Of a DNA stretch of 64,000 nucleotides, positions 1 through 64,000 are shown piece after piece. A program made the position numbers and the translations under genes. The notes below the pieces were generated by a model. That model did not search any database and was not told the DNA's origin. It worked only from the letters and a program-made list of their open reading frames with translations. The stretch is from an uncultured Planctomycetales bacterium. GTDB lineage: Bacteria > Omnitrophota > Gorgyraeia > Zapsychrales > JANLHA01. Every line of letters starts with the position of its first letter. Positions within the stretch are counted from its first letter, which is position 1. The stretch is taken from the NCBI GenBank assembly GCA_964474085.1, contig CAYYRJ010000011.1, positions 11,347 through 75,346 of the forward strand, in the 5' to 3' direction.

Positions 1-413
1 TTCTTTGCGCCAAAACTTCGTCGATCGCCAAGGAACCGATGATGTCGCGAACTGCCAACTGCACCGCCGCGTATAACGCTTCGGTATAACTGGCGATTTT
101 ATTGACGGCAATGTTAGCATCTTCGATTTCATATTGCGCCGTTATGCTCACCTTTAAAGAAACATTGTCGGAACTTAAAACTTCCTGTCCCGGGATCGTG
201 ATGACGCGGGGACGCACATCGATCTTAACAATAGTCGTATTCTGAGAAAACTTAAAATAGCGACCTGATTCCAAAATACCAACAAATTTTCCCTTGTGGT
301 ATTTTAAACCTTTCTCGTACTCAAAAATGGTGACGAAATATTTGGAACTAAACACTACAATTACGACCCAGCCTATAAAGCCGAGTACTGCCAAACTTGC
401 TATCGCTGATAAT
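1..413 (-). CDS. SPFH/band-7 (HflK/HflC/stomatin-like) membrane protein, N-terminal part only. The gene continues beyond the left window edge.
   Basis: Reverse-strand translation from ATG at 413 gives MTLSAIASLAVLGFIGWVVIVVF (TM anchor), then KYFVTIFEYEKGLKYHKGKF...VKIDVRPRVITIPGQEVLSSDNVSLKVSITAQYEIEDANIAV, a typical SPFH domain start. It is not in the ORF track because the window truncates it. Confidence 0.5.
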
Positions 414-636
414 GTCATTTTCTTTCTCCTTTTTTTTAATATGTTCTGTCTTAAGAAAATTGTAGAATCGCAGTGGAGGTTGTTCACCTGCAAGACGGCT
501 TTTCTACTAGCAACTTTCTTAAGACAGAACGTGGGGATTTGAACCCCTCGGATTGCTCCTTGACCAGGGCGAGCGTTGATCTGCAAAATGATATGGCAGA
601 TGCCATGTCATCGCACTGTGATCGCTCGCGTATTTT

Positions 637-2154
637 TTATGCTGCTCCTTTTAAACTTTTATCTTCGTCTTTAATAACAAACCGTGCTTTTAACTTTGCC
701 ACGGGACTTGCTAACCCGGCGCTCTCGACAGATTTCAAAACTTCTTTGAAATCTTTATACGCCGCCGGAGCTTCGTCCAAAGGATACTGACGGCAATTGG
801 ACATAATGTCATTATCAACAAAACTTTGATCAACCTCTTTCTGATTCAAAGTTCTCATCGCCGCCTTACGTCCCAATGCACGCCCAGCACCGTGATTAAC
901 GCTATAGCAACTTTTCTCCGCTCCGGGATCAGCCACCATAACCACGGAACCATCCTTCGGATTCCCGGGAAGTAAAATAGGATGTCCCGTGTCCGCAAAG
1001 AGCGTGTCCTTCAACGCAAAGTGTCCTGCCGGAAATGCCCGAGTTGCTCCTTTGCGGTGGACCCATGCTTTTTGATTGTCCACCACTTCCTGACGGGCAA
1101 TATTATGGCTGATAAAATAAACCAAATTACCTTTCACTCCAGGAATAATCTCTTGAAATGCTTCCAAGACCAAAGCATTGATCAAAAGATGATTGATCGT
1201 CGCAAAGTTAGCCCCCAAAGACATATCATTGATATAAGCATCTGCTTCAGGCGTTCCTAAAGGCGCATAAACCAATTCCTTATCCTCTCCCGGCAATGGA
1301 ATGTCCCAGGTAGAGAATTTGTTTTGTAAGGTCTTGAATTGATGTTGCGCTAAGTGATAACCAAACCCGCGCGAACCACAATGGGAAAGAAAGGCCACCT
1401 TGTTATGTTTAAGGCCGAAGACTTCGGCCACTTTTTCGGCACGCGCATTCTTCTCAATTTCCACCACTTCGCATTCGCCAAAATGATTTCCGCCGCCGTA
1501 TGATCCTAATTGCGAGATTTTTTTCTCAAAATTATCAAACAATCCGGATTCAATCAAATATTGCAATCTTTGTCCTAAAGCATCAGCCGTTCCATCATGT
1601 CCGACGTGAAAAGAATCTTCGCAGCGTAAAGCCCAATCCACAGGAATACCTAATTGTTCACACACTGAAGCCGAAGCTCCATTGATGGCCACTTGTCTTC
1701 CCAAAACTTCATTAACACGTCTGGCTTTCTTCACCGACCGCTGTCCCTGCCCCGCACCCGTCGGGGTTCTTTCTAAAATCGCATTTATCAACGCCCGACG
1801 GGTGATTTGATCAATAACCGCATCTGCCGGCAAATCCAACTGCAATAAACTCATTGAACACTTAATATCTACTCCAACTGGACCAGGATATATATGCGTA
1901 GGCGACACCAGCACACATCCAACTGGGGCGCCATAACCGCAGTGCGCATCTGGATTCAAAACTAAATCGGTAACCCCGGGAGCGCCACGCGAATTTAAGG
2001 CTTGCTGAATACAAAGGTCATCAAAGGTTTTTCTAATCGCCTCTGTTCCAATCACGGTAATTGGTTTTCCTTCACTATTATGCATAGGAAGAAAACCCGT
2101 TGCTTCGCCAGTGACATGAATTCTTGAAGTTGGTTCGTTCGTTTGTTCTGACAT
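637..2154 (-). CDS. rtcB: RNA-splicing ligase RtcB (3'-phosphate/5'-OH RNA ligase)
   Basis: 505 aa carrying the conserved RtcB metal/GTP-binding motifs NPDAHCGYG, GGNHFGE, SHCGSRG, HRKGAT and NHGAGR. Confidence 0.9.
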   Translation of the reverse strand: MSEQTNEPTSRIHVTGEATGFLPMHNSEGKPITVIGTEAIRKTFDDLCIQQALNSRGAPGVTDLVLNPDAHCGYGAPVGCVLVSPTHIYPGPVGVDIKCSMSLLQLDLPADAVIDQITRRALINAILERTPTGAGQGQRSVKKARRVNEVLGRQVAINGASASVCEQLGIPVDWALRCEDSFHVGHDGTADALGQRLQYLIESGLFDNFEKKISQLGSYGGGNHFGECEVVEIEKNARAEKVAEVFGLKHNKVAFLSHCGSRGFGYHLAQHQFKTLQNKFSTWDIPLPGEDKELVYAPLGTPEADAYINDMSLGANFATINHLLINALVLEAFQEIIPGVKGNLVYFISHNIARQEVVDNQKAWVHRKGATRAFPAGHFALKDTLFADTGHPILLPGNPKDGSVVMVADPGAEKSCYSVNHGAGRALGRKAAMRTLNQKEVDQSFVDNDIMSNCRQYPLDEAPAAYKDFKEVLKSVESAGLASPVAKLKARFVIKDEDKSLKGAA

Positions 2155-2275
2155 ATATTTTCCTTTACGTTTCCCTTTCCTTTATCGTTAATGAAAGCAT
2201 ACCCCATCCAAACCTAAATGTCAAATTTATTTTTATTCTCTTGTATAAATGTTTATCCTATGGTATATTTTTATC

Positions 2276-3874
2276 ATGAATACAAAAGTTGCTATCGGCT
2301 TGCTTGGGACAACCCTTGATCAAGGGAAAGATGAAAATCGCTGGAATAAATGGCGGCCCACCTTATCTCTTTTTCAACATGAAGACCTCCTTATACAACG
2401 TTTTGATCTCCTCTACGAAAAAAAGTTTCAAGACCTCGCCGATTTAATCATTGCCGACATCAAATCCATCTCCCCCGAAACTCGAGTTGTTCCCCACATT
2501 ATTGAAGTGAAAGATGCGTGGGATTTTGAAAATATGTACAGCGTGCTTTTTGACTTTGCTCGTAATTATCCCTTTAATATAGAGAAAGAAGAATATCTCA
2601 TACACATCACAACCGGATCCCACGTAGCGCAAATCTGCGAATTTTTATTAACTGAAAGTCGATATTTCCCCGCTAAACTTATTCAAACCTCCCCATCCAA
2701 AACTGAAGGCTTTAAAGGGGAATATCGCGTCATCGATCTAGACCTTTCCAAGTACGACAACATCGTTAAACGATTTCGAAAAGAACAACGAGAAAATTTA
2801 TCGTTTCTCAAATCTGGAATAGCGACCAAAAATATAAAATACAATCGACTCATCGAGCAAATTGAACGCGCAACCATCAATTCGAACGCTCCTCTTCTCT
2901 TGACTGGCCCGACCGGCGCTGGCAAATCACATCTCGCCCGTCAAATCTTTGAACTCAAAAAAACTCATAACCAAATCAAAGGTCAATTTATTGAAGTCAA
3001 CTGCGCGACTCTGCGCGGAGAAATGTCAGCATCTACTCTCTTTGGCCACGTAAAAGGCGCATTCAACGGTGCCACAAAAGACCGCCAAGGTTTATTACGA
3101 GAAGCGAACGAAGGAGTTTTATTTCTCGACGAGATCGGCGAGCTAGGAATCGATGAGCAAGCCATGCTATTGAAAGCCCTAGAAGAACAACGATTCCTTC
3201 CGATCGGCAGCGATCAGGAAGTCGAAAGTAAATTCCAATTGATAGCCGGAACAAACCTAGATCTCGGCATCGAAGTTGATAAAGGAAATTTTCGCACTGA
3301 TCTCTACTCGCGCATTAATCTATGGACCTTTTGCCTCCCCTCCTTAAAAGAGCGTCCCGAAGATATTGATGCCAATCTGGAATTCGAATTAGAAAAATTT
3401 TCGCAAACACACAACATCAACGTCACGATAAATAAAGAAGCTAAAGAATCCTACTTGCAATTTGCAAAGTCTGAGAAAGCCTTATGGAAAGCCAACTTCC
3501 GCGATCTGAATGCTTCCATCATTCGCATGGCGACATTAGCTGATGGCGGTAGAATTAATATTGAACTGGCTCAGGAAGAAATTGATCGGTTAAACAAACT
3601 TTGGAAAAGGAATGAAGACTCCAAAGAGGAAGAAATTCTAGAACGCTTGCTCACCCAAGAACAATTGCAGAAACTAGACAGGATTGAAAGAATTCAACTT
3701 ATTGAAGTTATAAAGATTTGCCGTGAATCACGCAACTTATCAGAAGCAGGTCGAATACTATACAACGCCTCCCGCACGCTAAAATCAAGTTCCAACGATG
3801 CCGATCGACTTAAAAAACTCCTCGCCCGCCACAATCTCTCCTGGGACCAAATTAAAAACGCATCCACAATATAA
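2276..3874 (+). CDS. rtcR: RtcR, a sigma-54-dependent transcriptional activator with an N-terminal CARF domain. The ORF track starts at 2249; ATG 2276 (MNTKVAIGLLGT...) is the more likely start.
   Basis: N-terminal CARF-like region, a central AAA+ sigma-54 interaction domain (LLTGPTGAGKSHLARQIF; GAFNGA; ESELFGH-like LFGHVKGAF) and a C-terminal HTH. It is divergently arranged with rtcB, as in characterised rtc loci. Confidence 0.85.
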   Translation: MNTKVAIGLLGTTLDQGKDENRWNKWRPTLSLFQHEDLLIQRFDLLYEKKFQDLADLIIADIKSISPETRVVPHIIEVKDAWDFENMYSVLFDFARNYPFNIEKEEYLIHITTGSHVAQICEFLLTESRYFPAKLIQTSPSKTEGFKGEYRVIDLDLSKYDNIVKRFRKEQRENLSFLKSGIATKNIKYNRLIEQIERATINSNAPLLLTGPTGAGKSHLARQIFELKKTHNQIKGQFIEVNCATLRGEMSASTLFGHVKGAFNGATKDRQGLLREANEGVLFLDEIGELGIDEQAMLLKALEEQRFLPIGSDQEVESKFQLIAGTNLDLGIEVDKGNFRTDLYSRINLWTFCLPSLKERPEDIDANLEFELEKFSQTHNINVTINKEAKESYLQFAKSEKALWKANFRDLNASIIRMATLADGGRINIELAQEEIDRLNKLWKRNEDSKEEEILERLLTQEQLQKLDRIERIQLIEVIKICRESRNLSEAGRILYNASRTLKSSSNDADRLKKLLARHNLSWDQIKNASTI

Positions 3875-3895
3875 TGATGCCAGATCAGTGCCAAC

Positions 3896-4612
3896 TTAAT
3901 ACTTAACAACGACTTTTTCTAAAACACTGTTCACATTAACTTCAAATCTCCAATCCCAGCCTAATTTTCCTCCTGCATGATTAGGATCAAGCATTCTAAC
4001 TAACCAATAGTTTTCTTCGTGTTCAGCTAAATACTGACGATAACTCCCGCCCATATGTCCCAACCGCAATGCTTCGATCAACTTTAATACTTCTATTGCT
4101 ATCTCAGATGATGTAATTTTAATGCTCTGCTTTTTAAATAAATCATTTAGCTCCGGGTTCGTCATTTGTTTCTGGCCAATATCGGCCGAGAAATATTGAT
4201 TAAACTCAATCATCTGCCCATCAGGGGCAATCAACACAAAATACGACTTTTGCTTTTTATCATTTCCCAAATTCTTCTTTAGCTTATAATCGGGAAAATA
4301 TTCCAACATTAAACTTTTCAACTCTTCTTTATTTGATTTATCTCTTAATAAATCAGAAGGAAGCAGAACTGTATCCATCACTACAGCCAAGGGCATGTCG
4401 ATAATCGCTAATGAAATAATAATCGGCTCAGCACCTGTAAGTAGCGGATCATAATTCTTTGAACCTACTCCTGCAAGCCACTGGACATCTTCCCGAACGG
4501 CCGGGTAAATACCTCGGGTGATCTTAGGGTTATCCATATCCGAACGGACAGTCATAGAAGCACAACCACTATTAAGAACACCAAAAACCAGTAAAATAAT
4601 TATTCTTTTCAT
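3896..4612 (-). CDS. Hypothetical lipoprotein (lipobox ...LNSGC)
   Basis: N-terminus MKRIIILLVFGVLNSGCAS is a signal peptide plus lipobox. No recognisable catalytic motifs. Confidence 0.5.
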   Translation of the reverse strand: MKRIIILLVFGVLNSGCASMTVRSDMDNPKITRGIYPAVREDVQWLAGVGSKNYDPLLTGAEPIIISLAIIDMPLAVVMDTVLLPSDLLRDKSNKEELKSLMLEYFPDYKLKKNLGNDKKQKSYFVLIAPDGQMIEFNQYFSADIGQKQMTNPELNDLFKKQSIKITSSEIAIEVLKLIEALRLGHMGGSYRQYLAEHEENYWLVRMLDPNHAGGKLGWDWRFEVNVNSVLEKVVVKY

Positions 4613-4631
4613 AACTACCCCCGTTATTGCC

Positions 4632-5201
4632 CTACATCAATTGAACCGGCCAATTCTCATAACCTTTTTTGTATTTATACCGGATCGGCTTTATCTCACA
4701 GTTAAACACATCTTTTGAAATGTAAAGATCGTATTGCATTTGCGGATCTTTTTTAAGGTCGAAGTAATAGACGCAATATGTGATGTACTTCTTGGAGCGA
4801 TCATCTTTGTAGCTAGCTGTTTTTTCCATGCTTGTTGGCCTAATCGTCTCGCCGGACCCAGCTTCCACAAGATGCACATACGCCAAATCACAGGATTCTA
4901 TGGGGGTATCTTTACGAAACGTAATAAGCAACCCGGAAGTCTTTTCATTTAATTTACGAACATCTTCTTTACTGTCAAAGGTAACCGGAAAATAAAACAA
5001 AGTGTATCCACTGCTTTCGATACTCAGGACAATGTCAAAAACTTCTATATCCCCCTGATTACATTGAAAATGAAAATTTGAATAGCCCCAATCCTGTTTC
5101 CAAGTCGGCGACTGTTGCGGGGCTAAAACAGTTTTTCCCTGATAGCTTGCGCATCCACCGAATAGGATTATTACGAAAAGAGCCGAGAATATATTTTTCA
5201 C
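4632..5201 (-). CDS. Hypothetical lipoprotein
   Basis: MKNIFSALFVIILFGGCAS signal peptide/lipobox. Tightly spaced with its neighbours. Confidence 0.5.
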   Translation of the reverse strand: MKNIFSALFVIILFGGCASYQGKTVLAPQQSPTWKQDWGYSNFHFQCNQGDIEVFDIVLSIESSGYTLFYFPVTFDSKEDVRKLNEKTSGLLITFRKDTPIESCDLAYVHLVEAGSGETIRPTSMEKTASYKDDRSKKYITYCVYYFDLKKDPQMQYDLYISKDVFNCEIKPIRYKYKKGYENWPVQLM

Positions 5202-5223
5202 TACGTCTCCTCCTTCCGGACAA

Positions 5224-5928
5224 CTACATTTTGCCTAATTTCTTAATAAACTGATCCGTTAAAGAATCGACTAGTGCATCTCTTAAGGCAGCGAGAACCT
5301 GCTCCTGCTTACCGTACAGGTTATAAGTTGTCCCATAATCATCTTTTGCTTCTTGTGAACTGACCATAAAGACTGCCTTACCTGTCTCAACATCAATCAA
5401 AGCTCCCGTCGCTTTCCCCTCTGTAACAATTTTATGAGTAGGGAATATAAACGCACCGACAATCGTTAAGTCCATAATTCCGAGCCAGCTTTGTCGTTCC
5501 CCCATTTCAGAGGTACCACCAAATAAAAACAAATAATCTGCCCCAAGATCCTTCGCCAATTTTCTCATTTTTCCCATTCTGCTTCCAAAATCAACTGCAT
5601 CTTGAGTCTTATCATTTCCATAATAATTCGACTGATTTCCTCCCACAGGGATCACACTGACAGATGCAATCAAATCATTTTGAGACCCAAGTTTTTCTAA
5701 CATCAACTTCGGTGGAGCATTTTCACCAACTTGCGCTACAGCCAACTTGATCGGCTTCACGAAACTCTTGGTTTCTTTTGCTGAATCAGTTTGCCCGTCG
5801 TAAAGTCCATAAATAAAATTTGAGTAATTAAAATTACCTTGCTCTCTTAACGATAATCCTGTTGTTTGACATCCTGCCACAAAAACAACTGCCACAATTA
5901 ATGCCGATACCTTAAAAATCTTTTCCAT
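5224..5928 (-). CDS. Hypothetical lipoprotein
   Basis: MEKIFKVSALIVAVVFVAGCQT signal peptide/lipobox. Confidence 0.5.
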   Translation of the reverse strand: MEKIFKVSALIVAVVFVAGCQTTGLSLREQGNFNYSNFIYGLYDGQTDSAKETKSFVKPIKLAVAQVGENAPPKLMLEKLGSQNDLIASVSVIPVGGNQSNYYGNDKTQDAVDFGSRMGKMRKLAKDLGADYLFLFGGTSEMGERQSWLGIMDLTIVGAFIFPTHKIVTEGKATGALIDVETGKAVFMVSSQEAKDDYGTTYNLYGKQEQVLAALRDALVDSLTDQFIKKLGKM

Positions 5929-5985
5929 ATCATCATCCTCCCCTGTGAATTTGATTCAGTTAATGAGATATCTTTCAAAATCTCC

Positions 5986-6240
5986 TTATCTCACTCCTCC
6001 AGTAACCATCCCAGTCAGGAGATTGATTTCGTTAAATCTTTGTGAATTGGGATACACGCTTTTATAAATAATTCTTTTGGCTAAAATTCGCCCATCCGTC
6101 ATTTTTATAACGAGCCACGTCGTGCTTTCAATAGTAGGCCCATGATCGATGATTTCGTTAATAACCTCTCTCGATCCGATAATTTCTTTTTCTTTACTGC
6201 GTACAACTTTATTACAGACAACCGAAACTATTTTCTTCAT
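5986..6240 (-). CDS. Small hypothetical protein (84 aa)
   Basis: ORF only. It is co-directional with its neighbours and has no motif support. Confidence 0.25.
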   Translation of the reverse strand: MKKIVSVVCNKVVRSKEKEIIGSREVINEIIDHGPTIESTTWLVIKMTDGRILAKRIIYKSVYPNSQRFNEINLLTGMVTGGVR

Positions 6241-6292
6241 ATCAACCTCCTTTTTAATTGTTAACCATTCAACTATATGGGCAAAAAAAATT

Positions 6293-6820
6293 TCACCTCT
6301 TCTCTGTCTTCTTAATTGTTGCTTCTGGAAATTCTGATGGTTTCATAAACACTCCTTCTTTACACCAGCATTGAGCGAAATAGTAGTTTTTTTGGATTTC
6401 ACTATATGCAGCTTCGGATTCTTGTCCTTTCTGCAAAGCAAAGTAAGATTTCCCTTTAATTAATAAAGCAAGTCCTACAGTATTTAATGGTTTATGTTTA
6501 AATATCGCTTCTTTTGACATCCATTCGTATTCCTTGAGTGAATCTTGTATTGATTTCGCCTCTTTCATATTTGCATTGATCGCCTCATCAGCGTATTCAA
6601 TGGCTTTATCGAATCGTTTACCTCGATAGGCAATCTTAGCTTTGATTAGTATGGCATCGTCGTCTTCTTCATTTTCACTCGCTGCCGTCCAATCGTAAAA
6701 TCTCTTTTCACATATTCGGGAATAATCCAAAGAACCCCAAAAAGATGAAGCCTGTGCATTTCCCAGATCAACACTAAAGAATATGAGCATAACGACGGCA
6801 CATAAATAACGAAGTTTCAT
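6293..6820 (-). CDS. Secreted hypothetical protein (signal peptide, TPR-like helical repeats)
   Basis: MKLRYLCAVVMLIFFSVDLGNAQA signal peptide, followed by a helical-repeat-like sequence with regularly spaced A/Y/E residues. Confidence 0.4.
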   Translation of the reverse strand: MKLRYLCAVVMLIFFSVDLGNAQASSFWGSLDYSRICEKRFYDWTAASENEEDDDAILIKAKIAYRGKRFDKAIEYADEAINANMKEAKSIQDSLKEYEWMSKEAIFKHKPLNTVGLALLIKGKSYFALQKGQESEAAYSEIQKNYYFAQCWCKEGVFMKPSEFPEATIKKTEKR

Positions 6821-6827
6821 AATGGAA

Positions 6828-7655
6828 TTAACTCCCCTTAATTTTCTTTAAAAACTCACTTATCCCTTCAATAAAAACGGCCTTAGAGCGAAAATATCCG
6901 TCATTATGCCCTCCCCTAATTTTCAAAAACCCTTTCGGGACAGGTGCCTCGTCAAATAGCTTTTTGCCCATATAAAATGGGATGATGTCATCATCGATAC
7001 TATGAATAATCAGTTTAGGAGCGGAAACATTCTTAATTTTGTCAACTGAGTCCATTTTTGTCGAAATTAATGACCCGACAGAAATAGATGAGCTTGCATT
7101 GGCCATGTCAGAGATAGAGGTAAACGTAGAGTCGGCAATTAAGCCAGCAAATTCCCTTTTAGTGGCCAAATCTATGGCTATCGCCCCTCCCAATGATTCA
7201 CCATAAACGATTATTTGCTTAGAATTAAAATTCTTTTGCGTACCGAGATAATCGTACGCTGCTTCCGCATCTTGATAGACACCTCTTTCTGTCGGAACAC
7301 CTTCACTTTTTCCATACCCTCTATAATCAATAATAAAAACATTGAGACCTAAGTTATGGAAAGTCATGATTTTATCTAAGCGGTGAGAAATATTTCCTGC
7401 ATTACCATGAAAGAAAAGCAGTGTTCCTTTATTCTCCTCAGATTTAATAAACCATCCATTGAGTTTAATTCTATCCTGCGTCGTAAAGTAGATATCTTCA
7501 AATGAAAGACCTATCGATTGGGGACTACGCGAGACCTCCCGGTCAGGATAAAAAATTACTTTCCGCGCTAGCTTATCAATCGGATTTATTGAAGCACAGC
7601 TCGCGATCGTAAAAGCAAAAAGAATCAAAGGAATGTTTCTTATAGTTGTCGGCAT
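6828..7655 (-). CDS. Alpha/beta-fold hydrolase (lipoprotein). The start is reassigned to ATG 7655 (MPTTIRNIPLILFAFTIASCAS), so it no longer overlaps the upstream gene.
   Basis: HGNAGN oxyanion motif, GESLGG nucleophile elbow, and a C-terminal HNDGYF-type catalytic His region. Confidence 0.7.
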   Translation of the reverse strand: MPTTIRNIPLILFAFTIASCASINPIDKLARKVIFYPDREVSRSPQSIGLSFEDIYFTTQDRIKLNGWFIKSEENKGTLLFFHGNAGNISHRLDKIMTFHNLGLNVFIIDYRGYGKSEGVPTERGVYQDAEAAYDYLGTQKNFNSKQIIVYGESLGGAIAIDLATKREFAGLIADSTFTSISDMANASSSISVGSLISTKMDSVDKIKNVSAPKLIIHSIDDDIIPFYMGKKLFDEAPVPKGFLKIRGGHNDGYFRSKAVFIEGISEFLKKIKGS

Positions 7656-7656
7656 A

Positions 7657-8895
7657 TTATCTCGCTGTTGACATGCTACTAAAGCCGCCCTTGCGCTTTT
7701 TTGGTTGTTGCGTAATCTGTCCAGCTGCTGGGGCAGCATCATTTGCTACCCAAATATAATTGGCTTCATTAAGGACTTCGGGTTGATTTTCTACATTTTG
7801 CACATACGGGACATTTATTTGAGGAGGTAAATTATTGAGAACAGTTCTTGAGGAGTTAAATTGTCTTAATAGTCGAGACTCCTCCGGCTTGATCTCTTCT
7901 GTCTTTTCCAATTTAGCCAAACTAAAAACACCTCGAAATCCACGGCTATCATTCCATTGACCAAATAGTGCGTCTTTCGTTGGATCTATTTTGCCGTCAA
8001 TAACAGTTTTCACCTGATTGTTATCATAAAAAACATAATTAAACTCGCCGGTGCGTGAATTAAACTTCTTAATATTGCTTGGGTAAATATAAATGTTAGG
8101 AGCTAATTGCCCTTCCTGAATTTTACCTTGATCATCAACATTTAAATTAACTTGAATCAGTTGATTCCCGGGAAAAGTATAATCACCCGACCATACCCCG
8201 GCTAGATCAGCGGTTTCGAAAACAATCCCCTCTTGTGGTTTTGGAGGAAACGAAGAATAAACAATATCAACTTTATCGGACACCACAATATCAGCTGGCG
8301 TAATCATTTTTCTGTCCAAAGGTAATTCTCCACCGGTAATGTATCTAATAAACGCTTCGTGAGGTTGCCAACTGAGGTCGCCTAAGTTTACAAAATTTGT
8401 CAGTTGAAGTCCTATGGCAGCATCAACTGCTTTATAAATTAGCTCTGAACAATAAATTTTTTCATTGTCCCAATCATACTGAACGTCGTAAGGTAAACCC
8501 TTAAATTTATTAGCGGCTTTGATTATTTTAGGAATATCTCTCTGATATTTTTCTTTTAAGCGCACAATTGTGATCCTATGGCCTATACCACGATTTATCC
8601 ACGTGTTGAGCGGTGTCTCAATAACAGGTCCGATAGCTTCTAAAACATAAAAGTTGCTCTGCTTCTTAACGATAATTCCACAGTGAGAATACGGACTATT
8701 CGTAATATCGGCGATGACACGCGTCAAACGTCCCGGAAGATGTTGAAAAATAAAATCACCTTCACGGATATCTAAATCTTGAGAATAACTTAAGAACTTC
8801 TTATTTAAAACGACTGTCTCAGAATAGGCATTACTTATAAGAGGAAAGCACCAAACAATTTGAAATGCCAATATGAGTCTCAGAATTTTTTTCAT
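7657..8895 (-). CDS. Secreted protein with a YiiX/DUF830-like permuted papain-fold (NlpC/P60-like) amidase domain (tentative)
   Basis: Signal peptide MKKILRLILAFQIVWCFPLISNAYS. An SPYSHCGIIV motif resembles the catalytic Cys region of YiiX-family permuted papain-like hydrolases. Long C-terminal extension. Confidence 0.4.
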   Translation of the reverse strand: MKKILRLILAFQIVWCFPLISNAYSETVVLNKKFLSYSQDLDIREGDFIFQHLPGRLTRVIADITNSPYSHCGIIVKKQSNFYVLEAIGPVIETPLNTWINRGIGHRITIVRLKEKYQRDIPKIIKAANKFKGLPYDVQYDWDNEKIYCSELIYKAVDAAIGLQLTNFVNLGDLSWQPHEAFIRYITGGELPLDRKMITPADIVVSDKVDIVYSSFPPKPQEGIVFETADLAGVWSGDYTFPGNQLIQVNLNVDDQGKIQEGQLAPNIYIYPSNIKKFNSRTGEFNYVFYDNNQVKTVIDGKIDPTKDALFGQWNDSRGFRGVFSLAKLEKTEEIKPEESRLLRQFNSSRTVLNNLPPQINVPYVQNVENQPEVLNEANYIWVANDAAPAAGQITQQPKKRKGGFSSMSTAR

Positions 8896-8948
8896 ATCTC
8901 CTCCCCCATTAAAGATACTTCACCACTCAACTATCGATTTAAAAAAAT

Positions 8949-9473
8949 TTACCCTTCTTGCAATTTATTGAGCCAATTATTTAAAACGACTGCCGCTGTT
9001 TTTTGATTTTGCTGATCCATAACAATCATTAAATCTTGTAAGATTTTGTTATAACCCGGCCAAATATCATCCAACATCTTTGAACCTTTGGCAGTAATTT
9101 TCATAATATTAACCCTCCGATCCCCCTCAAGAGCGGAGCGGGTGACAAAACCGTCTTTCTCCAACTTGTCGATGAGTTTAGTCATGTTGGAAGGAGTGAC
9201 AATCAATCGCTTACTGACTTCGACTTGCGGAATTCCCTTTTCGCCGCCTTGATGCTTAATGACCATCAAGATATTAAATTTTCCGAGAGTAAGATCAAAA
9301 TTTTCTAAGTAGGAAGAAGTTTTATCCGTGATGATGTTGTGTATTAACGCGAGGCTATATATTGCCTCTTCATAATACTTACCTTTCCCCTCTTCAACGC
9401 CGAATGACTTTAGCAAGCCCATATATTTTCCTCGATTTAAATAAAGTTTACTATTCAACAGTTTCTTTGTCAA
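8949..9473 (-). CDS. MarR-family winged-helix transcriptional regulator (the start may be the internal Met MGLLKSFG)
   Basis: Size and a central HTH-like segment (GIPQVEVSKRLIVTPSNMTKLIDKLEKDGFVTR...DRR) typical of MarR regulators. Confidence 0.6.
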   Translation of the reverse strand: MTKKLLNSKLYLNRGKYMGLLKSFGVEEGKGKYYEEAIYSLALIHNIITDKTSSYLENFDLTLGKFNILMVIKHQGGEKGIPQVEVSKRLIVTPSNMTKLIDKLEKDGFVTRSALEGDRRVNIMKITAKGSKMLDDIWPGYNKILQDLMIVMDQQNQKTAAVVLNNWLNKLQEG

Positions 9474-9785
9474 CTAATAATTTTAAAATAATTCCCTCTC
9501 ACTAGTCTGTGTCTGTATTCCCATAACATATCATTAACCCCCGGCGGGAGTCCCACAATGGGAATTTCGTTTTTAAGGATCAGGATTCTTTCAAACAATC
9601 TTCGCGCATTAACGTGCCCCCTCAATCGCTCCGCTAGCTTGTGATAACAAAGTTACAGCTCCCCTCCTCTTCCCCTTGATAGAGCAAGGCAAAAGATCCT
9701 ATCACTCACTCTAAGTATCTATTGGGGATATATTATATACCCCCCGCCGGCTCGCCAAAGGGGGATTTCGGTTTTTGGCGGTCCC

Positions 9786-9895
9786 AAATTACCGACCTTC
9801 AGGTACTCAACCTGAAGAATTTCTTACGTAACTTATTGGTAATGAAGGCTGATCGCCCGTGGTGGGTGGCTTGTGTGCCAGATTTGTGCCAATTC
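9786..9895 (-). pseudogene. Degenerate 3'-terminal remnant of a tyrosine-integrase gene of the same family as the int at 21058-22164. It includes the downstream hairpin and the 19-bp att-like core.
   Basis: Reverse-strand translation reads ...GTNLAHKPPTTGDQPSLPISYVRNSSG*. The int C-terminus reads ...GTNMAHRTPASTDSPSFPMGYK*. Both are followed by a cttcagg...cctgaag gtcgg hairpin (9786-9800 and 21028-21057). Confidence 0.5.
9874..9892. repeat. Left copy of a perfect 19-bp direct repeat, tgtgccagatttgtgccaa (candidate att core)
   Basis: Identical to 32749-32767. A 17/19 variant gtgccaTatttgtgccaG lies at 21108-21126 inside the int 3' end. Confidence 0.75.
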
Positions 9896-10359
9896 TATTG
9901 TGTGCGAATGTGAATGATTTTCTTCCCAACTGTATGAGCATAGGCCACAATGTCCCCGGTGCCTCCTAACCCGGCAGCCTTTTTCCCATCCCAAACTGCA
10001 ATCATAAAATCCGATTGATCTACAATTCTTTTTCCAGCCTCAAAATAACACGTCTCCCGTTCTTGATCCAGTTCCAATATCTCAACCTTATCCGCTTTTT
10101 TTAATAATTGCGAATATTCTTCCCTTAAATTTGAGTCTTGAAAAACAGTATCATAGTCTTTAAACGGCAATACAACCCACAAAGAACCGGAATGCTTTAA
10201 AATCGCCTTGGCAAAGACTTGATCTGCCCCCTTAGCCAATGAGGTTATTCCAATCACAGGCGATTCGATTTTCTTGAGATTTTCCTCTATCAAAGACTGT
10301 ATTTTAAGCCAATCGAATGGATTCTTTATTACTTGATGTCCCGTGATACCAATTTTCAT
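9895..10359 (-). CDS. SLOG-superfamily (YpsA/DprA/LOG-like Rossmann) protein, a predicted nucleotide/NAD-derivative binding protein
   Basis: MKIGITGHQ...GITSLAKGADQVFAKA...VVLPF...MIAVWDGKKAAGLGGTGDIVAYA matches the SLOG/YpsA architecture. Last gene of the NAD cluster. Confidence 0.4.
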   Translation of the reverse strand: MKIGITGHQVIKNPFDWLKIQSLIEENLKKIESPVIGITSLAKGADQVFAKAILKHSGSLWVVLPFKDYDTVFQDSNLREEYSQLLKKADKVEILELDQERETCYFEAGKRIVDQSDFMIAVWDGKKAAGLGGTGDIVAYAHTVGKKIIHIRTQ

Positions 10360-10409
10360 AAATCAATCCAATAGTAATTTCTCACAATCATTAAATTTGA
10401 TGGCAAATG

Positions 10410-10706
10410 CTATTCTATCAATTTATGGTAAGGGTTTTTAATTTCCGCAAAATCTTTGCCCACTTTGCGATATTCAGCCCATAACAATACATCTCTATAA
10501 TCCATTTTGGCGTGTTTAACATATTCACGCAGCTTTGCTAATTCTCCCTCAGAGCACTTTAAAATCGCAAGATGAACCCTACTAGATTCGTACTCATACT
10601 CTTCTTTGCCATAATCATCCAATATCTTAAGAATTAAATCCATCTTGTGTTGAGGAAATAATTTATTAACAGCTTTTTTCACATGATTTCTTGAATAGAG
10701 AACCAT
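10410..10706 (-). CDS. Hypothetical protein (98 aa)
   Basis: ORF in a co-directional tight array. No motifs. Confidence 0.35.
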   Translation of the reverse strand: MVLYSRNHVKKAVNKLFPQHKMDLILKILDDYGKEEYEYESSRVHLAILKCSEGELAKLREYVKHAKMDYRDVLLWAEYRKVGKDFAEIKNPYHKLIE

Positions 10707-10715
10707 AAATCCTGC

Positions 10716-11093
10716 TTATCTCATATAATGCCAATAAAATACCCATGAAAGAGTAGATCTTACAGTTGACAACTTAAAACCTTTTTGAGATTTATAAAAT
10801 TCCTTATCAAATCCTTTATAACAACCTGAAATATCTTTCTGTTTACCGTAAATACTAAAATTCTCGCCAAATTGCTCCCGATGTTCCCTTATAAACTGAA
10901 TTGCATCCTGATAATGTTTGATAGCCTTATTTAGAACGCTTTGATATTTTTTATCGTCATAACCTGACACACGTCTCTTCAAAGCACGACAAGCAGCCTT
11001 ATAGGATCCGTAGCTATCGTAATCAATAAAGAGCTGAGCAACTTGGATAGCCTCTTCCAATAAATCTTTTTTCTTTTTTTTGGGTTTAATCAT
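10716..11093 (-). CDS. Hypothetical protein (125 aa)
   Basis: ORF in a co-directional tight array. No motifs. Confidence 0.35.
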   Translation of the reverse strand: MIKPKKKKKDLLEEAIQVAQLFIDYDSYGSYKAACRALKRRVSGYDDKKYQSVLNKAIKHYQDAIQFIREHREQFGENFSIYGKQKDISGCYKGFDKEFYKSQKGFKLSTVRSTLSWVFYWHYMR

Positions 11094-11109
11094 TTTTTAA
11101 AAGCAAATT

Positions 11110-12102
11110 TTAGAATTTATTAAAAGATTTCAATACTTTTTTAACTTCGACCATGCGTTGTTCAAGTTTGCCTCTTAAAACAAAATAGGGAATTTTACGT
11201 TTTGTTAAATCTTTAATTATTTCTTCCTGAAAAATTGTCCTATTGGCATCACCAGATCGATCCCATGTATCATCGTATGGAATATCAACATCACAAACAA
11301 AAACAACATCATACCGCCCGACGCATTGGTCAGCTAAATCAGTGAGTCTTTCGTGAGCAGAGCCATGATAATACTGTGAGAATAAATACGTTGTTAGCGC
11401 ATTCGTATCTGAGAATAGAAATCTATTGGCTTCGCAAAGAAGTTTTTCTTCTCGCTCTAAATGACCTTCGGCGATCTCCACTAATTGCTCAAGCGTTAAT
11501 CTCCTATCTTTTTGATGCTTGTCCCAATATTCTCGGCCATATTCAGGCATCCAGACCGTTTTGAAATTCTTTGCTAGTTTTTGAACAAGCGTTGTTTTAC
11601 CCGTCGATGGCGCGCCCAAGAACACAATATTCATGACGAGGTCTTTATAAACAAAAGGATCTACATAATTTCGATATCGATAAGGATTCTTTCTGATCTG
11701 CGTAGCTGAAATTGAGATCTGCTTCCTTTTTTCATCGATCCTGCGATCCACTGCGGCCAATGACATACTCATATGTTCTCCGTAGAATTCACTTGAATAA
11801 AAATGTGTGATCTTACGGTCGCCTAGAATTCTTTTCACATACTTTTCCTGCATACGTTTAATTTTAGACGTATTCCCCATCCCGGCGGGACCATCCCAGG
11901 CTTCAATCACTTCGACTTGAGGATATAATTTTCTGATCCACCCTGCACGAACATCCAAAGGGATCTTAGTTGTTTCAGGACAGTTATAAATGAGAACGAT
12001 AAGCTGATCAACTTCGGCAAGAGCGGTTTCGATAAGATATTGATGCCCTTTGTGAAAAGGAGCGAATTTTCCTAACGTCAGTCCGACACGCTGTGTGGTC
12101 AT
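11110..12102 (-). CDS. nadR: Bifunctional NMN adenylyltransferase / ribosylnicotinamide kinase (NadR-like, without the N-terminal HTH)
   Basis: N-terminal nucleotidyltransferase HxGH motif (GKFAPFHKGHQYLI). C-terminal P-loop (FLGAPSTGKTTLVQKLA) is typical of the RNK domain. Confidence 0.75.
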   Translation of the reverse strand: MTTQRVGLTLGKFAPFHKGHQYLIETALAEVDQLIVLIYNCPETTKIPLDVRAGWIRKLYPQVEVIEAWDGPAGMGNTSKIKRMQEKYVKRILGDRKITHFYSSEFYGEHMSMSLAAVDRRIDEKRKQISISATQIRKNPYRYRNYVDPFVYKDLVMNIVFLGAPSTGKTTLVQKLAKNFKTVWMPEYGREYWDKHQKDRRLTLEQLVEIAEGHLEREEKLLCEANRFLFSDTNALTTYLFSQYYHGSAHERLTDLADQCVGRYDVVFVCDVDIPYDDTWDRSGDANRTIFQEEIIKDLTKRKIPYFVLRGKLEQRMVEVKKVLKSFNKF

Positions 12103-12686
12103 GTTTTGATCAAAAGGGATTTTATAGATTTTGATTCAAAAGATTTTTTCCATTCCAAGAGGCCAAAGATAGCCAAAAATAAAAATATAGTGTAAAGGCC
12201 TGACGTAAAATAGAGCTGTTTATACCAAAAAACGCCAACGGCCATAACATCCACCGCAATCCAAAAAAGCCAAGACTCTAGTTTCTTTTTTGTCAAAAGC
12301 CACTGTGCGATTAAACTCATAACAGCAATAAACCCGTCAAGATAAGGTACAGACGCATCCGTGTAACGATGCATTAAATATCCCCAAACACCCGTGATGC
12401 AAACTCCCAATACAATCCATAAAACAAGATCTTTCACAGTTAGTCTTGTCACTTTGAGAGGAGTTTTATTTTTACCGCCGTACAACCAGTTATACCAACC
12501 ATAAAGCTGCAGAGCGACATAAACAATCTGTAAAATAAAATCCGAATACAGTTTCGCCTGATAAAAAACAAAAATGTAAAGAACAACCTGCACTAATCCC
12601 GTTGGCCAACTCCAAATATTCTCGCGTACCGTAAGCCAAACACAACTGATCCCAAAAATCGTTCCTACTATTTCTATCCAATTCAT
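12099..12686 (-). CDS. pnuC: Nicotinamide riboside transporter PnuC
   Basis: 195-aa polytopic membrane protein with a Trp/Tyr-rich PnuC-like sequence (WLTVREN, WPTGLVQV). Overlaps the nadR-like gene by 4 nt. Confidence 0.65.
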   Translation of the reverse strand: MNWIEIVGTIFGISCVWLTVRENIWSWPTGLVQVVLYIFVFYQAKLYSDFILQIVYVALQLYGWYNWLYGGKNKTPLKVTRLTVKDLVLWIVLGVCITGVWGYLMHRYTDASVPYLDGFIAVMSLIAQWLLTKKKLESWLFWIAVDVMAVGVFWYKQLYFTSGLYTIFLFLAIFGLLEWKKSFESKSIKSLLIKT

Positions 12687-12692
12687 CGAGAA

Positions 12693-13346
12693 TTAAAATC
12701 CCAAAGTATCCGAATTAATAATCGCAACACCTTTAGACTGCATTTCTTCGATTGCACGATCCGTATCGTTTGTATGAAGATTAACCCCACGACAAGCGTC
12801 TTTGATCAAATAAGTTTTAAACCCTGCTTCAGCAGCATCTAAGGCCGTAAACTTGACGCAATAATCCGTAGCAAGACCAACCACATATATCTCCTGAACA
12901 CCTTGAGCCTTTAAATAGTCATCCAAGCCCGTCTTTTTCTTATGCCCATTATCAAAAAACGCACTATAACTATCAATCGCCGGATCAGTTCCCTTTTGAA
13001 ATATCTGCTTAATTTTTTTAATGACGAGATCCTTAACTAAAGCGGCCCCTCGGGATCCTTGAACACAATGATCTGGCCATAAAATCTGCTTTAATCCATT
13101 AAGTTCAATAACCTCCCCAACATTTTTACCGTTATTGCTTGCAAAACTTTTATGGTTCTGTGGATGCCAGTCTTGCGTAGCGACTATAAAGTCAAACTTG
13201 TTTTGTAGTTTATTTATTAACGGGACAATCTGATCCCCTTCTTTGACTGCAAGAGCTCCGCCGGGACAAAAATCATTTTGTATATCGACGATAATAAGTG
13301 CTTTCTTTTTCATAGCTTTATCCCTACCCGATGGGTGTCGCGCCAC
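12693..13346 (-). CDS. pncA: Nicotinamidase/pyrazinamidase PncA (isochorismatase family)
   Basis: ALIIVDIQNDFCPGGALAV catalytic Asp region, DWHP metal-binding motif and catalytic Cys (DYCV). Confidence 0.8.
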   Translation of the reverse strand: MARHPSGRDKAMKKKALIIVDIQNDFCPGGALAVKEGDQIVPLINKLQNKFDFIVATQDWHPQNHKSFASNNGKNVGEVIELNGLKQILWPDHCVQGSRGAALVKDLVIKKIKQIFQKGTDPAIDSYSAFFDNGHKKKTGLDDYLKAQGVQEIYVVGLATDYCVKFTALDAAEAGFKTYLIKDACRGVNLHTNDTDRAIEEMQSKGVAIINSDTLGF

Positions 13347-14808
13347 GATCTTTAAGAATCAAATCCATTTTTAGTTTAAATAAAGATTTTTCCAGTCCAA
13401 CGGGAAACTCATGTGGATTAACAAAACGTTTGATCCCCAAGTGAAATTTTGCCAAATTATTTTTGGCATAAGTCCTCACATCATCAATCGGGGGACTTTT
13501 ATAAACCTTTTCACCTCTCTGAAATATTGTTACCAAAAGATCTTCATAATTTGCGTCCGGTCTTATAGTCTTTTGGCGGGTCATATCTTTGGGATCCACC
13601 ATCGTACAACCACGAGCTAAATCCGTCCCCTCATCAAAAATAACGTCAGCAATAATTTCTTTATCATTAAAAAATCTACGCACTTGCTGTATTCCCGGAT
13701 TTGATACTTTAATATTTTGCTCAGAAAGTTTAACCTTATAACTCCACTTTCCATTCTTATTCTTTATCGCGGCAAGTTTATAGACTCCGCCCAAAGCAGG
13801 TTGATCATAAGCGGTCACCAATTTTGTCCCAACACCCCAGATTGAAATCTTTGCTCCTTGGTCTTTGAGGCTTTCAATAATATTTTCATCCAATTCATTA
13901 CTGGCGACGATTTTGGCATTTGGGAAACCACCCTGATCTAAAATATTTCTTGCTTCAATACTTAAATAAGCTAAATCGCCCGAATCTAAACGAATCCCTA
14001 TCATTTCGTGGCCATTTTTTCTAAGCCAGTTCCCAACCTCAACAGCTTTCTTAACCCCCTCCAAAGTGTCATAAGTATCGACTAAGAAAACACAGTTATT
14101 CGGCATAGCCTTGGCATATTCTTTGAAGGATTCCAACTCATTGTCAAAAGACATAACCCAGCTGTGAGCATGAGTCCCCTTAACCGGGATCCCGAAAATT
14201 TTTCCCGCCAAGACATTTGATGTTGCACCACATCCGCCGATATATGCTGCCCGTGAGGCGGCTAATGCTCCATCGATTCCCTGCGCTCTTCTTAATCCAA
14301 ATTCGAGAACCTCATCACCCTGAGCCGCAAAACATACCCTCGCCGCCTTAGTTGCTATCAAAGATTGGAAGTTGATAATATTAAGCAAAATTGTTTCTAA
14401 AATCTGGCACTGAATTAACGGTCCTTTGATGCGTAAAAGCGGTTCATGCGGAAAGACAACTGTGCCTTCCGCTATCGCATCGACATCGCAACTAAATTTC
14501 ATTTCCGTTAGATAATTTAAGAATTCTTTCTCAAATATCGGTTTATTATCATTCCCTTTGAGTGTCGCTAAATATTCGGCATCAGTGCTGTCAAATTTGA
14601 ATTCATTCAGAAAATTAACTACCGTTTCTAATCCGCAAGCAATGACAAATCCTCCATTAAAGGGATTTTTTCTGAAAAACAAATGAAAAACGGACTCCTT
14701 CTCATGGATGTTCGCTTTCCAATAACCATAGGCCATGGTCATCTGGTAAAGGTCTGTCAATAATGAGAACGACTGTGTGTATGGGAAATAATTATTATTC
14801 ATGGTCAC
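13324..14808 (-). CDS. pncB: Nicotinate phosphoribosyltransferase (long PncB/NAPRT type)
   Basis: N-terminal LLTDLYQMTMAYGYWK matches the conserved NAPRT N-terminal motif. Length 494 aa. Confidence 0.7.
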   Translation of the reverse strand: MTMNNNYFPYTQSFSLLTDLYQMTMAYGYWKANIHEKESVFHLFFRKNPFNGGFVIACGLETVVNFLNEFKFDSTDAEYLATLKGNDNKPIFEKEFLNYLTEMKFSCDVDAIAEGTVVFPHEPLLRIKGPLIQCQILETILLNIINFQSLIATKAARVCFAAQGDEVLEFGLRRAQGIDGALAASRAAYIGGCGATSNVLAGKIFGIPVKGTHAHSWVMSFDNELESFKEYAKAMPNNCVFLVDTYDTLEGVKKAVEVGNWLRKNGHEMIGIRLDSGDLAYLSIEARNILDQGGFPNAKIVASNELDENIIESLKDQGAKISIWGVGTKLVTAYDQPALGGVYKLAAIKNKNGKWSYKVKLSEQNIKVSNPGIQQVRRFFNDKEIIADVIFDEGTDLARGCTMVDPKDMTRQKTIRPDANYEDLLVTIFQRGEKVYKSPPIDDVRTYAKNNLAKFHLGIKRFVNPHEFPVGLEKSLFKLKMDLILKDRGATPIG

Positions 14809-14811
14809 TCC

Positions 14812-16401
14812 TTAAATTTTTCGACAAACTAATAATATGTTCGTTTCTGGATAATTCATCAGTTCTAGTTTTTCCCGATCCATCTCAAAAAGAGCAGCCT
14901 TCCCTGAATATCGGTTGTTTATAATCCATGAGTTAGCATAGGCCTTACTACCTGCATCTAGCTGAAAACCAACTTTGGTCAATTCGCGCTTCCAGTCCGA
15001 GAAGCTCCAAAAACAAAATGTTTCGTGCATTTCACTTTGCCAATTATCAACATAATCCTTCTTCGAGAGAAATTCGCAAGTATCTTGAAATCTCAGATTT
15101 ATAAAGTCCTCATTATTGATCTTTTTTATCTCATATCTCAAAAAATGATTCTCAAACTTTGAATAATCTCTCGCAAAACGTAAGAATTTCGCAAATGTTG
15201 ATAATCCTTTTAAATAAGAAGCTAAATCAGCCCGATCATTAAAATCTTTTTCAAAATCATCATTCCTGCCATCTGCTTGAGTTAATTTCAAGAACACCAT
15301 TCTTTCTTTATTCTCTGGGCCAACAACATCTCTATTGATCCAAACTCCGCCGGGCTTTAATTCTAAAAAACGATTTTGAAGAAATCTCAGCAAATCTTGT
15401 CTGCCGCCGTATGATTCAATCTCATGTGTTAAAGAAGAAGTATGAATCGTATTCATGGAATCTTTTTCATACACCAAATCCATCACCGCATTTTTTTGCG
15501 AAAAGAAAACAAACGGATTCTTAAATTCATTATTATGTTTCCTTTGCACACAAATATCATAAAGATGTCTTGCCGCCTCAACTCCATACAAATCACTTTC
15601 CCGAAACTGTGGATCCGCGCTAACCATTTTTATCCACGACCCAACAGCACAACCGATATCTCCAATCCGTCCCGGTTGAATATAGGGAGCGGTGTCTTGA
15701 TATTTGAGGTCGGCAATATCATCCATTTGCCGAACATAGCTGTTATAGTCTCTTGTCGAAGTGATATCTCCATCATCACCGACGATCTTGTCAGTAAAGA
15801 GCATTTTAACTTTGTCGGCTAATCCATATTGTTCCCAAATTCTTAATGACGCAGGATGAATTTTGCCTATGAGATCTTTCTGCTCTTTCCATTGCTTTGA
15901 CTGTGCAATTTGCTCAACAAGATGCCACGGATTTTCAGTTTTCACTTTATATGTGACTTTATCAACCAATTCAGCAGGTAATATTTTAAAACCCAAAGCC
16001 TCATACATTTCTAAAACCGGCGTCGAGCAAAGAACCAATGTATTAGCCGGGGACAGATCCAACAATCCATCACTCTCGTGCTTAATTTTCTTTAATGTAT
16101 AATTTGTAAAATCATTTAAATGCCCGACATCGTCTATCCCGTAGATATAGCAAGGAACACCCCGATCCTCAGAAAATTCCTGCAAAGCCATCGCTCGTAA
16201 ATAAAAAGGCAATGGGTTTCTTCTGGTATTTGAGTGGTTCGCGGAAGTCACGGCATAAATGATTCCCTCAATCACAACTTTAGGTAATGGTTTCCCATTA
16301 ACATCAATTTCGCCTTCACACTGCGAATCAATGAGGCGCTTCAAATAATTAAACTGAAAATTAGTCAGTAAATGATGTCTGCCGGGAAACAGAATGTACA
16401 T
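14812..16401 (-). CDS. Hypothetical two-domain protein: an unknown N-terminal domain (FPGRHHLLT, TSANHSNTRRN) plus a C-terminal class-I SAM-methyltransferase-like fold
   Basis: C-terminal half carries DIGCAVGSW (motif I-like) and LKPGGVWI (post-II-like). The N-terminus has nucleotidyltransferase-reminiscent but non-canonical motifs. Confidence 0.35.
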   Translation of the reverse strand: MYILFPGRHHLLTNFQFNYLKRLIDSQCEGEIDVNGKPLPKVVIEGIIYAVTSANHSNTRRNPLPFYLRAMALQEFSEDRGVPCYIYGIDDVGHLNDFTNYTLKKIKHESDGLLDLSPANTLVLCSTPVLEMYEALGFKILPAELVDKVTYKVKTENPWHLVEQIAQSKQWKEQKDLIGKIHPASLRIWEQYGLADKVKMLFTDKIVGDDGDITSTRDYNSYVRQMDDIADLKYQDTAPYIQPGRIGDIGCAVGSWIKMVSADPQFRESDLYGVEAARHLYDICVQRKHNNEFKNPFVFFSQKNAVMDLVYEKDSMNTIHTSSLTHEIESYGGRQDLLRFLQNRFLELKPGGVWINRDVVGPENKERMVFLKLTQADGRNDDFEKDFNDRADLASYLKGLSTFAKFLRFARDYSKFENHFLRYEIKKINNEDFINLRFQDTCEFLSKKDYVDNWQSEMHETFCFWSFSDWKRELTKVGFQLDAGSKAYANSWIINNRYSGKAALFEMDREKLELMNYPETNILLVCRKI

Positions 16402-17337
16402 TTAAACCACCAAATACCCTTTCTTATCGGCAACCCCTATGGTTGCCTTGACACCCGAATTAAATTCAAGAAAATCATCTTCGATCCCATCGCTAAAAAT
16501 AACACCTCGTTCCGGCATCTGTGAAGTTAAGACCAACGGCTGCTGGCTCGTAACTTTCCCAAATACCAACTGTGCCTGAGATGTCTTGCTGGGCCATGGC
16601 TCTCGGACTGTATAGTATAAAAAATTGGAATCCCAATTAAAACCTTTAATCTTCTCAACATCCAAAGGATTCCCAAAAGCGGCACTAATGCCATTGGCTT
16701 CCGTTAAAATACTTTTTAGCCATCCGGTTGAACCTAGGCCTGTCGAGACAATGATCCCACTCGAAGAATGTTGTTCCATCGCCTTCCCAAGACTGATCTG
16801 ATATCTGATCGAAGTGTGAGTTTTCGGTCCAATAAAGAAATCATTAACCGCGTACAACTTCTGACCATTATTTAAATCTACTTGTGCCATAGTTATATGT
16901 TTAAAAGGTCGAAACTTTTGCAAAACATCAGAAATGATATTCCTGACATCCTCGACTCCAAAAGGCAATAAAACACCTTCCCAACGCTTTGGATCAGGAT
17001 TAACAGCGATTACCGGCTGGCCATTAAGATATTTTATCGTATTGGCCACCAAACCATCCTGACCCAAAACGAGAACAGTGTCGTTTTTCCCAAAAATAAA
17101 ATTAGGAAGAAATGCTCGATCTAATACTTGAACATGGGCTAAACCCTGCAATTGCACCTTGGTCTGTTCAAGAGCCTTCTTGTAATTCTGATTTTCAATT
17201 TCATAATCAGAAAAGTCAGCCCCGAGATGCTCTATGTAGAATTTAGCTTGGTTTAAAGTATTAAACCGAGCAATCAATTCTTCCAGCCTAGTCCTCCTAA
17301 CGACGAGGATAATTTTATTTTCTTTAGTATTTTGCAT
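16402..17337 (-). CDS. NAD(+) kinase-like (ATP-NAD kinase/diacylglycerol-kinase fold) protein
   Basis: GQDGLVANT resembles the GGDG(T/N) motif. SGIIVSTGLGSTGWLKS resembles the NAD-kinase DGxxxSTPTGSTAYS motif. Confidence 0.5.
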   Translation of the reverse strand: MQNTKENKIILVVRRTRLEELIARFNTLNQAKFYIEHLGADFSDYEIENQNYKKALEQTKVQLQGLAHVQVLDRAFLPNFIFGKNDTVLVLGQDGLVANTIKYLNGQPVIAVNPDPKRWEGVLLPFGVEDVRNIISDVLQKFRPFKHITMAQVDLNNGQKLYAVNDFFIGPKTHTSIRYQISLGKAMEQHSSSGIIVSTGLGSTGWLKSILTEANGISAAFGNPLDVEKIKGFNWDSNFLYYTVREPWPSKTSQAQLVFGKVTSQQPLVLTSQMPERGVIFSDGIEDDFLEFNSGVKATIGVADKKGYLVV

Positions 17338-17338
17338 T

Positions 17339-18364
17339 TTACTTTCCTGCTTTAGCTAACTCTCTTAACAGATCTGGAGAAATATTCAATTCTCCGATCT
17401 TACCGGCACTCTCAGCTAATTCTTTGAAGCTCAAAGCAATCAATTGATTTGGTTGCATATTCATGCTCGCCAAAGAATTGATAACTTTGGGATCAACCTT
17501 CTTGAATGTATCCATAAGCACTCCGAGGCTGTAAGCCTTTGCATCAGCTTCGAGTTTTTGATTTCCAACGCTGAGAGTAACGAGTTCTTTGTTTTTCTCC
17601 TCGATGGTGATCCTTCCAACCATCTCTTCTTCTCGGATGAGTCTTTGTTTTTCTTGAACAGACCTCTCAGCATCCATTTGAGCTTCACGAATTTGACGTC
17701 GCTTGTTTTCTACGGCAATTTCGGTATTAAGCTCATTCTCCTTGATAGCACGTTCTTGTTCGACAGCAGAATTACGTCTAGCGTAAATCGCTTCATCTGC
17801 ATCCTTGAGAAGCTCTTCTCGTATTTCCGCCTCCAAAGCACGTGCTGTTTCCGGATTAGGCTTAACAGCTAAGATCGATAGATCCAAAATCTCAACACCT
17901 AGAGATTTTAAAACCTCAGCATTAGCTAATGCTTGCCTGACACGTTGAACAAGATTATCCGATGTTCTCAAAACCTCCCGCAACTTGACAGTTTCTAACT
18001 CTTTTCTCACCAGAACTTGGATAAGATTCACTATCCGTTGTGGAAGCTGATCATGATCATCAGAATCAAACGAATTGATCTGCTGCCTATTAGGATCAAT
18101 AGTGAAATCGAGCATTTGAGCTAACTTTTTTGGGTCAGCTACCCTAAAGGCAACTTGCCCTTGCACCGATATTTCCTGATAATCAGCAGTAACTTCCTTG
18201 AATATAAAAGGAACGTCGGTACTGGCAATCGGGACGGCGACTAAAGAAGTCGTCGGGGCAAAATAGAAGAAAGACAACCCTATTCCCTCCCTCACCAATT
18301 TACCATTTTTGTACTGCAATAAATACACTGTTGGATCCACTTTAATAAACTTTATGCCAAACAT
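17339..18364 (-). CDS. SPFH/band-7 (flotillin-like) domain protein with a long coiled-coil region
   Basis: N-terminal SPFH-like region, then an extended E/R/K/Q-rich heptad region (EQERAIKENELNTEIAVENKRRQIREAQMDAERSVQEKQRLIREEE). Confidence 0.65.
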   Translation of the reverse strand: MFGIKFIKVDPTVYLLQYKNGKLVREGIGLSFFYFAPTTSLVAVPIASTDVPFIFKEVTADYQEISVQGQVAFRVADPKKLAQMLDFTIDPNRQQINSFDSDDHDQLPQRIVNLIQVLVRKELETVKLREVLRTSDNLVQRVRQALANAEVLKSLGVEILDLSILAVKPNPETARALEAEIREELLKDADEAIYARRNSAVEQERAIKENELNTEIAVENKRRQIREAQMDAERSVQEKQRLIREEEMVGRITIEEKNKELVTLSVGNQKLEADAKAYSLGVLMDTFKKVDPKVINSLASMNMQPNQLIALSFKELAESAGKIGELNISPDLLRELAKAGK

Positions 18365-18710
18365 TTTGGGCCTCCTTTTTGGTTAAAACATCCTTTTCAT
18401 TAAAATCAGGGCTAATCTCATGAACCCATGCGCGATATAGTTCATACTTCAAGTTATCAAGAATCTTATTAACGAATTTCAGATCCTTTTTATTGATCTC
18501 CTCTTTTAAGGAAATTTTATATTCCAAGAATCCTTCAGCATCCCAAAAAGCCTCGCGCCATGCCAAATAATTCTCTTTATTGAGCCGATTATCGGACAAG
18601 TACTTCTTAAAGATTGGAATAAAACTGGACCAATATTCCTCACGGATAGTGACCAAAAGCGTCTCGGTGATGTTTAAAACCCTAATTGTGTTTTTGTATT
18701 TCATGGCCAC
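18342..18710 (-). CDS. Hypothetical protein (122 aa)
   Basis: ORF. 3' overlap with the SPFH gene suggests translational coupling. Confidence 0.4.
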   Translation of the reverse strand: MAMKYKNTIRVLNITETLLVTIREEYWSSFIPIFKKYLSDNRLNKENYLAWREAFWDAEGFLEYKISLKEEINKKDLKFVNKILDNLKYELYRAWVHEISPDFNEKDVLTKKEAQNVWHKVY

Positions 18711-18720
18711 CCCCTTTGCT

Positions 18721-19470
18721 CTATATCTCGAATATGAATCCCCGGTCCTTTAACTGCTTATATTTTGCTTCGTCAAACTTATATAATCTGGCTGCCCGAT
18801 GAGAGACATCCATTTCAACTTCATCCAGCTCTTGCAATAAACCCATGCTTAAAATTCGCTTCCTAAAATTCCGTTTATCCAACTTCTCCTCTAGAATCTT
18901 TTCGTACATTTGTTGAAGTTGAGTGAGGGTAAACTTTTTCGGCAATAATTCAAATCCGATCGGTTCGTATCTCACTTTGGCTTTTAATCGTTTTAACGCT
19001 ACCGCAAAAACCTCATCATGATCAAAAGCTAACTTCGGCATATCGTAAACTGAAAACCATGCTGCATCCCTTGCATCTGTTGTCGCTTTAATCTTGTGAT
19101 CTCGCAAATTTACCAATGCGTAATAGGCGACTGATACAACTCTCTCTCTTGGATCGCGGTCAGGTTTGCCAAATGTATAAAGTTGCTCCAAATATACTTT
19201 TTCAATCCCTGTTTCTTCCTTTAATTCTCTTTGGGCCGTTTGCTCTAAAGTTTCTTCCATCATCACAAAGCCACCGGGTAAAGCCCACTTTCCTGCAAAA
19301 GGTTCTAAATCTCTTTGTATTAAAATTACTTTTAAATCTTCATCATCTAATCCAAAAACTACGCAATCGATTGTTAAACTTGGTCTGGGATATTTATACG
19401 TGTATGTCATCTTTTTCTCCTTTGGTGTCTCATCTACACTAAGCATAGTGTCACATATACACTTTGTCAA
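18721..19470 (-). CDS. nrtR: NrtR-like Nudix-related transcriptional regulator: an ADP-ribose pyrophosphatase-like Nudix domain plus a C-terminal winged helix. The start may be the internal Met MTYTYKYP.
   Basis: Nudix box [30 protein letters not shown]. The C-terminal [28 protein letters not shown] matches the conserved NrtR wHTH signature. Sits at the head of the NAD salvage cluster. Confidence 0.6.
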
Positions 19471-19524
19471 GAAATATTTTTGTCTTTAAAAGATGGGGAA
19501 AATACTACTAAAAATGCGTTATCT

Positions 19525-19560
19525 CGATATATATTTACCGACGGGTGGGGGTGTCAAAGA
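19525..19560 (-). promoter_or_regulatory. Sigma70-like promoter for nrtR: -35 TTGACA (plus 19552-19557), 18-nt spacer, AT-rich -10
   Basis: Reverse strand reads ctcTTTGACAcccccacccgtcggtaaaTATATAT. Same cassette as at int and hsdR. Confidence 0.5.
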
Positions 19561-19721
19561 GGGGATTTTCCCAAAAGATACTACCCCTCACTCTAAGTTT
19601 CTTTTGGGGATATGTTGATACATGGGCCGGGAGTCCCAAAAGGGGGATTTCGGTTTTAGAATCGTTTTGTTAAAGAGGCCTTTATTAAGAAATTTCAGAA
19701 TACTCCAAATTTATTCCACTT

Positions 19722-20165
19722 TTAGCTACCCGGGATCGAAGGTACTGGCTGGCTAACAATCTGCAACGGGAGATTTGCCACTACTTTCCAATTGTCACTA
19801 TCCAAAAAGGAAACTTCAAAAGAATAAAGACCCGCTTGTTTTAAAGTTAAAGGGAAAAGCCTCAGTCTTGATCGTGTTCGGATGTGGGTCTGTAAATTAA
19901 TTTCAATCTGTTGACTGAATAGAACTTCTCTGGTTGGCGAACAAAAATTGACACGTACTGTGCCGCTGACAGGTTGTCCATAATCAGATCTACTCCACAG
20001 ATTAACAAGCTCCAAAGATATTGGCACTACAGAAACCTTATCTGCAGATAATCCTCCCGGGACACCAACACCAATTTGCTCAATAACATTGTGCAAACTC
20101 ATATTATTAGTGTCTTTATCAATAACAGTTCGTTCACATAAAACTGACCAGTTATGTTCTATCAT
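19722..20165 (-). CDS. Hypothetical protein (147 aa), paralogous to 50255-50647
   Basis: Shared pattern SxLC(E/D)...D...SLHNV ... GxYSFxV ... LPLxIV with the 130-aa protein at 50255-50647. Confidence 0.4.
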   Translation of the reverse strand: MIEHNWSVLCERTVIDKDTNNMSLHNVIEQIGVGVPGGLSADKVSVVPISLELVNLWSRSDYGQPVSGTVRVNFCSPTREVLFSQQIEINLQTHIRTRSRLRLFPLTLKQAGLYSFEVSFLDSDNWKVVANLPLQIVSQPVPSIPGS

Positions 20166-20672
20166 TTATTCCTCCATACCTTTTTGAGATATACCACTAA
20201 AATTTTTCATACTAAAAACTGTCCCAAAATTAACAGGATCTAATCCTTGCAATCTATTTTTATAGGGTGATTCAGAATAGATCTCTTCGCTCTTGCTGTT
20301 ATCCATTTTAATAATATACACTTCTCTCACTTGTCCTTTATTTTCCACATATGCATCTAATGCTTTAGATGTAACCTCATTTAGAGAAATTCCTCTCTCT
20401 ATTGCCAAATAATGCGCTTTTCTATGAAGTTCCTCTCCAACACGAACGTTGAAAGATCCCTTAAATGGTTTATCCGGTTCTTTATCTAACTCTTTACATG
20501 TTGATATGTAATCATCAACACTATCTTCAAAGGCTTTTTTTAATTCTTGGACATCAGCCCCCTGATAATCAACCAAATCGCGAATAAACTCTATTTTCCC
20601 ATATAAAATCTCATCTTCGGCGTTATACCTCACCGAGCCATAATATCCTTTATATTCAAACATTTCTTTCAT
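20166..20672 (-). CDS. hicB: HicB-family antitoxin (type II TA)
   Basis: EYKGYYGSVRYNAEDEILYGKIEFIRDLVDYQGADVQELKKAFEDSVDDYISTCKELDKEPDKPFKGSFNVRV matches the HicB N-terminal domain, with a C-terminal RHH-like region (LHRKAHYLAIERGISLNE). Confidence 0.7.
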   Translation of the reverse strand: MKEMFEYKGYYGSVRYNAEDEILYGKIEFIRDLVDYQGADVQELKKAFEDSVDDYISTCKELDKEPDKPFKGSFNVRVGEELHRKAHYLAIERGISLNEVTSKALDAYVENKGQVREVYIIKMDNSKSEEIYSESPYKNRLQGLDPVNFGTVFSMKNFSGISQKGMEE

Positions 20673-20917
20673 ATTAACCCCTCCCTTTCTAAGGCCTCGT
20701 GAACAGACTTAACATGGTGTCCCTTTAAAATGTTTCCTGGGTGCGGCTCATGAAGGAAAATTTTATGATTTGTCGCTTCATTAATAAATTTTCGCCGCGA
20801 TCCCGAGCCAGGAATTAAGTCATAGCCAAAATACCCTAATAGCCGGATTAGTTCATCCCAGGTAAAATCTTTAGGTTTAAGTCTAAACCGTTCAATTAGC
20901 TTCTCACGTGTTGACAT
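20669..20917 (-). CDS. hicA: HicA-family mRNA interferase toxin
   Basis: 82 aa. LIRLLGYFGYDLIPGSGSRRKF...HEPHPGNILKGHHVKSVHEAL matches the HicA/YcfA dsRBD-like fold motifs. Overlaps hicB by 4 nt. Confidence 0.7.
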   Translation of the reverse strand: MSTREKLIERFRLKPKDFTWDELIRLLGYFGYDLIPGSGSRRKFINEATNHKIFLHEPHPGNILKGHHVKSVHEALEREGLI

Positions 20918-21057
20918 TCTCTCTCACAAGGTCTATTGGGAGTATATAACATAAATTACTTTCGTGCAACTAAATTTAGTTGCATTATATCCCAATATTA
21001 AAAATTGTAAAGAAAAATATTTTTAACCCGACCTTCAGGATTTGAACCTGATTAATT

Positions 21058-22164
21058 TTATTTGTAACCCATTGGGAACGATGGGCTATCTGTTGAGGCG
21101 GGTGTCCGATGTGCCATATTTGTGCCAGCTTTCGGAAGATCGCTCAGGTTGAGCGACTGGACCGCACGCTGTTTATGGCTGCAACTGAGGTGGGAATAGC
21201 GCAGAGTCATTTCGATGGTCTTGTGGCCGAGCAGTTCTTTCACGGTAATTAGATCCACCCCGGCCATGACAAGTTGCGAGGCGAAGGTATGTCTAAGATC
21301 ATGAAACCGAAAGTTCTCAATCTTCGCCTTCCCCAAGGCAGTATGAAACGACTTTTTGATATCGTTAAACGGCTTGCCATCAAAGCTGGCAAAAACGTAT
21401 GGGCTTTCTGGATCCTTTCTGACGCGGTAAAGAATATCGCGCACAGCATCATTGATCGGGACCTCACGCTGTTCGCCGTTCTTGGTCTGTAAAATGTGAA
21501 TCAACCCGTGGGCCATATCAACATTATTCCATTTTAAATTAAACACCTCTCCCTTTCGCATCCCGGTGTTAATCGCAAACTGTACGATATCCTTTAAATG
21601 ATCTTCGCAATGGTCGAGTAGCCGCTGAATATCCTCCTTCTCAAGAAACCGGATCCGCTTATTATCCACCGGCAAAAATTTAAAACCATGAACAGGATTG
21701 CGGCCACCAAAATATTCCCACTCAATCGCCTTGTTAAACATATTTCGTAAAATACCCAAATCTTTGTTCACCGTGTTAGGTACGATCGGTTTTTGACTAC
21801 GTGGATTTGTGTGCTGTAGCCGCCAATCAACATATTTCTCGACGTCACGCTGAATGATCTCATGAAGATACTTACTACCAAAATAACTCGTAAGATGACG
21901 GACATTACTGATCGATGACTTATGCCATCCGCGCAAGGTCCTCTTGCAATGCCGCTCGAGATACTCCACAGCGAAATCTTTAAACTTGATCTTCTGCTCG
22001 CGCTTAATATCTAGGTGCTTGTTCTCCGCGACCAGAGTTAATCGCTTTTGAAGAATCTTCAAAGCGATTGCTTTATTAGGCCCGACCATTTCACGTTTGC
22101 GCACTCCTTCTGCGGTGAAATAATCAACACCCCAAACCTTTCCTCTTTGGAATACTCTTGACAT
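21058..22164 (-). CDS. int: Tyrosine-type site-specific integrase (phage integrase family)
   Basis: C-terminal catalytic region with R...HDLRHTFASQL...LGHKTIEMTLRYSH (R-H-R-Y tetrad context). An N-terminal SAM-like/arm-binding region. The 3' end contains the att-like core variant at 21108-21126. Confidence 0.85.
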   Translation of the reverse strand: MSRVFQRGKVWGVDYFTAEGVRKREMVGPNKAIALKILQKRLTLVAENKHLDIKREQKIKFKDFAVEYLERHCKRTLRGWHKSSISNVRHLTSYFGSKYLHEIIQRDVEKYVDWRLQHTNPRSQKPIVPNTVNKDLGILRNMFNKAIEWEYFGGRNPVHGFKFLPVDNKRIRFLEKEDIQRLLDHCEDHLKDIVQFAINTGMRKGEVFNLKWNNVDMAHGLIHILQTKNGEQREVPINDAVRDILYRVRKDPESPYVFASFDGKPFNDIKKSFHTALGKAKIENFRFHDLRHTFASQLVMAGVDLITVKELLGHKTIEMTLRYSHLSCSHKQRAVQSLNLSDLPKAGTNMAHRTPASTDSPSFPMGYK

Positions 22165-22228
22165 AGTTTAATTATAACACCCGATATAATGGGGTGTCAA
22201 TGCTGGCGCACCCTAGTATAATAGGTGC
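22165..22228. promoter_or_regulatory. Divergent promoter region for int and the XRE gene. Leftward: TTGACA (plus 22195-22200), 17 nt, TTATAAT (plus 22171-22177), ending about 7 nt from the int ATG. Rightward: TAGTATAAT 5 nt before the XRE ATG. Both transcripts are probably leaderless.
   Basis: Read directly from the sequence. The -35 context ggggtgtcaa is shared with the nrtR and hsdR promoters. Confidence 0.55.
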
Positions 22229-22441
22229 ATGAAAATTGAATTGCGATTTATTATCAGTCAAAAAATAAAAAAGATTAGATCAAAGCTAAAATTAACCCAA
22301 GAGCAACTTTCCGAAACTTCTGGCGTAGGGTATAAATATCTTCAAATGATTGAAGGGAGCAATCCCCCAAACATATCCTTGAAAACGATCGAAAAACTAG
22401 CCAAAGCCCTCAAGACCACCCCCGCAAACCTTCTTAAATAG
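22229..22441 (+). CDS. XRE-family HTH transcriptional regulator (candidate island master repressor)
   Basis: LKLTQEQLSETSGVGYKYLQMIEGSNPPNISLKTIEKLAKAL is a classic Cro/C1-type HTH. Divergent from int. Confidence 0.7.
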   Translation: MKIELRFIISQKIKKIRSKLKLTQEQLSETSGVGYKYLQMIEGSNPPNISLKTIEKLAKALKTTPANLLK

Positions 22442-22628
22442 CCATCTCTTTCACTTTCCGCCGCTCCAGCCACTCATCGATCTCTGATTTTCGGAATTTC
22501 ACCAGCCGCCCAACCTTGTAATACGGGATCTGCCGGCAATGTGTCCAGCTATAAATCGTACTAGCCCTTACATGTAAATACCGTGTGAGCTCGTGTATTC
22601 CCATCATATTTTCTATCTCATTTTTCAT
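22434..22628 (-). CDS. AlpA/excisionase-like DNA-binding protein
   Basis: 64 aa. ...IHELTRYLHVRASTIYSWTHCRQIPYYKVGRLVKFRKSEIDEWL is an AlpA/Xis-type HTH with its YxxxxxxFPxP-like pattern. Confidence 0.6.
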   Translation of the reverse strand: MKNEIENMMGIHELTRYLHVRASTIYSWTHCRQIPYYKVGRLVKFRKSEIDEWLERRKVKEMAI

Positions 22629-22639
22629 TGTAAATATAT

Positions 22640-23060
22640 GTAATTATTTAAGTTAAAGAAAATATACTAACAAAAATTGCAAGGAAATCGGAAAATCCAA
22701 GTTGTAAGTCGTAAATATATGAAATATAAAGAGTTAAGTTGTTTATGCCTGTAATTAGCACTTAGGTAAATTGCGCCTAAAGCATTGTAAATAAATGCTT
22801 TATGTTTTTACACATAAAATACCCTATATATTTCGCAATGAACACGCTTGTTCTATGGTCGCAATATATCTATCACCATACCAAGATCGCACACTCCTTA
22901 TAAAGAACTACTATTACTACGACGATCCATATCTGCCGGTAGAAGCAGTTTTTGCTGCTTCTACTCAGGCAGACATTATGGCGGAATTGCTCACCCACTC
23001 ATTTACTACGTTAATACGATGACTGTTTTTGAATATAAAAATTGCACACCTCCTCTTTTA
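22640..23060. promoter_or_regulatory. AT-rich non-coding region between the replicase and the excisionase. It carries a perfect 10-bp inverted repeat (gtagaagcag ... ctgcttctac, about 22925-22951) and short direct repeats (tcgcaat x3, tactac x4). Candidate replication origin.
   Basis: Seen in sequence. The position, immediately downstream of the pri-rep gene, matches PICI/satellite ori placement. Confidence 0.3.
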
Positions 23061-24815
23061 CTACAATAAATCTTCTTTATGATTTTCTTGAACTGGACTA
23101 AATAAGCTCACTTGAGAGGCAGCTTTATACAGATGATGTGTCTTGCTGCTTTTATCGACCAAAATAATTTTTGATTCTTCAATTAAACCTCTTAACGTTG
23201 TTTCTGAACAGATTTTTTGATCTTTCGCATATTTGATCAAAACCGGAACCGACACCCGATCCTGCTGAAAATGTTCAAAAAGCTGGACTAGCGTGCGATC
23301 ATCAAATTTCTTAACAAAATCGGTTATAAATTCAAAACAAAAGCTCTCCGGGTTTATTTTTGCTATAAATGGAGAGAACTTTTGTCTATTGCGATTTTTA
23401 TGACAGGAAATGGTAACACTAGAAAATGAACCTTCTAAAGTAATATGGGTATCAAGCCAAGCCTCCCAACGATATGATCCCGCAGCCATCTGACCACCAG
23501 TCTTAAAGTCTCTGGTAGCCTTGCGCCAATGATGAACAACTAAAATAGAGATGCTAAATTTAGCAATAAGCGTATTTAAGTATGCAATCAATTTCCCGAC
23601 CTGCTCTTGATTGCTTTCATCACCTGACCAAGCGTTCCCGAGAGGGTCTAGAATTAAAACATCTACTTCTAACGTCTCAAGCCATCCCTCGATCAACTTT
23701 TTACTCTCGTCATTTAGAAGATCCAGCGCTGGAATATATTTAACATACAAATTTTCAAAACTACCTGTTCTAAAGCCTGACATTTTTTTGAAACGTTCCC
23801 ATAATGCTGATTCGCCCATTTCTAAATCAAGATAAAGCACTTTGGCAGGCTTCACGTCAAACTTACCCATAAATTGCTCGCTCCCACTGGCTATATCTAA
23901 AGCTAAGTTTTGAACAAGAATACTTTTGCCAATATTTGGGGCGGCAGAAACCATTGCTTTTCCTTTTTTCTGAATGATGTCCTGAACATAATATTCAACT
24001 GGCGGAATGTCTTTTTTCAAGAACTCAGGCAAAGACAGAGGCGGGAGAATAAGAAGATTATCGGTAGGGCTGTTTAATTCTTTCTTGTGGTGAATCTCAA
24101 AAATACTTTTAACTATTGTCTCGACTTCAATTCCGGGCAAAGGTGGTTTATTTTTTGCATTAACTGCGTTCACTACCTCTAGGCACTCTTCAAAACATAA
24201 TCCATCGTTAATTAAAGATCCAGCTATTCGGGTTAGGCTGTCATTCCTGCTACCCTCAGTTACGCCATCATAAATGTCTTTTATTGGAACTTTTTCATCT
24301 TCACTATTTGCAAGAATCCATTCGGGAAGATCAGCAAGTTTTACATCATCCAAAGACTTGCCTGCGCACCAATGGTAGCTATTCCCGTTCTCATGAACAC
24401 TTGGCGACGCGACTACATATCCACCATCTCCGCGCAAATCGATCCCGGGCAAATTAGCTTTTTTCTGAAAATTCCTCGTTCCTGTCTTATGCTTGCAAAG
24501 AAGATGATACCCCCGCCCTGTCTTGGCTAACGGAGAATCTGAGACTTTGTAATTTTGTTGCGCTTCTGCAAATGCTTCTGGACTATCAAAATCGATAACA
24601 TCAATTCCGGAAATCTCCCCTGTTACAATGCCGATGTTTGCATTAGGCCATCGCTCAAACCAATCTTTAACCTCACTCTCCGTTGGTTTTCTTTTTTGAA
24701 ACTCCGCCCATGGAACAAGAGGCTCTTTCCCTCTCTCTCTGAGTGGAATTATTGATAACCCTTTTCTTAAATAATTGAGCGCCTGCTCAAGACAATTTGG
24801 AAGTGTTTGTTGCAT
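23061..24815 (-). CDS. Replication protein: an N-terminal bifunctional primase-polymerase (Prim-Pol) domain fused to a P-loop RepA/DnaB-like (AAA_25-type) helicase/ATPase
   Basis: The N-terminus LSIIPLRERGKEPLVPWAEFQKRKPTESEVKDWFERWPNANIGIVTGEISGIDVIDFD is Prim-Pol-like. The central Walker A APNIGKSILVQNLALDIASG and Walker B VLILDPLGNAW are RepA-like. Confidence 0.7.
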   Translation of the reverse strand: MQQTLPNCLEQALNYLRKGLSIIPLRERGKEPLVPWAEFQKRKPTESEVKDWFERWPNANIGIVTGEISGIDVIDFDSPEAFAEAQQNYKVSDSPLAKTGRGYHLLCKHKTGTRNFQKKANLPGIDLRGDGGYVVASPSVHENGNSYHWCAGKSLDDVKLADLPEWILANSEDEKVPIKDIYDGVTEGSRNDSLTRIAGSLINDGLCFEECLEVVNAVNAKNKPPLPGIEVETIVKSIFEIHHKKELNSPTDNLLILPPLSLPEFLKKDIPPVEYYVQDIIQKKGKAMVSAAPNIGKSILVQNLALDIASGSEQFMGKFDVKPAKVLYLDLEMGESALWERFKKMSGFRTGSFENLYVKYIPALDLLNDESKKLIEGWLETLEVDVLILDPLGNAWSGDESNQEQVGKLIAYLNTLIAKFSISILVVHHWRKATRDFKTGGQMAAGSYRWEAWLDTHITLEGSFSSVTISCHKNRNRQKFSPFIAKINPESFCFEFITDFVKKFDDRTLVQLFEHFQQDRVSVPVLIKYAKDQKICSETTLRGLIEESKIILVDKSSKTHHLYKAASQVSLFSPVQENHKEDLL

Positions 24816-25107
24816 TGGAATAGTGTCCCTTCACTTTTTCAGTCAATTCTTCGATTTTCTGGACTACAGCAAATCGCATTACTTCGTAAGTTTCTCGATC
24901 TATCGGGTAAAAAACGTTGATCTCTTTCCCGTTAGGCAAAATTTGTTTTGGGAATAACAATCTAATTTCTCCGTTTGGCTTTGTGTAAACAGCGATAGAG
25001 CTTAAGGCGAGCTTGCTATCGAAGAGAAAACCGGCAAAACCGATAAGACCTTTTGGGGTGGGTTTGATTGGATAAATGCTGATTTCTGTAATTACTGGTT
25101 CTGACAT
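24787..25107 (-). CDS. Hypothetical protein (106 aa)
   Basis: ORF overlapping the 5' end of the replicase gene. No motifs. Confidence 0.3.
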   Translation of the reverse strand: MSEPVITEISIYPIKPTPKGLIGFAGFLFDSKLALSSIAVYTKPNGEIRLLFPKQILPNGKEINVFYPIDRETYEVMRFAVVQKIEELTEKVKGHYSNATNTSKLS

Positions 25108-25209
25108 TTTTTTCTCACTTTTTAAAATAAAAAACCCGTGATTTATTCAGTCACGGGTAAGAATAGCAAACACTTTAGGTTGTTCGCTGTGTGTCACATA
25201 AATTAGTTG

Positions 25210-25806
25210 CTATTTTTTGAAAATAATATTCTTTATGGTTGTCTCCTTGAGATTATAAGGATCTCGCTTGATCGGGACTTCTTCCAAAGACCGCTTTCGT
25301 GTAGTCCACATGCCGGAGAAAGGTTTCTCCGCGACGAATTTGTGCTTAATCTTTTTATATATAATCGCCCCTTTAATACCTTCTGATCGGAGTTGTCGAT
25401 ATGCTTTTTTTATCCACAAATCTTTATTTCGATTGAATTCTCTAATACCGGTAACAGCGCCGTAAGACTTTTTGCTCCGCCTCAATTCCCTTTGACCAAT
25501 ACTCTTTGGACGGTAAGTAAAATATTTATACAGACAATCTACATCACTAATTTTCATTCTTACCTGTCTTTGGTTTATCTCAGATGGATAAGCAATTACA
25601 GTGTATCTTCGCTTTTCAATATCCATCATCCATGCCATAATTCCGGTATCTCTATCTTTGATAAGATTTGTTACATAATGGGCAGGGAATGGTTTTGCCA
25701 AAGGAATCCCATCCTTAAAACCAAATTTCTTTAATAGTTTTTTCCCAGCTTTTAAATATTCAGCTTTGGTTTGATAAACGTCCTTGATCTTCTTAAAACC
25801 ACCCAC
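25210..25806 (-). CDS. Hypothetical basic protein (198 aa)
   Basis: Lys/Arg-rich ORF. No recognised motifs. Confidence 0.35.
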   Translation of the reverse strand: MGGFKKIKDVYQTKAEYLKAGKKLLKKFGFKDGIPLAKPFPAHYVTNLIKDRDTGIMAWMMDIEKRRYTVIAYPSEINQRQVRMKISDVDCLYKYFTYRPKSIGQRELRRSKKSYGAVTGIREFNRNKDLWIKKAYRQLRSEGIKGAIIYKKIKHKFVAEKPFSGMWTTRKRSLEEVPIKRDPYNLKETTIKNIIFKK

Positions 25807-25839
25807 ATCTTCCTCACATTTTCAGTAAAAGTGCAGCCT

Positions 25840-26793
25840 TCAGCTCGAACCCGAAACGGTCGGAAATGTCCCGGTCTCTGTTTTTCCTAAAATCTCAAGT
25901 GGTTGAGGAGTTTGTAGGTCTCGCCAAAATTCCATTGCATCCGCAGTACGATACGAAACTCTACGTCGCAGTGCTTTCTCCAAGGCAAAACTATATGGCG
26001 ACTGAAGCTGCAAAGCCATCTCACGCGGTTTACCACTCAAAATCTCCTCCTGAGTAAACCTCAATTCTTTTGAGCATGCCAATTCAAGTAATAGAAGCCC
26101 TGCATGGTATATATCAATACGATGATCTATGGGGCCAAACTCATTAGGATTCAAAACTTCCGGGGGAACCATCCATTGCGCCCTCGTATTTCTTGCATCA
26201 ACCTCATGAAATAATTTTGCAACACCAAGATCACCAAGTTTAAACTGCATTATTTCCTGATTTGTTGGGACCATTTCATCTTTTACCAAAGCAGTAAATA
26301 CATTGGCGGAATGAATATCCTGATGAGCATAATTGTTAATATGAAGATAATGAACGACTTGCAAAAGTGATCTGGCTATGGGCATTAACCATGCTTGCCC
26401 AGCAAAATTCGGAATTGCAAATAGCTGTTTGACCGAACAGTAACATCGTTCGGTTATGATATAAAATGTATCTCTGTATTCAAACGCATCATAAACAAAA
26501 GTAATATGTGGATTACGGAGCTGTAAAAGTTTAATAAGCTCAGCTTGCGCATCTGCTTTTACTTTTTCATAAGCTCTCCCTGTCGGTTTTAAAACTTTAG
26601 CCGCTAGGTCATTTCCCCAAACATCTTTGCATGAATAAACAACCCCAAAATTCCCCTCACCAATTTTCTCCCCCATAGTATAAGTATTATTTGTCGCTAA
26701 ACTGGTTATGACTTCGCCCACAGATGGAGGAACCATCATCCTAACCTGGGGAATACTTTGGGGTGAAGCTGGCTCTGGTAACTGCTGAGTCAT
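25840..26793 (-). CDS. Atypical eukaryotic-like Ser/Thr protein kinase domain protein, last gene of the hsdRMS operon
   Basis: Gly-rich loop GEGNFGVVYS, VAIK-like LAAKVLK, catalytic loop HQDIHSANVF (Asp retained, Lys replaced by His), DFG-like DLGVAKL, and APE-like PPEVL. Confidence 0.6.
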   Translation of the reverse strand: MTQQLPEPASPQSIPQVRMMVPPSVGEVITSLATNNTYTMGEKIGEGNFGVVYSCKDVWGNDLAAKVLKPTGRAYEKVKADAQAELIKLLQLRNPHITFVYDAFEYRDTFYIITERCYCSVKQLFAIPNFAGQAWLMPIARSLLQVVHYLHINNYAHQDIHSANVFTALVKDEMVPTNQEIMQFKLGDLGVAKLFHEVDARNTRAQWMVPPEVLNPNEFGPIDHRIDIYHAGLLLLELACSKELRFTQEEILSGKPREMALQLQSPYSFALEKALRRRVSYRTADAMEFWRDLQTPQPLEILGKTETGTFPTVSGSS

Positions 26794-26799
26794 TTTTTA

Positions 26800-27981
26800 T
26801 CAATTCTCGCTAAACGCCTGATGAAGCAACGATTGAAATAAATGCTCGGCTTGGCGTAAGGATTCTGCCTGTACATAGTTAAAACGCTCCTGTTTTGTAA
26901 AAACATCAACAAACTTTTTCTGAAGTGATAGCGATGGAACGATGATCGGGATGTCAGCTAAATCTTTATAATAGATCGCAAATACACTCGTTGTTCCAGA
27001 TTTAATTCGTTCCAAATTTTGTTTCAGCCAGGGAGATTGGAATAAACCAATCATAAATTCTGGCGTTAACATCGACTTAAAACGTATTCGCATAATATTG
27101 TTATTAAATAATCGCACCCCATGCCGTTGGGTATAAAGAGCTGTCTTCCCGACCAATTCTTTAGAATTACGCGTATTAAATAAAAAATCTCCAAATTGAA
27201 GACTAAAGCTACGAACTTCGGTGTCTGTTGCCTCAACTCGCTTTAATTTATTTAAATCTAATGTGCCGTCACCAATAATTGAATCCATCCTCAAATATTC
27301 ATAAGGATAGCTGTTATTCATTTCAACTGCCCCACGTACAAGTCCAAGCTGATTAGAATCAACCATATCTCCAAATGCGACTTGTTCGTAGCTGGCTGCG
27401 GTTTCCTTCAAATCACCAAACATCTCAACAAATACAGCGGGAAGGAATGAATCGCTCATTTCAAGCACATATCTGCGGATACGACGAAGGCGGTCGGCTT
27501 GATCCAATACTTTTACAATCTGTTTTTGCTTGGAAAGAGGTGGATAATAAATACTGCAGTCTAAAAGACGTTCATTATTTAAAATTGGAACAAGAGCCTG
27601 ATTTGCGTTTCTTTCAATTCGTGGCTTATTAAATAAAAACCAATAATAAGCAAAATCACTATCAATTTCATCATTAAAATTTAGTGCTGTAATTTGTTGA
27701 TTTGAGGAAGATTCTCGACGCAATATCCCGACTCTTCCAATTTCTCCAATACATGTAACTAATAAGGTGCCCCGCTGAAGCACTTTAGCTTTACCTTCTT
27801 CTACCGCTTTAGCTGTGATTCGACGCGAAGCAACTAATAGATTCTTAGAATTACCAATATCTGATGGAGTATACCAATCAATATCTCCATTAAAATACGC
27901 TGGCTCTTTCGTTGGAGGTGTTGTACCTGTTTGCACTCCAGTGACAACTTCAGCTAATGGACAAACAGTCCAATTCTTCAT
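26800..27981 (-). CDS. hsdS: Type I restriction-modification specificity subunit HsdS
   Basis: 393 aa with two target-recognition-domain halves separated by conserved helical spacers. Overlaps hsdM by 4 nt. Confidence 0.75.
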   Translation of the reverse strand: MKNWTVCPLAEVVTGVQTGTTPPTKEPAYFNGDIDWYTPSDIGNSKNLLVASRRITAKAVEEGKAKVLQRGTLLVTCIGEIGRVGILRRESSSNQQITALNFNDEIDSDFAYYWFLFNKPRIERNANQALVPILNNERLLDCSIYYPPLSKQKQIVKVLDQADRLRRIRRYVLEMSDSFLPAVFVEMFGDLKETAASYEQVAFGDMVDSNQLGLVRGAVEMNNSYPYEYLRMDSIIGDGTLDLNKLKRVEATDTEVRSFSLQFGDFLFNTRNSKELVGKTALYTQRHGVRLFNNNIMRIRFKSMLTPEFMIGLFQSPWLKQNLERIKSGTTSVFAIYYKDLADIPIIVPSLSLQKKFVDVFTKQERFNYVQAESLRQAEHLFQSLLHQAFSEN

Positions 27982-29684
27982 ATCAATTCTTTCACTAACT
28001 TAATACTCTGATTAGCCACCATATCTAATGATTGAAGCCGCTCAAGAGTAACCCGTGGTTTCTCATAATAAATTTCATCCTGCTCAATCAAACGATACCT
28101 ACTGGATGACAGATCATATTTATTCGTTTTTAATTTATCCTTGGCTACCCAAAACTGTCGCGTGAGCTGGTTAATCTCTTTTTGAAGAGGTTCAATTTCT
28201 TTATGCAGATCATTCAATTTAGACGTGTCTGCGTCTAACGCTAACCGTGCCTTTTCATTACCATCATCCGCAATCACCTGTTCAAAAGTTAAACGATTCA
28301 CTTCTGCTAAAAGCACAAGGCGTTTCTTTTTTAAAGGGGTAATGCTTTCTTGAAGTTCTGCGAGCCTTTTTTCTCTTACCTGTGAAAATTTTTTATCAAA
28401 ACGGTTTCTCCAACACTCAAGAAGATCGGGAAGATCACTCTCATCAACTTTTTGACGCTTATCATCCAGCGAGAAGCCATCATGTTCCATATCATAAAAC
28501 CAAACTTTTTCCGTTGATGCCCCTCTGGTAAAAAACAACACAGCCGTTGATACTCCTGCATAAGGCCTGAATACACCAGACGGCATTGACACAACTCCAT
28601 CTAAACGGTTTTCCTCAATCAGTTTCTTTCTGATCTCCAAATGCGCCTGATTGGAGCCAAATAAAACACCATCTGGCACAATAACAGCTGCTCGGCCACC
28701 ATTCTCTAAAAGTCTTAGAAATAAATGCAAAAACAGCAGTTCCGTCTTTTTACATTTAGTCGGAAGAGTAGGATTAACATCAGATGAGTCTATTGCACCT
28801 TTAAAGGGTGGATTGGCTAAAATAATGTCGTACTTTCTTTCTTCGTTATATGCCTTTGATAGAGCGTCAGTATGTTTGAAGTTCGGCTGGGCGATACCAT
28901 GTAAAATAAGATTCATAGAACCGATGCGAAGCATTGTCATACCTGCGTCATTGTCATACGCAGTGATTGCTTCTTTTTGTAAGAATTCACTTTGTTCTTT
29001 GGTTAATTTGTCGCCGACTAATTTGTGTGGGAAACCATCTTCATCATAAGTAAGCAATTTAGGATCGGTATTCTTTTCTAAAATGTATTGATAGAAATTA
29101 ACCGGGAAACCACATGTCCCGGCCGCTGGGTCGCACATCTTCTCACCCGGGCGAGGATCGATCATCTGCACCATCATACGAATAATATGGCGCGGTGTTC
29201 TAAACTGGCCATTAGTACCTGCTATATTGAGCTTACTTAAAAGGTATTCATAAAGATCTCCCTGCACATCCTGATTTTGATTTGAAATTTGCATTTCATC
29301 AATCAGGCGACATGCTTCTATCAAAAGACTTGGGCGTTTAATCTTAAACTCAGCATTTTCCATCTGATCAGCAAATGATCCGCCTTCGCCTCCCAATTCT
29401 TTAATAAAAGGAAACACCTTTTCCTTAACTATCTTTAGAGCTTTTTCAGCATCTAAATTTGACCAATACGACCAACGCAATTCCTTGTCTTTAAAAATTG
29501 GCTCATATTTAAGTTTGCGTAACTTCGAGACTCGTTCTCGATCTTCTTCTGCTTCTTCCAATCGCTTTAGAAACAACAAAAAAGAAAGCTGCTCAATGGC
29601 ATCAAGTGGATTAGCTAATCCACCCGACCATAATTTGTCCCATAAAGAATCGACCTTTGACCGTAAATTTGAATCAGTTAGCAT
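27978..29684 (-). CDS. hsdM: Type I restriction-modification N6-adenine DNA methyltransferase subunit HsdM
   Basis: HsdM N-terminal domain (RSKVDSLWDKLWSGGLANPLDAIEQLSFLLFLKRL). SAM motif DPAAGTCGF. Catalytic motif IV ILANPPFKG. Confidence 0.9.
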   Translation of the reverse strand: MLTDSNLRSKVDSLWDKLWSGGLANPLDAIEQLSFLLFLKRLEEAEEDRERVSKLRKLKYEPIFKDKELRWSYWSNLDAEKALKIVKEKVFPFIKELGGEGGSFADQMENAEFKIKRPSLLIEACRLIDEMQISNQNQDVQGDLYEYLLSKLNIAGTNGQFRTPRHIIRMMVQMIDPRPGEKMCDPAAGTCGFPVNFYQYILEKNTDPKLLTYDEDGFPHKLVGDKLTKEQSEFLQKEAITAYDNDAGMTMLRIGSMNLILHGIAQPNFKHTDALSKAYNEERKYDIILANPPFKGAIDSSDVNPTLPTKCKKTELLFLHLFLRLLENGGRAAVIVPDGVLFGSNQAHLEIRKKLIEENRLDGVVSMPSGVFRPYAGVSTAVLFFTRGASTEKVWFYDMEHDGFSLDDKRQKVDESDLPDLLECWRNRFDKKFSQVREKRLAELQESITPLKKKRLVLLAEVNRLTFEQVIADDGNEKARLALDADTSKLNDLHKEIEPLQKEINQLTRQFWVAKDKLKTNKYDLSSSRYRLIEQDEIYYEKPRVTLERLQSLDMVANQSIKLVKELI

Positions 29685-29685
29685 T

Positions 29686-32442
29686 TTAAGCCTCTATCTT
29701 TTCAGTGAACTCCAACAAATCACGCACATCATTGGGAGTAAAAAGTTTATCGACAGCGTTTCTACCAAAATTGGTTAACGGCGCTTCATAAAGATCCGCC
29801 TCACTAAGTTTTCGTTTTTGTAAAAATACACTCTGGACAGCACGCAAAAATAAGATTTGATCAGCGTTATAATGATGTTCAGTAATAAAATTCTCGAAAC
29901 AACGCCCCACAACAGCAGCATACTCGGGAATAGTATCGAGCGATAATATATGGCGGATAAACCCTAAGAAGCTATTAACCTTTAAGCCATACGCACGCTT
30001 AATATTCAAAGGACTCAGTTGGATATCTCCTCCCGATAAACCCTCGTGCAAAGCCCGCTCTAAAGAAATCAAATCTTCTTCACTTACTTCCCTGCCTTGA
30101 CGAATCGCTTCAATAGCAGGATGGTTTTCTATAATCGAAAGAACTTTTGCTTCGACCCGCTTTCTATACTCTTCAACATAAATCTGCTCACCACCCTCGC
30201 CAATTGAGATAAGGCCGCGCGTATCAATAAAATCAGGGAGGTCGATTGAAATAAAAGTGTTTTGTCGGTTCCGACGATTACGCATAACCCCTGCCAAATC
30301 TGTGATGATCCGACGTAATTCTTTGGGTGACGCATTTGCCAATTTATCGGATAAACATAATTCAGCCGACTTTGAATACTTTTCATCTTTTAAAATATAT
30401 TCGGGCAAAAGACTGACATCTTCGGCAATTGAACGCAATAATTCAGGGGATACTTTACCAGTGAATACTTGATAACGAAGCCGTTCGACTTTGCTGGTAA
30501 ATGTTTCGGCCGCAACATCCACCTCCCCAACAAATCTTAACAACGGCCCAATTCTAAGACGCAAGAATTCAACTTTATCATTAGTTAATAATGTCCAGTA
30601 TTCATCACCCCAAACATGTTCAATCTCTACCCAGACCCTTCTTACTGAAAAGCAATCCGTCGGGATACGATTCACCATGGCCCGCAAATCTGATATGACC
30701 TGTGCATAATCCTCAGCCTGTATTGATTTATCCAGCGATTCTAAAATTTTTAATCTGGTGTTAAAAATTGACACCAGAACAGGGATTACCGGAGAGGCTC
30801 CGCCTTTAGGGTCTTTTTGAAAATCATTCTGCCAGAAATCGATAATTTTAAATTCTGTTTTCTTGCCATCTGGCAATCTTTCGGAATACATACAAACAGC
30901 ATTGCTTCTTGTGCCGCGCCCTATCATCTGCCACATTTTGATTTGCGATTGAACGGGTTTCATGAAAACCAAGTTCACCACCTCGGGGACATCAATGCCG
31001 GTGTCGAGCATATCAACAGAGATAGCAATCCTTGGCAAATTGTTCTTTTTGAATTTTGTAATTAGTCCATCCCCATAACTACCGTCACGGACACGTTCTG
31101 TGCTAGATGTTATAACCTGCACTAAATCTAATTGCTGAGGATACATTTCTTCAAAAATTTCACGGATTCGCTCTGCGTGTTCCTTGGTCATGGCAAAAAT
31201 AATCGTCTTTCCCGGAAGCTGACCAGATTGATCTTTTAAACACGCTTCCCATATCTCTTCCCATTGCTTACGAAGGGTGTCTTTGTTACTGACCTCCACT
31301 TCAATATCTGTTCCGGAATAATCGATGTCGTCCGGGTCAATGCCTTGAGCGATCAAAGCATTTTTGTCCTCTTCGCTTAATTCAATGCCTTTAATTCCTT
31401 TACGCTGAAACCCTGTCTGGGCTTGATATAAACTAAAATTGACGAGATATTCTTCCCTTACAGCAGTTTTATAGTCATATAAAAAAGTCGGAGTGCTATT
31501 TTGGCAACCAAAAACCCCGAAAGTATCTCTATCTATAAAAGTGGCTGGTGTGGCTGTAAGGCCGACCATACGTGCGTCAAAATAATCCATGACTTCTGAG
31601 AAACGATGAAAGATTGACCGATGGGCTTCATCAAAAATAATCAGATCAAAGAAACCCGGGCTAAACTTTGTATAGCAAACATTCATCGTTTGTTCAGTCG
31701 CCACAAACAAACGCTTTGTCGTATCGATGTTACGGGTATAAATGCGATCTCGAGGCTCATTAGGTAAATGCGCTTTGAACCCATCAGATAACGCCTGCTC
31801 AACCAGCGCATCACGATCAGCTAAAAAGAGAACATTTCTCGCTTGGTTCGTTTTTAAAAATATATCAATCAATGCCATTGTTGTACGCGTTTTACCCGTT
31901 CCTGTTGCCATTACCAAAAGCGCTCGTCGCCTGCCTTCTTCAAAAACTTCACAAACCCTGCGCACAGCTTCCTGCTGATAAGGGCGATTAGCAATAGTCC
32001 TATTGATCAAAGTTTCATTTAGTGATTGCTGATTTTGACGGAGGAAAAGAAGGCGGGTTAAATCGTCTGGACTAAAAAATCCGGCAACCAATCTCGGATG
32101 GGCAAGACCAATTTCCCAGAAATAAGTATTAAGACCATTCGACATAAATCCGAATGGCGTAAATTCTTGATTCTTACTGATGTAATTTAAATAATATCGT
32201 AACTGTTCATCTGCTTCCCTCGGGCTACGGCTCATTTTCTTGGCTTCTACAACAGCCAAGACATTGTTACGGGAGTCGTACAAGCAATAATCGGTCACGC
32301 CATTCCATGGTTCTTTGTCATAGCCGTCAACAGGCACTTCCCTGCGGACTTTTGTGAGATCGTTTAAATCCCATCCAGCTGATGTTAAAAGCGGATCAAT
32401 TATTTTGATACGTGTTTTTGCTTCATTTAATTCATCTGGCAT
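29686..32442 (-). CDS. hsdR: Type I restriction enzyme endonuclease/translocase subunit HsdR
   Basis: N-terminal HsdR_N nuclease region (KTRIKIIDPLLTSAGWD). SF2 helicase motifs MATGTGKTRT (I), IIFDEAHRS (II) and a QxxGR-type motif VI region. Confidence 0.9.
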   Translation of the reverse strand: MPDELNEAKTRIKIIDPLLTSAGWDLNDLTKVRREVPVDGYDKEPWNGVTDYCLYDSRNNVLAVVEAKKMSRSPREADEQLRYYLNYISKNQEFTPFGFMSNGLNTYFWEIGLAHPRLVAGFFSPDDLTRLLFLRQNQQSLNETLINRTIANRPYQQEAVRRVCEVFEEGRRRALLVMATGTGKTRTTMALIDIFLKTNQARNVLFLADRDALVEQALSDGFKAHLPNEPRDRIYTRNIDTTKRLFVATEQTMNVCYTKFSPGFFDLIIFDEAHRSIFHRFSEVMDYFDARMVGLTATPATFIDRDTFGVFGCQNSTPTFLYDYKTAVREEYLVNFSLYQAQTGFQRKGIKGIELSEEDKNALIAQGIDPDDIDYSGTDIEVEVSNKDTLRKQWEEIWEACLKDQSGQLPGKTIIFAMTKEHAERIREIFEEMYPQQLDLVQVITSSTERVRDGSYGDGLITKFKKNNLPRIAISVDMLDTGIDVPEVVNLVFMKPVQSQIKMWQMIGRGTRSNAVCMYSERLPDGKKTEFKIIDFWQNDFQKDPKGGASPVIPVLVSIFNTRLKILESLDKSIQAEDYAQVISDLRAMVNRIPTDCFSVRRVWVEIEHVWGDEYWTLLTNDKVEFLRLRIGPLLRFVGEVDVAAETFTSKVERLRYQVFTGKVSPELLRSIAEDVSLLPEYILKDEKYSKSAELCLSDKLANASPKELRRIITDLAGVMRNRRNRQNTFISIDLPDFIDTRGLISIGEGGEQIYVEEYRKRVEAKVLSIIENHPAIEAIRQGREVSEEDLISLERALHEGLSGGDIQLSPLNIKRAYGLKVNSFLGFIRHILSLDTIPEYAAVVGRCFENFITEHHYNADQILFLRAVQSVFLQKRKLSEADLYEAPLTNFGRNAVDKLFTPNDVRDLLEFTEKIEA

Positions 32443-32689
32443 TGGGGTATATGCTCTCTGATCTTTAACTTACTACGGGCGATGTATTCGCCGATTTATC
32501 ATGATACCTTCCGGGTCATCCACTGCCACCAACTTTAAAGCCCGGTTACCTATATCCGGGCCAAGTATTCAACGGTGTATGTATCTGCTGAGATCATTAA
32601 AATTCCGCTATGGGCTATTCAAAATATTCAGTATTGTAACATTGTTACCTTTTTCCTGCCACCATTTCCATCCGATAAGTCTATTGCCT

Positions 32690-32722
32690 CATTATATATA
32701 AACCACCGTACAGGGGTGTCAA
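32690..32722 (-). promoter_or_regulatory. Sigma70-like promoter for the hsdRMS-kinase operon: TTGACA (plus 32717-32722), about 17-nt spacer, ATATATAAT
   Basis: Reverse strand reads ctTTGACAcccctgtacggtggtttATATATAATgag. Shares the ggggtgtcaa -35 context with the nrtR and int promoters. Confidence 0.5.
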
Positions 32723-32748
32723 AGGGAGGATTTTGGTATGCCAAAAAT

Positions 32749-32767
32749 GTGCCAGATTTGTGCCAAC
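32749..32767. repeat. Right copy of the perfect 19-bp direct repeat tgtgccagatttgtgccaa (candidate att core). It is embedded in three 11-bp periods beginning TGCCA.
   Basis: Identical to 9874-9892. The reverse-strand translation of the flank again gives an integrase-tail-like VGTNLAH. Confidence 0.75.
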
Positions 32768-32834
32768 TTTTCATCAAAAATGGCCTAAATTCATCAAAAT
32801 TGGTAGTAGTTGGAGATTTGCAGAAGGCAAACAA

Positions 32835-32870
32835 AAACCCAGAATCCTCGTCGGAAACTGGGTTTTTATT
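32835..32870 (+). terminator. Possible rho-independent terminator: aacccag, 15-nt loop, ctgggtt, then TTTATTT
   Basis: Stem-loop plus T-run seen in sequence. Lies between the two islands. Confidence 0.3.
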
Positions 32871-32917
32871 TGGTTGCGGGGACAGGATTTGAACCTGTGA
32901 CCTTCAGGTTATGAGCC
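32871..32917 (-). repeat. 47-nt partial copy of the tRNA-Met 3' half (anticodon loop to CCA), the left att direct repeat of the tRNA-integrated island
   Basis: tggttgcggggacaggatttgaacctgtgaccttcaggttatgagcc is identical to 44556-44602 inside the intact tRNA. Confidence 0.85.
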
Positions 32918-33036
32918 GCCGAAAAGAAATAATTTCAACCCGATTTTCCCGTTTTTTACCGTTGGAGTTAGGCAATACTGTAAGCCTTCCTCCTTTCTGG
33001 GTTTTGACTGAATTAATATTACCTACGCACAAATAA

Positions 33037-34998
33037 TTACTGTCGAATTCTAGACGCATTTTGACAACTTGCCTTATAATTACCCCATAACTTTTTCAAA
33101 GGCCAAAAAATAAAATATAATATTGGTAGCGCAGCTAAAACATCACGAATTATTTGCTGATAATCCCCACAATTAAATATTTTACAATAACCCCACGCTA
33201 CCAACAAGGAACCCATCCCACAAATAGGCAATGTCTTAAGCAGTCCCCGCAGCAAAGCACCTAAAGCATCCCTTTTAATTTTAGCCGCCTTAAAATTGTT
33301 TAATTCTTTTTCTCGTTCTACTGATTTAATTCGTTCTTGATTAGTTTCTTCTTCCGCTCGCTTGATTCTTTCTTTAGCATCAGACAACTGCTCAGAAACC
33401 TCTATAGTGCTTGCTTGATACAATCTATTAATCCTCAAGGCCAAATTGCTGTCGTGCGCTTTTCCTTCTAATCTCGCCTTTGCAATCTCTTTAACGAGTT
33501 TCTTAACTTCCTCCGAAGGTAAGTCAGCGGCCCTTTCATTAATTTTATCCAACAATTGTAAATCCTGCAAAATATAAGTACTGCTTGAAGGCAAACATTC
33601 ATTGAGTAATAGCTTGGATAATAATGGGGCAAAATTGGTAGCATCAGAAATTGGTTCCGAATTATTTAGGGCAAGAATCTCTATCAATACCGAAACAGAT
33701 AGCAGTTTGGGCAACTCATGGTGCGGAGTTTGTTCTAACACAGATGCTTGCAAAGACCTATCCAAACTTAGTATCCAAGCTTTCTCATTTTTCCCCCTTA
33801 AGTAATCAACAGTATGAATTAAACAAGTATCGTGATTTAACGCCGCCTGCCCTTTTTTCCCTTTCCATTTCGCACGAAATTTTAAGGCAAATTTTTGTAT
33901 TTGATTTTTTAAATGTTCATCCTGCTCAGATTTTATTTGAGTATCTAGAAATTCTTTATCGTCTTCCAAAACTATATTAAGCCCGTCGGGCAATGTCCGA
34001 GGTATATTTAAAAGAGAATCGAAGAATCTGTTATAATCTTCTTCATTTTTACAACCTCTATCTCGTGCAGTCGCAATAAAATCGTCTCTGACATCCTGAA
34101 TCACTTCATCATCAAAAGCTTTAATTACATGAATCGCATCCCCTCGTTTTGCGTTCAAAGCTCGGGCGTATTCCTCTGTCGTGCAATGCAGATAAATTAA
34201 TTTTGAGTTAAGAAACTTGAATGCACCTTCTAAGGCCTTGATTGATTGCCACAATCTACTACTTTCCAGCGATAAAGCGAACAAAACATTTGTGTCAAAA
34301 ATGAATGTTGAATTACTTAATTCTTCAATTGTAATAGGGTCTATCCCAATGTCAGCAGCCACTAAACGTGCTGAAAACATCGCCTGACTCATCAAAAATA
34401 AATATTGTTGGTCTCGAATATTATCACTTGAGAGGAAACTTACGAAACCAGCAACTAACGCCTGCTTATGCTGCTCTAGTTTATTATTCTTTATGGAATT
34501 GGAAAGCAACTGTTCAATCGTCTGTGAGGAAGCCGCAATTCTTCTATTACCTTTACTCGATATTTTAATCCATTCATCACAATAAAATCCCAGGAAATCC
34601 GCAGAAGACTCTCTGAACCACATTTTAAGTATCTTTTTCGGGAGGGTGGCTGGGAAATGGCGCTCTAAAACTTCCCGCAACAGGCCTCTTTCTGTATTGA
34701 TTTCCCTACTAATGTCTTTGCGACTATTATTCTCTAACTGCCATGTCTTCCCATTCGTTCTAACTTTGCCAGATTGTTGTAAAAATTGAAGCCCGTCAAT
34801 AACCAATTCCGATGAGACACTTTTGTTCCCAATCATTTTTGCCGACTCAGACACCAACTGTTGCACCTCAACGGGCGATTCTATGGAATACATAACTTTT
34901 GCTATCAGCTCAGCAAAAGCTAAAGTTTTAAGTGGTTTTGCAGAAGTGCCATATTTCAAATTTACAGTTACAAGCTGTCTCGTGTTAAACTGCATCAT
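33037..34998 (-). CDS. Large hypothetical protein (653 aa) with an internal PIN-like motif and C-terminal transmembrane helices
   Basis: Internal FIFDTNVLFALSLESS resembles a PIN-domain first acidic motif. C-terminal hydrophobic segments (LPICGMGSLLVAWGY...ALPILYFIFWPL). Confidence 0.35.
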   Translation of the reverse strand: MMQFNTRQLVTVNLKYGTSAKPLKTLAFAELIAKVMYSIESPVEVQQLVSESAKMIGNKSVSSELVIDGLQFLQQSGKVRTNGKTWQLENNSRKDISREINTERGLLREVLERHFPATLPKKILKMWFRESSADFLGFYCDEWIKISSKGNRRIAASSQTIEQLLSNSIKNNKLEQHKQALVAGFVSFLSSDNIRDQQYLFLMSQAMFSARLVAADIGIDPITIEELSNSTFIFDTNVLFALSLESSRLWQSIKALEGAFKFLNSKLIYLHCTTEEYARALNAKRGDAIHVIKAFDDEVIQDVRDDFIATARDRGCKNEEDYNRFFDSLLNIPRTLPDGLNIVLEDDKEFLDTQIKSEQDEHLKNQIQKFALKFRAKWKGKKGQAALNHDTCLIHTVDYLRGKNEKAWILSLDRSLQASVLEQTPHHELPKLLSVSVLIEILALNNSEPISDATNFAPLLSKLLLNECLPSSSTYILQDLQLLDKINERAADLPSEEVKKLVKEIAKARLEGKAHDSNLALRINRLYQASTIEVSEQLSDAKERIKRAEEETNQERIKSVEREKELNNFKAAKIKRDALGALLRGLLKTLPICGMGSLLVAWGYCKIFNCGDYQQIIRDVLAALPILYFIFWPLKKLWGNYKASCQNASRIRQ

Positions 34999-35080
34999 TT
35001 AATCCTTCAGAATTATAATTATACGTTACCGATAAATGGAAGTTTCAAACCATTTCTCTGCTTTCACCGTCGGGAATTGA

Positions 35081-35911
35081 TTAATTATTGGTTCCCATCG
35101 TCGCTTCTTGATGAGCGATTTTTGGAACCATCTCATTCATCGTATAATGAACAAACCAATCTCCTAACTCTGTCAACACATACTCATCCTTATCATCAAA
35201 TGCGGATTTTACTTGTCCTGTCCTTCTGGGGCGTCTTCGTTTAGGCAGGAAATTACCCGAGGCATCTGTTTCCCTGTGTTGTCTGATAACGTGCCCGACA
35301 CTCAAATCGTGAATCAATTTCTTAAAGAGGTCTGCCTCGGCTGAATTTTCCCTGACTCTATTCCCATGAATTTCTTGCCACATTTCATATCTCGTTAATC
35401 CTGGGTCTTTATAAATTAACTGAACTATTTTAAAATGGCCTTCGCTGTATTGGTCAATCCACTCAATAAACATCCGTAATATATCGTCGCCACAAATTTT
35501 CTGGGCACCCGCAGCATTACAAAGAAGGTTGCGGATTAAAATCCTTTTTTCTTCGCTCTCAGCGGCACTCCAATCCCTGAAGCATTTCTTTATCAACTTA
35601 AGATATTCAGGACTTTGAATTCGTTCTTGAACTCGTTCATCGTTTCTATCAAGTCGAAGCATTACCTCCATCAAAGTTTTTCCAATTTCTTTAATTTCAT
35701 CTTCTTGAAGTTTAAGCCAAGAAGCAAATATCTTATTAAATCTTTCTTGCTCTGCCTCAGACCATGCCCCTGCACCTCCACCAATGGCCCCACCAGCATA
35801 AGGAATTAAGCCTCCTAAAAAAGCGAGCGCAAATCTGGCAACTTTAGAACCCGCACCCGAATTAAGGGCGTCTTCCATTTCTTTTTTAACATCATCATTC
35901 GGTTGAGACAT
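35081..35911 (-). CDS. Hypothetical protein (276 aa) with a Gly/Ala-rich N-terminal segment
   Basis: ORF. GGLIPYAGGAIGGGAGAWS near the N-terminus. No catalytic motifs recognised. Confidence 0.35.
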   Translation of the reverse strand: MSQPNDDVKKEMEDALNSGAGSKVARFALAFLGGLIPYAGGAIGGGAGAWSEAEQERFNKIFASWLKLQEDEIKEIGKTLMEVMLRLDRNDERVQERIQSPEYLKLIKKCFRDWSAAESEEKRILIRNLLCNAAGAQKICGDDILRMFIEWIDQYSEGHFKIVQLIYKDPGLTRYEMWQEIHGNRVRENSAEADLFKKLIHDLSVGHVIRQHRETDASGNFLPKRRRPRRTGQVKSAFDDKDEYVLTELGDWFVHYTMNEMVPKIAHQEATMGTNN

Positions 35912-35922
35912 CTTTTATCCGC

Positions 35923-36297
35923 TCATTTCTTGTAATATTGTTTTATTCTTTCCCTGTCTTCAACTTCCTTATCTGTCTTGAAATAAATCTCGACAAACTC
36001 AATCAAATCCTCGTCGGGAAAATAGGCATAAATAATTCTTATGCCGCTTTTGACTCCTCGACCTTTTAATGCTTTGCATGCAAACTTTGTGACTTTGAGA
36101 ATGTGCGGATATTCAATTCCTAAGTTGTCTATCCGTTCAATGCCGTCATAATTTTGCTGCCCCAATTTATGGTACATTTTCAAGGCAGCATCAATTAAAT
36201 TTTCTATGTCTTCTTCTAGTGTCCGAAATTTCTTGAGTAATTTTTTTAATTCTCGGTCAAACTCAGGAAGATTCCTTCTCTGCTTGAATACCGTCAT
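35923..36297 (-). CDS. Putative small toxin (124 aa) cognate to the upstream Panacea-domain antitoxin. A RelE/ParE-like fold is possible.
   Basis: Overlaps the 3' end of the antitoxin gene by 35 nt. Basic, with a C-terminal IIYAYFPDEDLIEFVEIYFKTDK beta-strand pattern reminiscent of RelE/ParE-superfamily toxins. Confidence 0.35.
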   Translation of the reverse strand: MTVFKQRRNLPEFDRELKKLLKKFRTLEEDIENLIDAALKMYHKLGQQNYDGIERIDNLGIEYPHILKVTKFACKALKGRGVKSGIRIIYAYFPDEDLIEFVEIYFKTDKEVEDRERIKQYYKK

Positions 36298-37075
36298 CGT
36301 TGTAGCTCCTCACAGAGTAAGGCTTCTGCCTGTAAAACGCCTTTTCATAATCAATGACTTGGCCGTCTTCTGTCGTCATCCAGGGAACATCACCATGAGA
36401 GTAGTCACTAATAACAGTTGCACTAAGATGCGACAGTCTTTCTAAAACCTCGTCAATAAGTTTAATCTCGTGTGCCTTGAATTTACTTAAGTCTGGTTCT
36501 TTGAGAGGCAAATATTTTGTTTGGCTATATTGAAAATATTGATTCTGAACTTTTACCAACTCGTGATTATTTTCCATTTCTTTCACGATTTCCAGGAACT
36601 CAACAGGCAATGGGCCAAAGTGATATTTTGTATATGTGGCACCTATCAACTGTTCTTCATATTTTTCATAAAAATCAAAATCAATAAAATAAAGCAGTTT
36701 ACACAAAACAGTTTCGCCAATATTAGGCCTTGACCCAACTTTGTTTAAAACGTAGAGCAAAACTTCCTTAAACCTGTCTACTTTTTTTTGCGGGACGTTG
36801 ATACGAATTTCTTGCTTCTCTGGGGTTATCTGTTCTTTTTGCAAATCAACTTTTATTGTGGCCTTTAAGTCGAGAAGTGTATCCGTAGGGATACAGAATA
36901 AATCGGATAATTTTTTAATATCTTCTGCTGTAATTTTCCGCTCACCATTCTCAATTTGAGACAAAGAAGCTCTGTTAATATCCAAGAATTGGGCTGCTTT
37001 TTCTTGCGAGAGCCCTTTTTCTTCTCGGAGAGTCTTGATTCTTTGGCCTAAATTCTTATAAAATTGCTCGCTCAT
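36263..37075 (-). CDS. XRE-family HTH plus Panacea (DUF4065/SocA-like) domain antitoxin (PanA-like)
   Basis: N-terminal HTH LSQEKAAQFLDINRASLSQIENGERKITAEDIKKLSDLF. The C-terminal domain has the Panacea signature CKLLYFIDFDFYEKYEEQLIGATYTKYHFGP. Confidence 0.55.
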   Translation of the reverse strand: MSEQFYKNLGQRIKTLREEKGLSQEKAAQFLDINRASLSQIENGERKITAEDIKKLSDLFCIPTDTLLDLKATIKVDLQKEQITPEKQEIRINVPQKKVDRFKEVLLYVLNKVGSRPNIGETVLCKLLYFIDFDFYEKYEEQLIGATYTKYHFGPLPVEFLEIVKEMENNHELVKVQNQYFQYSQTKYLPLKEPDLSKFKAHEIKLIDEVLERLSHLSATVISDYSHGDVPWMTTEDGQVIDYEKAFYRQKPYSVRSYNDDGIQAEKESS

Positions 37076-37424
37076 ATTTTCTACTCCTGCACCTATAAAT
37101 TAGCACATGTTAGTTTTGTTGTCAATAGATTGTTAGGAATGTTAACAGAATGCCCTTTAATTGAGCGGAAATGGCCTTTCCTGCCACGATTTTCTTCTAA
37201 ACCAGGGTTGGGTGCCCCTCAAGGCGCAAAACGCCTCTAGGAACCGATTTTCGACCTTTTGAGCTTTTGAACAAAGAACCTAAATTCCAGGTTCTCTTTT
37301 GCGTCATTGCAACCCCTACCAGACCTTTAAGCCACTAAGGAGGGTCAAGGTTGTGGGCAAACTGAGTGAATGATTTAGCCGTTAAAGGAAAATTTTTCAC
37401 GAAAGTGAAATAGTTACTCTGTGA

Positions 37425-37512
37425 CAGAACTGTATTACAGTTCTGGAACTGAGTAACTAGATACTGTTCCAGTATCTAGTTTTACAAGTACCAGTCCTAG
37501 AATAGGACTGGT
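37425..37512. repeat. Three adjacent perfect palindromes: cagaactgta-t-tacagttctg (37425-37445, nested in 9-bp outer arms tagttactc/gagtaacta), aactagatactg-ttc-cagtatctagtt (37455-37481), and accagtccta-gaa-taggactggt (37490-37512)
   Basis: Read directly from the sequence. They sit in a roughly 1-kb non-coding stretch between the TA operon and the serine recombinase gene. Confidence 0.6.
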
Positions 37513-38056
37513 CAAGTATTAGGATGATATCATTATTAGCAGTAGTTTATTAACTGTATATAGTATATTAAGTATAATCCCTGCTCTTTTGATTTTCAAA
37601 AAGTGGCTCAAACAACCTACAACCAATTGTGGAGTGTTTATATTCAGGGAAGGCAAAGAAAGCGGGCCTATCGGGGCCCAAAAGTTCCCACAAAAAGCCC
37701 GTCAAAAACCTGGTTATCGTGGTTTTCGCCCTCTCCGCAAAATTCGCAAAAAAGCCCTGTTTTTATATAAAAATCGTCACGGATGAAGAAAAATCGGCCA
37801 AAAGTCACAAGCTGAAAAATCCCGTAAACTGATACACTTTCGGCGCACTCAATATTTTTATATTTAAGACTCAGGGTTTACTTATGTTTTGATGGGTTAT
37901 TGAAACGGGATGCTCAGAAAAAGCCCAGCGCAATCACTGCTTTCCTTCGAGGCAAACAGGCTAATAGACGCAGGCCCATAGTTACTGGCCGTTTAGAATT
38001 AGCCAAAAATGCTCAAATGTTATATGCTTTAGTCAATCAAAGGGAGGATAGATACA

Positions 38057-38605
38057 ATGCTGAATGCTGCTCTTTATGTTCGTGTATCGAAAAATGATGA
38101 TTCACAAAATCCAATAAATCAATTGAAACCCCTGCGGGATTTTGCAAATAGTTTAGGGGTAAACATCATCGAGGAATATGTTGACCACGCAAGCGGGGGG
38201 AACTCCGACAGAGTTAATTTTCTTAGAATGCTCAATGACGCAGAAAAGCATCGCTTCGCATTGTTGATTCTGTGGTCTCTTGACAGGCTTTCTCGGGAAG
38301 GAATCAGTAACACTCTTGGTTATTTACAACGATTAAAGCGTAATGGTGTCGCCGTTAAAAGCCTTCAGGAAGGCTGGCTCGATACACGTGACGAGGGCAT
38401 TGGCGACTTGCTATTAGCAATATTTTCTTGGGTTGCTTCGCAGGAAAGGTTGAGAGTGAAGGAGAGAACTTTGGCGGGGCTTCGACGTGCGGTCGCATCT
38501 GGGAAAAAATTAGGACGGCCCGTCGGCAGCAAAGACAAAAAACGCAGACGCCTGTCGGGTTATCTTCTCAGATACGCAGAAACTTCCAAACAATCCTCCC
38601 AGTAA
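38057..38605 (+). CDS. Small serine recombinase (resolvase/invertase family)
   Basis: N-terminal catalytic domain AALYVRVSKNDDSQNPINQ with the nucleophile Ser in the YVRVS context. C-terminal HTH with KLGRPVG. Confidence 0.8.
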   Translation: MLNAALYVRVSKNDDSQNPINQLKPLRDFANSLGVNIIEEYVDHASGGNSDRVNFLRMLNDAEKHRFALLILWSLDRLSREGISNTLGYLQRLKRNGVAVKSLQEGWLDTRDEGIGDLLLAIFSWVASQERLRVKERTLAGLRRAVASGKKLGRPVGSKDKKRRRLSGYLLRYAETSKQSSQ

Positions 38606-38859
38606 AATCACCACATTTCTTTACAGGATTTCTGACTAAAACCAAAAACAAAAAATCGGTCGTTTGTTTGGTGACATAAAGCCGACAAAAGGCTTTTCCG
38701 AGGGGGCCCCACGACCTGAGAATGGATTTCACAAAGAGAGGCACGTGTTTATACGCTCAATCACGACGAGCTTTTCAAAAAGTGCGACCTGACCTTCCGA
38801 TGCCTGGAAATGATTTCTCAAAAAATCCTAAAATTTTTTTTGAGCTTACAAAAGTCTTC

Positions 38860-39261
38860 TTAAACGCCTTTGAGTACTTCAAATTCAGTCTCAGTGAGAT
38901 ATTTAAAAGATTGCGGAATGACAAAATCGGGGAACACTTCTCTGGGGTTAATATGCTTCTTCAACGATACAAATTTCTTTATCTCAATTGAGATACCAAA
39001 CGCATTGTCTTGATAATAAGAAAAAAATTCCTCTTTTTCAATCCCAGAGAACTTCCAGAATTTATTCCAAAGTTTCTCGGGATGGTCTTTGTGTATTCTT
39101 TTAACTTCAAAATAACCGATAATCTTTTGATAAGGTGAACTGGCATAGACAACAACTCGCTTAACTTTCTGTCCAATATTTCCCTTCCTAAATTCATATC
39201 TTTTTTTGCCATCCAAAATAGCAAATGCAAATTTTGGTTTAATTGGTAAGAATACATTCAT
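38860..39261 (-). CDS. ASCH-domain (PUA-like fold) protein
   Basis: 133 aa. FAILDGKKRYEFRKGNIGQKVKRVVVYASSPYQKIIGYFEV matches the ASCH beta-barrel with its conserved GxK/YE motifs. Confidence 0.5.
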   Translation of the reverse strand: MNVFLPIKPKFAFAILDGKKRYEFRKGNIGQKVKRVVVYASSPYQKIIGYFEVKRIHKDHPEKLWNKFWKFSGIEKEEFFSYYQDNAFGISIEIKKFVSLKKHINPREVFPDFVIPQSFKYLTETEFEVLKGV

Positions 39262-40741
39262 CCTTGAATTTCTCCGCTAAGGTTACGAATGAATTATGAC
39301 TTATAGCGGTAATCGACTCAAGGTGATTGTTGATTATTTTACGATTGGACAAATCCTGAAAGCTCATACCAGCGTCGAGATGGCCAATTTGTCGGAATAA
39401 AATCGCCAAGATTTCTTTCTTGCACATTTTCTGTATGCTCTCCAAAGGGAAAACAGTTCTTTTCCCTACAAATGCGCTAACCTCATCAGCGTCAGAACTT
39501 CTTTTAATATTTTCTATAATCCCTAAAGTAGTTATTTTCTTTAAATCTTGCGACCTATAAAACAATATTAAATCTCCAACTTTCAAATCTTTTCTCTTGT
39601 TGTTGCATAGATAGGCTTTCTTTATGGAGTTTCCAGAAGCGTAACTTTCCGTAGTTGGGAATAATTCCATCTGGGGCATTTTATAATCAGGAAATAATAA
39701 CGTGTGCCAATCAGGAATGATGGGAATGATATATTTATTCTCCGCTTTCTTAACATAAAAGTATGGCGAATATTTAACATAAAAATCCATTTTGCTAAAT
39801 ATATTCGTTTCTTTAACATCGGGCTTTGCAAACTCTTTAATGAGGATTTTTTCTCCTCTTGCCGTCAAGCGAGTGTCAAGCTGAAATCCAAACTCAATAA
39901 ATAAATCAATGAGCAAAGAGTGCTTTTCAAATACAGTGACATAGGCTTTTTCAAATCTATTTTCGATACAATACATAAATAAATTTTTTATCAATAATTC
40001 GCCCACCTTGTTACCTTGAGCTTGCTCAGAAACTTTAAAGGTACAAACCTTCATAACTTTTCCTGAATATAGCTTACAGTTACTACTTTCGTCCTTGTGT
40101 ATACAGATGCCACCTATATTTTTGCTGCGATTAAGGTAGTATACCCAAGCGTCCCGTCCGTCTTTCTGGCATTTGACAAACCATTTTTCAAATGAAGGCG
40201 AATCTTTTACCTCGGGGTAATCATCCTTTAGTGAATCTAATATTGAATCATCTTTATTTAGGTTATAGAGCTTTTCATTATAAATATGCGGAATCTCTAC
40301 CTGAATCTTTTCAAAAAGTGCCTTAAGAAAAGAAAGCCCTTCAGGTATTGTATAAACATTCTCAATAGAACATCTTCGAGCTTTCGCATGTAAGCCAGCG
40401 TCTTCGGAAATTAAGACAGCAATACAATTTTGTCTTAGGGCGTATAAAATATACGCATCTACCAAATCTCTTGGGTTGCTCACATTACAATTTATTTCTT
40501 TAAGGAAATCTATGGGCGGTTCTGGCGGGGATTCCAATTCCTCATATTTCTTTATCCTCGATAGCATCTCATTTTTTCTTTTAACATCTAAGTCTCTTTC
40601 AATATCTTCCCTCGATTTAGGATGGATACGCAATTGACAATGTTTCATTGAAACTTTATGAAACTCAGCAAATTCGTTTGCAATTTCTTTATTAGAGTCT
40701 TCAAGCTGAATGAATATGTTTGTGTCGATTAAGATTCTCAT
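39239..40741 (-). CDS. Multi-domain protein: an N-terminal PIN nuclease domain, a central GNAT acetyltransferase domain and a C-terminal uncharacterised (possibly PUA/EVE-like) domain
   Basis: MRILIDTNIFI is the PIN first acidic motif. The GNAT motif A region is QGNKVGELLIKNLFMYCIENRFEKAYVTV. C-terminal LKVGDLILFYRS. Overlaps the ASCH gene by 23 nt. Confidence 0.5.
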   Translation of the reverse strand: MRILIDTNIFIQLEDSNKEIANEFAEFHKVSMKHCQLRIHPKSREDIERDLDVKRKNEMLSRIKKYEELESPPEPPIDFLKEINCNVSNPRDLVDAYILYALRQNCIAVLISEDAGLHAKARRCSIENVYTIPEGLSFLKALFEKIQVEIPHIYNEKLYNLNKDDSILDSLKDDYPEVKDSPSFEKWFVKCQKDGRDAWVYYLNRSKNIGGICIHKDESSNCKLYSGKVMKVCTFKVSEQAQGNKVGELLIKNLFMYCIENRFEKAYVTVFEKHSLLIDLFIEFGFQLDTRLTARGEKILIKEFAKPDVKETNIFSKMDFYVKYSPYFYVKKAENKYIIPIIPDWHTLLFPDYKMPQMELFPTTESYASGNSIKKAYLCNNKRKDLKVGDLILFYRSQDLKKITTLGIIENIKRSSDADEVSAFVGKRTVFPLESIQKMCKKEILAILFRQIGHLDAGMSFQDLSNRKIINNHLESITAISHNSFVTLAEKFKDECILTN

Positions 40742-40750
40742 ATTACTGCG

Positions 40751-41278
40751 CTACAGTCGCCCTTTCAGAAAACTAATAATCCCCACCTCATCATATGAAT
40801 TGAACTTTATCATCTGGATATTTAACTCTTTTGCTACTTGCTCCGCATATTCCGACTCTATTTGTTGTTGGGAGGTTATCAAATCAATGTCATAATTTTT
40901 CGAGTCTCTATTCTTAAGATTCTTGATAATTTCATCTGGGCGGTTAATCAATAAAACAATCATAGTCGGACTAATTTCTCGCAAATATTGAATAGGCACC
41001 CTTTCAATCTCATATTGATGACCTATTAAGGTTAAATGTCCGTCCAGCAGCAATTTATTCTCCGATACATATTTTTTCAGTCCATTTATCAAGATATTTT
41101 GATTATCACACACGCCCAAAACCCTTTTGTCATTGTCAGAATTTATTATTTCTTTTTCACCGTTGATTATATCTCCTGCGTTTAGATATACGAATCCGAA
41201 CTCATCGCATATTTTTTTACAACGACTTGTCTTTCCAACTCCATGAACACCTGTAATAAATATAAAATTTCTTTCCAT
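40751..41278 (-). CDS. P-loop NTPase / nucleoside(nucleotide)-kinase-like protein (AAA_33-type)
   Basis: Walker A FITGVHGVGKTS at the N-terminus. Small size (175 aa) typical of kinase-like P-loop proteins. Confidence 0.45.
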   Translation of the reverse strand: MERNFIFITGVHGVGKTSRCKKICDEFGFVYLNAGDIINGEKEIINSDNDKRVLGVCDNQNILINGLKKYVSENKLLLDGHLTLIGHQYEIERVPIQYLREISPTMIVLLINRPDEIIKNLKNRDSKNYDIDLITSQQQIESEYAEQVAKELNIQMIKFNSYDEVGIISFLKGRL

Positions 41279-41357
41279 AATGTAGCCCCAATAAAAAAAG
41301 CAACCCTCAGATGAGAATTGCCTATAAAGTCACTAAACTGCTTCCGAACTTATGAAG

Positions 41358-42602
41358 CTACTCATCGACTTCAGGAATCTCCTCCTCAGAAGGAAGCTCA
41401 ATAGAAATCTTACCATGAACCTCATCATGGCATTTAGAGCATAAAATCATTATATTGGGAATCTCGGTTTTCCCACCATCAGCATATCGAGTTTTGTGAT
41501 GATACTCGGGTTCTTTATAATCTTTGAATGGCTTATTACAAATTTGACAACGTGGATTCTTAGCAAAGACGGCAATCTTATCCTCGTCGGATATTTGACG
41601 TTTTTCATCCAATTCAGCAAGGGGATATTTCTTAAGGAATTCCTGCCTAAGAATATTTTTTCTAAGGTTAATGATTTTTTCAGACCACCCGCCACGCACA
41701 TTGTCATAAAATCTCTGATAATTTGCGTTCGACCGCCGAAAATCTTCCGTATAAACTTTACCGTGAAAGTCTTCAATAAATGCTCTGATTAAACCTTCCT
41801 TCCCAACAAGTGAATAGCTCAAACGAAGGTCTTTAACCATTCCGTAGACGGCGAGCACCCAAGCATGTTTTTCCAAATAATGATATTCTCCTGGGTTGGG
41901 AGGGAAACATTCTGTCAAAAAATTCAAATTACTTATGACAGCTTTATAGTCTTTATCATCCTTCGCGATGTCTTTAATTTCATCAAAAAAATTATAAAGC
42001 TCATTTGAACCACACTGTTTTGCGCCGTATTTTTCATAAAACAGAATTCTTGCTGCATCAGGATATATACCGTAACGTTCTTTGTACACGCCAATAGATT
42101 TATCCATAAACGGATGGTGCGCTATTTCCCGCATTCGCTCAACAATTGTGCCAGCCTTTGCATTTAGTCTTTCTCCAAGCTGAAGAGGCTTACCACGCTG
42201 TAAACGTGAAAAGATTAGACGGACTCTCTCGTCGTCATAATCTTCCATTATCCAGAAACGCAATTCATAATTCAGGAAAGCATCTCTCTGATTATCATCT
42301 ATTGGATTCTCACTATTAAAGGTTTTCCCGTGGTTCTGAACGCCAGAAAATTTTTTATTTAATTTTAATTTGTTATCATGAAACTTAAAAATAGCACTTA
42401 AGCGTTGCTGTCCGTCCACAATGTAAGAAACCTTTTCTCCTGATTTATAATTTAAGAAAAACAGGGGCATAGGCTCCCCTTTTAGTATTGTGTCAATGAG
42501 ACATTGATTATCTTCATTCGACCAAGCATCCGATGGTCTTTGATAATTCAAATCAACCTTATACTTGTGACGGTTATTAACTATTTCTTGTATAGTTGCC
42601 AT
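41358..42602 (-). CDS. DUF262 (ParB/GmrSD N-terminal nuclease-like, DGQQR motif) fused to a C-terminal HNH endonuclease. A type IV (modification-dependent) restriction-like defense enzyme.
   Basis: SYIVDGQQRLSAIFKF is the DUF262 signature. The C-terminal CQICNKPF...YHHKTRYADGGKTEIPNIMILCSKCHDEVH is an HNH motif. Confidence 0.65.
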   Translation of the reverse strand: MATIQEIVNNRHKYKVDLNYQRPSDAWSNEDNQCLIDTILKGEPMPLFFLNYKSGEKVSYIVDGQQRLSAIFKFHDNKLKLNKKFSGVQNHGKTFNSENPIDDNQRDAFLNYELRFWIMEDYDDERVRLIFSRLQRGKPLQLGERLNAKAGTIVERMREIAHHPFMDKSIGVYKERYGIYPDAARILFYEKYGAKQCGSNELYNFFDEIKDIAKDDKDYKAVISNLNFLTECFPPNPGEYHYLEKHAWVLAVYGMVKDLRLSYSLVGKEGLIRAFIEDFHGKVYTEDFRRSNANYQRFYDNVRGGWSEKIINLRKNILRQEFLKKYPLAELDEKRQISDEDKIAVFAKNPRCQICNKPFKDYKEPEYHHKTRYADGGKTEIPNIMILCSKCHDEVHGKISIELPSEEEIPEVDE

Positions 42603-42619
42603 AACAACTCCTCACCAAA

Positions 42620-43534
42620 TCAAAAATGCTTACAAGCATCTAAATCTAACAAAATTGGTAAATTAACTCTCTCGTTCTTTGTACACCCAGGCGTATCAGC
42701 TTTCTTAATGTCATTTATTAAATTTATTATTTCAGTATTTTCTAACGCTCGATTCTTAATTTCTAAACTTGGAAAGATTACCATTGAGAACCAGCCATCG
42801 AGAGGCAACAGATATTCTGGCTTATTTTCCCCAGGTAGATTGTCAGGTTTTAAGAACATCTCCTCGGGTCTTTTTTTAATAACACGATTTTTAATCGCCT
42901 CATTCATAGTGGTCTTAATTTCTTCAGAGAAAACAATTCTCCACTCAGATTCATCAAAAATATCATATCGAATATGGCCTCTGTCATCTCTCTCAAACAT
43001 TTTCTTCGCAAACAATAACATCCATTGGTAATAATTTTGATTCGGTAAATTCTTGTTGGCTTTGGGAAGAAACAAATTTTGCATCTCGGGTTGGACATAA
43101 ATCATGGGGCATCCCAATCTATCAAATAGAAAAAATCTTTTAACTCCTATACCTAATCTTCCGAATTTAACGGCATGAGCTCTTGAATCAGACAGCTTTA
43201 ATTCAGTAAAACAGGTTCTGGCAACTAACGGCCTATTTATCTTTTGGCCATCAAGAATCAGTTCTTCATCCTTAGTCATCCATAGCCCATATTTCAAAAT
43301 CGAAACTAATCTTTGTATATATTCTTCAATTAAGTCGTTATTCTTAATTTCACAATAGGGGCGATGATACCAGTCAGGGTCATGTTTGTTATCAATATCT
43401 TTCCCAGTCCAGTGTATCAAGAAATCTGAATGATTAACTGAGTGCATATGCTCGGCATTCTGTAAATGTTTGATATTACTTAAGTTATTTATTTTAACGT
43501 TTAAATATGTTTTGAACAAGCAAAACTTACCCAC
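42620..43534 (-). CDS. Hypothetical protein (304 aa), possibly abortive-infection (Abi)-like
   Basis: Only weak resemblance (SDFLIHWTG, FTELKLSDSRAHAVKFGRLGIG) to Abi/DUF2971-type proteins. Placement in a defense island. Confidence 0.25.
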   Translation of the reverse strand: MGKFCLFKTYLNVKINNLSNIKHLQNAEHMHSVNHSDFLIHWTGKDIDNKHDPDWYHRPYCEIKNNDLIEEYIQRLVSILKYGLWMTKDEELILDGQKINRPLVARTCFTELKLSDSRAHAVKFGRLGIGVKRFFLFDRLGCPMIYVQPEMQNLFLPKANKNLPNQNYYQWMLLFAKKMFERDDRGHIRYDIFDESEWRIVFSEEIKTTMNEAIKNRVIKKRPEEMFLKPDNLPGENKPEYLLPLDGWFSMVIFPSLEIKNRALENTEIINLINDIKKADTPGCTKNERVNLPILLDLDACKHF

Positions 43535-43544
43535 CCAATAATTT

Positions 43545-44444
43545 TTATATGTTTAATGGGTGCTTTTCCACCGCTCCTCTTAACTGCTGCTCATCGCATC
43601 CCAAATAAAATCTCGCCGTGGTGGAAATATCAGCATGACCAACCAGAAGTTGAATGTCTCGCAGATTAACACCATTCCTAAGCATCAATGTGCAGAAGGT
43701 ATGCCGCAATATTTGCGGGCAAACTTTCTTTGGAATCTTGGCCTTCTTGCGGAGTTCTCGGAACATGTCATAAAGCCCCTGGGTGGTAAGTGCTGAACCT
43801 CGCCTATTCGTCGAGACAAAGAGATTATCTACCGTCCGCTCGGGGCGAACCTTCAAATAGTCCTTCACGAATCCTATAAGCGTTTCGTTTAAAGGGATGA
43901 GCCGTTCTTTGTTCTTGGCTGAAACTTTGATATATCCTCGCTCAAGATTTAAGTCCCGCATTTTGAGATTAAGAAGCTCTTTCTTCCGTATCCCCGTTAA
44001 TAAAAACATGGCAATAATCGCCACGTCTCTATACCACTGGGATTTATAAAACCGCTTCATATCCATGCAGGCCCGTAATAATTTCCTGGCCTCGTCTTCA
44101 TCCAGAAACTCGGGAAGCCTGCGGGCTATTTTGGGCTTTTCAATGCGGTCAAATGGATTATTGGGGAGGTGATTGCGCTTAACCAGGAAGGTACAAAAAG
44201 CCCTCAAAGCCCGTATCAGATTTAGAATCGTTCTGGGTGAGTTGCCTGACTGTCGCTGGTGAATAAGAAAATCTCGCAGGGTTTCAACGCTGAGGGCGTC
44301 TAAAGTAGCGGGTAATACTCGACGACGAAGGTATTTATAGAAGCAGCGAATACTGCCGTCATACCACAGGATAGTAGTAGGTTCTAAGCACCTTTCTAAG
44401 ATTGAGTAGCTGGTGAATTCTTTGTAGAGCTCGGGGAGTTTCAT
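43545..44444 (-). CDS. int: Tyrosine recombinase/integrase (XerC/D-like size) of the tRNA-Met island
   Basis: C-terminal catalytic region LRHTFCTLMLRNGVNLRDIQLLVGHADISTTARFYL (H-R-H/Y context). Adjacent to the tRNA target. Confidence 0.85.
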   Translation of the reverse strand: MKLPELYKEFTSYSILERCLEPTTILWYDGSIRCFYKYLRRRVLPATLDALSVETLRDFLIHQRQSGNSPRTILNLIRALRAFCTFLVKRNHLPNNPFDRIEKPKIARRLPEFLDEDEARKLLRACMDMKRFYKSQWYRDVAIIAMFLLTGIRKKELLNLKMRDLNLERGYIKVSAKNKERLIPLNETLIGFVKDYLKVRPERTVDNLFVSTNRRGSALTTQGLYDMFRELRKKAKIPKKVCPQILRHTFCTLMLRNGVNLRDIQLLVGHADISTTARFYLGCDEQQLRGAVEKHPLNI

Positions 44445-44555
44445 TTGCCGTTGGGCTTACAGGCAACATGCTGTCTTCCAACGGTTAGTGGGAAAGGGGT
44501 GGAGCAGGTTGGTAGCTCGTCGAGGGCTACTTGTTCCTACTCCACCTTTTCGTAT

Positions 44556-44632
<77 letters not shown>

Positions 44633-44738
44633 GTTTATCTGAATGAAAATATCTTGAGAAAACGGCGGTACTTCCTCGGACATTAAGTCCTCGGTCGCCC
44701 GCTTTATTAAAAAACTATCTTAAAGAAAGGCGGTATTC

Positions 44739-45020
44739 TTACTTCTTGACCGTATTGGTTGGCTGGCTGATCTTATAAACGACCTCGCCGCTGCGTATCA
44801 AGCCCATCTTTTCGCGGCCAACCTTCTCCAAATACGCCGGGTCACGCTCCAAACGCCGCATTTCTTCGACCAACCTGATCTTGCGCAACTTTAACTCTTC
44901 AATCTGTTTGCTGTAATCGATATTTTTTTGCCTTAAATCCTGCAGTTTTGTATACGACGGCAAAAAGATAACCACAGCAAAAATCGCAAAAGCAAAGAGC
45001 CAAAGGGCGTTTTTTATCAT
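44739..45020 (-). CDS. ftsB: Septum formation initiator FtsB/DivIC-like protein
   Basis: 93 aa with an N-terminal TM helix followed by a coiled coil (KLQDLRQKNIDYSKQIEELKLRKIRLVEEMRRLERDPAYLEKVGREK). Confidence 0.55.
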   Translation of the reverse strand: MIKNALWLFAFAIFAVVIFLPSYTKLQDLRQKNIDYSKQIEELKLRKIRLVEEMRRLERDPAYLEKVGREKMGLIRSGEVVYKISQPTNTVKK

Positions 45021-45032
45021 ACGGTTACGTGA

Positions 45033-46334
<1,302 letters not shown>

Positions 46335-46497
46335 TTAGTTTGGATTCTAAAAATGCAGAAAATGAACAAAATTCCGTTCCAAGAATAGGGACAAATTAGC
46401 ATAGTTCCATTTTAAAGTCAAGGTTCTAGAATTTTGACGGAGATATGTTATACTCTCTTTAGTTTTTTACTCGTTAACCCACAACCCAGGCTCCCCT

Positions 46498-48180
46498 ATG
46501 CTGCGTTACCTTTTGACCTTATTGCGAATTAACTGGCTTCGAATTACCTTAAGCCTCATTGCCCTATTTATCATTGCGTGTCTTTTTGCCTGCCTTTATT
46601 TTGGGTTTACAAATTTTGTTGCTCTCGAAAGCTTTTCACGAAAATCCATGGTTGCGATGTTGGGCATGTATATTTTTGTCGGGATCATGCAAGCTTTTGT
46701 TTTTGTCGCCTTTCTGCAAATGGCACAATACTTTATGATGAACGGCAGTTTTTTTGACCGTTTAGGCAGAGAACAAGCTGCGCAGGCGAAAGTCAACATC
46801 AAGTGGGCCGACGTCATCGGGATGGAAAGTGCAAAAAAAGAAGCATGGGAACTTGTCACGCTTTTAAAAGATCGCGCACTTTTAAAAATTATCGGCGGAA
46901 AAATTGTCAAAGGAACCCTGATGATCGGGCCTCCAGGCTGTGGAAAAACTTATTTAGCCAAAGCAATCGCAACAGAATGCGGGCTGCCTTTTCTTTCTGT
47001 CGTCGGAAGCGAATTTGTCGGCATCTTTGTCGGACAGGGCGCGGCACAGATGAAATCCCTGTTTCGTCAAGCCCGTGCGATTGCAAGCCTCAAAGGCGGG
47101 TGCATTATTTTTATCGATGAAATCGATTCATTTGCCCGGCCGCGCATGGCCGACACCGGCTTTGGCGGCGGGATTTCGCACAATGCAACAATCAATCAAT
47201 TTTTAACTGAAATGGACGGCTTGCGGAAAGCTGAGAACAATATTGTCGTGATCGCAGCAACAAATATGGGCGAGCATCTCTTGGACCCGGCAATTACCCG
47301 CGCAGGCCGTTTTGACCGCAAAATCTACATCCATCGCCCCAACCTGAAAGAGCGAAAAGATATTTTTAGCTTTTACCTTAACCGTGTCAAAACTTCGCCT
47401 GAAGTCAGAATCGATATTTTAGCCCGCAAAACACTCTGGTGCACTCCATCGGATATTGACGCTTTAGTCAGAGAAGCAGGTATCATCGCTTTGCGTGAAA
47501 AACGCGATCAGCTGACGATGAAAGACTTGACCGAAGCTTATGACCGCGTGACTTACGGAATGAAATCCAATATCAACATGACAGCTGAAGACAAAAAATG
47601 GACAGCTTATCACGAAGCCGGACATGCCATCTTAGCTTACCTGATTCATCCTAAGGATGATGTGGTCAAAGCTACCATCGTTCCGCGAAAAGGATTTTTG
47701 GGTTTTGTTTCACATTTACCGCGCGAAGAACACTATTCACACAACCGAGAGTATTTTCTGGCGAACATCAAAATCTGCATCGCCAGCTATGTCGCCGAAA
47801 TGATGACATTTAACTCAACAACCAGCGGTGTCGGCGGAGGCTCCGGCAGTGACTTTAATACCGCCCTTAACATTGCACGCGATATGGTTTGGAGTTACGG
47901 GATGGGAAAAAGCGGCTATATCGGCGACTACCGTTACCTTGATTATGCCGATAATATGACGGCTGATCCTATTAAAAATGTCCTCGAGCTGGACTCACAA
48001 GATATTTTACAAACTTGCCTGAAAGAAGTCCGTGAAACTTTAACAAAACATAAAGATCTGTTTATTTATTTTGCAGAAGAACTCCTTAAAAAAGAAGAAC
48101 TCGAATACGACGAAATCGAAGCGATTTTCAATAAATTTGGAGTCACTCCTTTTTCGCGTCCAGCTGACTTAAACTCATGA
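46498..48180 (+). CDS. ftsH: FtsH-family ATP-dependent zinc metalloprotease (AAA+ plus M41 peptidase), membrane anchored
   Basis: N-terminal TM helices. Walker A GPPGCGKT, Walker B IIFIDEID, SRH region. Zinc-binding HEAGHA. Confidence 0.8.
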   Translation: MLRYLLTLLRINWLRITLSLIALFIIACLFACLYFGFTNFVALESFSRKSMVAMLGMYIFVGIMQAFVFVAFLQMAQYFMMNGSFFDRLGREQAAQAKVNIKWADVIGMESAKKEAWELVTLLKDRALLKIIGGKIVKGTLMIGPPGCGKTYLAKAIATECGLPFLSVVGSEFVGIFVGQGAAQMKSLFRQARAIASLKGGCIIFIDEIDSFARPRMADTGFGGGISHNATINQFLTEMDGLRKAENNIVVIAATNMGEHLLDPAITRAGRFDRKIYIHRPNLKERKDIFSFYLNRVKTSPEVRIDILARKTLWCTPSDIDALVREAGIIALREKRDQLTMKDLTEAYDRVTYGMKSNINMTAEDKKWTAYHEAGHAILAYLIHPKDDVVKATIVPRKGFLGFVSHLPREEHYSHNREYFLANIKICIASYVAEMMTFNSTTSGVGGGSGSDFNTALNIARDMVWSYGMGKSGYIGDYRYLDYADNMTADPIKNVLELDSQDILQTCLKEVRETLTKHKDLFIYFAEELLKKEELEYDEIEAIFNKFGVTPFSRPADLNS

Positions 48181-49163
48181 TCCGCCCCCAAATCGTTATC
48201 GCACTTTGTTTTCTTTTCTTATCGCTTGGCTCTTGCTCCAAAGCTCCGACAGCTCCAAAAACGATCACAACACTTTCGCAGGCACAGGAATATTTTCTTA
48301 AAATCTGTAAAGAAGAACTCAAATATGACGTTACGATCATCCCCGACGGGAAAACCATGTGGGTCTATGTCCCGATAAACGATGGGATCATCAATTTTCG
48401 TGCGGCATCAAAGAATCAAGCCCCCAAAACCGAGACGAAAACAAGCTGGTCGATCAATTTTTTGGAGAACACATTTGAAAACAAAAATTTTATCGTCCGC
48501 TACGATATTGCCATGACTAAAAAATATGACAAGTCTGCAACCTACGAAAACAAATACAGCGATGAGTACAACACAAAGCAGCGGGAGGTTTTGACAGCCT
48601 TGACCCGTGCCTATTTTGACGTCGGGCAAGAAAATATTGAAGCTCCCCTTTCGGTAGGCAATCAAAGAAATTCACAAACCGACAGCAAGCTGGTTGAAAA
48701 AATGGTCCGCAATCCTGTGACTTTTCCAAAAGATGAAGTTGCTCCGGAATTTTTTGTCATGGTTTTTGCCGACATAAAAAAAGGCATCGCCATCAAATCC
48801 ATCAGCTATTTTAATGACATGAAAATGGCTTTGTCCAACCCGCCGGCTTTGACAAGTGATGAATATGGCAAGCGTTTTGTTTATGAATTGTTTGGCGATG
48901 AAGACTTGATTGGCGATAAAACAGGCAGCCGATTAAAAACAGAAGAAATGACACTGGGGAATTTTTTGGCCAAGCAGATTGAAAACCGCATCAAATTCCA
49001 GTTTACCCAAAGCGGGTTTCCGCCGACGGGAGAAGTGCAGGATGAAATCTGGAACACGATCGCCGAGACCTGCCGACTTTACAACTTTAGTGATTTCGAA
49101 AAAATCAAATTGACTGACCTGCAAACCGAAAAAGAATCCACTTTCGACAAAAGCCAGCTCTAA
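48177..49163 (+). CDS. Hypothetical lipoprotein
   Basis: MIRPQIVIALCFLFLSLGSCSK signal peptide/lipobox. Overlaps the ftsH stop by 4 nt. Confidence 0.45.
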   Translation: MIRPQIVIALCFLFLSLGSCSKAPTAPKTITTLSQAQEYFLKICKEELKYDVTIIPDGKTMWVYVPINDGIINFRAASKNQAPKTETKTSWSINFLENTFENKNFIVRYDIAMTKKYDKSATYENKYSDEYNTKQREVLTALTRAYFDVGQENIEAPLSVGNQRNSQTDSKLVEKMVRNPVTFPKDEVAPEFFVMVFADIKKGIAIKSISYFNDMKMALSNPPALTSDEYGKRFVYELFGDEDLIGDKTGSRLKTEEMTLGNFLAKQIENRIKFQFTQSGFPPTGEVQDEIWNTIAETCRLYNFSDFEKIKLTDLQTEKESTFDKSQL

Positions 49164-49171
49164 GCTTTAAG

Positions 49172-50020
49172 CTAGAACTCGACTGCCACTCTCATACCAA
49201 ATATCGTTGAATTATTTTTACGTTCTTGAAAACTAGGACTGGTAGGGGAACTGGTAGGAGCTCCTGCGTAATATACTGTCTGTGTGTCAGAGTTTTCGAT
49301 ATTCCAATAATCAACATACGGTTCAAAAATAAAATTTTTATCTTCCATCGATTTACGGACCTTGATCGAAGCCTTAAAGCCGTACCCTTTCTTTTGGACA
49401 TTGGTCAAATCCGAAAATAAAGGATCCAAATCGCTCAAAAACGTGTCCTGCCAGCCGCGCCAAAAAATATCGTACTCTGCCGCAATGCCCGCTGACCAGC
49501 CCTTTGACAAAGGCGTGTTGGTTTCAAACCCAATAGGGCTATAAAGATAATTGGAATGTCGTCTGTACCCGGCATTGTCTTTGGAAAGGTCATCCGAAAA
49601 ATACCGGTATCCAAGCCCCGTAAACGGCGTTAACGTCGTCTCCGAAAATATCGAAAAATCATATCCAGCAACCCCACGGATTTCCCCTGAAAGGTCTTTG
49701 ACGTTCTTAATCTCATAATGATTCCTGTCAAAAAGTACTCCATCATATTTAATCCGGCCAAAAATAATCCGTCCGTCTAATTTAAACATCCCCCGCGGAA
49801 AACGTTCGTTAATAAAATTCCCGTGATGCGTAAACGAACTGTTCATCCCGCTTAAAAAACCCGTCTCTTTCATCGAATCATCTTTATGCTGAAAATACCC
49901 TGTTTCAATACCCAGCGTCAGCATGTTAGTATTTTGTTCCAAAGCGTCAGCCGTTTTGGATAAAAACAATACAATTCCAAACAAAAAAACAAACGCGCGT
50001 AAAAAAGAATATTGCCTCAT
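49172..50020 (-). CDS. Putative outer-membrane beta-barrel protein
   Basis: Signal peptide MRQYSFLRAFVFLFGIVLFLSKTADA. Alternating amphipathic beta-strand pattern. C-terminal ...RVAVEF ends in an aromatic residue typical of OMPs. Confidence 0.45.
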   Translation of the reverse strand: MRQYSFLRAFVFLFGIVLFLSKTADALEQNTNMLTLGIETGYFQHKDDSMKETGFLSGMNSSFTHHGNFINERFPRGMFKLDGRIIFGRIKYDGVLFDRNHYEIKNVKDLSGEIRGVAGYDFSIFSETTLTPFTGLGYRYFSDDLSKDNAGYRRHSNYLYSPIGFETNTPLSKGWSAGIAAEYDIFWRGWQDTFLSDLDPLFSDLTNVQKKGYGFKASIKVRKSMEDKNFIFEPYVDYWNIENSDTQTVYYAGAPTSSPTSPSFQERKNNSTIFGMRVAVEF

Positions 50021-50254
50021 GCATGCCTCCCTTAAAAATTAACCCAACGACTTGAAGAACAATGAAGCTCCCCGGCTTTACAGCCGTTGTCTCTCCCGTT
50101 TCGAGATTCCGTAGAGCGGAATCCCGCCAGAAGACCATCCCATCCACGTCTCAACAGAACGTGGTCTTCTGTTGCGGAATAAGAACCTGCAGCTGGTTTC
50201 CTTTATATCACGACGGGGAAAATATGGCAAGAACGATGTCGTCACCAAACACAG

Positions 50255-50647
50255 CTATTGTCGAGCCAAGACAAAAAGCGGCAAGGACGCTAAAGGGACT
50301 CCATCAATAGCCAAATCAATGGAATATTCCCCAAACTTTTCAATTTTTAAACCGTGAATGTTAAGAATTAAATTAGCAGACCCGGTGCGCTGCTGGTCAG
50401 GAAAATTCACATTGATCGTCCCGCTGGCGGTGGGAATAATGTGTTTGCCGTCTATATCCACAAAACTCACGGCAATCGTATGCCCGCCGCGCTCCAAAAC
50501 CCCAAACCTCACTCGCAACGCAACCGCGCACTGAGAATGAATTCCCGGGGTCTGCGGCATCCAAATCGTATCAAAAGCCCCAAGAATATTAAGTTTTCCA
50601 CTATCATGGGTTGCCGCATCACAAAGTGAAAAAACCTCGAGGTTCAT
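50255..50647 (-). CDS. Hypothetical protein (130 aa), paralog of 19722-20165
   Basis: Shared conserved blocks with the island-borne 147-aa protein. Confidence 0.4.
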   Translation of the reverse strand: MNLEVFSLCDAATHDSGKLNILGAFDTIWMPQTPGIHSQCAVALRVRFGVLERGGHTIAVSFVDIDGKHIIPTASGTINVNFPDQQRTGSANLILNIHGLKIEKFGEYSIDLAIDGVPLASLPLFVLARQ

Positions 50648-50662
50648 GATAACTTTTTTCCT

Positions 50663-51310
50663 TTAGACGGACGGCTTGGCTAAAATTGTCACACGCCGGC
50701 CTTTGACTTTGAGCCGATTGTCCGCAAAAAGCGCAACAGCCTGCGAATAAATCCGATGTTCGACGCGATGGATTTTTTCTTCCAACGTTTCGAGCGTATC
50801 TTCTTCATTGATCTTCACGGTGTCCTGCATAATAATCGGGCCGTTATCCATCTTTTCATTAACAAAATGAACCGTAACGCCCGTCTGCTTAACGCCATAG
50901 GTAAACGCATCCTTTATCCCATCAACCCCTTTAAACGATGGCAACAAAGAAGGATGGACATTGATGATCTTGTTGGGAAACTGTTTAATAAAATAGGGCG
51001 TCAACATCCGCATATACCCGGCTAAAACGATAAAATCAATTTGATGTTCCTTGAGAGTAATTACAATATCGCGGTCAACGCTTTGGCGGTTGGTGTAGTT
51101 CGCGGGATTAAAAACAAGCGTTTTGATTCCGGCATTCTCGGCCCGTTTTAGGCCCAGCGCTTTTTCATTGCTCGAGATGACAAGCGCTAACTGCGCATTG
51201 ATTTCACCTTTTTTGAGACTATCAATGATCGCCTGCAAATTTGTTCCGTTGCCGGAAATAAACACTGCGAATTTTTGCATAGAAAAACCCTTTGGATTGT
51301 TCGAAAGCAT
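50663..51310 (-). CDS. purN: Phosphoribosylglycinamide formyltransferase PurN (the start is probably the internal MQKFAVFISG)
   Basis: FAVFISGNGTNLQAIID, the HPSLLPSFKG motif and catalytic Asp region match PurN. Confidence 0.85.
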   Translation of the reverse strand: MLSNNPKGFSMQKFAVFISGNGTNLQAIIDSLKKGEINAQLALVISSNEKALGLKRAENAGIKTLVFNPANYTNRQSVDRDIVITLKEHQIDFIVLAGYMRMLTPYFIKQFPNKIINVHPSLLPSFKGVDGIKDAFTYGVKQTGVTVHFVNEKMDNGPIIMQDTVKINEEDTLETLEEKIHRVEHRIYSQAVALFADNRLKVKGRRVTILAKPSV

Positions 51311-51358
51311 GCCTTAAGCATGCCCTTTTTTGGCCTAAAAAGCAAGATTAGCGTGGGA

Positions 51359-51661
51359 TTATTCCCGCATCATCGAGAGGATGACGAGGCCTGCCAGAGC
51401 TGTAAAGACACCAATACAGCCGCGAAAAAGAACGGTGACATCTTTCCACCAAACCAAAACAAGCGTAATGCCGACGATCATAAGCACCATGCCTAAAATA
51501 AAAAGGACAGGTTTGCTTCGCAAAATCTTTTTGTCAAACGCCATCGCCGGACTCCTTGACTTCGCTGCCAGGAACCTGCGTCTTCCATCGACGATGCATC
51601 CAGCCCCACTCGTGCGGATAGCGACGGATATAGCCTTCGATGATTTTGGTGATCTTGGCAA
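51359..51661 (-). CDS. Small hypothetical membrane protein (overlaps the lpxL-like ORF extension; uncertain)
   Basis: Hydrophobic ORF only. Confidence 0.25.
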   Translation of the reverse strand: MPRSPKSSKAISVAIRTSGAGCIVDGRRRFLAAKSRSPAMAFDKKILRSKPVLFILGMVLMIVGITLVLVWWKDVTVLFRGCIGVFTALAGLVILSMMRE

Positions 51662-52478
51662 CGTTGACTAAGACCATTTCGTCATTATTTTCTAAAACTT
51701 CTAAAGGCATTTCTGGCTCGACGGCAATCTTGTTCATATCATTTTCGCGGCGAATAAAAATTGGGACAATCGGGGATTCTGCCCGCTGGGCCAAAACAAT
51801 AGGCCCGGGCGCTGTTGCGGCCTTTTGCCCAAAAAAATCCACAAACACCCCACCATCACTGCCAAAATTCTGGTCCATGAGAATAAACACAATTTCATTA
51901 TTGCGCAGCGCCTTGAGCGTGTCCATGACTGCTTTTTTGCGCGGCAGTGCAAAAATGGTTTTAAGTCCCGCCTCGGTACGTTTTTGCAAAAGAAACTCGT
52001 CGATCTTAGGATCCCGTGTGTTGCGCATAAGAACATTGCACTTGTATCCCAGACGCGCCATATACATCATCATAAGCGGAAAATTTCCAAAATGCGCAGT
52101 AACCGCCATAACCCCTTTGCCTTTGGCCAGCGCCGCGTCGAGATTTTCGCGGCCTTCAAAAACAACATGCTTTTGCATCATATCAAGATGTTCATTAAAA
52201 TAGATCATCTCAATCATCCCCTGCCCAAAATTGGAAAAACATTTTTTGATGATCTCGTCGATTTCTACAGCAGACTTTTCTTTTCCAAAAGCAATCTGCA
52301 GACTTTCGCGGGCGATTTTTTTCAAACGGCCCGTCACCAAAAAACCGATTCCGATAAGGACACGCAAAAGACCTTTGACCATCCCGTAAGGCAGGCGGTT
52401 TAATAACCAGTACGCGCTAAACATTCCATAGCGCGCCGCGTCACGTCTTAAAACTTTTTTTCGTCCGTTGAAGTCCAT
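51534..52478 (-). CDS. lpxL: Lipid A biosynthesis lauroyl/myristoyl acyltransferase (LpxL/HtrB family). The start is reassigned to the internal Met at 52478 (MDFNGRKK...).
   Basis: HFGNFPLMMMYMARLGY with an HX4D-like acyltransferase motif (HFGNFP) and the length match LpxL. The 95-codon N-terminal extension in the ORF track is Arg-rich and implausible. Confidence 0.6.
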   Translation of the reverse strand: MDFNGRKKVLRRDAARYGMFSAYWLLNRLPYGMVKGLLRVLIGIGFLVTGRLKKIARESLQIAFGKEKSAVEIDEIIKKCFSNFGQGMIEMIYFNEHLDMMQKHVVFEGRENLDAALAKGKGVMAVTAHFGNFPLMMMYMARLGYKCNVLMRNTRDPKIDEFLLQKRTEAGLKTIFALPRKKAVMDTLKALRNNEIVFILMDQNFGSDGGVFVDFFGQKAATAPGPIVLAQRAESPIVPIFIRRENDMNKIAVEPEMPLEVLENNDEMVLVNVAKITKIIEGYIRRYPHEWGWMHRRWKTQVPGSEVKESGDGV

Positions 52479-52482
52479 AGCT

Positions 52483-52965
52483 TTAACGTTTATATCCAAT
52501 CTTGCGTAAGAAATCTTTGCGCCAAGCGATATCACTTTCGTTTTCAATACCCTTAGGCTTAAGCCCGTCAATGACGCCCAAAACGCCGCGCCCCGTCGTG
52601 GAATCCGCAACAATGATCTCAAGCGGATTGGCTGTCGCGGCAAAAATCGTACACACCTCGACTGTATTTTTGATCGCGTTAAGGATATTGATCGGAAAAC
52701 CGTTGCGCAGCATAATGACAAAAACATGACCACAGCTGATATCCAGCGCCGTTTGTCCGGCAAGACTTTTTAAATTTTCATCATTTCCTTCCAAACGCAC
52801 CTTGCAAGCACCGGAAGCTTCACAAAACGCTAGACCAAATTTCATTGTCGGAACACTCGACACGATCGCCTCATAAAGGTCTTCGACCGTCTTGATAAAA
52901 TGCGCTTGGCCGACAATCACATTGACATCATCCGGCTTTACAACCGGAACTGTAAAAATTTGCAT
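52483..52965 (-). CDS. Adenosine-specific kinase-family-like small protein (tentative)
   Basis: About 160 aa. The N-terminal MQIFTVPVVKPDDVNVIVGQAHFIKTVEDLYEA resembles the PF04008-type family as I recall it. Not verified. Confidence 0.3.
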   Translation of the reverse strand: MQIFTVPVVKPDDVNVIVGQAHFIKTVEDLYEAIVSSVPTMKFGLAFCEASGACKVRLEGNDENLKSLAGQTALDISCGHVFVIMLRNGFPINILNAIKNTVEVCTIFAATANPLEIIVADSTTGRGVLGVIDGLKPKGIENESDIAWRKDFLRKIGYKR

Positions 52966-52969
52966 CCGA

Positions 52970-53449
52970 TTACCCCTTGCTTAAAATCTTATAAACCTGT
53001 TCATACAAATGTCCGTAATTAATTGGTTTTGTCAAATGCATGACCGCGCCTAATTCCATTTCCGCTGAAATGTCATCAAGCGAATTCTTAAATGTGACAA
53101 ACATGACCGGAATATTTTCTGTCGCAATATCTTCCTTGAGTTTGGCGCAGACTTCGCGGCCCTTCATCCCCGGCAAAATCACATCCAGAATAATCAAGTC
53201 TGGCTTGTAACGCTTGGCCATTTCCAACCCATACTCGCCGGTCTCAGCCCCTAAAACCGTGATCGACTGCCTAACGAAATGTGCCTTAACCAGCTTAACA
53301 AACGTAAAATCGTCGTCGACAACGAGGACCGTCCACTGGGATTTTGATTGGTCAGCTTTTGACGGGCGAATAAACTTGCGCGGCCAGATTCTTTTAAAAA
53401 AATTGGAAACATCCACAAAAAAATCTTCCTTTGCCCCAATTTTAACCAT
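52970..53449 (-). CDS. CheY-like response regulator receiver domain protein
   Basis: VLVVDDD...phosphoacceptor D in LIILDVILPGMKG...conserved T (VTFKNS) and K (LTKP). Confidence 0.7.
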   Translation of the reverse strand: MVKIGAKEDFFVDVSNFFKRIWPRKFIRPSKADQSKSQWTVLVVDDDFTFVKLVKAHFVRQSITVLGAETGEYGLEMAKRYKPDLIILDVILPGMKGREVCAKLKEDIATENIPVMFVTFKNSLDDISAEMELGAVMHLTKPINYGHLYEQVYKILSKG

Positions 53450-53473
53450 GACGTTCTCCTTTTTGAGAATGGA

Positions 53474-54199
53474 CTAAGAAATAACTTTGCGGATCTCGGC
53501 CATAAGCGTTTTGGCATTGACAGGCTTGGTAATATGCATCAGTCCTCCGGCTGCCTTTTCGGCTGCAACATCATCCGGCGAATCTTTGGCGGTCAAAAAA
53601 ATAACCGGAATACTTTTTGTGGCATCACTACTTTTGAGAATTTTGCAAACTTCGCGGCCTTTCATGCCCGGCAAAAGAACATCGAGAATAATCAAATCCG
53701 GTTTTTGCAATTTGGCAACCTGAATCCCGCGCTCGCCAGTCATGGCACTTAAAACACTGTATCCGCTAGTCAATAAAATACGCTTAATCGTTTTTTGCAG
53801 TCCCTCGTCATCGTCGACGACAAGAATACTTTTGCGGACCGTTTCCCAATTCTTTTTAAAAATAACTTTGATGCGTTTTAAGTCAAAAAACAAAACAAGG
53901 GCGACATTGATAAAAACATACCCTAAGTGAACATAGCCCGGATAATACCAGTGCAGGGCCAAAATGTAAATGGCCATAACGATGTTAAGGCTTGTCAAAA
54001 TTTTGCGACTCCACTCAACATGCGCAATCACAAAAAAAGAATTGGCAAATAACACGATAAACATCAGCGACAAAAACGTGGCGTGGCTCCAAAATTCACT
54101 GACACGAAACGTGCCGATATAGTACCACAACGAAACCCCGTACAAGGCCATCAAGCCGTAACCGATGATCGATAGACTGTCGAAATGAATTTTTTTCAT
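53474..54199 (-). CDS. Membrane-anchored response-regulator receiver protein (N-terminal TM helices plus a C-terminal CheY-like domain)
   Basis: Four predicted TM segments, then ILVVDDDEG...LIILDVLLPGMKGREVC...FLTAKDS...ITKP. Paralogous to 52970-53449. Confidence 0.65.
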   Translation of the reverse strand: MKKIHFDSLSIIGYGLMALYGVSLWYYIGTFRVSEFWSHATFLSLMFIVLFANSFFVIAHVEWSRKILTSLNIVMAIYILALHWYYPGYVHLGYVFINVALVLFFDLKRIKVIFKKNWETVRKSILVVDDDEGLQKTIKRILLTSGYSVLSAMTGERGIQVAKLQKPDLIILDVLLPGMKGREVCKILKSSDATKSIPVIFLTAKDSPDDVAAEKAAGGLMHITKPVNAKTLMAEIRKVIS

Positions 54200-54230
54200 A
54201 TTGATTTCAATATATCGTAAAGATATTCAA

Positions 54231-55805
54231 CTACAACCAATATTTTCTCTTTATTAAAGCCCCTGCGGCACAAAAAAGACAGACCCACGCAAAAACGTCG
54301 CCCAAGCGCGTGTAAAAAGAAAATTGATCGTTTGGCTGAATAATACTCATCATAAACCCTTGGGCCATGACCGCTTTTCCCGTCGGGTCGCGAAAAATAT
54401 GCTCCACGCCACTTGGAGAAATATCCCCGCTGACGCCGGTATTGGCCGCACGAATAATCGCACGGCGATTGGCCACCGCCTGAAAAGCAGAAGCTTGCAG
54501 GTGCAAAAACGGCGCATTGGTATCTTTAAACCAGCCGTCATTAGTGATATTGACCAAAAATTTCGGTCCATTTTTAACAAGCCGCCGGACAACCGGCGCA
54601 ACGGTGTCTTCAAAACAAATCAATGTCGAAAACGACCACGCACCGCTGTGCGACGTGCGAGCGAGTGCCGAACCCTCCGTGGCAAGACCCGTTGGAAAAA
54701 CCGTCAACCGCTCCCCGCGCGAAAAATCCCCAATCGGCACAAAATTTTCAATAAAATTCGTAAAAGGCCGCAAGGGCAAAAATTCTCCAAAAGGAACCAA
54801 GTGCATTTTGTCATACTGGGCTGCTTCTTCACCTTTTTCTGAAAGCAAAATCGCTGAATTGTAATATCCGCCTTCGCGGACAGTCACTGTGCCAAAAAGC
54901 AGCGGCACTTTTGAATGGGCCACAAAATTTTTGATTTCTTGATAGCGCTCTGGCGACTGCCACGTGTAACCGGGAAAAGATGTTTCAGGCCAAATGATCA
55001 GCCCAGGCTTTTGTTTGAGCGCCTCTGCGGTAATATCCAAAATCTTTTTTTGTATGCTTTCCCACGACGAGGGATCCCACTTACGCGATTGGGGAATACT
55101 CGGCTGAACAATTGCCACCCACAAATTCATTTCCGGCTTTGAAATATAACGGGGCAGTTGAAAATATCCATAACCTAAAACAGCACCCAACACGACAATA
55201 GTTCCAAATGCAGCAATAGCCAAATTTTTTAGGGGGAGTTCTAAACATCCCTTCAAAAATACATTGACCATCACAACGACAAACGACACCCCAAAAACGC
55301 CGGTGATATCAGCGATTTGAATCAGCGGCAAATTTTGATATTGCGAATGCCCCAAACACGCCCATCCAAAACCGCTGAACAATCGGTCACGGACCAGTTC
55401 CAAAGCGACCCAAAGGCAGGGCAAAACCCATAATTTATGTTGCATAAATCGAACCGCGACTGAGGACCGCGCAGCGAGGTCCGAAGGAGTGCCGAGGCCA
55501 TCCGGCCGAGGCGTCCCTACCAAATAAGAATACCCTAACCCAAACAAACCAAAATAAATCCCCAAATACAAGTTAACCAAAAGCATCCCTGGCAAGGTCA
55601 CGTGGATAAGCCAATAATGCGTGCCCAAGAAAAACAGATACCCCGTCAGCCAGCCCCAAAAGAACGCCGCCTTAGGATTTTTTCCATCGAGCAAAAATAA
55701 AAAAGGGACTAAAGCGCCCCAAATCAAAAACGAGAGATTAAAATTAGGGAAAGACAAAATCAGCAAAATCGCAGAACAAAGGGAAAGCAGTAAATTCTTT
55801 TTCAT
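54231..55805 (-). CDS. lnt: Apolipoprotein N-acyltransferase Lnt
   Basis: Polytopic N-terminal membrane domain plus a C-terminal CN-hydrolase domain with the catalytic Cys context (LICFEDT) and E/K residues. Confidence 0.8.
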   Translation of the reverse strand: MKKNLLLSLCSAILLILSFPNFNLSFLIWGALVPFLFLLDGKNPKAAFFWGWLTGYLFFLGTHYWLIHVTLPGMLLVNLYLGIYFGLFGLGYSYLVGTPRPDGLGTPSDLAARSSVAVRFMQHKLWVLPCLWVALELVRDRLFSGFGWACLGHSQYQNLPLIQIADITGVFGVSFVVVMVNVFLKGCLELPLKNLAIAAFGTIVVLGAVLGYGYFQLPRYISKPEMNLWVAIVQPSIPQSRKWDPSSWESIQKKILDITAEALKQKPGLIIWPETSFPGYTWQSPERYQEIKNFVAHSKVPLLFGTVTVREGGYYNSAILLSEKGEEAAQYDKMHLVPFGEFLPLRPFTNFIENFVPIGDFSRGERLTVFPTGLATEGSALARTSHSGAWSFSTLICFEDTVAPVVRRLVKNGPKFLVNITNDGWFKDTNAPFLHLQASAFQAVANRRAIIRAANTGVSGDISPSGVEHIFRDPTGKAVMAQGFMMSIIQPNDQFSFYTRLGDVFAWVCLFCAAGALIKRKYWL

Positions 55806-55876
55806 AAGCTCAAATCAACGAGCAGGCAACGATTGCGACCGTTGTCTGCAATTAATAATATCTCAATCTGTTATTT

Positions 55877-58852
55877 TTACTGCCCGTGACACTTCTTATA
55901 TTTTTTTCCGCTGCCGCATGGGCAGGGATCATTGCGGCCGACCTTTGGGCCCTCATGATGAATCGGTGCGGGCGGTTCTTCCTCAACGGGAGCATCGTTA
56001 CCCGCACTTTGGGCCGCGGCATTAGCTGCCGCCCGATTAAGGCCAGAAAATTCATTGTGGACCATCTGCTGAGGTAAAGAGCCAAAAACGCTCTTCGGCT
56101 CCTGACTTTCACGCGCCAGCGGCTGCACCTTAAACATGACCTCGGCGGCCTCTTCCCCGATTGAGCCATACATCGCCTGAAACATCGAGAAGCCTTCCTT
56201 TTTATACTCCATCAAAGGATCCCGCTGACCGTAAGAGCGCAGCCCCACCCCGTCGCGCAATTGATCCATCGCGTAGAGATGATCTTTCCATTTCATGTCG
56301 ATGGTGTTTAACAGAAACACCCGTTCCAAATGCCTAAGCGTTTCGGGCGTAATCGACTCTTCGCGCTGTTGATAGAGCTTGACTAAATCCTCATAAATCA
56401 AGTCCGTCGCCGGATCGATTTCCAGTGACTCAAGCGTCTGTTTATGCGGGGTGACATCATAATTAAACTTGGCTTTCAGATAAGCTGCCAGCGCTTCTAA
56501 ATCACGGCTCCCGTCTTCTTTGGTCGTCAGGTACAACCCCATAGCGTTGTAAACCGTGTCTTCGGTCGCGCGCAAAATCCGTTCTTTCAGATTTTCTCCG
56601 TCTAGAACATGCCGGCGCAGAGCATAAATCGCCTCGCGCTGTTTGTTCATGACATTGTCATATTCAATGAGTTGTTTACGGATTTCAAAATTAAACGTCT
56701 CAACGCGCTTTTGCGCAATTTCAATCGCGCCGCTGACCCACGGATGTTCGATAACTTGTCCTTCTTCCATCCCCAAACGGTCCATGATCGACATAATCTT
56801 GTCCGACGCAAACAACCGCATCAGATCATCTTCCAGCGAAACAAAAAAGCGCGAAGAACCCGGATCCCCTTGCCGGCCGCAACGGCCGCGCAACTGATTG
56901 TCAATGCGCCGCGACTCGTGGCGCTCGGTCCCAATCACGTGCAAACCGCCGGCTTCGACGACGAGCTCATGCTCTTTTTTGACCTGTTGACGAAACTGTT
57001 CCAAAAACTTTTTTGTCAAAGCTTCGTGGTCTTCTTTGCCTTCTTTATCTTCCTTGACCTTTTCTGCGGCCAAAGTCCTCGCCAAAAATTCCGCGTTCCC
57101 GCCTAACATAATGTCCGTCCCGCGTCCGGCCATATTCGTCGCAATCGTGACCGCTTTAAAACGCCCGGCTTGGGACACAATCTGCGCTTCGAGTTCATGG
57201 TACTTGGCGTTTAAAACCTGATGAACGATGCCCTTTTGTTTAAGAAGCTCGGAGAGAATCTCGGACTTCTCAATAGAAATCGTCCCCACCAAAACCGGCT
57301 GGCCGCGTTTGTTGCATTCGATAATTTCATCGACAACGGCATTGTATTTTTCACGGCGGGTTTTATAAATACAGTCGGCGTGGTTCTTGCGGCTTAAAGG
57401 ACGATTCGTCGGAAGAACGATTACATCGAGATTGTAAATTTGCTTAAATTCATTAGCTTCCGTGTTGGCTGTACCGGTCATCCCGGAGAGCTTTTCGTAC
57501 ATTCTAAAATAATTCTGAAACGTAACGGTCGCCAGCGTCTGGTTTTCGCGCTCGATTTTGATCCCTTCCTTGGCTTCCACCGCCTGATGCAATCCATCCG
57601 ACCAGCGGCGGCCGGGCATCATGCGTCCTGTAAATTCGTCGACAATAATGACCCCTCCATCGCGCACCACATAATCCACATCGAGCTTAAAAAATTCTTT
57701 GGCTTTTAAAGCCTGCAGCACATGGTGCCGGTATTCGATGGTATCCATGTCATGAATGTTGGCCACCCCAAACATCTGCGCAGACTTTTCCTCACCGGCA
57801 TCCGTCAGCGAAACCGACTTGGACTTTTCGTTGGCCAGATAATCAAATCCGACGGATAAGTCTTCATTTTTTTGTTTGGCAATGCTTTCTTCCATATCCG
57901 TTGTGCGCCGGCCTTTTAACTGCAAAGCAATTTTGTTGGCGCGGTAATATTTGTCTGTCGACTCCTCGGCAGGACCGGAAATAATCAAAGGGGTACGCGC
58001 CTCATCGACCAAAATACTGTCAACCTCGTCGACAATCGCGTAATTGTGCCCGCGCTGAACCATTTCTTCGCGCGAGCCGACCATGTTATCGCGCAGATAA
58101 TCAAACCCGAATTCATTGTTCGTTCCGTAGGTAATATCACAGCTGTAGGCTGCGCGACGGGCATTATTGTCCAAGTCATGCAAAATAACCCCGACGGAAA
58201 GCCCCAGCATTTCAAAAATAGGTCCCATCCAATCGCGGTCGCGGCGGGCCAGATAATCGTTGACGGTCACCACATGCACGCCCTGACCTGTCAGCGCGTT
58301 TAAATACGCCGGCAGAGTACAGACTAAAGTTTTTCCTTCCCCCGTAGACATTTCAGAAATATTTCCTTCGTGCAAAACCATGCCACCGACAAGCTGAATA
58401 TCATAATGGCGAAGTCCAGTTGTCCGTTTGGAAGCTTCGCGCACAACGGCAAAAGCTTCGGGAAGAATTTTGTTGAGAATATCCTGCTTGGCTTTTTTTA
58501 ATTCCTCTTTAAGCCGGTTAAAATTATTTTCCGCATCGGTCTGCTCTTCGGAGGTCAAAGCTTTAGCCAGAACTTCTTTGGCGTCGTGAAGCTCATTGCG
58601 CTTATCCGAAACAGCTTCCTGATAACGCTTGCGAAATTCCTGCGTTTTATTTCTTAATTCTTCGCTGGTCAATTTTTCCATCTGGCTTTCAAGGCCATTA
58701 ATCTTAGAGGCCACAGCGCCCATCCGCTTGACCATCCCCAAAGAAGGAAACGGCAAGTCCGGCGGAATATGGATCTTGACCTTAGGCTCCAACCGGTCCA
58801 AAAAATTTTGCGCCCCACCAACAAAAAACTTGCGAACAAAAAAACCAAACAT
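55877..58852 (-). CDS. secA: Preprotein translocase ATPase SecA
   Basis: 991 aa. DEAD-like motor motifs ([29 protein letters not shown]). C-terminal zinc finger [14 protein letters not shown]. Confidence 0.95.
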
Positions 58853-59061
58853 AACTTTCTCCCTTTAAAGTTGATCCTTTACTAAAGAGTTCTTTGACAA
58901 ATGCAACGACTCCCAAATATCTACAGGGATCGGCACTTGACCTTTTTCTCTCATCGTCTAACCACGTTTGTTTCTTTTCTCACTATTTGAGTATTTTCCT
59001 GACCTTCAGGAAGAACATCTGCCCAAACGACAGCCGAACCTACAAAATAACAGTTTGCTAA

Positions 59062-60753
59062 TTAAATCTCATAAAGGTACCCAGCGACACCCTTAGCCTC
59101 ATACTTCAGAATAACCCGTCCCCGATATCTAAAAATTGACTCTAACCTCATCTGGGCTTCCTCAAACATGCCCTCATCATCCAAAGAAATCAACAACCAA
59201 TTGCGCCCGGGTTTTAAAAACAGCCCCTCGTTAACCGAGTTTACCATACGAATCGTCTGTTGCGCCGGATGTAATGTTTTTTGCAACATTCCTCGCTGAT
59301 CAAACTTCAAATATTCGTAAACAAAGGGCGATACCGCATGATTCCTAAAACTAATCGGTGAGTCGATAAAAACTCCTAGCGGGAAAAGCTCCTGCTGTCT
59401 ATCACGCGACATGTAACATTTTATTGTCTTAAGCTTTTTCCCATAGCCCAAACTTAGAGCATAATAATAATAAGGATATCTAGCTCCTTGATTTAAATAA
59501 ACAAAATCTCCCTGCTTATAATTATCAGAAAAAAAAGTTAAAAGCTTTCTATTTTCCGTCTTAGTACGTTTTTCAAACAAGAAACGGCCTGAATCCAAGA
59601 AAGGCTTCCCAAAAACAAAAATCAACATAATAACCAAAACTAATCGGCTATTTTTAAAATACTGTTTTACAACAAAATCAATACCCAGAGCGATAACAAA
59701 AAAGTAAACGGGTGTTAAAAATAATATCACCCGGCCATGAAAAGGATAATAACCACTTGCTCCCGCTAGCAGAGCCAACCCCATAACCAAAGTAAGAATA
59801 GAAAACTGCAAACGGTTCTGCTTAAAAAGCTCCCATAATCCCCAAAAAAACAATAACGCCATCAAAAACGGAAACGAAAGCCCTGCCGGATCCTCAAAGC
59901 TATATAAAAAAACTTTCCCAAGCCATTTGACCTGCTCCAAAGAAAAAGCTCGCCCATTCCAAAGTCCAGCCGCAAAGTATCCTTTCATCTCAGCATTATT
60001 GATCATTTCATTTACAACAAACAGATAAATTAAAATACCGCTGAATAAAACAGGAATCATCGCTATTGCCAAGCCCAAAATATCCTTAAGACTTCTTTTG
60101 GAAATAAATTTGATACTTAAAGTTATAAAAATAGCAGCGATAATAAAAAATGACGCATACGACAACCATACAAAAACAGCACCCAATAATCCAAAAATCA
60201 CGACACGACGAAAACTATAAAAGGTGGTCAAATAATGATACGCAAAAGCCCATAAACAAATTATAGAAAAAATGGACGTGGAATATCTTTTTGCTTCTGC
60301 TGCATAAAAAACAAGCGGTTCAGATACTGCAAAAAGCCATATTGCAATAAGCATGGGCCTGGGAGAAAGAAACTTCTTGGCCAGATAGTAAAACCCCAGA
60401 GTGGATGCGACGCTAAACAACAAAGGCGGAAGCCGAAGAGCCCATTCGTTGTTGCCAAAACAAAGTACAGACAGTTTCTCAACAAAAATAAACAGTGTTG
60501 GCGGACGCGAAGAAACTGAAAAAATATATTGATGTGTTAAAATTTCCCAAAAAGAGCGGTTAACAATTTCGATAGCCGACCAACATTCATCTACCCACAG
60601 CGGCCGGCACTCCAAATAACTTTTAAGCCTCAAAAGAATACCAACGACAACAGCGGTTTTCGCAAAATCAATAGCCGACTTGACCTTTAAAAAACGACAA
60701 ATGCTCCCAATAAAAAGCACTAGATGCGCCTTAATTTCCGCCCTTAAACTCAA
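59062..60753 (-). CDS. Polytopic membrane glycosyltransferase, GT39/ArnT-like (dolichyl-phosphate-mannose/undecaprenyl-phosphate sugar transferase family; tentative)
   Basis: 563 aa, at least 11 hydrophobic segments. An N-terminal DE-containing loop (WVDECW) resembles the GT-C catalytic DE/DD motif. Confidence 0.4.
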   Translation of the reverse strand: MSLRAEIKAHLVLFIGSICRFLKVKSAIDFAKTAVVVGILLRLKSYLECRPLWVDECWSAIEIVNRSFWEILTHQYIFSVSSRPPTLFIFVEKLSVLCFGNNEWALRLPPLLFSVASTLGFYYLAKKFLSPRPMLIAIWLFAVSEPLVFYAAEAKRYSTSIFSIICLWAFAYHYLTTFYSFRRVVIFGLLGAVFVWLSYASFFIIAAIFITLSIKFISKRSLKDILGLAIAMIPVLFSGILIYLFVVNEMINNAEMKGYFAAGLWNGRAFSLEQVKWLGKVFLYSFEDPAGLSFPFLMALLFFWGLWELFKQNRLQFSILTLVMGLALLAGASGYYPFHGRVILFLTPVYFFVIALGIDFVVKQYFKNSRLVLVIMLIFVFGKPFLDSGRFLFEKRTKTENRKLLTFFSDNYKQGDFVYLNQGARYPYYYYALSLGYGKKLKTIKCYMSRDRQQELFPLGVFIDSPISFRNHAVSPFVYEYLKFDQRGMLQKTLHPAQQTIRMVNSVNEGLFLKPGRNWLLISLDDEGMFEEAQMRLESIFRYRGRVILKYEAKGVAGYLYEI

Positions 60754-60771
60754 AATACAACCTCCAGCCTA

Positions 60772-61861
60772 TTAAGGCTTCAATCTCAAAAACGCTTCAA
60801 TAAAAATTTCGATGTCCCCATCCATCACCTTCTGGACATTGCTCGTCTCAACGTCGGTGCGGTGGTCTTTGACCAGCAAATACGGCTGCATCACATACGA
60901 ACGGATCTGGCTGCCCCACTCGATCTTCTGCTTGGTGCCCTGCTCTTTGGCCATGATCGCATCCTGGGCTTTTTTGCGGTGCTCATAAAGTCGAGCGCGC
61001 AAAATTTTCATCGCGACCTGCCGGTTTTGCAACTGCGATCGCTCGGTCTGGCAGGTGACTACAATGCCGGTTTCCAAATGCGTAAAGCGCACGGCCGAAT
61101 CTGTCGTATTAACACTCTGCCCGCCGGGACCGGACGAACGAAAAACGTCAATTCGCAAATCTTCCGGCTTGATGTCAACTTGAATATCGTCTTCAATTTC
61201 TGGGATCACATCGACGGAAGCAAAAGACGTATGCCGGCGCTTGTTGGCGTCAAACGGCGAAATCCTTACCAGCCGATGCACCCCTTTTTCTCCTTTAAGC
61301 AGTCCGTACGCCATCTCGCCTTCGATGCGCATCGTAACATTTTTGATCCCCGCTTCTTCACCAGACAAAACATCGATCATCTGGAGCTTAAAACCTTTGG
61401 ACTCAGCCCAGCGAGTATACATCCGCAAAAGCATGCTCGCCCAGTCGCAGGACTCGGTGCCGCCGGCACCGGCATTGATCGAAAAAATCACATTGTTGCG
61501 GTCAAACTGTCCCGACAAAAATGCGGTGATCTCAACAGCGCGGACTTCCTTTTCTAAAAGAGCAATTTCAGTCTCGATTTGGGCGAGCATCGGTTCATCG
61601 CCTGAGGACAATTCGGCTAATTCTTTAAGGTCCGAAAGCTTTTTAACGCTTTTTTCGTAAGGCTCGACACACGATTTACAATACCGCAGATCGGCCATGA
61701 CTTTATTGGCGGCAGGCTGATCATTCCAAAAATCCGGCGCGTTCATTTTTTCGCCGATGATTTTAATATTTTCTATTTTGGCAGGCAAGTCAAAGAAACC
61801 CCCTGATCTCTTCGAGTTTCCCGTGAAGTTCTGTGATTTTTCGCGCAATGTCCGGCGTCAT
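60772..61861 (-). CDS. prfB: Peptide chain release factor 2 with a programmed +1 ribosomal frameshift. Frame 0 runs from ATG 61861 and ends at the CTT TGA C site (TGA = plus 61794-61792).
   Basis: Upstream frame MTPDIARKITELHGKLEEIRGFL* ends at the canonical CUU UGA C shift site. The +1 frame continues DLPAKIENIK.... SPF motif (RISPFD) and GGQ (SGPGGQ). Confidence 0.85.
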
Positions 61862-61862
61862 A

Positions 61863-62942
61863 TTATTTTTGATACCTCTTTACACCTTTTAATTCCAAAT
61901 TAAATTCGTCCTTGCTCTCGGCAAAAATGCGCGCTGTTTCTTCGTCGACAATTTCGCTTTTGACCAAATTGACCAGCGATTTTTTAAACGACTGCATTCC
62001 AAACAGTTCGCCTTCGTCGATAAAATTCTGGATTTCCTTAACCTTGCCTTCACGAATAAGCCGGCTTATGGTAGGCGTCACGACCATCGTTTCATAAGCG
62101 GGAATCCGTCCGGGCTTGTCGACCCGCGGCAGAAGACGCAAGGAAATAACCCCTTTGAGAATAATCGACACTTGCTGGCGAATTTCTTCGTGCAAATGCG
62201 GCGGGAAAAAATTGACGATACGGGTAATCGCCTGCACCGCATTGACCGTGTGAAACGTTGTCACAACGAAAGCACCCAGTTCAGTGGCGGTAATAGCGGC
62301 GCGCATTGTTTCTTCGTCGCGGATGGTCCCAATATAAATAATGTCCGCGCTCTGCTGGGTCACATGACGCAATGCAGCGACATAAGAATACACATCAACG
62401 CCCAGTTCACGCTGGTTGATCGTGCTTTTTTTGTCTTCAAACAAAAACTCAATCGGGTCTTCGATGGTGACAATGTGTTTTTCAAACTTTTGATTAATTG
62501 TTTCGATCAATGAAGCAATCGCAGTGGACTTGCCTGACCCCGCAGGCCCGGAGAGAATAAGAAGTCCGCTGGGAGCTTCGGCAAATTTGTACAAAAGTTC
62601 TGTTGGTAAATTTAATTCTTCAAAACTGCGCACCTTCGTGTGCACGTGCCGGGCTACAACCGACGGATAACCCCGCTCACGCGAAATATTAATTCTAAAA
62701 CGCCCGACATCCGCCTCTTCATAAATAAAATCAATGTCAAAATTTGCGGCATACTTCTTTTTGTTCTCGTCATTTCCTAAAAGATGCTCGGTGATTTTGA
62801 TCATCATTTCCTTGGTAATATGGTCAGAGCTGATAATTTGAACCGCGCCGTTGATCCGCGCACGAGGGACCGTCTCGGTGCTTAAAAACATGTCCGACGC
62901 TTCTTTGGCAACCATGATCTTAAACAATTCACGTAGATTCAT
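61863..62942 (-). CDS. pilT: Type IV pilus retraction (twitching motility) ATPase PilT
   Basis: Walker A GPAGSGKST, Asp box, Walker B and His box typical of PilT/PilU. 359 aa. Confidence 0.8.
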   Translation of the reverse strand: MNLRELFKIMVAKEASDMFLSTETVPRARINGAVQIISSDHITKEMMIKITEHLLGNDENKKKYAANFDIDFIYEEADVGRFRINISRERGYPSVVARHVHTKVRSFEELNLPTELLYKFAEAPSGLLILSGPAGSGKSTAIASLIETINQKFEKHIVTIEDPIEFLFEDKKSTINQRELGVDVYSYVAALRHVTQQSADIIYIGTIRDEETMRAAITATELGAFVVTTFHTVNAVQAITRIVNFFPPHLHEEIRQQVSIILKGVISLRLLPRVDKPGRIPAYETMVVTPTISRLIREGKVKEIQNFIDEGELFGMQSFKKSLVNLVKSEIVDEETARIFAESKDEFNLELKGVKRYQK

Positions 62943-62971
62943 AGGATTTCCTTATGTTAAAGGTTGGTCAT

Positions 62972-63712
62972 TTAATAGATCTTAAATGGTATCCGGCCAT
63001 CGTCAAAATTTATTGGTTGTCCCTGCAAACGGCTGATGCTCGCTTTAAGCAAACGCGCCGCATCCGCATAGCCCTGCTCGAGGCTTTGGGCGTTAATGAC
63101 ATCGGCAAGCCCAACGCTTTGAAGTATTTCATTAAAAATCCGCGACGACTCAATGATTTTGACTGTTTCCGCCGGAGAAACACTCAAAGCGCGACGAAAA
63201 ATTTCTGCACTTTTTGCAAACTCGCCTTGACGATAATAGATAAGCCCCAAATCATACCACGCCCAAAAAAATCGCGGCTCTAAAGCGATCGCTTTTTGCT
63301 GATTGACTATCGCTGTTTGTGTTTCTCCCAAAAAATAATAACAGACTCCCAGCATATGCTGCGCTTGCGCCATTTGAGGAAAATAACTGACAATCGTTTG
63401 ATAATACTGCACGCTGTCATTGAGAAAACTTTTATCGGGCAAAGCATTTTGTGCAAAAAAGTTCTTCCATTGGCTTAAATCCGGGCGGTAATGATTGATC
63501 GTGATGAGCATCGCCTTGTTTTTGACTTTTTGCTGCTCCACTTGCAGGCTCTGCCATAAAACGTTTTTTGTCAGAAGACTTTTAGCCTTGAGAAAATCCG
63601 CCTTGATAAAAACAACGATGATAAAAATAACACCAACCGTGATCAAAGCCTTAAATAAAATTTTTGTCGACGAAATTGTCATATTAATAAATTCCCAAAG
63701 CAAAGATTTCAA
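62972..63712 (-). CDS. TPR-repeat protein with an N-terminal membrane anchor
   Basis: N-terminal TM (ITVGVIFIIVVFI). Several TPR-like 34-residue repeats (AQHMLGVCYYFLGETQTAIVNQQKAIALEPRFFWAWYDLGLIYYRQGEFAKSAEIF). Confidence 0.55.
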   Translation of the reverse strand: MKSLLWEFINMTISSTKILFKALITVGVIFIIVVFIKADFLKAKSLLTKNVLWQSLQVEQQKVKNKAMLITINHYRPDLSQWKNFFAQNALPDKSFLNDSVQYYQTIVSYFPQMAQAQHMLGVCYYFLGETQTAIVNQQKAIALEPRFFWAWYDLGLIYYRQGEFAKSAEIFRRALSVSPAETVKIIESSRIFNEILQSVGLADVINAQSLEQGYADAARLLKASISRLQGQPINFDDGRIPFKIY

Positions 63713-64000
63713 TCATCACTTTCAAGGATCTTAGCACTAAAAGCCCGCCGGCGAGAAGGCTAAAATTGATAATCATCCACGGCTCTCGTGCTAATTTTTT
63801 GAATACTTCAAACAAAAAAACAGTCGTTGAAACAATCCCAAGCGGCGCCAAAAAAATAAAATACCGACTGGAAATGACAAAACCTTTCCAGTTCAGTTGG
63901 GCGGTCATCGCAAAGCATACCATAATCCCCAGGACCGCGCCAAAAAATAGCACAACAAGAATTGTGTACGGCAAAAGCACCTCGGGCAACTCTTTTTTAT
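63684..64000 (-). CDS. Hydrophobic membrane protein, probably 5'-truncated by the right window edge
   Basis: The ORF reaches the window end. Three predicted TM helices. Confidence 0.3.
   Translation of the reverse strand, partial: KKELPEVLLPYTILVVLFFGAVLGIMVCFAMTAQLNWKGFVISSRYFIFLAPLGIVSTTVFLFEVFKKLAREPWMIINFSLLAGGLLVLRSLKVMIEIFALGIY

Follow-up and report, generated by a model that had tools for sequence, protein, structure and literature searches.

The segment from 3.9 to 44.6 kb of the window (the whole 64-kb stretch of DNA analysed) is a tandem array of integrative elements at one tRNA-Met gene, an accretion of a known kind. Four stacked modules (E3, E2, E1 and E0) lie between the intact tRNA-Met gene and rtcR, and the 19-mers repeated within the array most likely mark genomic islands stacked by successive insertion at this gene. 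Judging from sequence comparison and a predicted fold, the 19-mers themselves are most likely binding sites for the integrase N-terminal domain in the arms of a lambda-type att site, and not the crossover point. We regard this combination (a tandem array at tRNA-Met, a lambda-type heterobivalent integrase and 19-mers that serve as its arm sites) as the best explanation and as quite probable. The array represents ordinary mobile-element biology in a little-studied phylum.

The 19-mers and the tRNA-Met target

A search of the 64-kb window located exact copies of TGTGCCAGATTTGTGCCAA at 9874-9892 and 32748-32766 and a 17/19 variant, TGTGCCATATTTGTGCCAG, at 21110-21128 within the int gene; the initial annotation had reported all three, with the right copy one base off (32749-32767) and the variant two bases off (21108-21126). 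Read on the int strand, the 19-mer consists of two TGGCACA heptamers 11 bp apart. Three heptamers are present at 32737-32766 and two at each other 19-mer site, and the 11-bp periodicity noted initially is real. The left copy and the int 3' end align as a 100-nt direct repeat (9792-9891 versus 21028-21127, 71% identity). The left copy translates to NRIGTNLAHKPPTTGDQPSLPISYVRNSSG followed by a stop codon, the int C-terminus ends in KAGTNMAHRTPASTDSPSFPMGYK, and the right copy yields KVGTNLAHFWHTK before continuing. The same hairpin follows both int-like tails, as had been noted: CTTCAGG-N7-CCTGAAG at 9797-9817 and TCAGG-N7-CCTGA at 21035-21051, each then followed by GGTCGG on the int strand. The proposal that the left copy is an integrase 3'-end remnant is borne out by its 77-79% identity to the int 3' ends of three related loci (L001, L083 and L084) over heptamers, tail and core, with noise-level identity upstream.

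The target of the whole array is the intact tRNA-Met gene (CAT anticodon; 44556-44632, minus strand; ARAGORN; Rfam RF00005, 61.5 bits), and not an integrase tail as first proposed. Beyond it lie enolase and an FtsB-like gene, in a synteny shared with the related loci L086 and L088. Two further repeats were missed by the initial annotation. The first is a perfect 48-nt direct repeat (32870-32917 = 44555-44602) of the tRNA-Met 3' half; the displaced half at 32870-32917 (minus strand) constitutes island E3's far att junction, and the core within it, CTCATAACCTGAAGGTC (32899-32915), is the tRNA-side core for E2. The second is the 10-mer CCTGAAGGTC, found at 9794, 21030, 32899 and 44584 with 0.06 occurrences expected. 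The crossover region is probably the tRNA-Met anticodon-arm segment corresponding to CTCATAACCTGAAGGTC, within which we tentatively place the exact position of strand exchange.

The right-hand 19-mer sits within the P' arm of E2 (32737-32869, minus strand). In this arm, a conserved spacer joins the tRNA terminator hairpin (32838-32862) to three heptamers (TGGCACA at 32759-32765, TGGCACA at 32748-32754 and TGGCATA at 32737-32743), and a TTGACA/TATATA promoter follows the heptamers. L002 and L088 use the same site, with the same order of tRNA-Met, terminator, conserved spacer and three heptamers. The P' arm of E2 and those of L088, L086 and L002 align from the tRNA through the heptamers and diverge right past them; taken alone, this divergence is also compatible with crossover at the heptamers.

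Modules of the array and their flanks

Island E3 (32918-44554, minus strand) is a defence island flanked by the 48-nt tRNA repeat. By Pfam, it carries its own XerC-like integrase (43545-44444), a GmrSD/HNH nuclease, AAA_17, GNAT and ASCH proteins, a resolvase and a SocA/Panacea antitoxin pair. The body of E2 (22165-32736, minus strand) is an int/xis/primase/type I restriction-modification element. It encodes hsdR (29686-32442), hsdM (27978-29684) and hsdS (26800-27981), named from reading their translations, together with Pfam-assigned genes for a Ser/Thr kinase (25840-26793), a SpoVG-like protein (24787-25107), a Prim-Pol/AAA_25 primase-helicase (23061-24815), an excisionase-like HTH_17 protein close to int (22434-22628) and an XRE repressor-like protein on the plus strand (22229-22441).

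Module E1 (9893-21027, minus strand) contains neither an integrase nor recognisable P' heptamers; in the close relative L084, it is missing from the interval between int and rtcR. It comprises HicA/HicB (20166-20917), a 147-aa ORF, a partial copy (19572-19657) of a repeat that we call type-i, and an NrtR-regulated NAD salvage cluster encoding NrtR, SPFH, a 311-aa ORF, a 529-aa transferase, PncB, PncA, PnuC, a NadR-like protein, two small ORFs and SLOG (9895-10359). In L165 and L166, the cluster occupies other contexts; the L165 copy is near-identical (NrtR and PncB 97% identical) and that of L166 is more distant. The initial annotation would have had the cluster accompanied by a flanking 19-mer or integrase remnant. 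The L166 cluster has no heptamer pair or remnant, and the same is true of the visible part of L165, in which the downstream side ends with the contig. The NAD genes thus represent cargo that is independent of the sites.

The left 19-mer belongs to a relic P arm (9792-9892, minus strand; heptamer pair 9874-9891) that starts 2 nt past the SLOG stop codon and is devoid of an integrase body. Its tail retains TACCAATAAGTTA, an IHF-like site at a distance of 50 nt from the first heptamer, and the hairpin at 9797-9817 is accompanied by CCTGAAGGTC at 9794-9803. After this core comes the type-i sequence (9690-9791, minus strand), which includes a promoter-like element and, on the opposite strand, a terminator, partly matches 19572-19657, and is shared with the post-hairpin DNA of int in L001, L083 and L084 (72-74% identity versus a 55% background). 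Module E0 (3876-9689, minus strand), probably the oldest, also lacks an integrase and encodes MarR, a C92 amidase-like protein, an alpha/beta hydrolase and lipoproteins (Pfam). At its end, a degenerate heptamer pair, TTGGCACTGATCTGGCATC (3876-3894), occupies the space between the last stop codon of the module and that of rtcR. The host flank (637-3874) consists of rtcR (2249-3874, plus strand) and rtcB (637-2154, minus strand), which are 94% and 92% identical, respectively, to the genes directly after the integrase region in L084, where E0 is missing and rtcR directly follows the int region.

The integrase and the probable arm-type sites

The E2 integrase (21058-22164, minus strand; PF00589, E=2.8e-39) is predicted to be a three-domain, lambda-type tyrosine recombinase. 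Its AlphaFold model contains a confident beta3-alpha N-domain (residues 3-50) and a tail (residues 340-368) with pLDDT below 50 that is encoded by the P arm. The best Foldseek matches to the model are full-length lambda Int structures (1z1b and 1z1g), at a sequence identity of only 16-17%. The P arm (21028-21128, minus strand) holds a heptamer pair, a hairpin and a core-like 10-mer and shares 89% identity with the corresponding block of L083. The pair (21110-21127) lies inside the int ORF, where it encodes GTNMAH; the stop codon (21058-21060) ends the ORF 5 nt before the core hairpin (TCAGG-TTCAAAT-CCTGA, 21035-21051), and the core-like CCTGAAGGTC at 21030-21039 is 88 nt from the first heptamer. 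A CCTGAAGG-like motif stands at exactly this distance in each of the subfamily's 11 full-length P arms.

Comparison with public contigs places the heptamers relative to the site of exchange. About 24 related elements have their heptamer pairs enclosed by tRNA-derived direct repeats (18-99 nt): one pair is part of the int ORF tail, 45-113 nt ahead of the int-side repeat, and a matching pair or triple lies inside the other end, 105-141 nt past the distal repeat. Among 26 related loci that carry a direct repeat of 18 nt or more around their integrase end, mostly a tRNA piece, the exact phased 7-mer pair of the P arm recurs in the element's own P' arm in 18, versus 2 for a control region 800 nt deeper. 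The heptamer varies among elements (TGGACAC, CTGACAC, TGGTTAC, TGTCACA, ACTATAC, TAGCACA, GTCCCCA) and agrees between both arms of one. The tRNA repeats outside the heptamers, the pair at both ends and this co-variation between arms together argue for arm-type sites of a lambda-like integrase; the earlier remark that the repeats resemble recombinase-binding sites thus appears apt. In the wider family, the pair is inside the int ORF in 109 of 112 loci, and is 11-bp phased in 94 of these.

L086 provides a clean single element of the same subfamily, with an intact tRNA-Met on one side and a displaced 3' half of tRNA-Met on the other. Its order is tRNA-Met, about 110 nt, heptamers, a 6-kb body, int with two TGGCACA copies and the displaced half starting from CTCATAA; the int ORF ends inside the anticodon-loop copy, and the displaced and resident T-stems differ by compensatory changes.

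Proposed assembly of the array and relation to known systems

On the observed repeats, geometry, heptamer co-variation between arms, homology breakpoints and predicted fold, we base a model of how protein may bind the heptamers and of the order and mechanism by which the insertions may have occurred. The catalytic and core-binding domains of the integrase would act on the tRNA-Met anticodon-arm core CTCATAA-CCTGAAGGTC, and the N-terminal domain may bind direct TGGCACA heptamers with 11-bp spacing in both attP arms. In the P arm, the first of two heptamers would be separated from an IHF-like site by about 50 nt and from the core by exactly 88 nt, and roughly the last 30 codons of int, which encode the predicted disordered tail, would overlap this arm; the P' arm would comprise the tRNA 3' end, terminator, conserved spacer and three heptamers. 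The copy at 32748-32766 would then be part of the P' arm of E2, that at 21110-21128 part of its P arm inside int, and that at 9874-9892 part of a relic P arm with which E1, the NAD-salvage module without an integrase, ends. E0 and E1 may be older insertions, E1 either having inserted at the core that separates the P arm of int from type-i or representing the stripped remains of an older element. E2 would be the intact element, and E3, with its different integrase, would have inserted last, into the regenerated tRNA-Met gene. Successive site-specific insertion, as proposed initially, is supported.

Several features of the array fit this model less readily. The tRNA core and the int-side cores of the window are identical over only 10-12 nt, the int-side hairpin loops (TTCAAAT and TTGAGTA) differ from each other and from the anticodon loop (CTCATAA), and no T-arm follows either int-side core in the window; therefore, the int-side cores are not textbook attR junctions. 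The absence of an integrase and of recognisable P' heptamers from E1 also counts against it. Furthermore, integrase-less modules share precise start and end boundaries in several loci, which simple decay does not predict.

These boundaries could instead reflect capture of cassettes, in which modules of type-i, cargo, heptamer pair, tail and core were non-autonomous circles that the resident integrase inserted and excised through recombination between cores downstream of int; accretion would then be integron-like or CIME-like and not a row of decayed full elements. The modules begin right past a core, and the heptamer pair at which they end follows their last stop codon by 2-3 nt, a pattern found in the window (E1 and E0), in L001 (an AbiE module) and in L088 (two modules), and the 85-nt type-i sequence with which modules start is conserved among four genomes that differ in cargo. 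Type-i directly follows the int core in L083 and L084 and the relic P arm in the window, as expected if E1 and its P arm had inserted at the int core, and titles cited in PMC5812530 document accretion and cis-mobilisation of integrase-less islands for ICESt elements. Nevertheless, we consider this route unlikely: the pattern is confined to about five loci, the differing loops speak against an exchange inside the loop, P' heptamers are missing from the modules, relic pairs downstream are a rarity in the wider family (1 of 62 loci), and two-step decay of full elements would produce the same end state.

The initial annotation took the 19-mer in the int 3' end as the crossover core, with each arrival displacing or reconstituting the integrase tail and the left copy as a displaced tail. 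The perfect repeats at both outer ends with a variant inside int, the P' region conserved from tRNA to heptamers and diverging right past them, the termination of integrase-less modules exactly at the heptamer pair in the window, L001 and L088, and the precedent of attP within int in Mx8 (PMC6070905; PMC4383910) are all in its favour. However, it is very unlikely, because in about 24 loci of the family the tRNA-derived repeats are found beyond the heptamers at either end and the displaced tRNA half of L086 is downstream of the tail. Moreover, the window int and the 88%-identical int of L083 share 89% identity upstream and again through heptamers, tail and core, falling to 46% (noise) just after CCTGAAGG; this indicates that tail and hairpin travel with int and are not replaced by arrivals. 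The strict 88-nt heptamer-core spacing is expected of a P arm and unexpected of a target sequence, and the predicted excised-form tail (HFWHTKILPL...) would lack the conserved IHF-like site and core. That the repeats are chance matches or a generic dispersed repeat unrelated to integration is hardly credible and is rejected, as only weak 15/19 matches at 3876 and 28642 and a stray CCTGAAGGTC at 59001 favour it, whereas 100 dinucleotide-preserving shuffles contained no match to the 19-mer at up to three mismatches, the identical 19-mer recurs in the P' and relic arms of L088, another genome, and the repeats are tightly associated with this integrase family.

Under the preferred reading of arm sites at a tRNA-Met core, E2 most resembles lambda, in which attP combines a C-O-C' core and IHF sites with two arm sites in P and three in P' (10.1101/2023.11.06.565760). 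Shared features are the predicted three-domain protein with full-length lambda Int as its best structural match, direct arm repeats arranged as two on the int-proximal and three on the distal side, a motif resembling a bend site between arm sites and core, an excisionase-like gene, and int transcription towards att. In contrast to lambda, E2 has a tRNA-Met gene as its predicted target, has its int-proximal arm inside the int ORF, translated as a disordered tail, and uses strictly 11-bp phased heptamers. In Mx8 and archaeal SSV-type elements, attP likewise overlaps the int coding sequence (PMC6070905, PMC4383910), but there the crossover falls within the ORF, and int is consequently rewritten or split on integration. 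In E2, only the arm is inside the ORF, which stops before the core hairpin (in L086, inside the anticodon-loop copy), and the protein would therefore be unchanged by integration.

As a whole, the array matches the Islander definition of tandem genomic islands at tRNA genes (PMC4383910) and, going by the titles of Pavlovic 2004 and Bellanger 2011 as cited in PMC5812530, the ICESt1/ICESt3-CIME accretion of Streptococcus thermophilus: successive site-specific insertions at one tDNA, the newest adjoining the intact gene and older units without integrase keeping att-derived ends. Relative to these descriptions, the older units of the window differ in keeping a whole P arm and core and no P' arm, and its internal cores in being hairpins with altered loops. 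Finally, in KplE1/HK620-type modules, att arm sites overlap the integrase promoter (PMC2951348), at the 5' end and on the attL side, whereas the overlap in the window is at the 3' coding end; in both, arm-type sites lie within integrase gene sequences, an arrangement that may couple recombination and int expression (PMC2951348).

Heptamer pairs and a probable tRNA-Met target

The 19-mer TGTGCCAGATTTGTGCCAA has exact copies at 9874-9892 and 32748-32766 and a 17/19 variant at 21110-21128, within the integrase ORF (int, 21058-22164, minus strand), and zero matches to it were found in any shuffle of the window. The repeats described in the initial annotation are real, with coordinates that were 1-2 bases off, and all three translations given there are correct. 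Its view of the left copy as an integrase remnant also stands; this copy heads a 100-nt block (9792-9891) that is 71% identical to the 3' end of int with its downstream hairpin (21028-21127). Read on the int strand, every 19-mer consists of two TGGCACA heptamers spaced 11 bp apart; three heptamers lie at 32737-32766 (the third being TGGCATA), two at 21110-21127 and two at 9874-9891.

Two features at this locus had been overlooked: a tRNA-Met(CAT) gene at 44556-44632 and, at 32870-32917, a displaced 3' half of tRNA-Met that is a perfect 48-nt repeat of 44555-44602 and lies 103 nt from the right-hand 19-mer. The sequence CCTGAAGGTC, the 3' strand of the tRNA anticodon stem plus the variable loop, occurs at 9794, 21030, 32899 and 44584 (0.06 occurrences expected), and the copies at 9794 and 21030 form the 3' side of the two hairpins described previously. 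A fifth exact copy at 59001-59010 is intergenic, has neither heptamers nor an integrase in its neighbourhood and is probably due to chance. The repeats are meaningful, and the 19-mers are most likely arm-type binding sites of a lambda-like system targeting tRNA-Met, not the att core. In such a system, the N-terminal domain of the integrase (residues 1-55) would bind the heptamer-pair DNA TGGCACAAATCTGGCACA, and strand exchange would fall inside the core CTCATAACCTGAAGGTC and not at the 19-mers.

The form of the tRNA anticodon arm (TCAGG-CTCATAA-CCTGA) and of the int-side hairpins fits inverted core-type sites around a 7-bp overlap. The loops of the window hairpins differ from CTCATAA, and only CCTGAAGGTC is common to them and the tRNA; loop identity between the flanking hairpins, sought as proof of exchange across a loop overlap, was not found. 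Nine int-proximal cores, including both of those in the window, are perfect hairpins of the form TCAGG-N7-CCTGA(A/G)GG, with stems identical to the anticodon stem and with loops all unlike CTCATAA and unlike one another; no T-arm follows any of the nine. These hairpin-type cores may act as int terminators or represent internal sites that were inactivated, or they may have some other role. We rejected the idea that the hairpin downstream of int is a piece of another tRNA's T-arm: the stems are those of the tRNA-Met anticodon stem, and the position is that of the anticodon arm in canonical junctions. With the Rfam gathering thresholds, only the tRNA was detected in the window, and the repeat units match no known RNA family.

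The integrase family and the anatomy of its element ends

Homologues of the integrase number 6338 at E<1e-20, and Omnitrophota and neighbouring uncultivated phyla account for many of them. Residues 173-327 match PF00589 (E=2.8e-39), and the catalytic residues R203, K228, H288, R291, H314 and Y323 are invariant among the 23 homologues compared. Residues 1-70 gave zero Pfam matches. In the AlphaFold model, strands at 3-7, 10-16 and 22-28 and a helix at 31-50 (pLDDT 87-93) make up a predicted N-terminal domain, and residues 340-368 form a disordered tail (pLDDT below 50). Foldseek placed full-length lambda Int chains first, with about 350 aligned columns, and ranked IntI4 only 13th. The model thus predicts a separate arm-binding N-terminal domain made of a three-stranded sheet and a helix. 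An excisionase-like HTH_17 gene lies at 22434-22628 (E=4.4e-12).

The C-terminal tails of the homologues carry subfamily-specific GTN(M/L)AH or MDT(F/I)WTP sequences followed by about 20 hypervariable residues, and the DNA that encodes these sequences is a heptamer pair, TGGCACA-N4-TGGCACA or TGGACAC-N4-TGGACAC. In 109/112 loci, the int ORF contains an exact phased pair (11-bp phasing in 94 of the 109), and the median distance from this pair to the stop codon is 86 nt. Conserved C-terminal "motifs" such as GTNMAH and MDTFWTP are accordingly imprints of DNA sites and not protein features. Some integrases (P0036, P0040, P0055, P0058, P0074, P0087 and P0096) have C-termini that are literal translations of a tRNA D-arm (..AHSSIG, ..IAQSVRAGDS, ..LAQLVERQ); their ORF calls continue into a tRNA gene in the same orientation, which is either an annotation artefact or real read-through.

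Of 164 loci retrieved from public genome and metagenome contigs, 26 contain a 2-10 kb element that has the integrase at its end and is flanked by a direct repeat of 18 nt or more. The flanking repeats are mostly tRNA pieces of 23-62 nt. The heptamer pair of the int tail is 45-113 nt inward from the int-side repeat, and 105-141 nt inward from the distal repeat this heptamer recurs in two or three copies. The heptamer varies among elements (TGGACAC, CTGACAC, TGGTTAC, TGTCACA, ACTATAC, TAGCACA, GTCCCCA and others), while the two arms of one element agree: an exact phased 7-mer common to an element's own two arms was found in 18/26 loci, compared with 2/26 for a control region deeper in the element. 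The initial proposal that the 19-mer is the att core was therefore not borne out; with tRNA repeats outside the heptamers on both sides and heptamers matched between the arms, the anatomy is that of arm-type sites around a tRNA-borne core and not that of a crossover site.

Nor do the homology breakpoints agree with the suggestion that integration swaps the int tail. With the aligner used, unrelated sequence scores about 55%. The window int is 89% identical to that of the related locus L083 over the upstream 150 nt and 89% over the heptamers, tail and core, and 46% over the next 80 nt. For the relic P arm (9792-9892) compared with loci L001, L083 and L084, the corresponding values are 51-57%, 77-79% and 72-74%. 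The tail and hairpin thus travel with int across loci, and homology breaks at the core, after the stop codon and hairpin. In the relic P arm, the integrase body is, on sequence comparison, the sole part lost.

Within the tRNA-Met subfamily, locus L086 has a clean single element, with an intact tRNA-Met, a terminator, a spacer, heptamers, a 6 kb body, int with two TGGCACA heptamers and a displaced tRNA-Met 3' half. This half begins (CTCATAACCTGAAGGCC...) 81 nt from the first heptamer, the 17-nt CTCATAACCTGAAGGCC is common to the core and its tRNA, and the displaced and resident T-stems differ by compensatory changes. At about 11075-11085 of L086, the displaced half carries a copy of the anticodon loop, CTCATAA, whose final TAA is the integrase stop codon, so that the ORF ends inside the recombination core. 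Loci L002 and L088 have the same entry site as the window, comprising a tRNA-Met gene or fragment, a terminator, a conserved spacer and three heptamers. The distance from the first heptamer to the start of a CCTGAAGG-like motif is exactly 88 nt in 11/11 full-length P arms of the subfamily. In 7/14 P arms, an IHF-like WATCAANNNNTTR (at most one mismatch; chance, 5% per 60 nt) occurs at a distance of 48-50 nt from that heptamer; it is present in the relic arm of the window and absent from the int copy.

A search of genome contigs yielded distant relatives only (at most 54% identity), and an empty tRNA-Met site of a close relative was not among them. For a very large uncharacterised integrase family, these results work out the att-site anatomy (arm sites, spacing, core and target), which allows island boundaries to be called precisely in Omnitrophota and neighbouring uncultivated phyla and is of moderate interest for the annotation of uncultivated phyla.

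Stacked modules at the tRNA-Met locus

The idea of accretion put forward earlier holds, in that elements are stacked at tRNA-Met. Read in the int direction, from right to left, the intact tRNA-Met is followed by E3 (32918-44554), a defence island that encodes an XerC-like integrase of its own and has the 48-nt repeat at its borders. Beyond it lie the displaced, core-carrying tRNA half, the three-heptamer P' arm of E2 and the E2 body, which encodes a type I R-M system, a kinase, a primase-helicase, an XRE-like protein, the excisionase-like HTH_17 protein and the integrase. The P arm inside int and the hairpin core lead into E1, with HicAB and then an NrtR-regulated NAD-salvage cluster, and thereafter into the relic P arm (9792-9892) and a type-i sequence. 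E0, the last module, encodes MarR, an amidase-like protein, a hydrolase and lipoproteins and ends in a degenerate heptamer pair at 3876-3894, before rtcR and rtcB. The NAD-salvage cluster, the type I R-M system and the other defence genes are thus accessory cargo stacked at one tRNA gene.

E3 is an 11.7-kb island directly in tRNA-Met, with perfect 48-nt flanks at 32870-32917 and 44555-44602; its genes include the XerC-like integrase (43545-44444), a GmrSD_N+HNH nuclease, an AAA_17 kinase-like protein, GNAT, ASCH, a serine resolvase and a SocA/Panacea antitoxin module. The Islander criteria call for an intact tDNA, a displaced fragment in the same orientation and one integrase per island, and E3 qualifies with its 48-nt fragment and own integrase. 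E2 has its own integrase, but its core copy is just 10 nt (or 14 of 17). No integrase gene was found in E1, which is flanked by the 12-nt CCGACCTTCAGG and the 100-nt repeat at 71% identity; because E1 and E0 lack the integrase expected of each island, they are counted as relics. The degenerate pair TTGGCACTGATCTGGCATC at 3876-3894 occupies the 21 nt that separate a lipoprotein ORF's stop codon from that of rtcR, resembles the P' variant TGGCACTGATTTGGCACA of L086 and is probably the terminus of an older module (3896-9689). In the close relative L084 (RtcR 94% and RtcB 92% identical), the integrase region leads straight into rtcR, without E1 and E0.

The NAD cluster (9895-19470) comprises PncA, PncB, PnuC, a NadR-like protein, a 529-aa transferase with Bacteroidota homologues of about 60% identity, SPFH and an SLOG protein. 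In L165, where NrtR and PncB are 97% identical to those of the window, the cluster has different neighbours; no heptamer pair lies beside it in the visible part of the contig, which ends inside PncB. A more distant copy (72-76% identical) in L166 adjoins rtcR and has no heptamers. This recurrence in other contexts indicates that the cluster is cargo. The L165 variant has an added ADP-ribosylglycohydrolase, and the window cluster lies among defence islands; a tie to NAD-depleting defence is possible.

The 85-nt type-i repeat (..AAAACCGAAATCCCCCCTTTGG..ATATAA..) has window copies at 9690-9775 and 19572-19657 (87-92% identical) and further copies in L001 (11154), L083 (155 and 10984) and L084 (11153 and 11451). 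It holds an opposite-strand terminator and a promoter-like element, matches no Rfam family, and occurs in several genomes at module starts and after the P' heptamers, where its second half is found. The window copy at 19572-19657 marks a mosaic boundary; the likeness of the adjacent 19523-19569 to 32688-32734 was not adopted as a junction of its own, as it looks like common promoter architecture (TTGACACCCC...TATATA).

Integrase-less modules in the window, L001 and L088 have an identical type of boundary: they start right after a core, often with the conserved 85-nt type-i repeat, and end with a heptamer pair 2-3 nt past the last stop codon. Their cargo includes NAD salvage, AbiE and methyltransferases, among others. 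In L088, the P' arm is separated from the element body by an additional heptamer pair (6625-6643) that encloses a small module of two ORFs, so that modules may pile up on the P' side too. Across the family, relic heptamer pairs downstream of int are rare (1/62 loci), and relic arrays are therefore specific to the tRNA-Met subfamily.

These sequence boundaries hint at the capture of integrase-less cassettes at the core. The boldest form of this idea is that, in the tRNA-Met subfamily, a heptamer pair with its tail and core, a unit 100 nt long, would be a portable recombination end, and that the resident integrase would capture and release modules consisting of type-i promoter, cargo and unit, core by core, just downstream of int. 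We consider this unlikely at present; about five loci and mismatched loops are too little to claim cassette capture. If it were true, the altered hairpin loops might decide which sites pair; only if it holds is a new mechanism involved.

Comparison with known recombination systems

In lambda attP, a C-O-C' core with a 7-bp overlap is accompanied by IHF sites and by arm sites, two in the P arm and three in the P' arm (10.1101/2023.11.06.565760). The E2 system resembles lambda in its domain plan, arm-site numbers and layout, with the binding being predicted; it differs in that the int-proximal arm lies within the ORF and the target is a tRNA gene. In Mx8 and SSV, the crossover lies inside int (PMC6070905, PMC4383910). 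In contrast, integration here leaves the int coding sequence unchanged and unsplit, as the homology break follows the stop codon and hairpin and the tRNA repeats lie beyond the ORF. CIME-like islands have att-derived repeats on both sides and no integrase, and are mobilised by the integrase of a neighbour. Tandem islands at tDNAs are documented (PMC4383910), as is, according to the references listed in PMC5812530, the accretion of integrase-less islands (Pavlovic 2004, Bellanger 2011).

Portable-unit modules, if they exist, would amount to a cassette array of the integron kind in a lambda-type system. An integron consists of an IntI-type integrase with attI and of promoterless cassettes that end in a palindromic attC. 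The present system differs from integrons: a directional P arm takes the place of an imperfect palindrome as the repeat unit, promoters are found within the modules themselves, and the best structural match of the integrase is lambda Int, with IntI4 13th.

Follow-up and report, generated by a model that had tools for sequence, protein, structure and literature searches.

The short motifs noted earlier in a 64-kb stretch of DNA (the window, analysed over its whole length) are, on the evidence of their alignment, pieces of one promoter-shaped repeat of about 95–110 bp, made up of five blocks and lying on the minus strand. This repeat, the module, is probably an entry module that resembles a promoter, moves along with islands and persists where they join. 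It would act as an entry promoter of the sigma-70 type, with an A-tract element upstream, and would form part of the island lineage's conserved backbone or of its att flank. A copy would be brought into the array at each island arrival and would remain as a fossil once the island decays. Promoter activity and the exact crossover point are the parts of this explanation that we infer. The module is a lineage-specific variant of ordinary genome architecture and not a new regulatory system.

Module structure and copies in the window

Read along the minus strand, the module starts with an A-tract and a C-rich block, AAAACCGAAATCCCCCC, followed by TTTG and then ACA, GGG or GGA, which resembles a −35 box. 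The third block is a GC-rich spacer, variable in sequence and fixed in length, the fourth is ATATAT, which resembles a −10 box, and a short conserved downstream stretch (..AAnAnACTT..) forms the fifth. In the sequence-only reading three separate modules had been distinguished, of which (c) corresponds to block 1, (a) to block 2 where it reads TTGACA and (b) to blocks 4 and 5 together. This division was a mis-parsing. Eleven copies from the window and related loci fall in register in one alignment (A2), and a profile built only from the (c)(b)-type copies detected the (a) copies with nhmmer (E = 3e-8 and 1e-4). There is also a natural hybrid, the 5′ copy of the related locus L084, which reads AAAACCGAAATCCCCCCTTTGACACCCC and has the (c) core fused to TTGACACCCC.

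Conservation differs by block, with a mean pairwise identity of 0.82 for the core and TTTG, 0.73 for the −10 block, 0.52 for the spacer and 0.33 for the flanks. In copies from four genomes, TTTG and ATAT keep a constant distance of 20–22 nt. The best conserved block is a 21-nt core, AAAACCGAAATCCCCCCTTTG, upstream of the −35 box. A conserved dyad operator in the spacer was considered and rejected: GC-rich palindromes are found in most copies, but their positions and sequences differ.

A profile built only from other genomes recovered exactly five window copies (E ≤ 3e-7; Table 1), the next best nhmmer match having E > 0.5. All five read along the minus strand and fall between 9.5 and 32.7 kb, each at a unit boundary of the array described below, and profile search detected no copy in the remaining 41 kb. 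Which sequences belong to the family, how many there are, which way they point and at which junctions they lie is firmly established. The arrangement around copy 2 matches that in the related loci L002, L084 and L085, and copy 5, the first element of island B after three arm-type repeats, has its orthologue at 141–234 of L084. Between copies, a 47-nt repeat (19523–19569 and 32688–32734) is 74% identical, and a direct repeat of ~86 nt comprising (b) and (c) (9690–9778 and 19572–19657) is ~87–88% identical.

These results also bear on the single motifs. The two occurrences of (b) were confirmed at 9707–9731 and 19589–19613, with none expected by chance. A third, weaker copy of (c) is indeed present (9545–9575, 87% identical to 19628–19658), but the 9.5-kb copy turned out to be a whole module. 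A (b)-like sequence upstream of hicA (~20921–20955), spotted by eye, was dropped as no profile detects it.

Table 1. Module copies and neighbouring features in the window.
Feature	Position	Strand	Remarks
marR own promoter-like site	9445..9473	−	TTGACA-N17-TAAACT, 10/12 matches; between module copy 1 and marR
Module copy 1	9490..9589	−	Complete but diverged (c)+(b)-type, upstream of marR; E = 2.6e-19 ((c)(b) profile), 4.5e-9 (external-only profile)
Module copy 2	9691..9794	−	(c)+(b)-type; after int-remnant hairpin and linker GGTAATTTGGGACCGCC; nhmmer E = 3.9e-25 and 1.9e-18
Hairpin after int remnant	9797..9817	−	CTTCAGG-N7-CCTGAAG; tRNA-arm-like; candidate att core or int 3′ structure
Two TGGCACA repeats, start of int remnant	9874..9891	−	Similarity to int begins exactly here
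nrtR own promoter-like site	19442..19470	−	TTGACA-N17-TATGCT, 10/12 matches; overlaps GTGT-N7-ACAC palindromes
Module copy 3	19501..19569	−	(a)-type with TTGACA, entry of NAD-salvage/nrtR unit; E = 3e-7 (external profile), 1e-4 ((c)(b)-only)
Module copy 4	19573..19671	−	(c)+(b)-type, in tandem directly before copy 3; nhmmer E = 3.7e-21
Hairpin directly after int stop codon	21035..21051	−	TCAGG-TTCAAAT-CCTGA
Tyrosine integrase (int) of island B	21058..22164	−	Pfam Phage_integrase 2.8e-39
Two TGGCACA repeats inside int 3′ end	21110..21127	−	Candidate arm-type sites
int promoter	22171..22200	−	TTGACA-N18-TATAAT; part of int-xre switch region; not a clear module-family member
Module copy 5	32657..32744	−	(a)-type with TTGACA, reads toward hsdR; nhmmer E = 3.4e-12 (external profile)
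Three tandem TGGCA(C/T)A repeats, 11-bp period	32737..32765	−	Candidate integrase arm-type sites, int-distal end of island B
Displaced tRNA-fMet 3′ fragment	32870..32917	−	48-nt exact direct repeat of 44555–44602; tRNA end of array

Two other identities were rejected. A MITE or other small mobile repeat was discarded, as the longest inverted match between the module ends is 3–8 nt and the copies have one orientation and lie at island junctions only. For a background of the cyanobacterial HIP1 kind, GCGATCGC occurs twice where 0.9 occurrences are expected.

Island junctions in the window and in related loci

Integrase-mobilised units stand in tandem in the window, in an array that is inserted downstream of tRNA-fMet (the label used here for an initiator-like tRNA-Met gene) and spans from this gene to marR/rtcR. 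Starting at the tRNA, their order is island C, island B, a hicBA/orf147 block, the NAD-salvage/nrtR unit and the marR block. Island B contains int, xis, prim-pol and a type I RM system; its integrase combines Phage_integrase with Int_N/SAM_5 domains and its homologues carry the names Ca. Omnitrophica/Omnitrophota. In the NAD-salvage/nrtR unit int is reduced to its last ~23 codons, and this remnant (9821–9891) matches the 3′ end of int with 71% identity. Tandem accretion is seen in two respects: an int-bearing element and integrase-less units lie side by side at one target locus (tRNA-fMet), and att-related direct repeats lie at the unit boundaries (TGGCACA at 9874, 21110 and 32737–32765; hairpins at 9797 and 21035).

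The module comes first in a unit, and every copy points into the unit that it precedes. It is found in two settings. In an int-bearing island it comes after the arm-type repeats at the tRNA-proximal end, as at 32.7 kb and in L084 (141–234), where a tRNA fragment, a terminator and the TGGCACA repeats precede it; L084 is the only one of the three relatives with a module in this position. At the start of an older unit it directly follows the int 3′ hairpin and linker, as at 9.7 kb and in L002 (11135–11236), L084 (10965–11064) and L085 (11135–11236). The hairpin after int is conserved in L002, L003, L084 and L085, and the one at 21035–21051 holds a 15-nt exact match (21036–21050) to the T arm of tRNA-fMet. 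The triple TGGCA(C/T)A repeat is also present in L003 (6856–6890), and in the TGGCACA pairs both units vary together across the wider family. A sigma-54 reading of TGGCAC-N5-TGGCA was rejected on that covariation and on the variants TAGCACA and TTGCACA, which do not have the GG.

The module stands at the same positions in the three related contigs or genomes, with differing cargo. Downstream of its copies are Dam methyltransferase, AbiE, a Xis remnant, marR, NAD salvage and type I RM genes. The second of two alternatives in the sequence-only reading, a promoter-bearing repeat spreading with the islands, fits these findings: the five window copies lie at unit boundaries and the same junctions recur elsewhere with unrelated cargo. 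It also fits that the remaining 41 kb of the window contain no module and that none turned up in 80 loci (1.1 Mb) of integrase relatives, all at ≤54% identity, which an integrase-based genome scan had returned; on these searches the motifs do not look like the generic promoter consensus of the organism. A motif scan of JGI metagenomes gave 61 matches, of which one is a true relative (L144) and nearly all others are due to chance, and a scan of IMG/VR gave no true module and one chance match in a coding region. Contigs with the same MarR, RtcR or orf147 showed the arrangement unchanged, with no empty site or alternative array among them, and an enolase look-up for either found nothing. L148 is an exception, possibly a chimeric one: its left flank, GC-rich and unrelated, begins at the TGGCACA repeat.

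The module might itself be a recombination element, with the core serving as an att identity block or as the site of an accessory protein (Xis/AlpA or a host bending protein) and its promoter look incidental. The core is the best conserved part of the module, is identical at 21 of 21 positions in the two copies flanking the L084 island, where the rest of the module differs, and at 19 of 19 in the pair flanking the NAD unit; moreover, all copies lie within ~150 nt of candidate att features (arm repeats, hairpin). We consider this reading fairly unlikely. L003 has an intact int (81% identical), xis and, at the same place downstream of the tRNA, an intact 4.2-kb island flanked by 18-nt repeats, yet neither end of it bears a module. 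Between the window and L084, identity is ~97% along the tRNA, the terminator and the first part of the spacer and falls to ~65–75% before the arm repeats, which sets the island boundary upstream of the module. In the core of the (a)-type copies no inverted-repeat half-sites surround a 6–8-bp overlap. As the core of the attachment site the module was rejected, L003 and the more distant integrase relatives being without it. Candidates for the crossover are the TGGCACA repeats, AATTT(T)AGGCC between hairpin and module, and the loop of the hairpin or tRNA arm.

Promoter-like features and the question of a common regulator

The conserved blocks at their fixed spacing fit sigma-70 geometry, and the module appears promoter-like by its sequence. 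The −35 hexamer is a perfect TTGACA in three of the 11 copies (those at 19.55 and 32.7 kb in the window and the 5′ copy of L084); the other eight keep only its TTG (TTGGGA, TTGGGG or TTGGCG). A simple sigma-70 consensus scan flagged no module copy, as the T at position 6 of the −10 box is missing at 16–18 nt spacing. L003, which has no module, carries a canonical TTGACA-N17-TATATT site in the corresponding place behind its three arm repeats.

Functionless fossils are another way to read the copies, as accretion scars left where a flank was duplicated by successive integrations and then decayed, with no present role. The tandem pairs at 9.5/9.7 kb and 19.55/19.6 kb have nothing between their members, so that the copies at 9.7 and 19.6 kb are followed only by another module, and copy b of L085 runs into the 3′ end of the convergent gene rtcR; many copies therefore cannot be needed as promoters. 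Downstream genes moreover own their promoters: marR, whose start at 9422 gives an exact product match, and nrtR each have a promoter-like site (Table 1), and abiEi of L002 has its own 10-of-12 or canonical promoter between module and gene. Neutral decay would not, however, keep blockwise conservation (0.82 and 0.73 against 0.52 and 0.33) and a 20–22-nt spacing in four genomes, and the TTGACA-type copies front long operons with no other strong −35 nearby. A functionless module is judged unlikely.

On the plus strand, (b) and (c) could be taken as the 3′ end of a small RNA or as an intrinsic terminator (a hairpin plus TTTT), for instance that of rtcR, duplicated by integration. In that orientation the L085 module lies ~20 nt after the rtcR stop codon, TCCCACAATGGGA with ATTTCGTTTT at 9551–9563 was flagged as terminator-like by a scan, and the 19.6-kb copy folds at −17.1 kcal/mol (z = −1.9). 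Folded as plus-strand RNA, however, ten copies gave z values from −1.9 to +1.1 and no common structure, and the (a)-type copies are without a hairpin. For the (b)(c) region an Rfam search gave no match that passed the gathering threshold, only a chance-level P15 match (E = 0.4), and no plus-strand gene runs into any window copy. This makes the plus-strand reading extremely improbable.

The sequence-only reading had also proposed that nrtR, int, hsdR and marR are co-regulated by a single factor, encoded by the island or by the host, with MarR and XRE proteins as candidates and the palindrome GGGAGTCCC as the binding site. This proposal found no support and we regard such a set of operators as very improbable. 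The palindrome does occur more often than expected (2 occurrences against 0.17), TTGACACCCC..GGGTGTTA is common to the int promoter and the L084 entry module, and the int promoter is matched by an (a)-only profile (E = 0.039). But the palindrome, said to be in each (c) copy, is present only at 9546 and 19629 and absent from 9746–9778; it is missing from three of the five window copies, and GGGGGCCCC, GGCGAGCC or ACACCCC stands in its place elsewhere. It falls within the variable spacer, the least conserved segment of the module, and in L084 the dyad of the int promoter (ATACCGC/GCGGTAT) differs from that of the entry module (ACACCC/GGGTGT). In addition, marR and nrtR have separate promoters of the sigma-70 type, which are better than the module and lie nearer to the gene, that of nrtR with its own GTGT-N7-ACAC sites, and the int promoter belongs to a separate int-xre switch region, which is conserved. 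As for motif (a), GGGGTGTCAAWG is found upstream of nrtR, int and hsdR (19548, 22191 and 32713; 3 against 0.33 expected), but the int site shares only GGGGTGTCAA and, contrary to the description of all three, is not followed by ggatttt. With the family profile this site goes undetected at the reporting threshold of E ≤ 10; given this and its match to the (a)-only profile, it is at best a marginal copy. Motifs common to seemingly unrelated promoters can reflect common descent of an island backbone and not a regulon.

Relation to known systems

With ICESt1/ICESt3 of Streptococcus thermophilus, for example, integrative elements and derivatives left by their decay (CIMEs) have been described as accumulating in tandem at a single att site (PMC5704250). 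Here too, several units stand in tandem beside one target gene, one of them with an intact integrase, and the older units have lost theirs yet keep internal, directly oriented junction repeats. The junction repeat differs in being a ~95-bp promoter-shaped module beside att features and not an att identity block alone; the array described here, known from its sequence, has int, xis and prim-pol, with no conjugation genes seen. As the older units have lost their integrase, unit boundaries would otherwise be difficult to recognise, and the module provides a sequence marker for them at a tRNA-fMet island hotspot of what is apparently an Omnitrophota lineage known only from metagenomes.

In its content, island B resembles the P4-like satellites, PICI and PICMI, small islands with integrase, AlpA and primase genes that carry defence genes (PMC10085698, PMC8628076, PMC10803314). 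Besides int it encodes an HTH_17/AlpA-like protein (22434–22628), an XRE protein (22229–22441) and a replicase of the Prim-Pol/PriCT/AAA_25 kind. Its cargo is of the defence type (type I RM, Ser/Thr kinase), and relatives carry AbiE, Dam and BREX-like genes. Unlike in these elements, no capsid-hijacking or packaging genes were identified in island B, and the host phylum is apparently Omnitrophota.

Genomic islands specific for dusA replace the 5′ end of their target gene and supply putative −35 and −10 elements (PMC4482086). In both cases a promoter-like sequence at the extremity of an integrase island comes to lie at the junction after every integration. The dusA-type promoter faces outward and keeps the disrupted target gene expressed, whereas the TTGACA-type copies of the module face their own cargo, the others precede the next unit, and no target gene is repaired. 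If the TTGACA-type copies are active, they would offer a natural portable promoter for a phylum without genetic tools.

An integron platform consists of intI, attI and a Pc promoter that reads into a cassette array. The array shares with it a tyrosine recombinase locus, unrelated cargo units in one orientation and a (here putative) promoter at the entry. It differs in that no attC-like imperfect inverted repeats were noticed at the unit ends, that the units are multi-gene islands of 1.4–13 kb with their own promoters, and that the module is repeated before each unit and not present once. Here the integrase, a phage/island-type enzyme whose N-terminal domain is of the arm-binding kind, moves together with the island and points the same way as the cargo. 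It is conceivable, though decidedly improbable, that the module is a landing-and-expression pad, a recombination-accessory site combined with an entry promoter, with which this integrase lineage stacks unrelated defence or metabolic islands one way behind tRNA-fMet. A standard upstream element would then drive the expression of each arriving island, and the locus would function like an integron platform, with whole islands in place of cassettes, in a phylum that is uncultivated.

A lambda-type attP has a core flanked by arm-type Int sites. The likeness to it concerns the candidate arm repeats next to the module and not the module itself: these are direct 7-mer repeats with an 11-bp period, two on the int-proximal and three on the int-distal side, whose variants change together across the family.

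One junction module and its restriction

The sequence-only reading had described three motifs, (a), (b) and (c), and their sequences were found where it had placed them. GGGGTGTCAAWG occurs three times in the window against 0.33 expected, the 25-nt (b) pattern twice against 0 expected, and GGGGGATTTCGGTTTT twice exactly, with one more occurrence at 9559 with three mismatches. By repeat finding and blastn, 9690-9778 is ~87-88% identical to 19572-19657, 9545-9575 is 87% identical to 19628-19658 and 19523-19569 is 74% identical to 32688-32734. The division into separate modules was mis-parsed, as alignment and profile searches showed a single module. Four genomes and one metagenome contig supplied eleven copies that could be aligned in register, with the consensus GTAATTTTAGGnnnnCnAAAACCGAAATCCCCCCTTTG[GGA/ACA]CCCC..ATATAT..GGnAAnAnACTT. 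Close integrase relatives (81-88% identity) were fetched with their flanks from four contigs, L002, L003, L084 and L085. The int-distal end of L084 contains, in order, the tRNA T arm, a terminator, a spacer, TTGGCAGAAATCCGGCAGA and then AAAACCGAAATCCCCCCTTTGACACCCC...CATATAAC...AAGAGACTT, which is the (c) core fused to (a). A profile built from (c)(b)-type copies alone detected both (a) copies (E = 3e-8 and 1e-4), and an external profile, made of sequences from outside the window only, reported exactly five copies in the window, all on the minus strand and each with E≤3e-7 (see table), the next match having E>0.5. Confidence in the structural claims is high.

The profile search returned no further copies from the remaining 41 kb of the window, and integrase relatives at ≤54% identity had none in 80 genome loci (~1.1 Mb). 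A degenerate 20-mer gave 61 exact matches in the JGI metagenomes, with a full-length relative only on the metagenome contig L144; the single IMG/VR match lies inside a coding sequence and was attributed to chance. Because of this restriction in the window, the integrase-relative loci and the JGI and IMG/VR scans, the module is, within these sequences, not the generic promoter consensus of the organism, the outcome by which the sequence-only reading would have fallen.

The motif family had been over-extended in reaching the int promoter. This promoter was reported by neither the (c)(b)-only nor the external profile at a threshold of E≤10 and was matched marginally (E = 0.039) by a three-sequence (a)-type profile; the site described there as (a) with an adjacent ggatttt has only ~10 nt in common with the motif and no ggatttt next to it. 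A separately conserved int-xre switch, to which this region would belong, explains it better. The 64-nt int-xre intergenic region is 94% identical to that of L085, and variants of the dyad in its spacer are compensatory between relatives (ACACCC/GGGTGT, CACCGC/GCGGTG, ATACCGC/GCGGTAT). In the divergent promoter region (22165-22228), TTGACA-N18-TATAAT ends ~6 nt before the int ATG, so that the int mRNA would be near-leaderless.

Array layout and module positions

In the first 45 kb of the window the minus strand carries nearly every gene, and the array starts at the tRNA.

Layout of the array from Pfam and gene context, listed leftward from the tRNA (5' to 3' on the minus strand), with external-profile matches of the module
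Feature	Coordinates	Strand	Remarks
tRNA-Met(CAT), called tRNA-fMet	44556-44632		array start; initiator-like as judged from sequence
Island C	32918-44554		11.6 kb, XerC-like integrase; bounding 48-nt exact repeat of tRNA-fMet 3' end at 32870-32917
tRNA terminator and spacer	left of 32870
TGGCA(C/T)A repeats (three)	32737-32765
Module match	32737-32671	minus
Island B	down to 21058		type I RM, Ser/Thr kinase, Prim-Pol/PriCT/AAA_25, HTH_17 (Xis/AlpA-like), XRE, int
int of island B	21058-22164
Hairpin	21035-21051		directly 3' of int
hicA, hicB, orf147			between int hairpin and NAD-salvage unit
Module match	19661-19576	minus
Module match	19568-19505	minus
NAD-salvage unit	9895-19410		nrtR, SPFH, pncB, pncA, pnuC, nadR-like, YpsA-like
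int remnant	9821-9891		last ~23 codons only; 71% identity to int 3' end
Hairpin of int remnant	9797-9817		remnant's own
Module match	9794-9697	minus
Module match	9580-9514	minus
marR	8949-9422
Seven more genes, C92 peptidase to DUF1375	3896-8895	minus
rtcR	2249-3874		convergent

Two positions of the module recurred. In the first, the int stop codon is followed by the hairpin CTTCAGG-N7-CCTGAAGG, the linker (G)GCGGTAATTTTAGGnCGCC and the module (9.7 kb in the window, L002 11135-11236, L084 10965-11064, L085 11135-11236). In the second, a tRNA fragment, a terminator, a spacer and two to three TGGCACA repeats precede it (32.7 kb in the window, L084 141-234). Every copy points toward the unit after it, and the cargo beyond is unrelated between cases: hsdR/hsdM, nrtR with NAD salvage, a Dam-type methyltransferase, AbiEi/AbiEii, an Xis-like remnant and marR. 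Tandem pairs with little or nothing between them are present at 9.5/9.7 kb and 19.55/19.6 kb. A second copy in L085 (11433-11530), ending ~20 nt from the convergent rtcR stop codon, probably represents the hotspot's native chromosomal flank. Between the two L085 copies lies a lone small Xis/HTH_17-like ORF (11249-11440), apparently all that is left of a decayed island. L148, a contig from another sample with the same marR, does not differ from the window between the TGGCACA repeat and marR, both modules included; the unrelated sequence to the left of the repeat (1-80, ~70% GC) represents either an alternative junction at the repeat or an assembly chimera (2.8x coverage).

The array has a known kind of architecture, in which integrative elements and their decayed derivatives without integrase accrete in tandem at a single site; ICESt1-type elements and CIMEs are described examples (PMC5704250). 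dusA-specific islands likewise carry a promoter-like sequence at the island extremity (PMC4482086), which faces out to the disrupted target gene, whereas the copies in the window face the following unit. Island B, with a backbone of int, an AlpA-like gene and a primase plus defence cargo, is similar to small satellites and mobilisable islands; hijacking genes were not identified in it. Particular to this array is a promoter-shaped module of ~95 bp before every unit, confined to one lineage whose host phylum appears to be Omnitrophota; the closest named integrase homologues come from Candidatus Omnitrophota/Omnitrophica.

Promoter-like features of the module

Mean pairwise identity is 0.82 in the AAAACCGAAATCCCCCCTTTG block, 0.52 in the following 20 nt (spacer), 0.73 in the ATATAT block and ~0.33 in the flanks, with a constant TTTG-to-ATAT distance of 20-22 nt. 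Two conserved blocks at sigma-70 spacing, a free spacer and preceding A-tracts give the module the look of a promoter that has an upstream element. L003 has a canonical TTGACA-N17-TATATT in the corresponding place after its arm repeats, without sequence similarity to the module. Based on the blockwise conservation, the spacing and this L003 site, the module would be an entry promoter in the backbone or att flank of the island lineage, and one would remain at each array junction.

Several observations speak against promoter function: a consensus promoter scan flagged none of the copies, the -35 is reduced to TTG in most of them, several have nothing to transcribe, and marR (9473-9445), nrtR (19470-19442) and abiEi of L002 have a better promoter-like site of their own between module and gene. 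For these reasons copies of the (c)(b) type may have little activity or none; the best candidates for active promoters are the two TTGACA-type copies, at 19.55 and 32.7 kb. We consider promoter activity of the module an even call. The interpretation given in the sequence-only reading is supported in part. Its proposal of a repeat that bears a promoter and spreads with the islands agrees with copies at junctions before unrelated cargo. Regulation by a single factor through the palindrome GGGAGTCCC is unsupported: claimed for all (c) copies, the palindrome occurs only at 9546 and 19629 and is absent from 9746-9778. The module showed neither terminal inverted repeats nor a shared terminator-like structure on folding of the opposite strand (z -1.9 to +1.1).

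The own promoter-like site of nrtR overlaps two GTGT-N7-ACAC palindromes (19430-19470), which suggests putative NrtR operator sites and autoregulation. A leader of ~250 nt separates the entry module from hsdR, or from hsdM in L084. It is ~80% conserved between the two islands (window 32443-32690, L084 235-430) and includes a GTAACAATGTTAC near-palindrome as well as a GCCCGG..CCGGGC hairpin.

Candidate arm-type repeats and crossover positions

The TGGCACA-N4-TGGCACA repeat lies within the int 3' end and again at the int-distal end of island B and of the L003 island (4.2 kb between 18-nt exact repeats). A two-unit repeat was present in 18 of 84 loci of the wider integrase family, and both units vary together (TAGCACA/TAGCACA, GGGCACA/GGGCACA, TTGCACA/TTGCACA, and TGGACAC/TGGACAC in further loci). 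Such concerted change would be expected of integrase arm-type sites and speaks against reading the repeats as sigma-54 elements; the int ORF thus probably contains embedded arm-type Int sites. Direct nGCACA-N4-nGCACA repeats with an 11-bp period were observed in integrase gene 3' ends (window 21110-21127 and 9874-9891, with 32737-32765 at the int-distal end of island B; L002 to L085), conserved at the DNA level in relatives down to ~37% protein identity.

In more distant relatives, int is followed on its own strand, ~50-130 nt downstream, by a complete tRNA gene, whose specificity differs widely among them. In the lineage of the window a hairpin occupies this place. It is similar to the tRNA-fMet anticodon or T arm and matches the T arm exactly over 15 nt; the lineage therefore seems to have swapped its tRNA target for a tRNA-arm-like site. 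In L002 an int-tail remnant is followed by a tRNA-fMet 3' fragment (tRNA-arm hairpin, L002 15143-15265).

Three crossover positions were considered, none of them proven: the arm repeats, the hairpin loop and AATTT(T)AGGCC, which lies between hairpin and module and recurs in the tRNA-side spacer as GATGAATTTAGGCC. All are within ~150 nt of the module. Two observations argue against the module itself as att core. The apparently intact L003 island lacks it at either end. Identity between the window and L084 is ~97% over the stretch that runs from the tRNA to GAATTTAG and falls to ~65-75% before the arm repeats, which places the island boundary upstream of the module.

Island C encodes, besides its XerC-like integrase (43545-44444), GmrSD-HNH (41358-42602), an AAA kinase-like gene, a GNAT protein, a resolvase (38057-38605) and an XRE-SocA/Panacea gene (36263-37075). 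The NAD-salvage operon under NrtR is a mobile-looking unit between defence islands, its integrase cut short, and also encodes a YpsA/SLOG-like, an SPFH and a methyltransferase-like protein. A 26-nt inverted copy (88%) of the tRNA-fMet 5' half is located on the opposite strand at 44496-44521, immediately beside the 3' end of the tRNA and the beginning of island C.

Follow-up and report, generated by a model that had tools for sequence, protein, structure and literature searches.

A probable site-specific integrative element, satellite-like in appearance, with its own replication module and defence cargo at a tRNA-Met locus of an Omnitrophota-type bacterium

The window, a stretch of 64,000 nucleotides (GCA_964474085.1, CAYYRJ010000011.1:11347-75346), contains a compact run of genes that an earlier note had interpreted as a phage satellite of the PICI/P4 type, with a complete Type I restriction–modification (R-M) system and a kinase as cargo. 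The locus raises two questions: whether this run of genes is a mobile element in its own right, and whether it is a phage satellite. All the genes that the note had listed are present where it had placed them, with strong domain support (Table 1). The region 21036-32897 is probably an intact-looking site-specific integrative element with its own replication module, belonging to an undescribed, modular family of Omnitrophota-type MAGs and forming the middle unit of a tandem island array downstream of an initiator-like tRNA-Met gene. It looks like a satellite; its dependence on a phage is hypothetical.

Table 1. Features of the island, in the order of their positions in the window
Feature	Position	Strand	Remarks
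int-proximal att core	21036..21050		CAGGATTTGAACCTG; perfect 15-bp direct repeat with 32883-32897 and the tRNA-Met T-arm
Tyrosine integrase (int), 368 aa	21058..22164	-	Pfam Phage_integrase 2.8e-39; phrog_1 6.7e-80
Arm-type integrase site, P arm	21111..21127		GTGCCATATTTGTGCCA; within the 3′ coding end of int
Back-to-back promoters P_int and P_xre	22171..22222		common -35 hexamer
XRE-family repressor, 70 aa	22229..22441	+	HTH_3 3.4e-10; antisense between alpA and int
HTH_17/AlpA-type excisionase-regulator (alpA), 64 aa	22434..22628	-	HTH_17 4.4e-12; phrog_66 excisionase 5e-9; Phage_AlpA weak, 0.0056
Non-coding ori/operator candidate region	22629..23060		repeats and hairpin; just downstream of rep
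Replicase (rep), 584 aa	23061..24815	-	Prim-Pol 6e-33, PriCT_1 3e-10, AAA_25 3e-26 (RepA/DnaB-like helicase)
SpoVG-like backbone gene, 106 aa	24787..25107	-	SpoVG 6.5e-6 (below Pfam cutoff); overlaps the rep start
orf198, backbone gene, 198 aa	25210..25806	-	basic protein, small family
Ser/Thr kinase, 317 aa	25840..26793	-	Pkinase 1.7e-27; non-RD type (HQD...N, DLG)
hsdS	26800..27981	-	Methylase_S, two target-recognition domains; PADLOC Specificity_I 2.3e-78
hsdM	27978..29684	-	N6_Mtase 5e-54 and HsdM_N; PADLOC MTase_I 1.8e-159
hsdR	29686..32442	-	ResIII, Helicase_C, HSDR_N, EcoEI_R_C; PADLOC REase_I 7.7e-117
Promoter-like block, cargo end	32688..32734	-	AAAATCCTCCCTTTGACACCCC...TATATAAT; 74% identical to 19523-19569; homologous to the L104 P′-arm block
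Arm-type integrase site, P′ arm	32749..32765		GTGCCAGATTTGTGCCA; 118 nt from the core
Terminator hairpin past the tRNA 3′ end	32834..32867	-	AAAAACCCAG...CTGGGTTTTT; within the P′ arm; kept at the L104 start
Far-end att core	32883..32897		within a 48-nt tRNA-Met 3′ fragment (32870-32917)

The island is discrete and 11,862 bp (11.9 kb) long, and a perfect 15-bp direct repeat at both ends moves its limits outwards from the 21058 and 32767 proposed earlier. The repeat is also the T-arm of tRNA-Met and has three matches in the window, with 0.00 expected by chance; the tRNA-Met gene itself is situated at 44556-44632 and the partial copies measure 48 nt and 15 nt. The int-proximal core lies inside a hairpin (TCAGG-N7-CCTGA), 8 nt past the int stop codon, and four junctions share TCAGG-N7-CCTGAAGG(T/G)C with variable loops. 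A hidden tRNA beside int was rejected, as a search for a second tRNA adjoining int with ARAGORN and Rfam (E ≤ 10) recovered only the tRNA-Met gene at 44556-44632. The arm-type motif, TGGCAC-N5-TGGCAC, has exactly three copies in the window (0.02 expected). Relatives L010 and L013 carry an equivalent motif, TGGACAC-N4-TGGACAC, at both corresponding positions, with a distance from P′ arm site to core of 120–121 nt, compared with 118 nt in the island. The crossover has two possible registers, in the T-arm (15/15 exact) or in the anticodon arm (18/21), and the arm-site distances favour neither clearly. The attP of the excised circle is predicted to read ...TTACAAATAAAATTAAT-CAGGTTCAAATCCTG-TCCCCGCAACCAAATAAAAACCCAG...

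The outer flank at the int-proximal junction does not run on as the acceptor end of tRNA-Met, contrary to the prediction for a simple insertion. Decay does occur at the tRNA-Met locus, since a remnant of an int gene of the same type, at 9828-9890, is decayed. Exact-protein look-ups of DivIC, HicA and a rep cluster mate found the arrangement integrated identically in three assemblies. Taken together, these three observations would suit a formerly mobile element that is now fixed within a defence island. Such immobilisation is nevertheless improbable: all backbone ORFs are intact and retain their catalytic residues, the 15-bp cores are perfect, as are the two arm sites, the promoter sequences agree with the consensus, and the related contig L104 represents a recent exchange of modules at 88% integrase identity. 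The same look-ups revealed neither an excised or circular form nor an empty site, and a search of IMG/VR with the tRNA 3′ end and terminator of the island P′ arm gave no match. Homologous contigs of 11–12 kb were considered as excised circles and rejected, because L015 includes the enolase gene of a chromosome and the end of L002 falls within a gene for a serine integrase. The neighbouring segment C carries NAD-salvage genes, not defence genes.

The integrase retains the catalytic residues R...HxxR...H...Y; it is 88% identical to that of L104 and 45–52% identical to those of L005, L007, L010, L011 and L013. The divergent, seemingly leaderless promoters of int and the XRE gene, reported in the earlier note, were confirmed. 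P_int (TTGACA-18-TATAAT) matches the consensus at 12/12 positions and P_xre at 10/12; they are the best two sigma-70-like sites in the 12-kb region, and a palindrome, ACACCC-N9-GGGTGT, lies within the P_int spacer. Each ATG is 7 nt downstream of its -10 box, with which leaderless transcripts would fit, and both transcripts appear leaderless. L104 has the same promoter design and, at the corresponding antisense position, an XRE homolog with 48% identity. The HTH_17/AlpA-type gene is also found between rep and int in L007, L010, L011, L013 and L104.

The helicase half of the replicase matches RSF1010 RepA (PDB 1g8y) and is not of the D5/SF3 type; it is 55–72% identical to proteins that have other primase N-termini. 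Across the alignment, the residues of the DxD, Walker A and Walker B motifs do not vary. The AT-rich gap between rep and alpA (23–30% GC) is organised much as the earlier note described: three copies of ATATATTTACA are present at 22630-22640, 22711-22721 and 22787-22797, and a perfect 10-bp hairpin at 22939-22964 has CGTAGTAA on both sides (22914-22921 and 23003-23010). Of ten relatives examined, about half have a hairpin with short flanking repeats after rep, or a tandem repeat in its place. The gap is a candidate ori, assigned only from its position and from repeat patterns, the sequence of which varies from element to element. A possible gene on the plus strand here, orf75 (22795-23022), was rejected, because it is without homologs in every locus or library and so is probably not a gene.

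A replicase of plasmid or ICE type, accompanied by conjugation or phage structural genes, had been named beforehand as the sign of a degraded ICE or prophage. The first half of this description applies, as the helicase is of the plasmid RSF1010 RepA type, but the second does not: no structural, lysis, relaxase or T4SS gene was found in the island, its flanks or about 15 related elements, and neither an FtsK-type gene nor a match to capsid, portal, tail or TerL genes was seen. Part of this negative comes from a PHROG survey of 115 ORFs, covering the best 25 of 72 families. Replicases of the Prim-Pol/AAA_25 kind are present in real phages, with 25–28% identity. The layout, however, is compact, of conserved size and bounded by att sites, and a degraded prophage or ICE remnant was rejected as highly implausible. 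Neither rep nor int has close relatives in IMG/VR or phage records, where the best matches of rep reach 25–29% identity overall (37–45% in the best segment) and the best match of int 38%.

The two small ORFs upstream of rep had been proposed as candidates for packaging redirection, and neither bears this out: one is SpoVG-like and the other belongs to a family of about ten members without a fold match. The SpoVG-like gene is kept upstream of differing replicases in L002, L007, L010 and L100. The protein orf198 has no match in Pfam, PHROGs or PADLOC, its family comprises ten representatives among 1.8 billion proteins, and L100 and L102 each have a homolog of it upstream of their replicase. A sequence-profile search of the PDB was negative, and a structure model built from 11 sequences (pLDDT 72.6) gave no significant fold match; a model from 4 sequences was unusable (pLDDT 50.8). 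Both genes recur alongside other replicases and are conserved backbone genes, not cargo.

The cargo is, as the earlier note had it, a complete Type I R-M system and a kinase (PADLOC, Pfam), with HsdR, HsdM and HsdS all full length. The kinase matches the PADLOC models mad6 (4.4e-34, kinase domain only) and PD-T4-6 (5.7e-20), and is by model match a putative PD-T4-6/mad6-type defence kinase. The MADS system was rejected for the locus, as the classical Type I models give hsdM and hsdS far better scores than the mad2 and mad5 models do, and PADLOC found no further genes of the mad1-8 set in the island. A role of the kinase as a dedicated Type I partner was also rejected, an hsdM-like fragment being present near only one of its 26 close homologs; the kinase is an independent single-gene module.

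Related elements, of about 9–12 kb, occur in Omnitrophota-type MAGs. Their integrases, where 45–52% identical to that of the island, adjoin tRNA-Arg, tRNA-Pro and tRNA-Pro genes, and direct repeats of 40–42 nt bound elements of 9.3–11.6 kb. The relatives have in common an int/alpA backbone and conserved arm-type sites, combined with interchangeable replicases and mostly defence-like cargo (KAP NTPase, SIR2, GmrSD, PLD nuclease and AAA_21 ATPase). One of them, L104, has a near-identical integrase (88%) at the same tRNA-Met locus, together with another replicase (DUF3854 and D5_N/Pox_D5) and another Type I R-M system; its contig begins exactly at the att core, and its P′ arm is 80.7% identical over 383 nt to 32897-32520. 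TerS-like genes follow rep in L003 (Terminase_2, 30.3 bits against a Pfam cutoff of 26.1), L002 (phrog_2538, 5e-14), L004 and L006. Since several relatives carry such genes, the family spans satellite-like and cargo-type forms, much like the tycheposons. The relatives form a predicted modular family, which is previously undescribed.

All island genes except that of the XRE repressor are on the minus strand, so that the order along transcription is cargo, orf198, SpoVG-like gene, rep, ori-like gap, alpA and int. The canonical PICI/P4 layout claimed in the earlier note is therefore not the one found: rep, alpA and int all point the same way and int comes last, whereas in PICIs alpA and pri-rep diverge from int (PMC10085698). 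In other respects the island resembles a PICI, being a site-specific element of about 10 kb with an integrase, an AlpA-type regulator (HTH_17, with a weak Phage_AlpA match) accompanied by an XRE repressor, a primase-replicase (Prim-Pol, PriCT_1 and AAA_25) followed by an ori-like region, and accessory defence genes, without structural genes; some of its relatives even have terS downstream of rep, as PICIs do. The island itself differs in its RepA/DnaB-like helicase, which is not of the D5/SF3 type, in its Omnitrophota-type host, for which a helper phage is not known, and in lacking the genes of packaging. As the earlier note had stated, no homolog of terS, capsid or ppi genes is recognisable among the island ORFs (Pfam, PHROGs, PADLOC), and none of cpm, sid or psu was found there (Pfam, PHROGs); for capsid or packaging redirection there was no match, the fold search with orf198 included. 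PICIs have five core components (PMC10085698), of which the island has three; elements with three of five were termed 'Type C' by the SatelliteFinder authors and excluded as ambiguous (PMC10085698).

The satellite reading of the earlier note stands, then, as far as the discrete tRNA-associated island with integrase, repressor, AlpA-type regulator, primase-helicase and defence cargo is concerned, and falls short at the three of five PICI core components and the missing terS. A true phage satellite would be induced by a helper, replicate and be packaged in helper capsids, its defence cargo acting against competitors of the helper. This is possible, at rather less than an even chance. The core of integrase, AlpA-type regulator and primase-helicase is present, the 11.9 kb of the island and the 9.3–11.6 kb of the relatives are near the medians given for P4 and PICI elements, about 10 kb (PMC10085698), and TerS-like genes are present in elements that carry a related replicase, which speaks for the reading of the earlier note. 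Precedents exist as well. In PICMI, int, alpA, a primase and defence cargo suffice for a real satellite without packaging-redirection genes (PMC10803314), and the island shares this cut-down core, including the AlpA domain PF12728. It is nevertheless about twice as large and is integrated at tRNA-Met, not beside fis; it has a Prim-Pol/AAA_25 replicase in place of the PICMI primase with DUF3987/DUF5906 (PF13148/PF19263), although the sister element L104 has DUF5906/D5_N, and any dependence of the island on a phage is hypothetical. P4-like satellites with an integrase, an AlpA-like protein, a primase-helicase and a complete hsdRMS cargo are documented (PMC13612085); unlike these, the island has no match among its ORFs to a psu-delta-sid operon, epsilon or the alpha-type (Toprim/D5) primase (Pfam, PHROGs). 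Against a satellite also stand the lack of a known helper, the absence of close relatives from IMG/VR and the gene order unlike that of PICIs.

A doubtful but tenable alternative is a phage-independent cargo shuttle, an integrative plasmid or cargo-type tycheposon-like element that excises and replicates by itself and is spread by transformation, vesicles or generalised transduction without a dedicated helper. The full excision and replication module without any hijacking gene is in keeping with this, as is the NAD-salvage content of the adjoining segment C. Two known groups offer parallels. The AICEs (pSAM2, pMEA300) are likewise 10–20 kb in size, integrated at tRNA genes and autonomously replicating, with rep immediately preceding xis and int and, in some, Prim-Pol, and they integrate in tandem at one tRNA gene (PMC2440964); they differ in encoding FtsK-like Tra and spread genes, of which the island has neither (the FtsK-like Tra domain is absent from all its ORFs), and in being confined to Actinobacteria. 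Tycheposons are flanked by tRNA genes with partial tRNA repeats, form tandem arrays with decayed remnants, carry a tyrosine (rarely serine) recombinase, xis and a primase/helicase, and are divided into cargo-type and terS-bearing PICI-like forms on one backbone (bioRxiv 10.1101/2020.12.28.424599). The full and partial tRNA copies and the decayed int remnant of the locus correspond to this pattern. The island differs from tycheposons in phylum, in having defence rather than nutrient-acquisition cargo (segment C having NAD-salvage genes) and in orf198 and the SpoVG-like gene, which have not been reported for them. Speaking against a shuttle, the TerS-like genes of the relatives suggest some link to phages within the family, and the island encodes no transfer function.

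For the preferred reading, an integrative element with its own replication module, the following course of events can be proposed. The XRE gene is read from a seemingly leaderless promoter that has its -35 hexamer in common with the divergent int promoter, the palindrome lying in the P_int spacer; the repressor would silence int and probably also the rep-alpA transcript, which would cross the XRE gene in the antisense direction. After induction, Int and the HTH_17/AlpA-type protein may recombine the two 15-bp cores with the help of the paired arm-type sites on either side, and a circle would be set free. Its P′ arm would carry the tRNA 3′ end and its terminator. The circle could then be copied by the Prim-Pol/RepA-type helicase protein from the iteron–hairpin region just downstream of rep, with the SpoVG-like protein and orf198 acting as putative nucleic-acid-binding accessory or regulatory factors. 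For transfer between cells, a helper phage that packages the element, in the manner of PICMI and PICI satellites, seems the most plausible route; related elements carry TerS-like genes, and element sizes cluster at 9–12 kb. While integrated, the element would protect its host through two independent modules, the Type I R-M system and the PD-T4-6/mad6-like kinase, as their homologs suggest.

Islands that integrate, replicate and carry defence genes are already known, Type I R-M systems on satellites among them, and the island is no new kind of system. A broader reading, which is on balance unlikely, sees in it an undescribed family of 9–12-kb, tRNA-targeting, self-replicating, satellite-like elements distributed across Omnitrophota and neighbouring lineages, a counterpart of the tycheposons in an uncultivated phylum. 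If this reading is true, one backbone of int, alpA and arm sites would occur with four or more kinds of replicase that can stand in for one another; terS would be present in some members (the satellite form), and genes for defence or metabolism would be the cargo of others. In most of the related integrases, the half of the target tRNA that is replaced would be the 5′ one instead of the usual 3′ one, and successive insertions at the initiator-like tRNA-Met would build a host defence island in units of about 11–12 kb, the unit size being set by the capacity of the helper capsid. Should the family be real and mobile, it would reveal how a little-known uncultivated phylum comes by its defence islands, with unit-sized elements stacked at one tRNA gene and R-M systems and replicases swapped between near-identical integration modules. 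It would also offer testable parts, namely the att cores, the arm-type sites, the leaderless divergent promoter switch and the candidate ori, and would extend the PICI/PICMI/tycheposon continuum to Omnitrophota.

All the genes that an earlier note had listed for island B, the element at window positions 21036-32897, are present, with the positions and domain matches given in the table. The integrase (int_B) retains the catalytic R...HxxR...H...Y residues; the replicase retains its Prim-Pol DxD and Walker A/B residues, which are invariant across homologs. PDB profile and predicted-fold comparisons of orf198 gave no significant match. The backbone runs in the order cargo promoter, cargo, orf198, SpoVG-like gene, replicase, iteron–hairpin gap, HTH_17 gene, antisense XRE gene, int and att.

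Features of island B (window coordinates) and of related elements on metagenome contigs (contig coordinates)
Feature	Position	Strand	Match or setting
int	21058-22164	-	Phage_integrase 2.8e-39; phrog_1 6.7e-80
XRE	22229-22441	+	HTH_3 3.4e-10
AlpA-like	22434-22628	-	HTH_17 4.4e-12; weak Phage_AlpA; phrog_66 excisionase
replicase	23061-24815	-	Prim-Pol 6.4e-33; PriCT_1 3.4e-10; AAA_25 3e-26
SpoVG-like	24787-25107	-	SpoVG 6.5e-6, under Pfam cutoff
orf198	25210-25806	-	no Pfam, PHROGs or PADLOC match
kinase	25840-26793	-	Pkinase 1.7e-27
hsdS, hsdM, hsdR	26800-32442	-	Specificity_I 2.3e-78; MTase_I 1.8e-159; REase_I 7.7e-117
GTGCCANATTTGTGCCA copy	21111-21127		inside int 3′ end
GTGCCANATTTGTGCCA copy	32749-32765		118 nt inside far end
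GTGCCANATTTGTGCCA copy	9875-9891		in decayed integrase remnant
L005 element	3160-13603		integrase 49-52% vs int_B (range for L005, L010, L013); directly upstream of intact tRNA-Arg
L010 element	1217-10599		as L005; intact tRNA-Pro
L013 element	1831-13473		as L005; intact tRNA-Pro
L104	whole contig, 12331 nt		integrase 88% vs int_B; same tRNA-Met P′ (far-side) arm
L100			integrase 48% vs int_B; KAP NTPase cargo
L102			integrase 26% vs int_B; orf198-like gene, bare AAA_25 helicase, HTH_17, int
L003 TerS-like	3965-4480		Terminase_2 30.3 bits, above cutoff 26.1
L002 TerS-like	5436-5807		phrog_2538, 5e-14
L004 TerS-like	11585-11968		phrog_2538, 2e-9
L006 TerS-like	6224-6556		phrog_51, 5e-8, N-terminus only

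The sole tRNA gene of the window is a tRNA-Met (44556-44632, minus strand), which we take to be close to the initiator tRNA (1:72 mismatch, sequence near E. coli tRNA-fMet). Its 3′ 48 nt are perfectly duplicated at 32870-32917, and a 15-nt T-arm stretch, CAGGATTTGAACCTG, occurs again at 21036-21050, 8 nt past the int stop codon. As the window contains this stretch three times, with zero copies expected, island B is delimited as an 11,862-bp unit; it stands in tandem with island A, the neighbouring element toward tRNA-Met. The paired motif GTGCCANATTTGTGCCA, of which the window has exactly three copies (0.02 expected), supports these boundaries independently. L010 and L013 carry an equivalent pair, TGGACAC-N4-TGGACAC, at both corresponding sites: one lies 120-121 nt in from the far end, the other ~90 nt ahead of the int-proximal repeat. 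Arm-type integrase sites of an attP have this placement. L104 starts exactly at the 15-nt core and is then 80.7% identical to window 32897-32520. At the int-proximal junction, the outer flank does not continue into the tRNA-Met acceptor end. The sequence TCAGG-N7-CCTGAAGG(T/G)C, with conserved stems and variable loops, lies at four junctions (window site 1, the remnant at 9792-9816, L104 and a further contig, L015) and resembles the tRNA-Met anticodon arm plus variable loop as much as the T-arm; the att register is ambiguous because CAGG/CCTG is common to the anticodon and T stems. Exact-protein look-ups of flank and rep proteins and an IMG/VR search found no empty site or circular junction.

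P_int (22200->22171; TTGACA-18-TATAAT, 12/12 matches) and P_xre (22194-22222) are the top two promoter-like sites of the 12-kb region. They are divergent, as the earlier note proposed, standing back to back with a common −35 hexamer, and in each the ATG lies 7 nt past the −10 box, which fits the leaderless int and XRE mRNAs suggested there. The sister element L104 has the same promoter design, and its P_int spacer, too, contains a palindrome. The rep–alpA gap, described previously as AT-rich and ori-like, does combine AT-richness, hairpin and repeats: a perfect 10-bp hairpin has CGTAGTAA on both flanks, and three ATATATTTACA repeats are also present. About half of ten relatives have a repeat-flanked hairpin, or a tandem repeat there, directly after rep. 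The repeat sequence varies between the elements, as would be expected if each element's iterons or operators fit the protein that it encodes.

For the replicase, phage and plasmid records contain no close relative; the top full-length matches there are 25-28% identical (e.g., Roseobacter phage CRP-810), and those in IMG/VR 25-29% overall and 37-45% in the best segment. The helicase half matches RSF1010 RepA. Among replicase homologs (P0007-P0058), the AAA_25 helicase half is 55-72% identical to proteins with Toprim/zf-CHC2, DUF3854 or DnaB_N N-termini and the Prim-Pol half recurs joined to D5-type/DUF3987 helicases, so primase and helicase domains have been swapped, and their shuffling is extensive.

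Genomic relatives of island B are found in MAGs of Omnitrophota and ‘Planctomycetia’. In L005, L010 and L013, the 5′ part of the tRNA (40-42 nt, as far as the anticodon loop) is repeated 9.3-11.6 kb upstream; as int lies just upstream of the intact tRNA, these elements supply its 5′ half, opposite to the common arrangement at the 3′ end. L104 shares alpA (61% identical) and antisense XRE (48%), and has a D5-type replicase (DUF3854 + D5_N/Pox_D5) and a different Type I R-M system (HsdM 756 aa, HsdR 1069 aa); an 88%-identical int with another replicase and R-M indicates recent module exchange. In L100, orf198 (69% identical) and the SpoVG-like gene (52%) lie upstream of a DUF3854-VapE replicase. 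The cargo of L102 is SIR2 and DUF7380, and other relatives carry a PLD nuclease, an SMC/AAA_21 ATPase, GmrSD with a C5 methylase, or a PDDEXK nuclease. Because backbone order is constant while replicase and cargo change, island B appears to be an integrative module that encodes its own replication and carries exchangeable defence cargo.

In island B, hsdR, hsdM, hsdS and the kinase gene are packed operon-like, with only 6 nt between hsdS and the kinase. The kinase has a G-loop, AxK lysine, HQD...N and DLG; it is of the non-RD type and probably active. Its best models are mad6, which matches over the kinase domain only, and PD-T4-6; MADS membership was rejected. The family is widespread and well conserved (26 homologs, 58-93% identity, JGI metagenome contigs L123-L148). 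These homologs almost never adjoin hsd genes, and integrases or HTH-SocA genes are sometimes adjacent, so the kinase is a module independent of R-M, despite the operon-like packing. A P4-like satellite with a complete Type I R-M system was reported previously (PMC13612085).

The reading of island B as a PICI/P4-like satellite stands in part. Integrase, AlpA-type gene and primase–helicase core are in its favour, as are the TerS-like genes of relatives, but the canonical PICI layout does not hold: every gene except XRE is transcribed toward int, which differs from PICIs, and only three of the five core components in the SatelliteFinder PICI definition are present, a class (‘Type C’) that its authors set aside as ambiguous (PMC10085698). 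The rep-xis-int order is shared with actinomycete AICEs (PMC2440964), but island B has no transfer gene. Pfam and PHROGs searches of island B, its flanks and ~15 relatives, including a 115-ORF PHROG survey (best 25 of 72 families), revealed neither conjugation genes (relaxase, T4SS, FtsK-like) nor phage genes for capsid, portal, tail or TerL. The TerS-like genes lie immediately 3′ of rep in small elements with no TerL, portal or capsid-sized ORFs, and in L003 no ORF is big enough for such a protein; the TerS-bearing relatives are candidate PICI-like members of the family. PICMIs, with int, alpA, primase and defence cargo, are real satellites without packaging genes (PMC10803314). In tycheposons, terS-bearing and cargo-bearing forms coexist, as in the family of island B, and tandem arrays at tRNAs and decayed remnants likewise occur (bioRxiv 10.1101/2020.12.28.424599). 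Island B is quite likely an integrative element with a replication module that is mobile now or was so until recently; a helper phage as its vehicle can be proposed only tentatively.

Island A (32870-44602) is a separate element bounded by the perfect 48-nt tRNA-Met 3′-half repeat, which encodes a XerC/D-like integrase of its own (43545-44444) and lacks a replicase. Its defence-type cargo comprises GmrSD_N+HNH, AbiGi-like, AAA_17, GNAT (weak EVE match) and ASCH proteins, a small resolvase, HTH+SocA/Panacea and three uncharacterised proteins (653, 276 and 124 aa). On the other side of island B, window 9792-21035 is possibly a third, decayed element: what is left of an int_B-like C-terminus (21 aa, 9828-9890) lies at its far side, together with an att-like hairpin and an arm-type motif, and hicAB, NrtR, Band_7 and an NAD-salvage set (PncB, PncA, PnuC, NadR-like) lie between this remnant and island B. 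Segment lengths in this tandem of three are 11.2, 11.9 and 11.7 kb.

The hicAB toxin–antitoxin pair (20166-21011), directly outside island B, has a promoter TTTACA-16-TATAAT (21011->20984) and, just downstream, a 20-bp palindrome, TGCAACTAAATTTAGTTGCA (20965-20984). An 86-nt non-coding block occurs twice (9690-9775 and 19572-19657, 79% identical), and a promoter-like block, AAAATCC.C.CTTTGACACCCC...TATA, lies at 19523-19569 and 32688-32734; L104 also has the latter twice, once just outside its int-proximal junction. The repeated blocks are candidates for a P′ arm promoter or native flank.

Island B is a PICI/PICMI/tycheposon-grade integrative element in an uncultivated phylum, and its main interest lies in the modular family and the tandem build-up of a defence island at tRNA-Met rather than in the R-M cargo itself.
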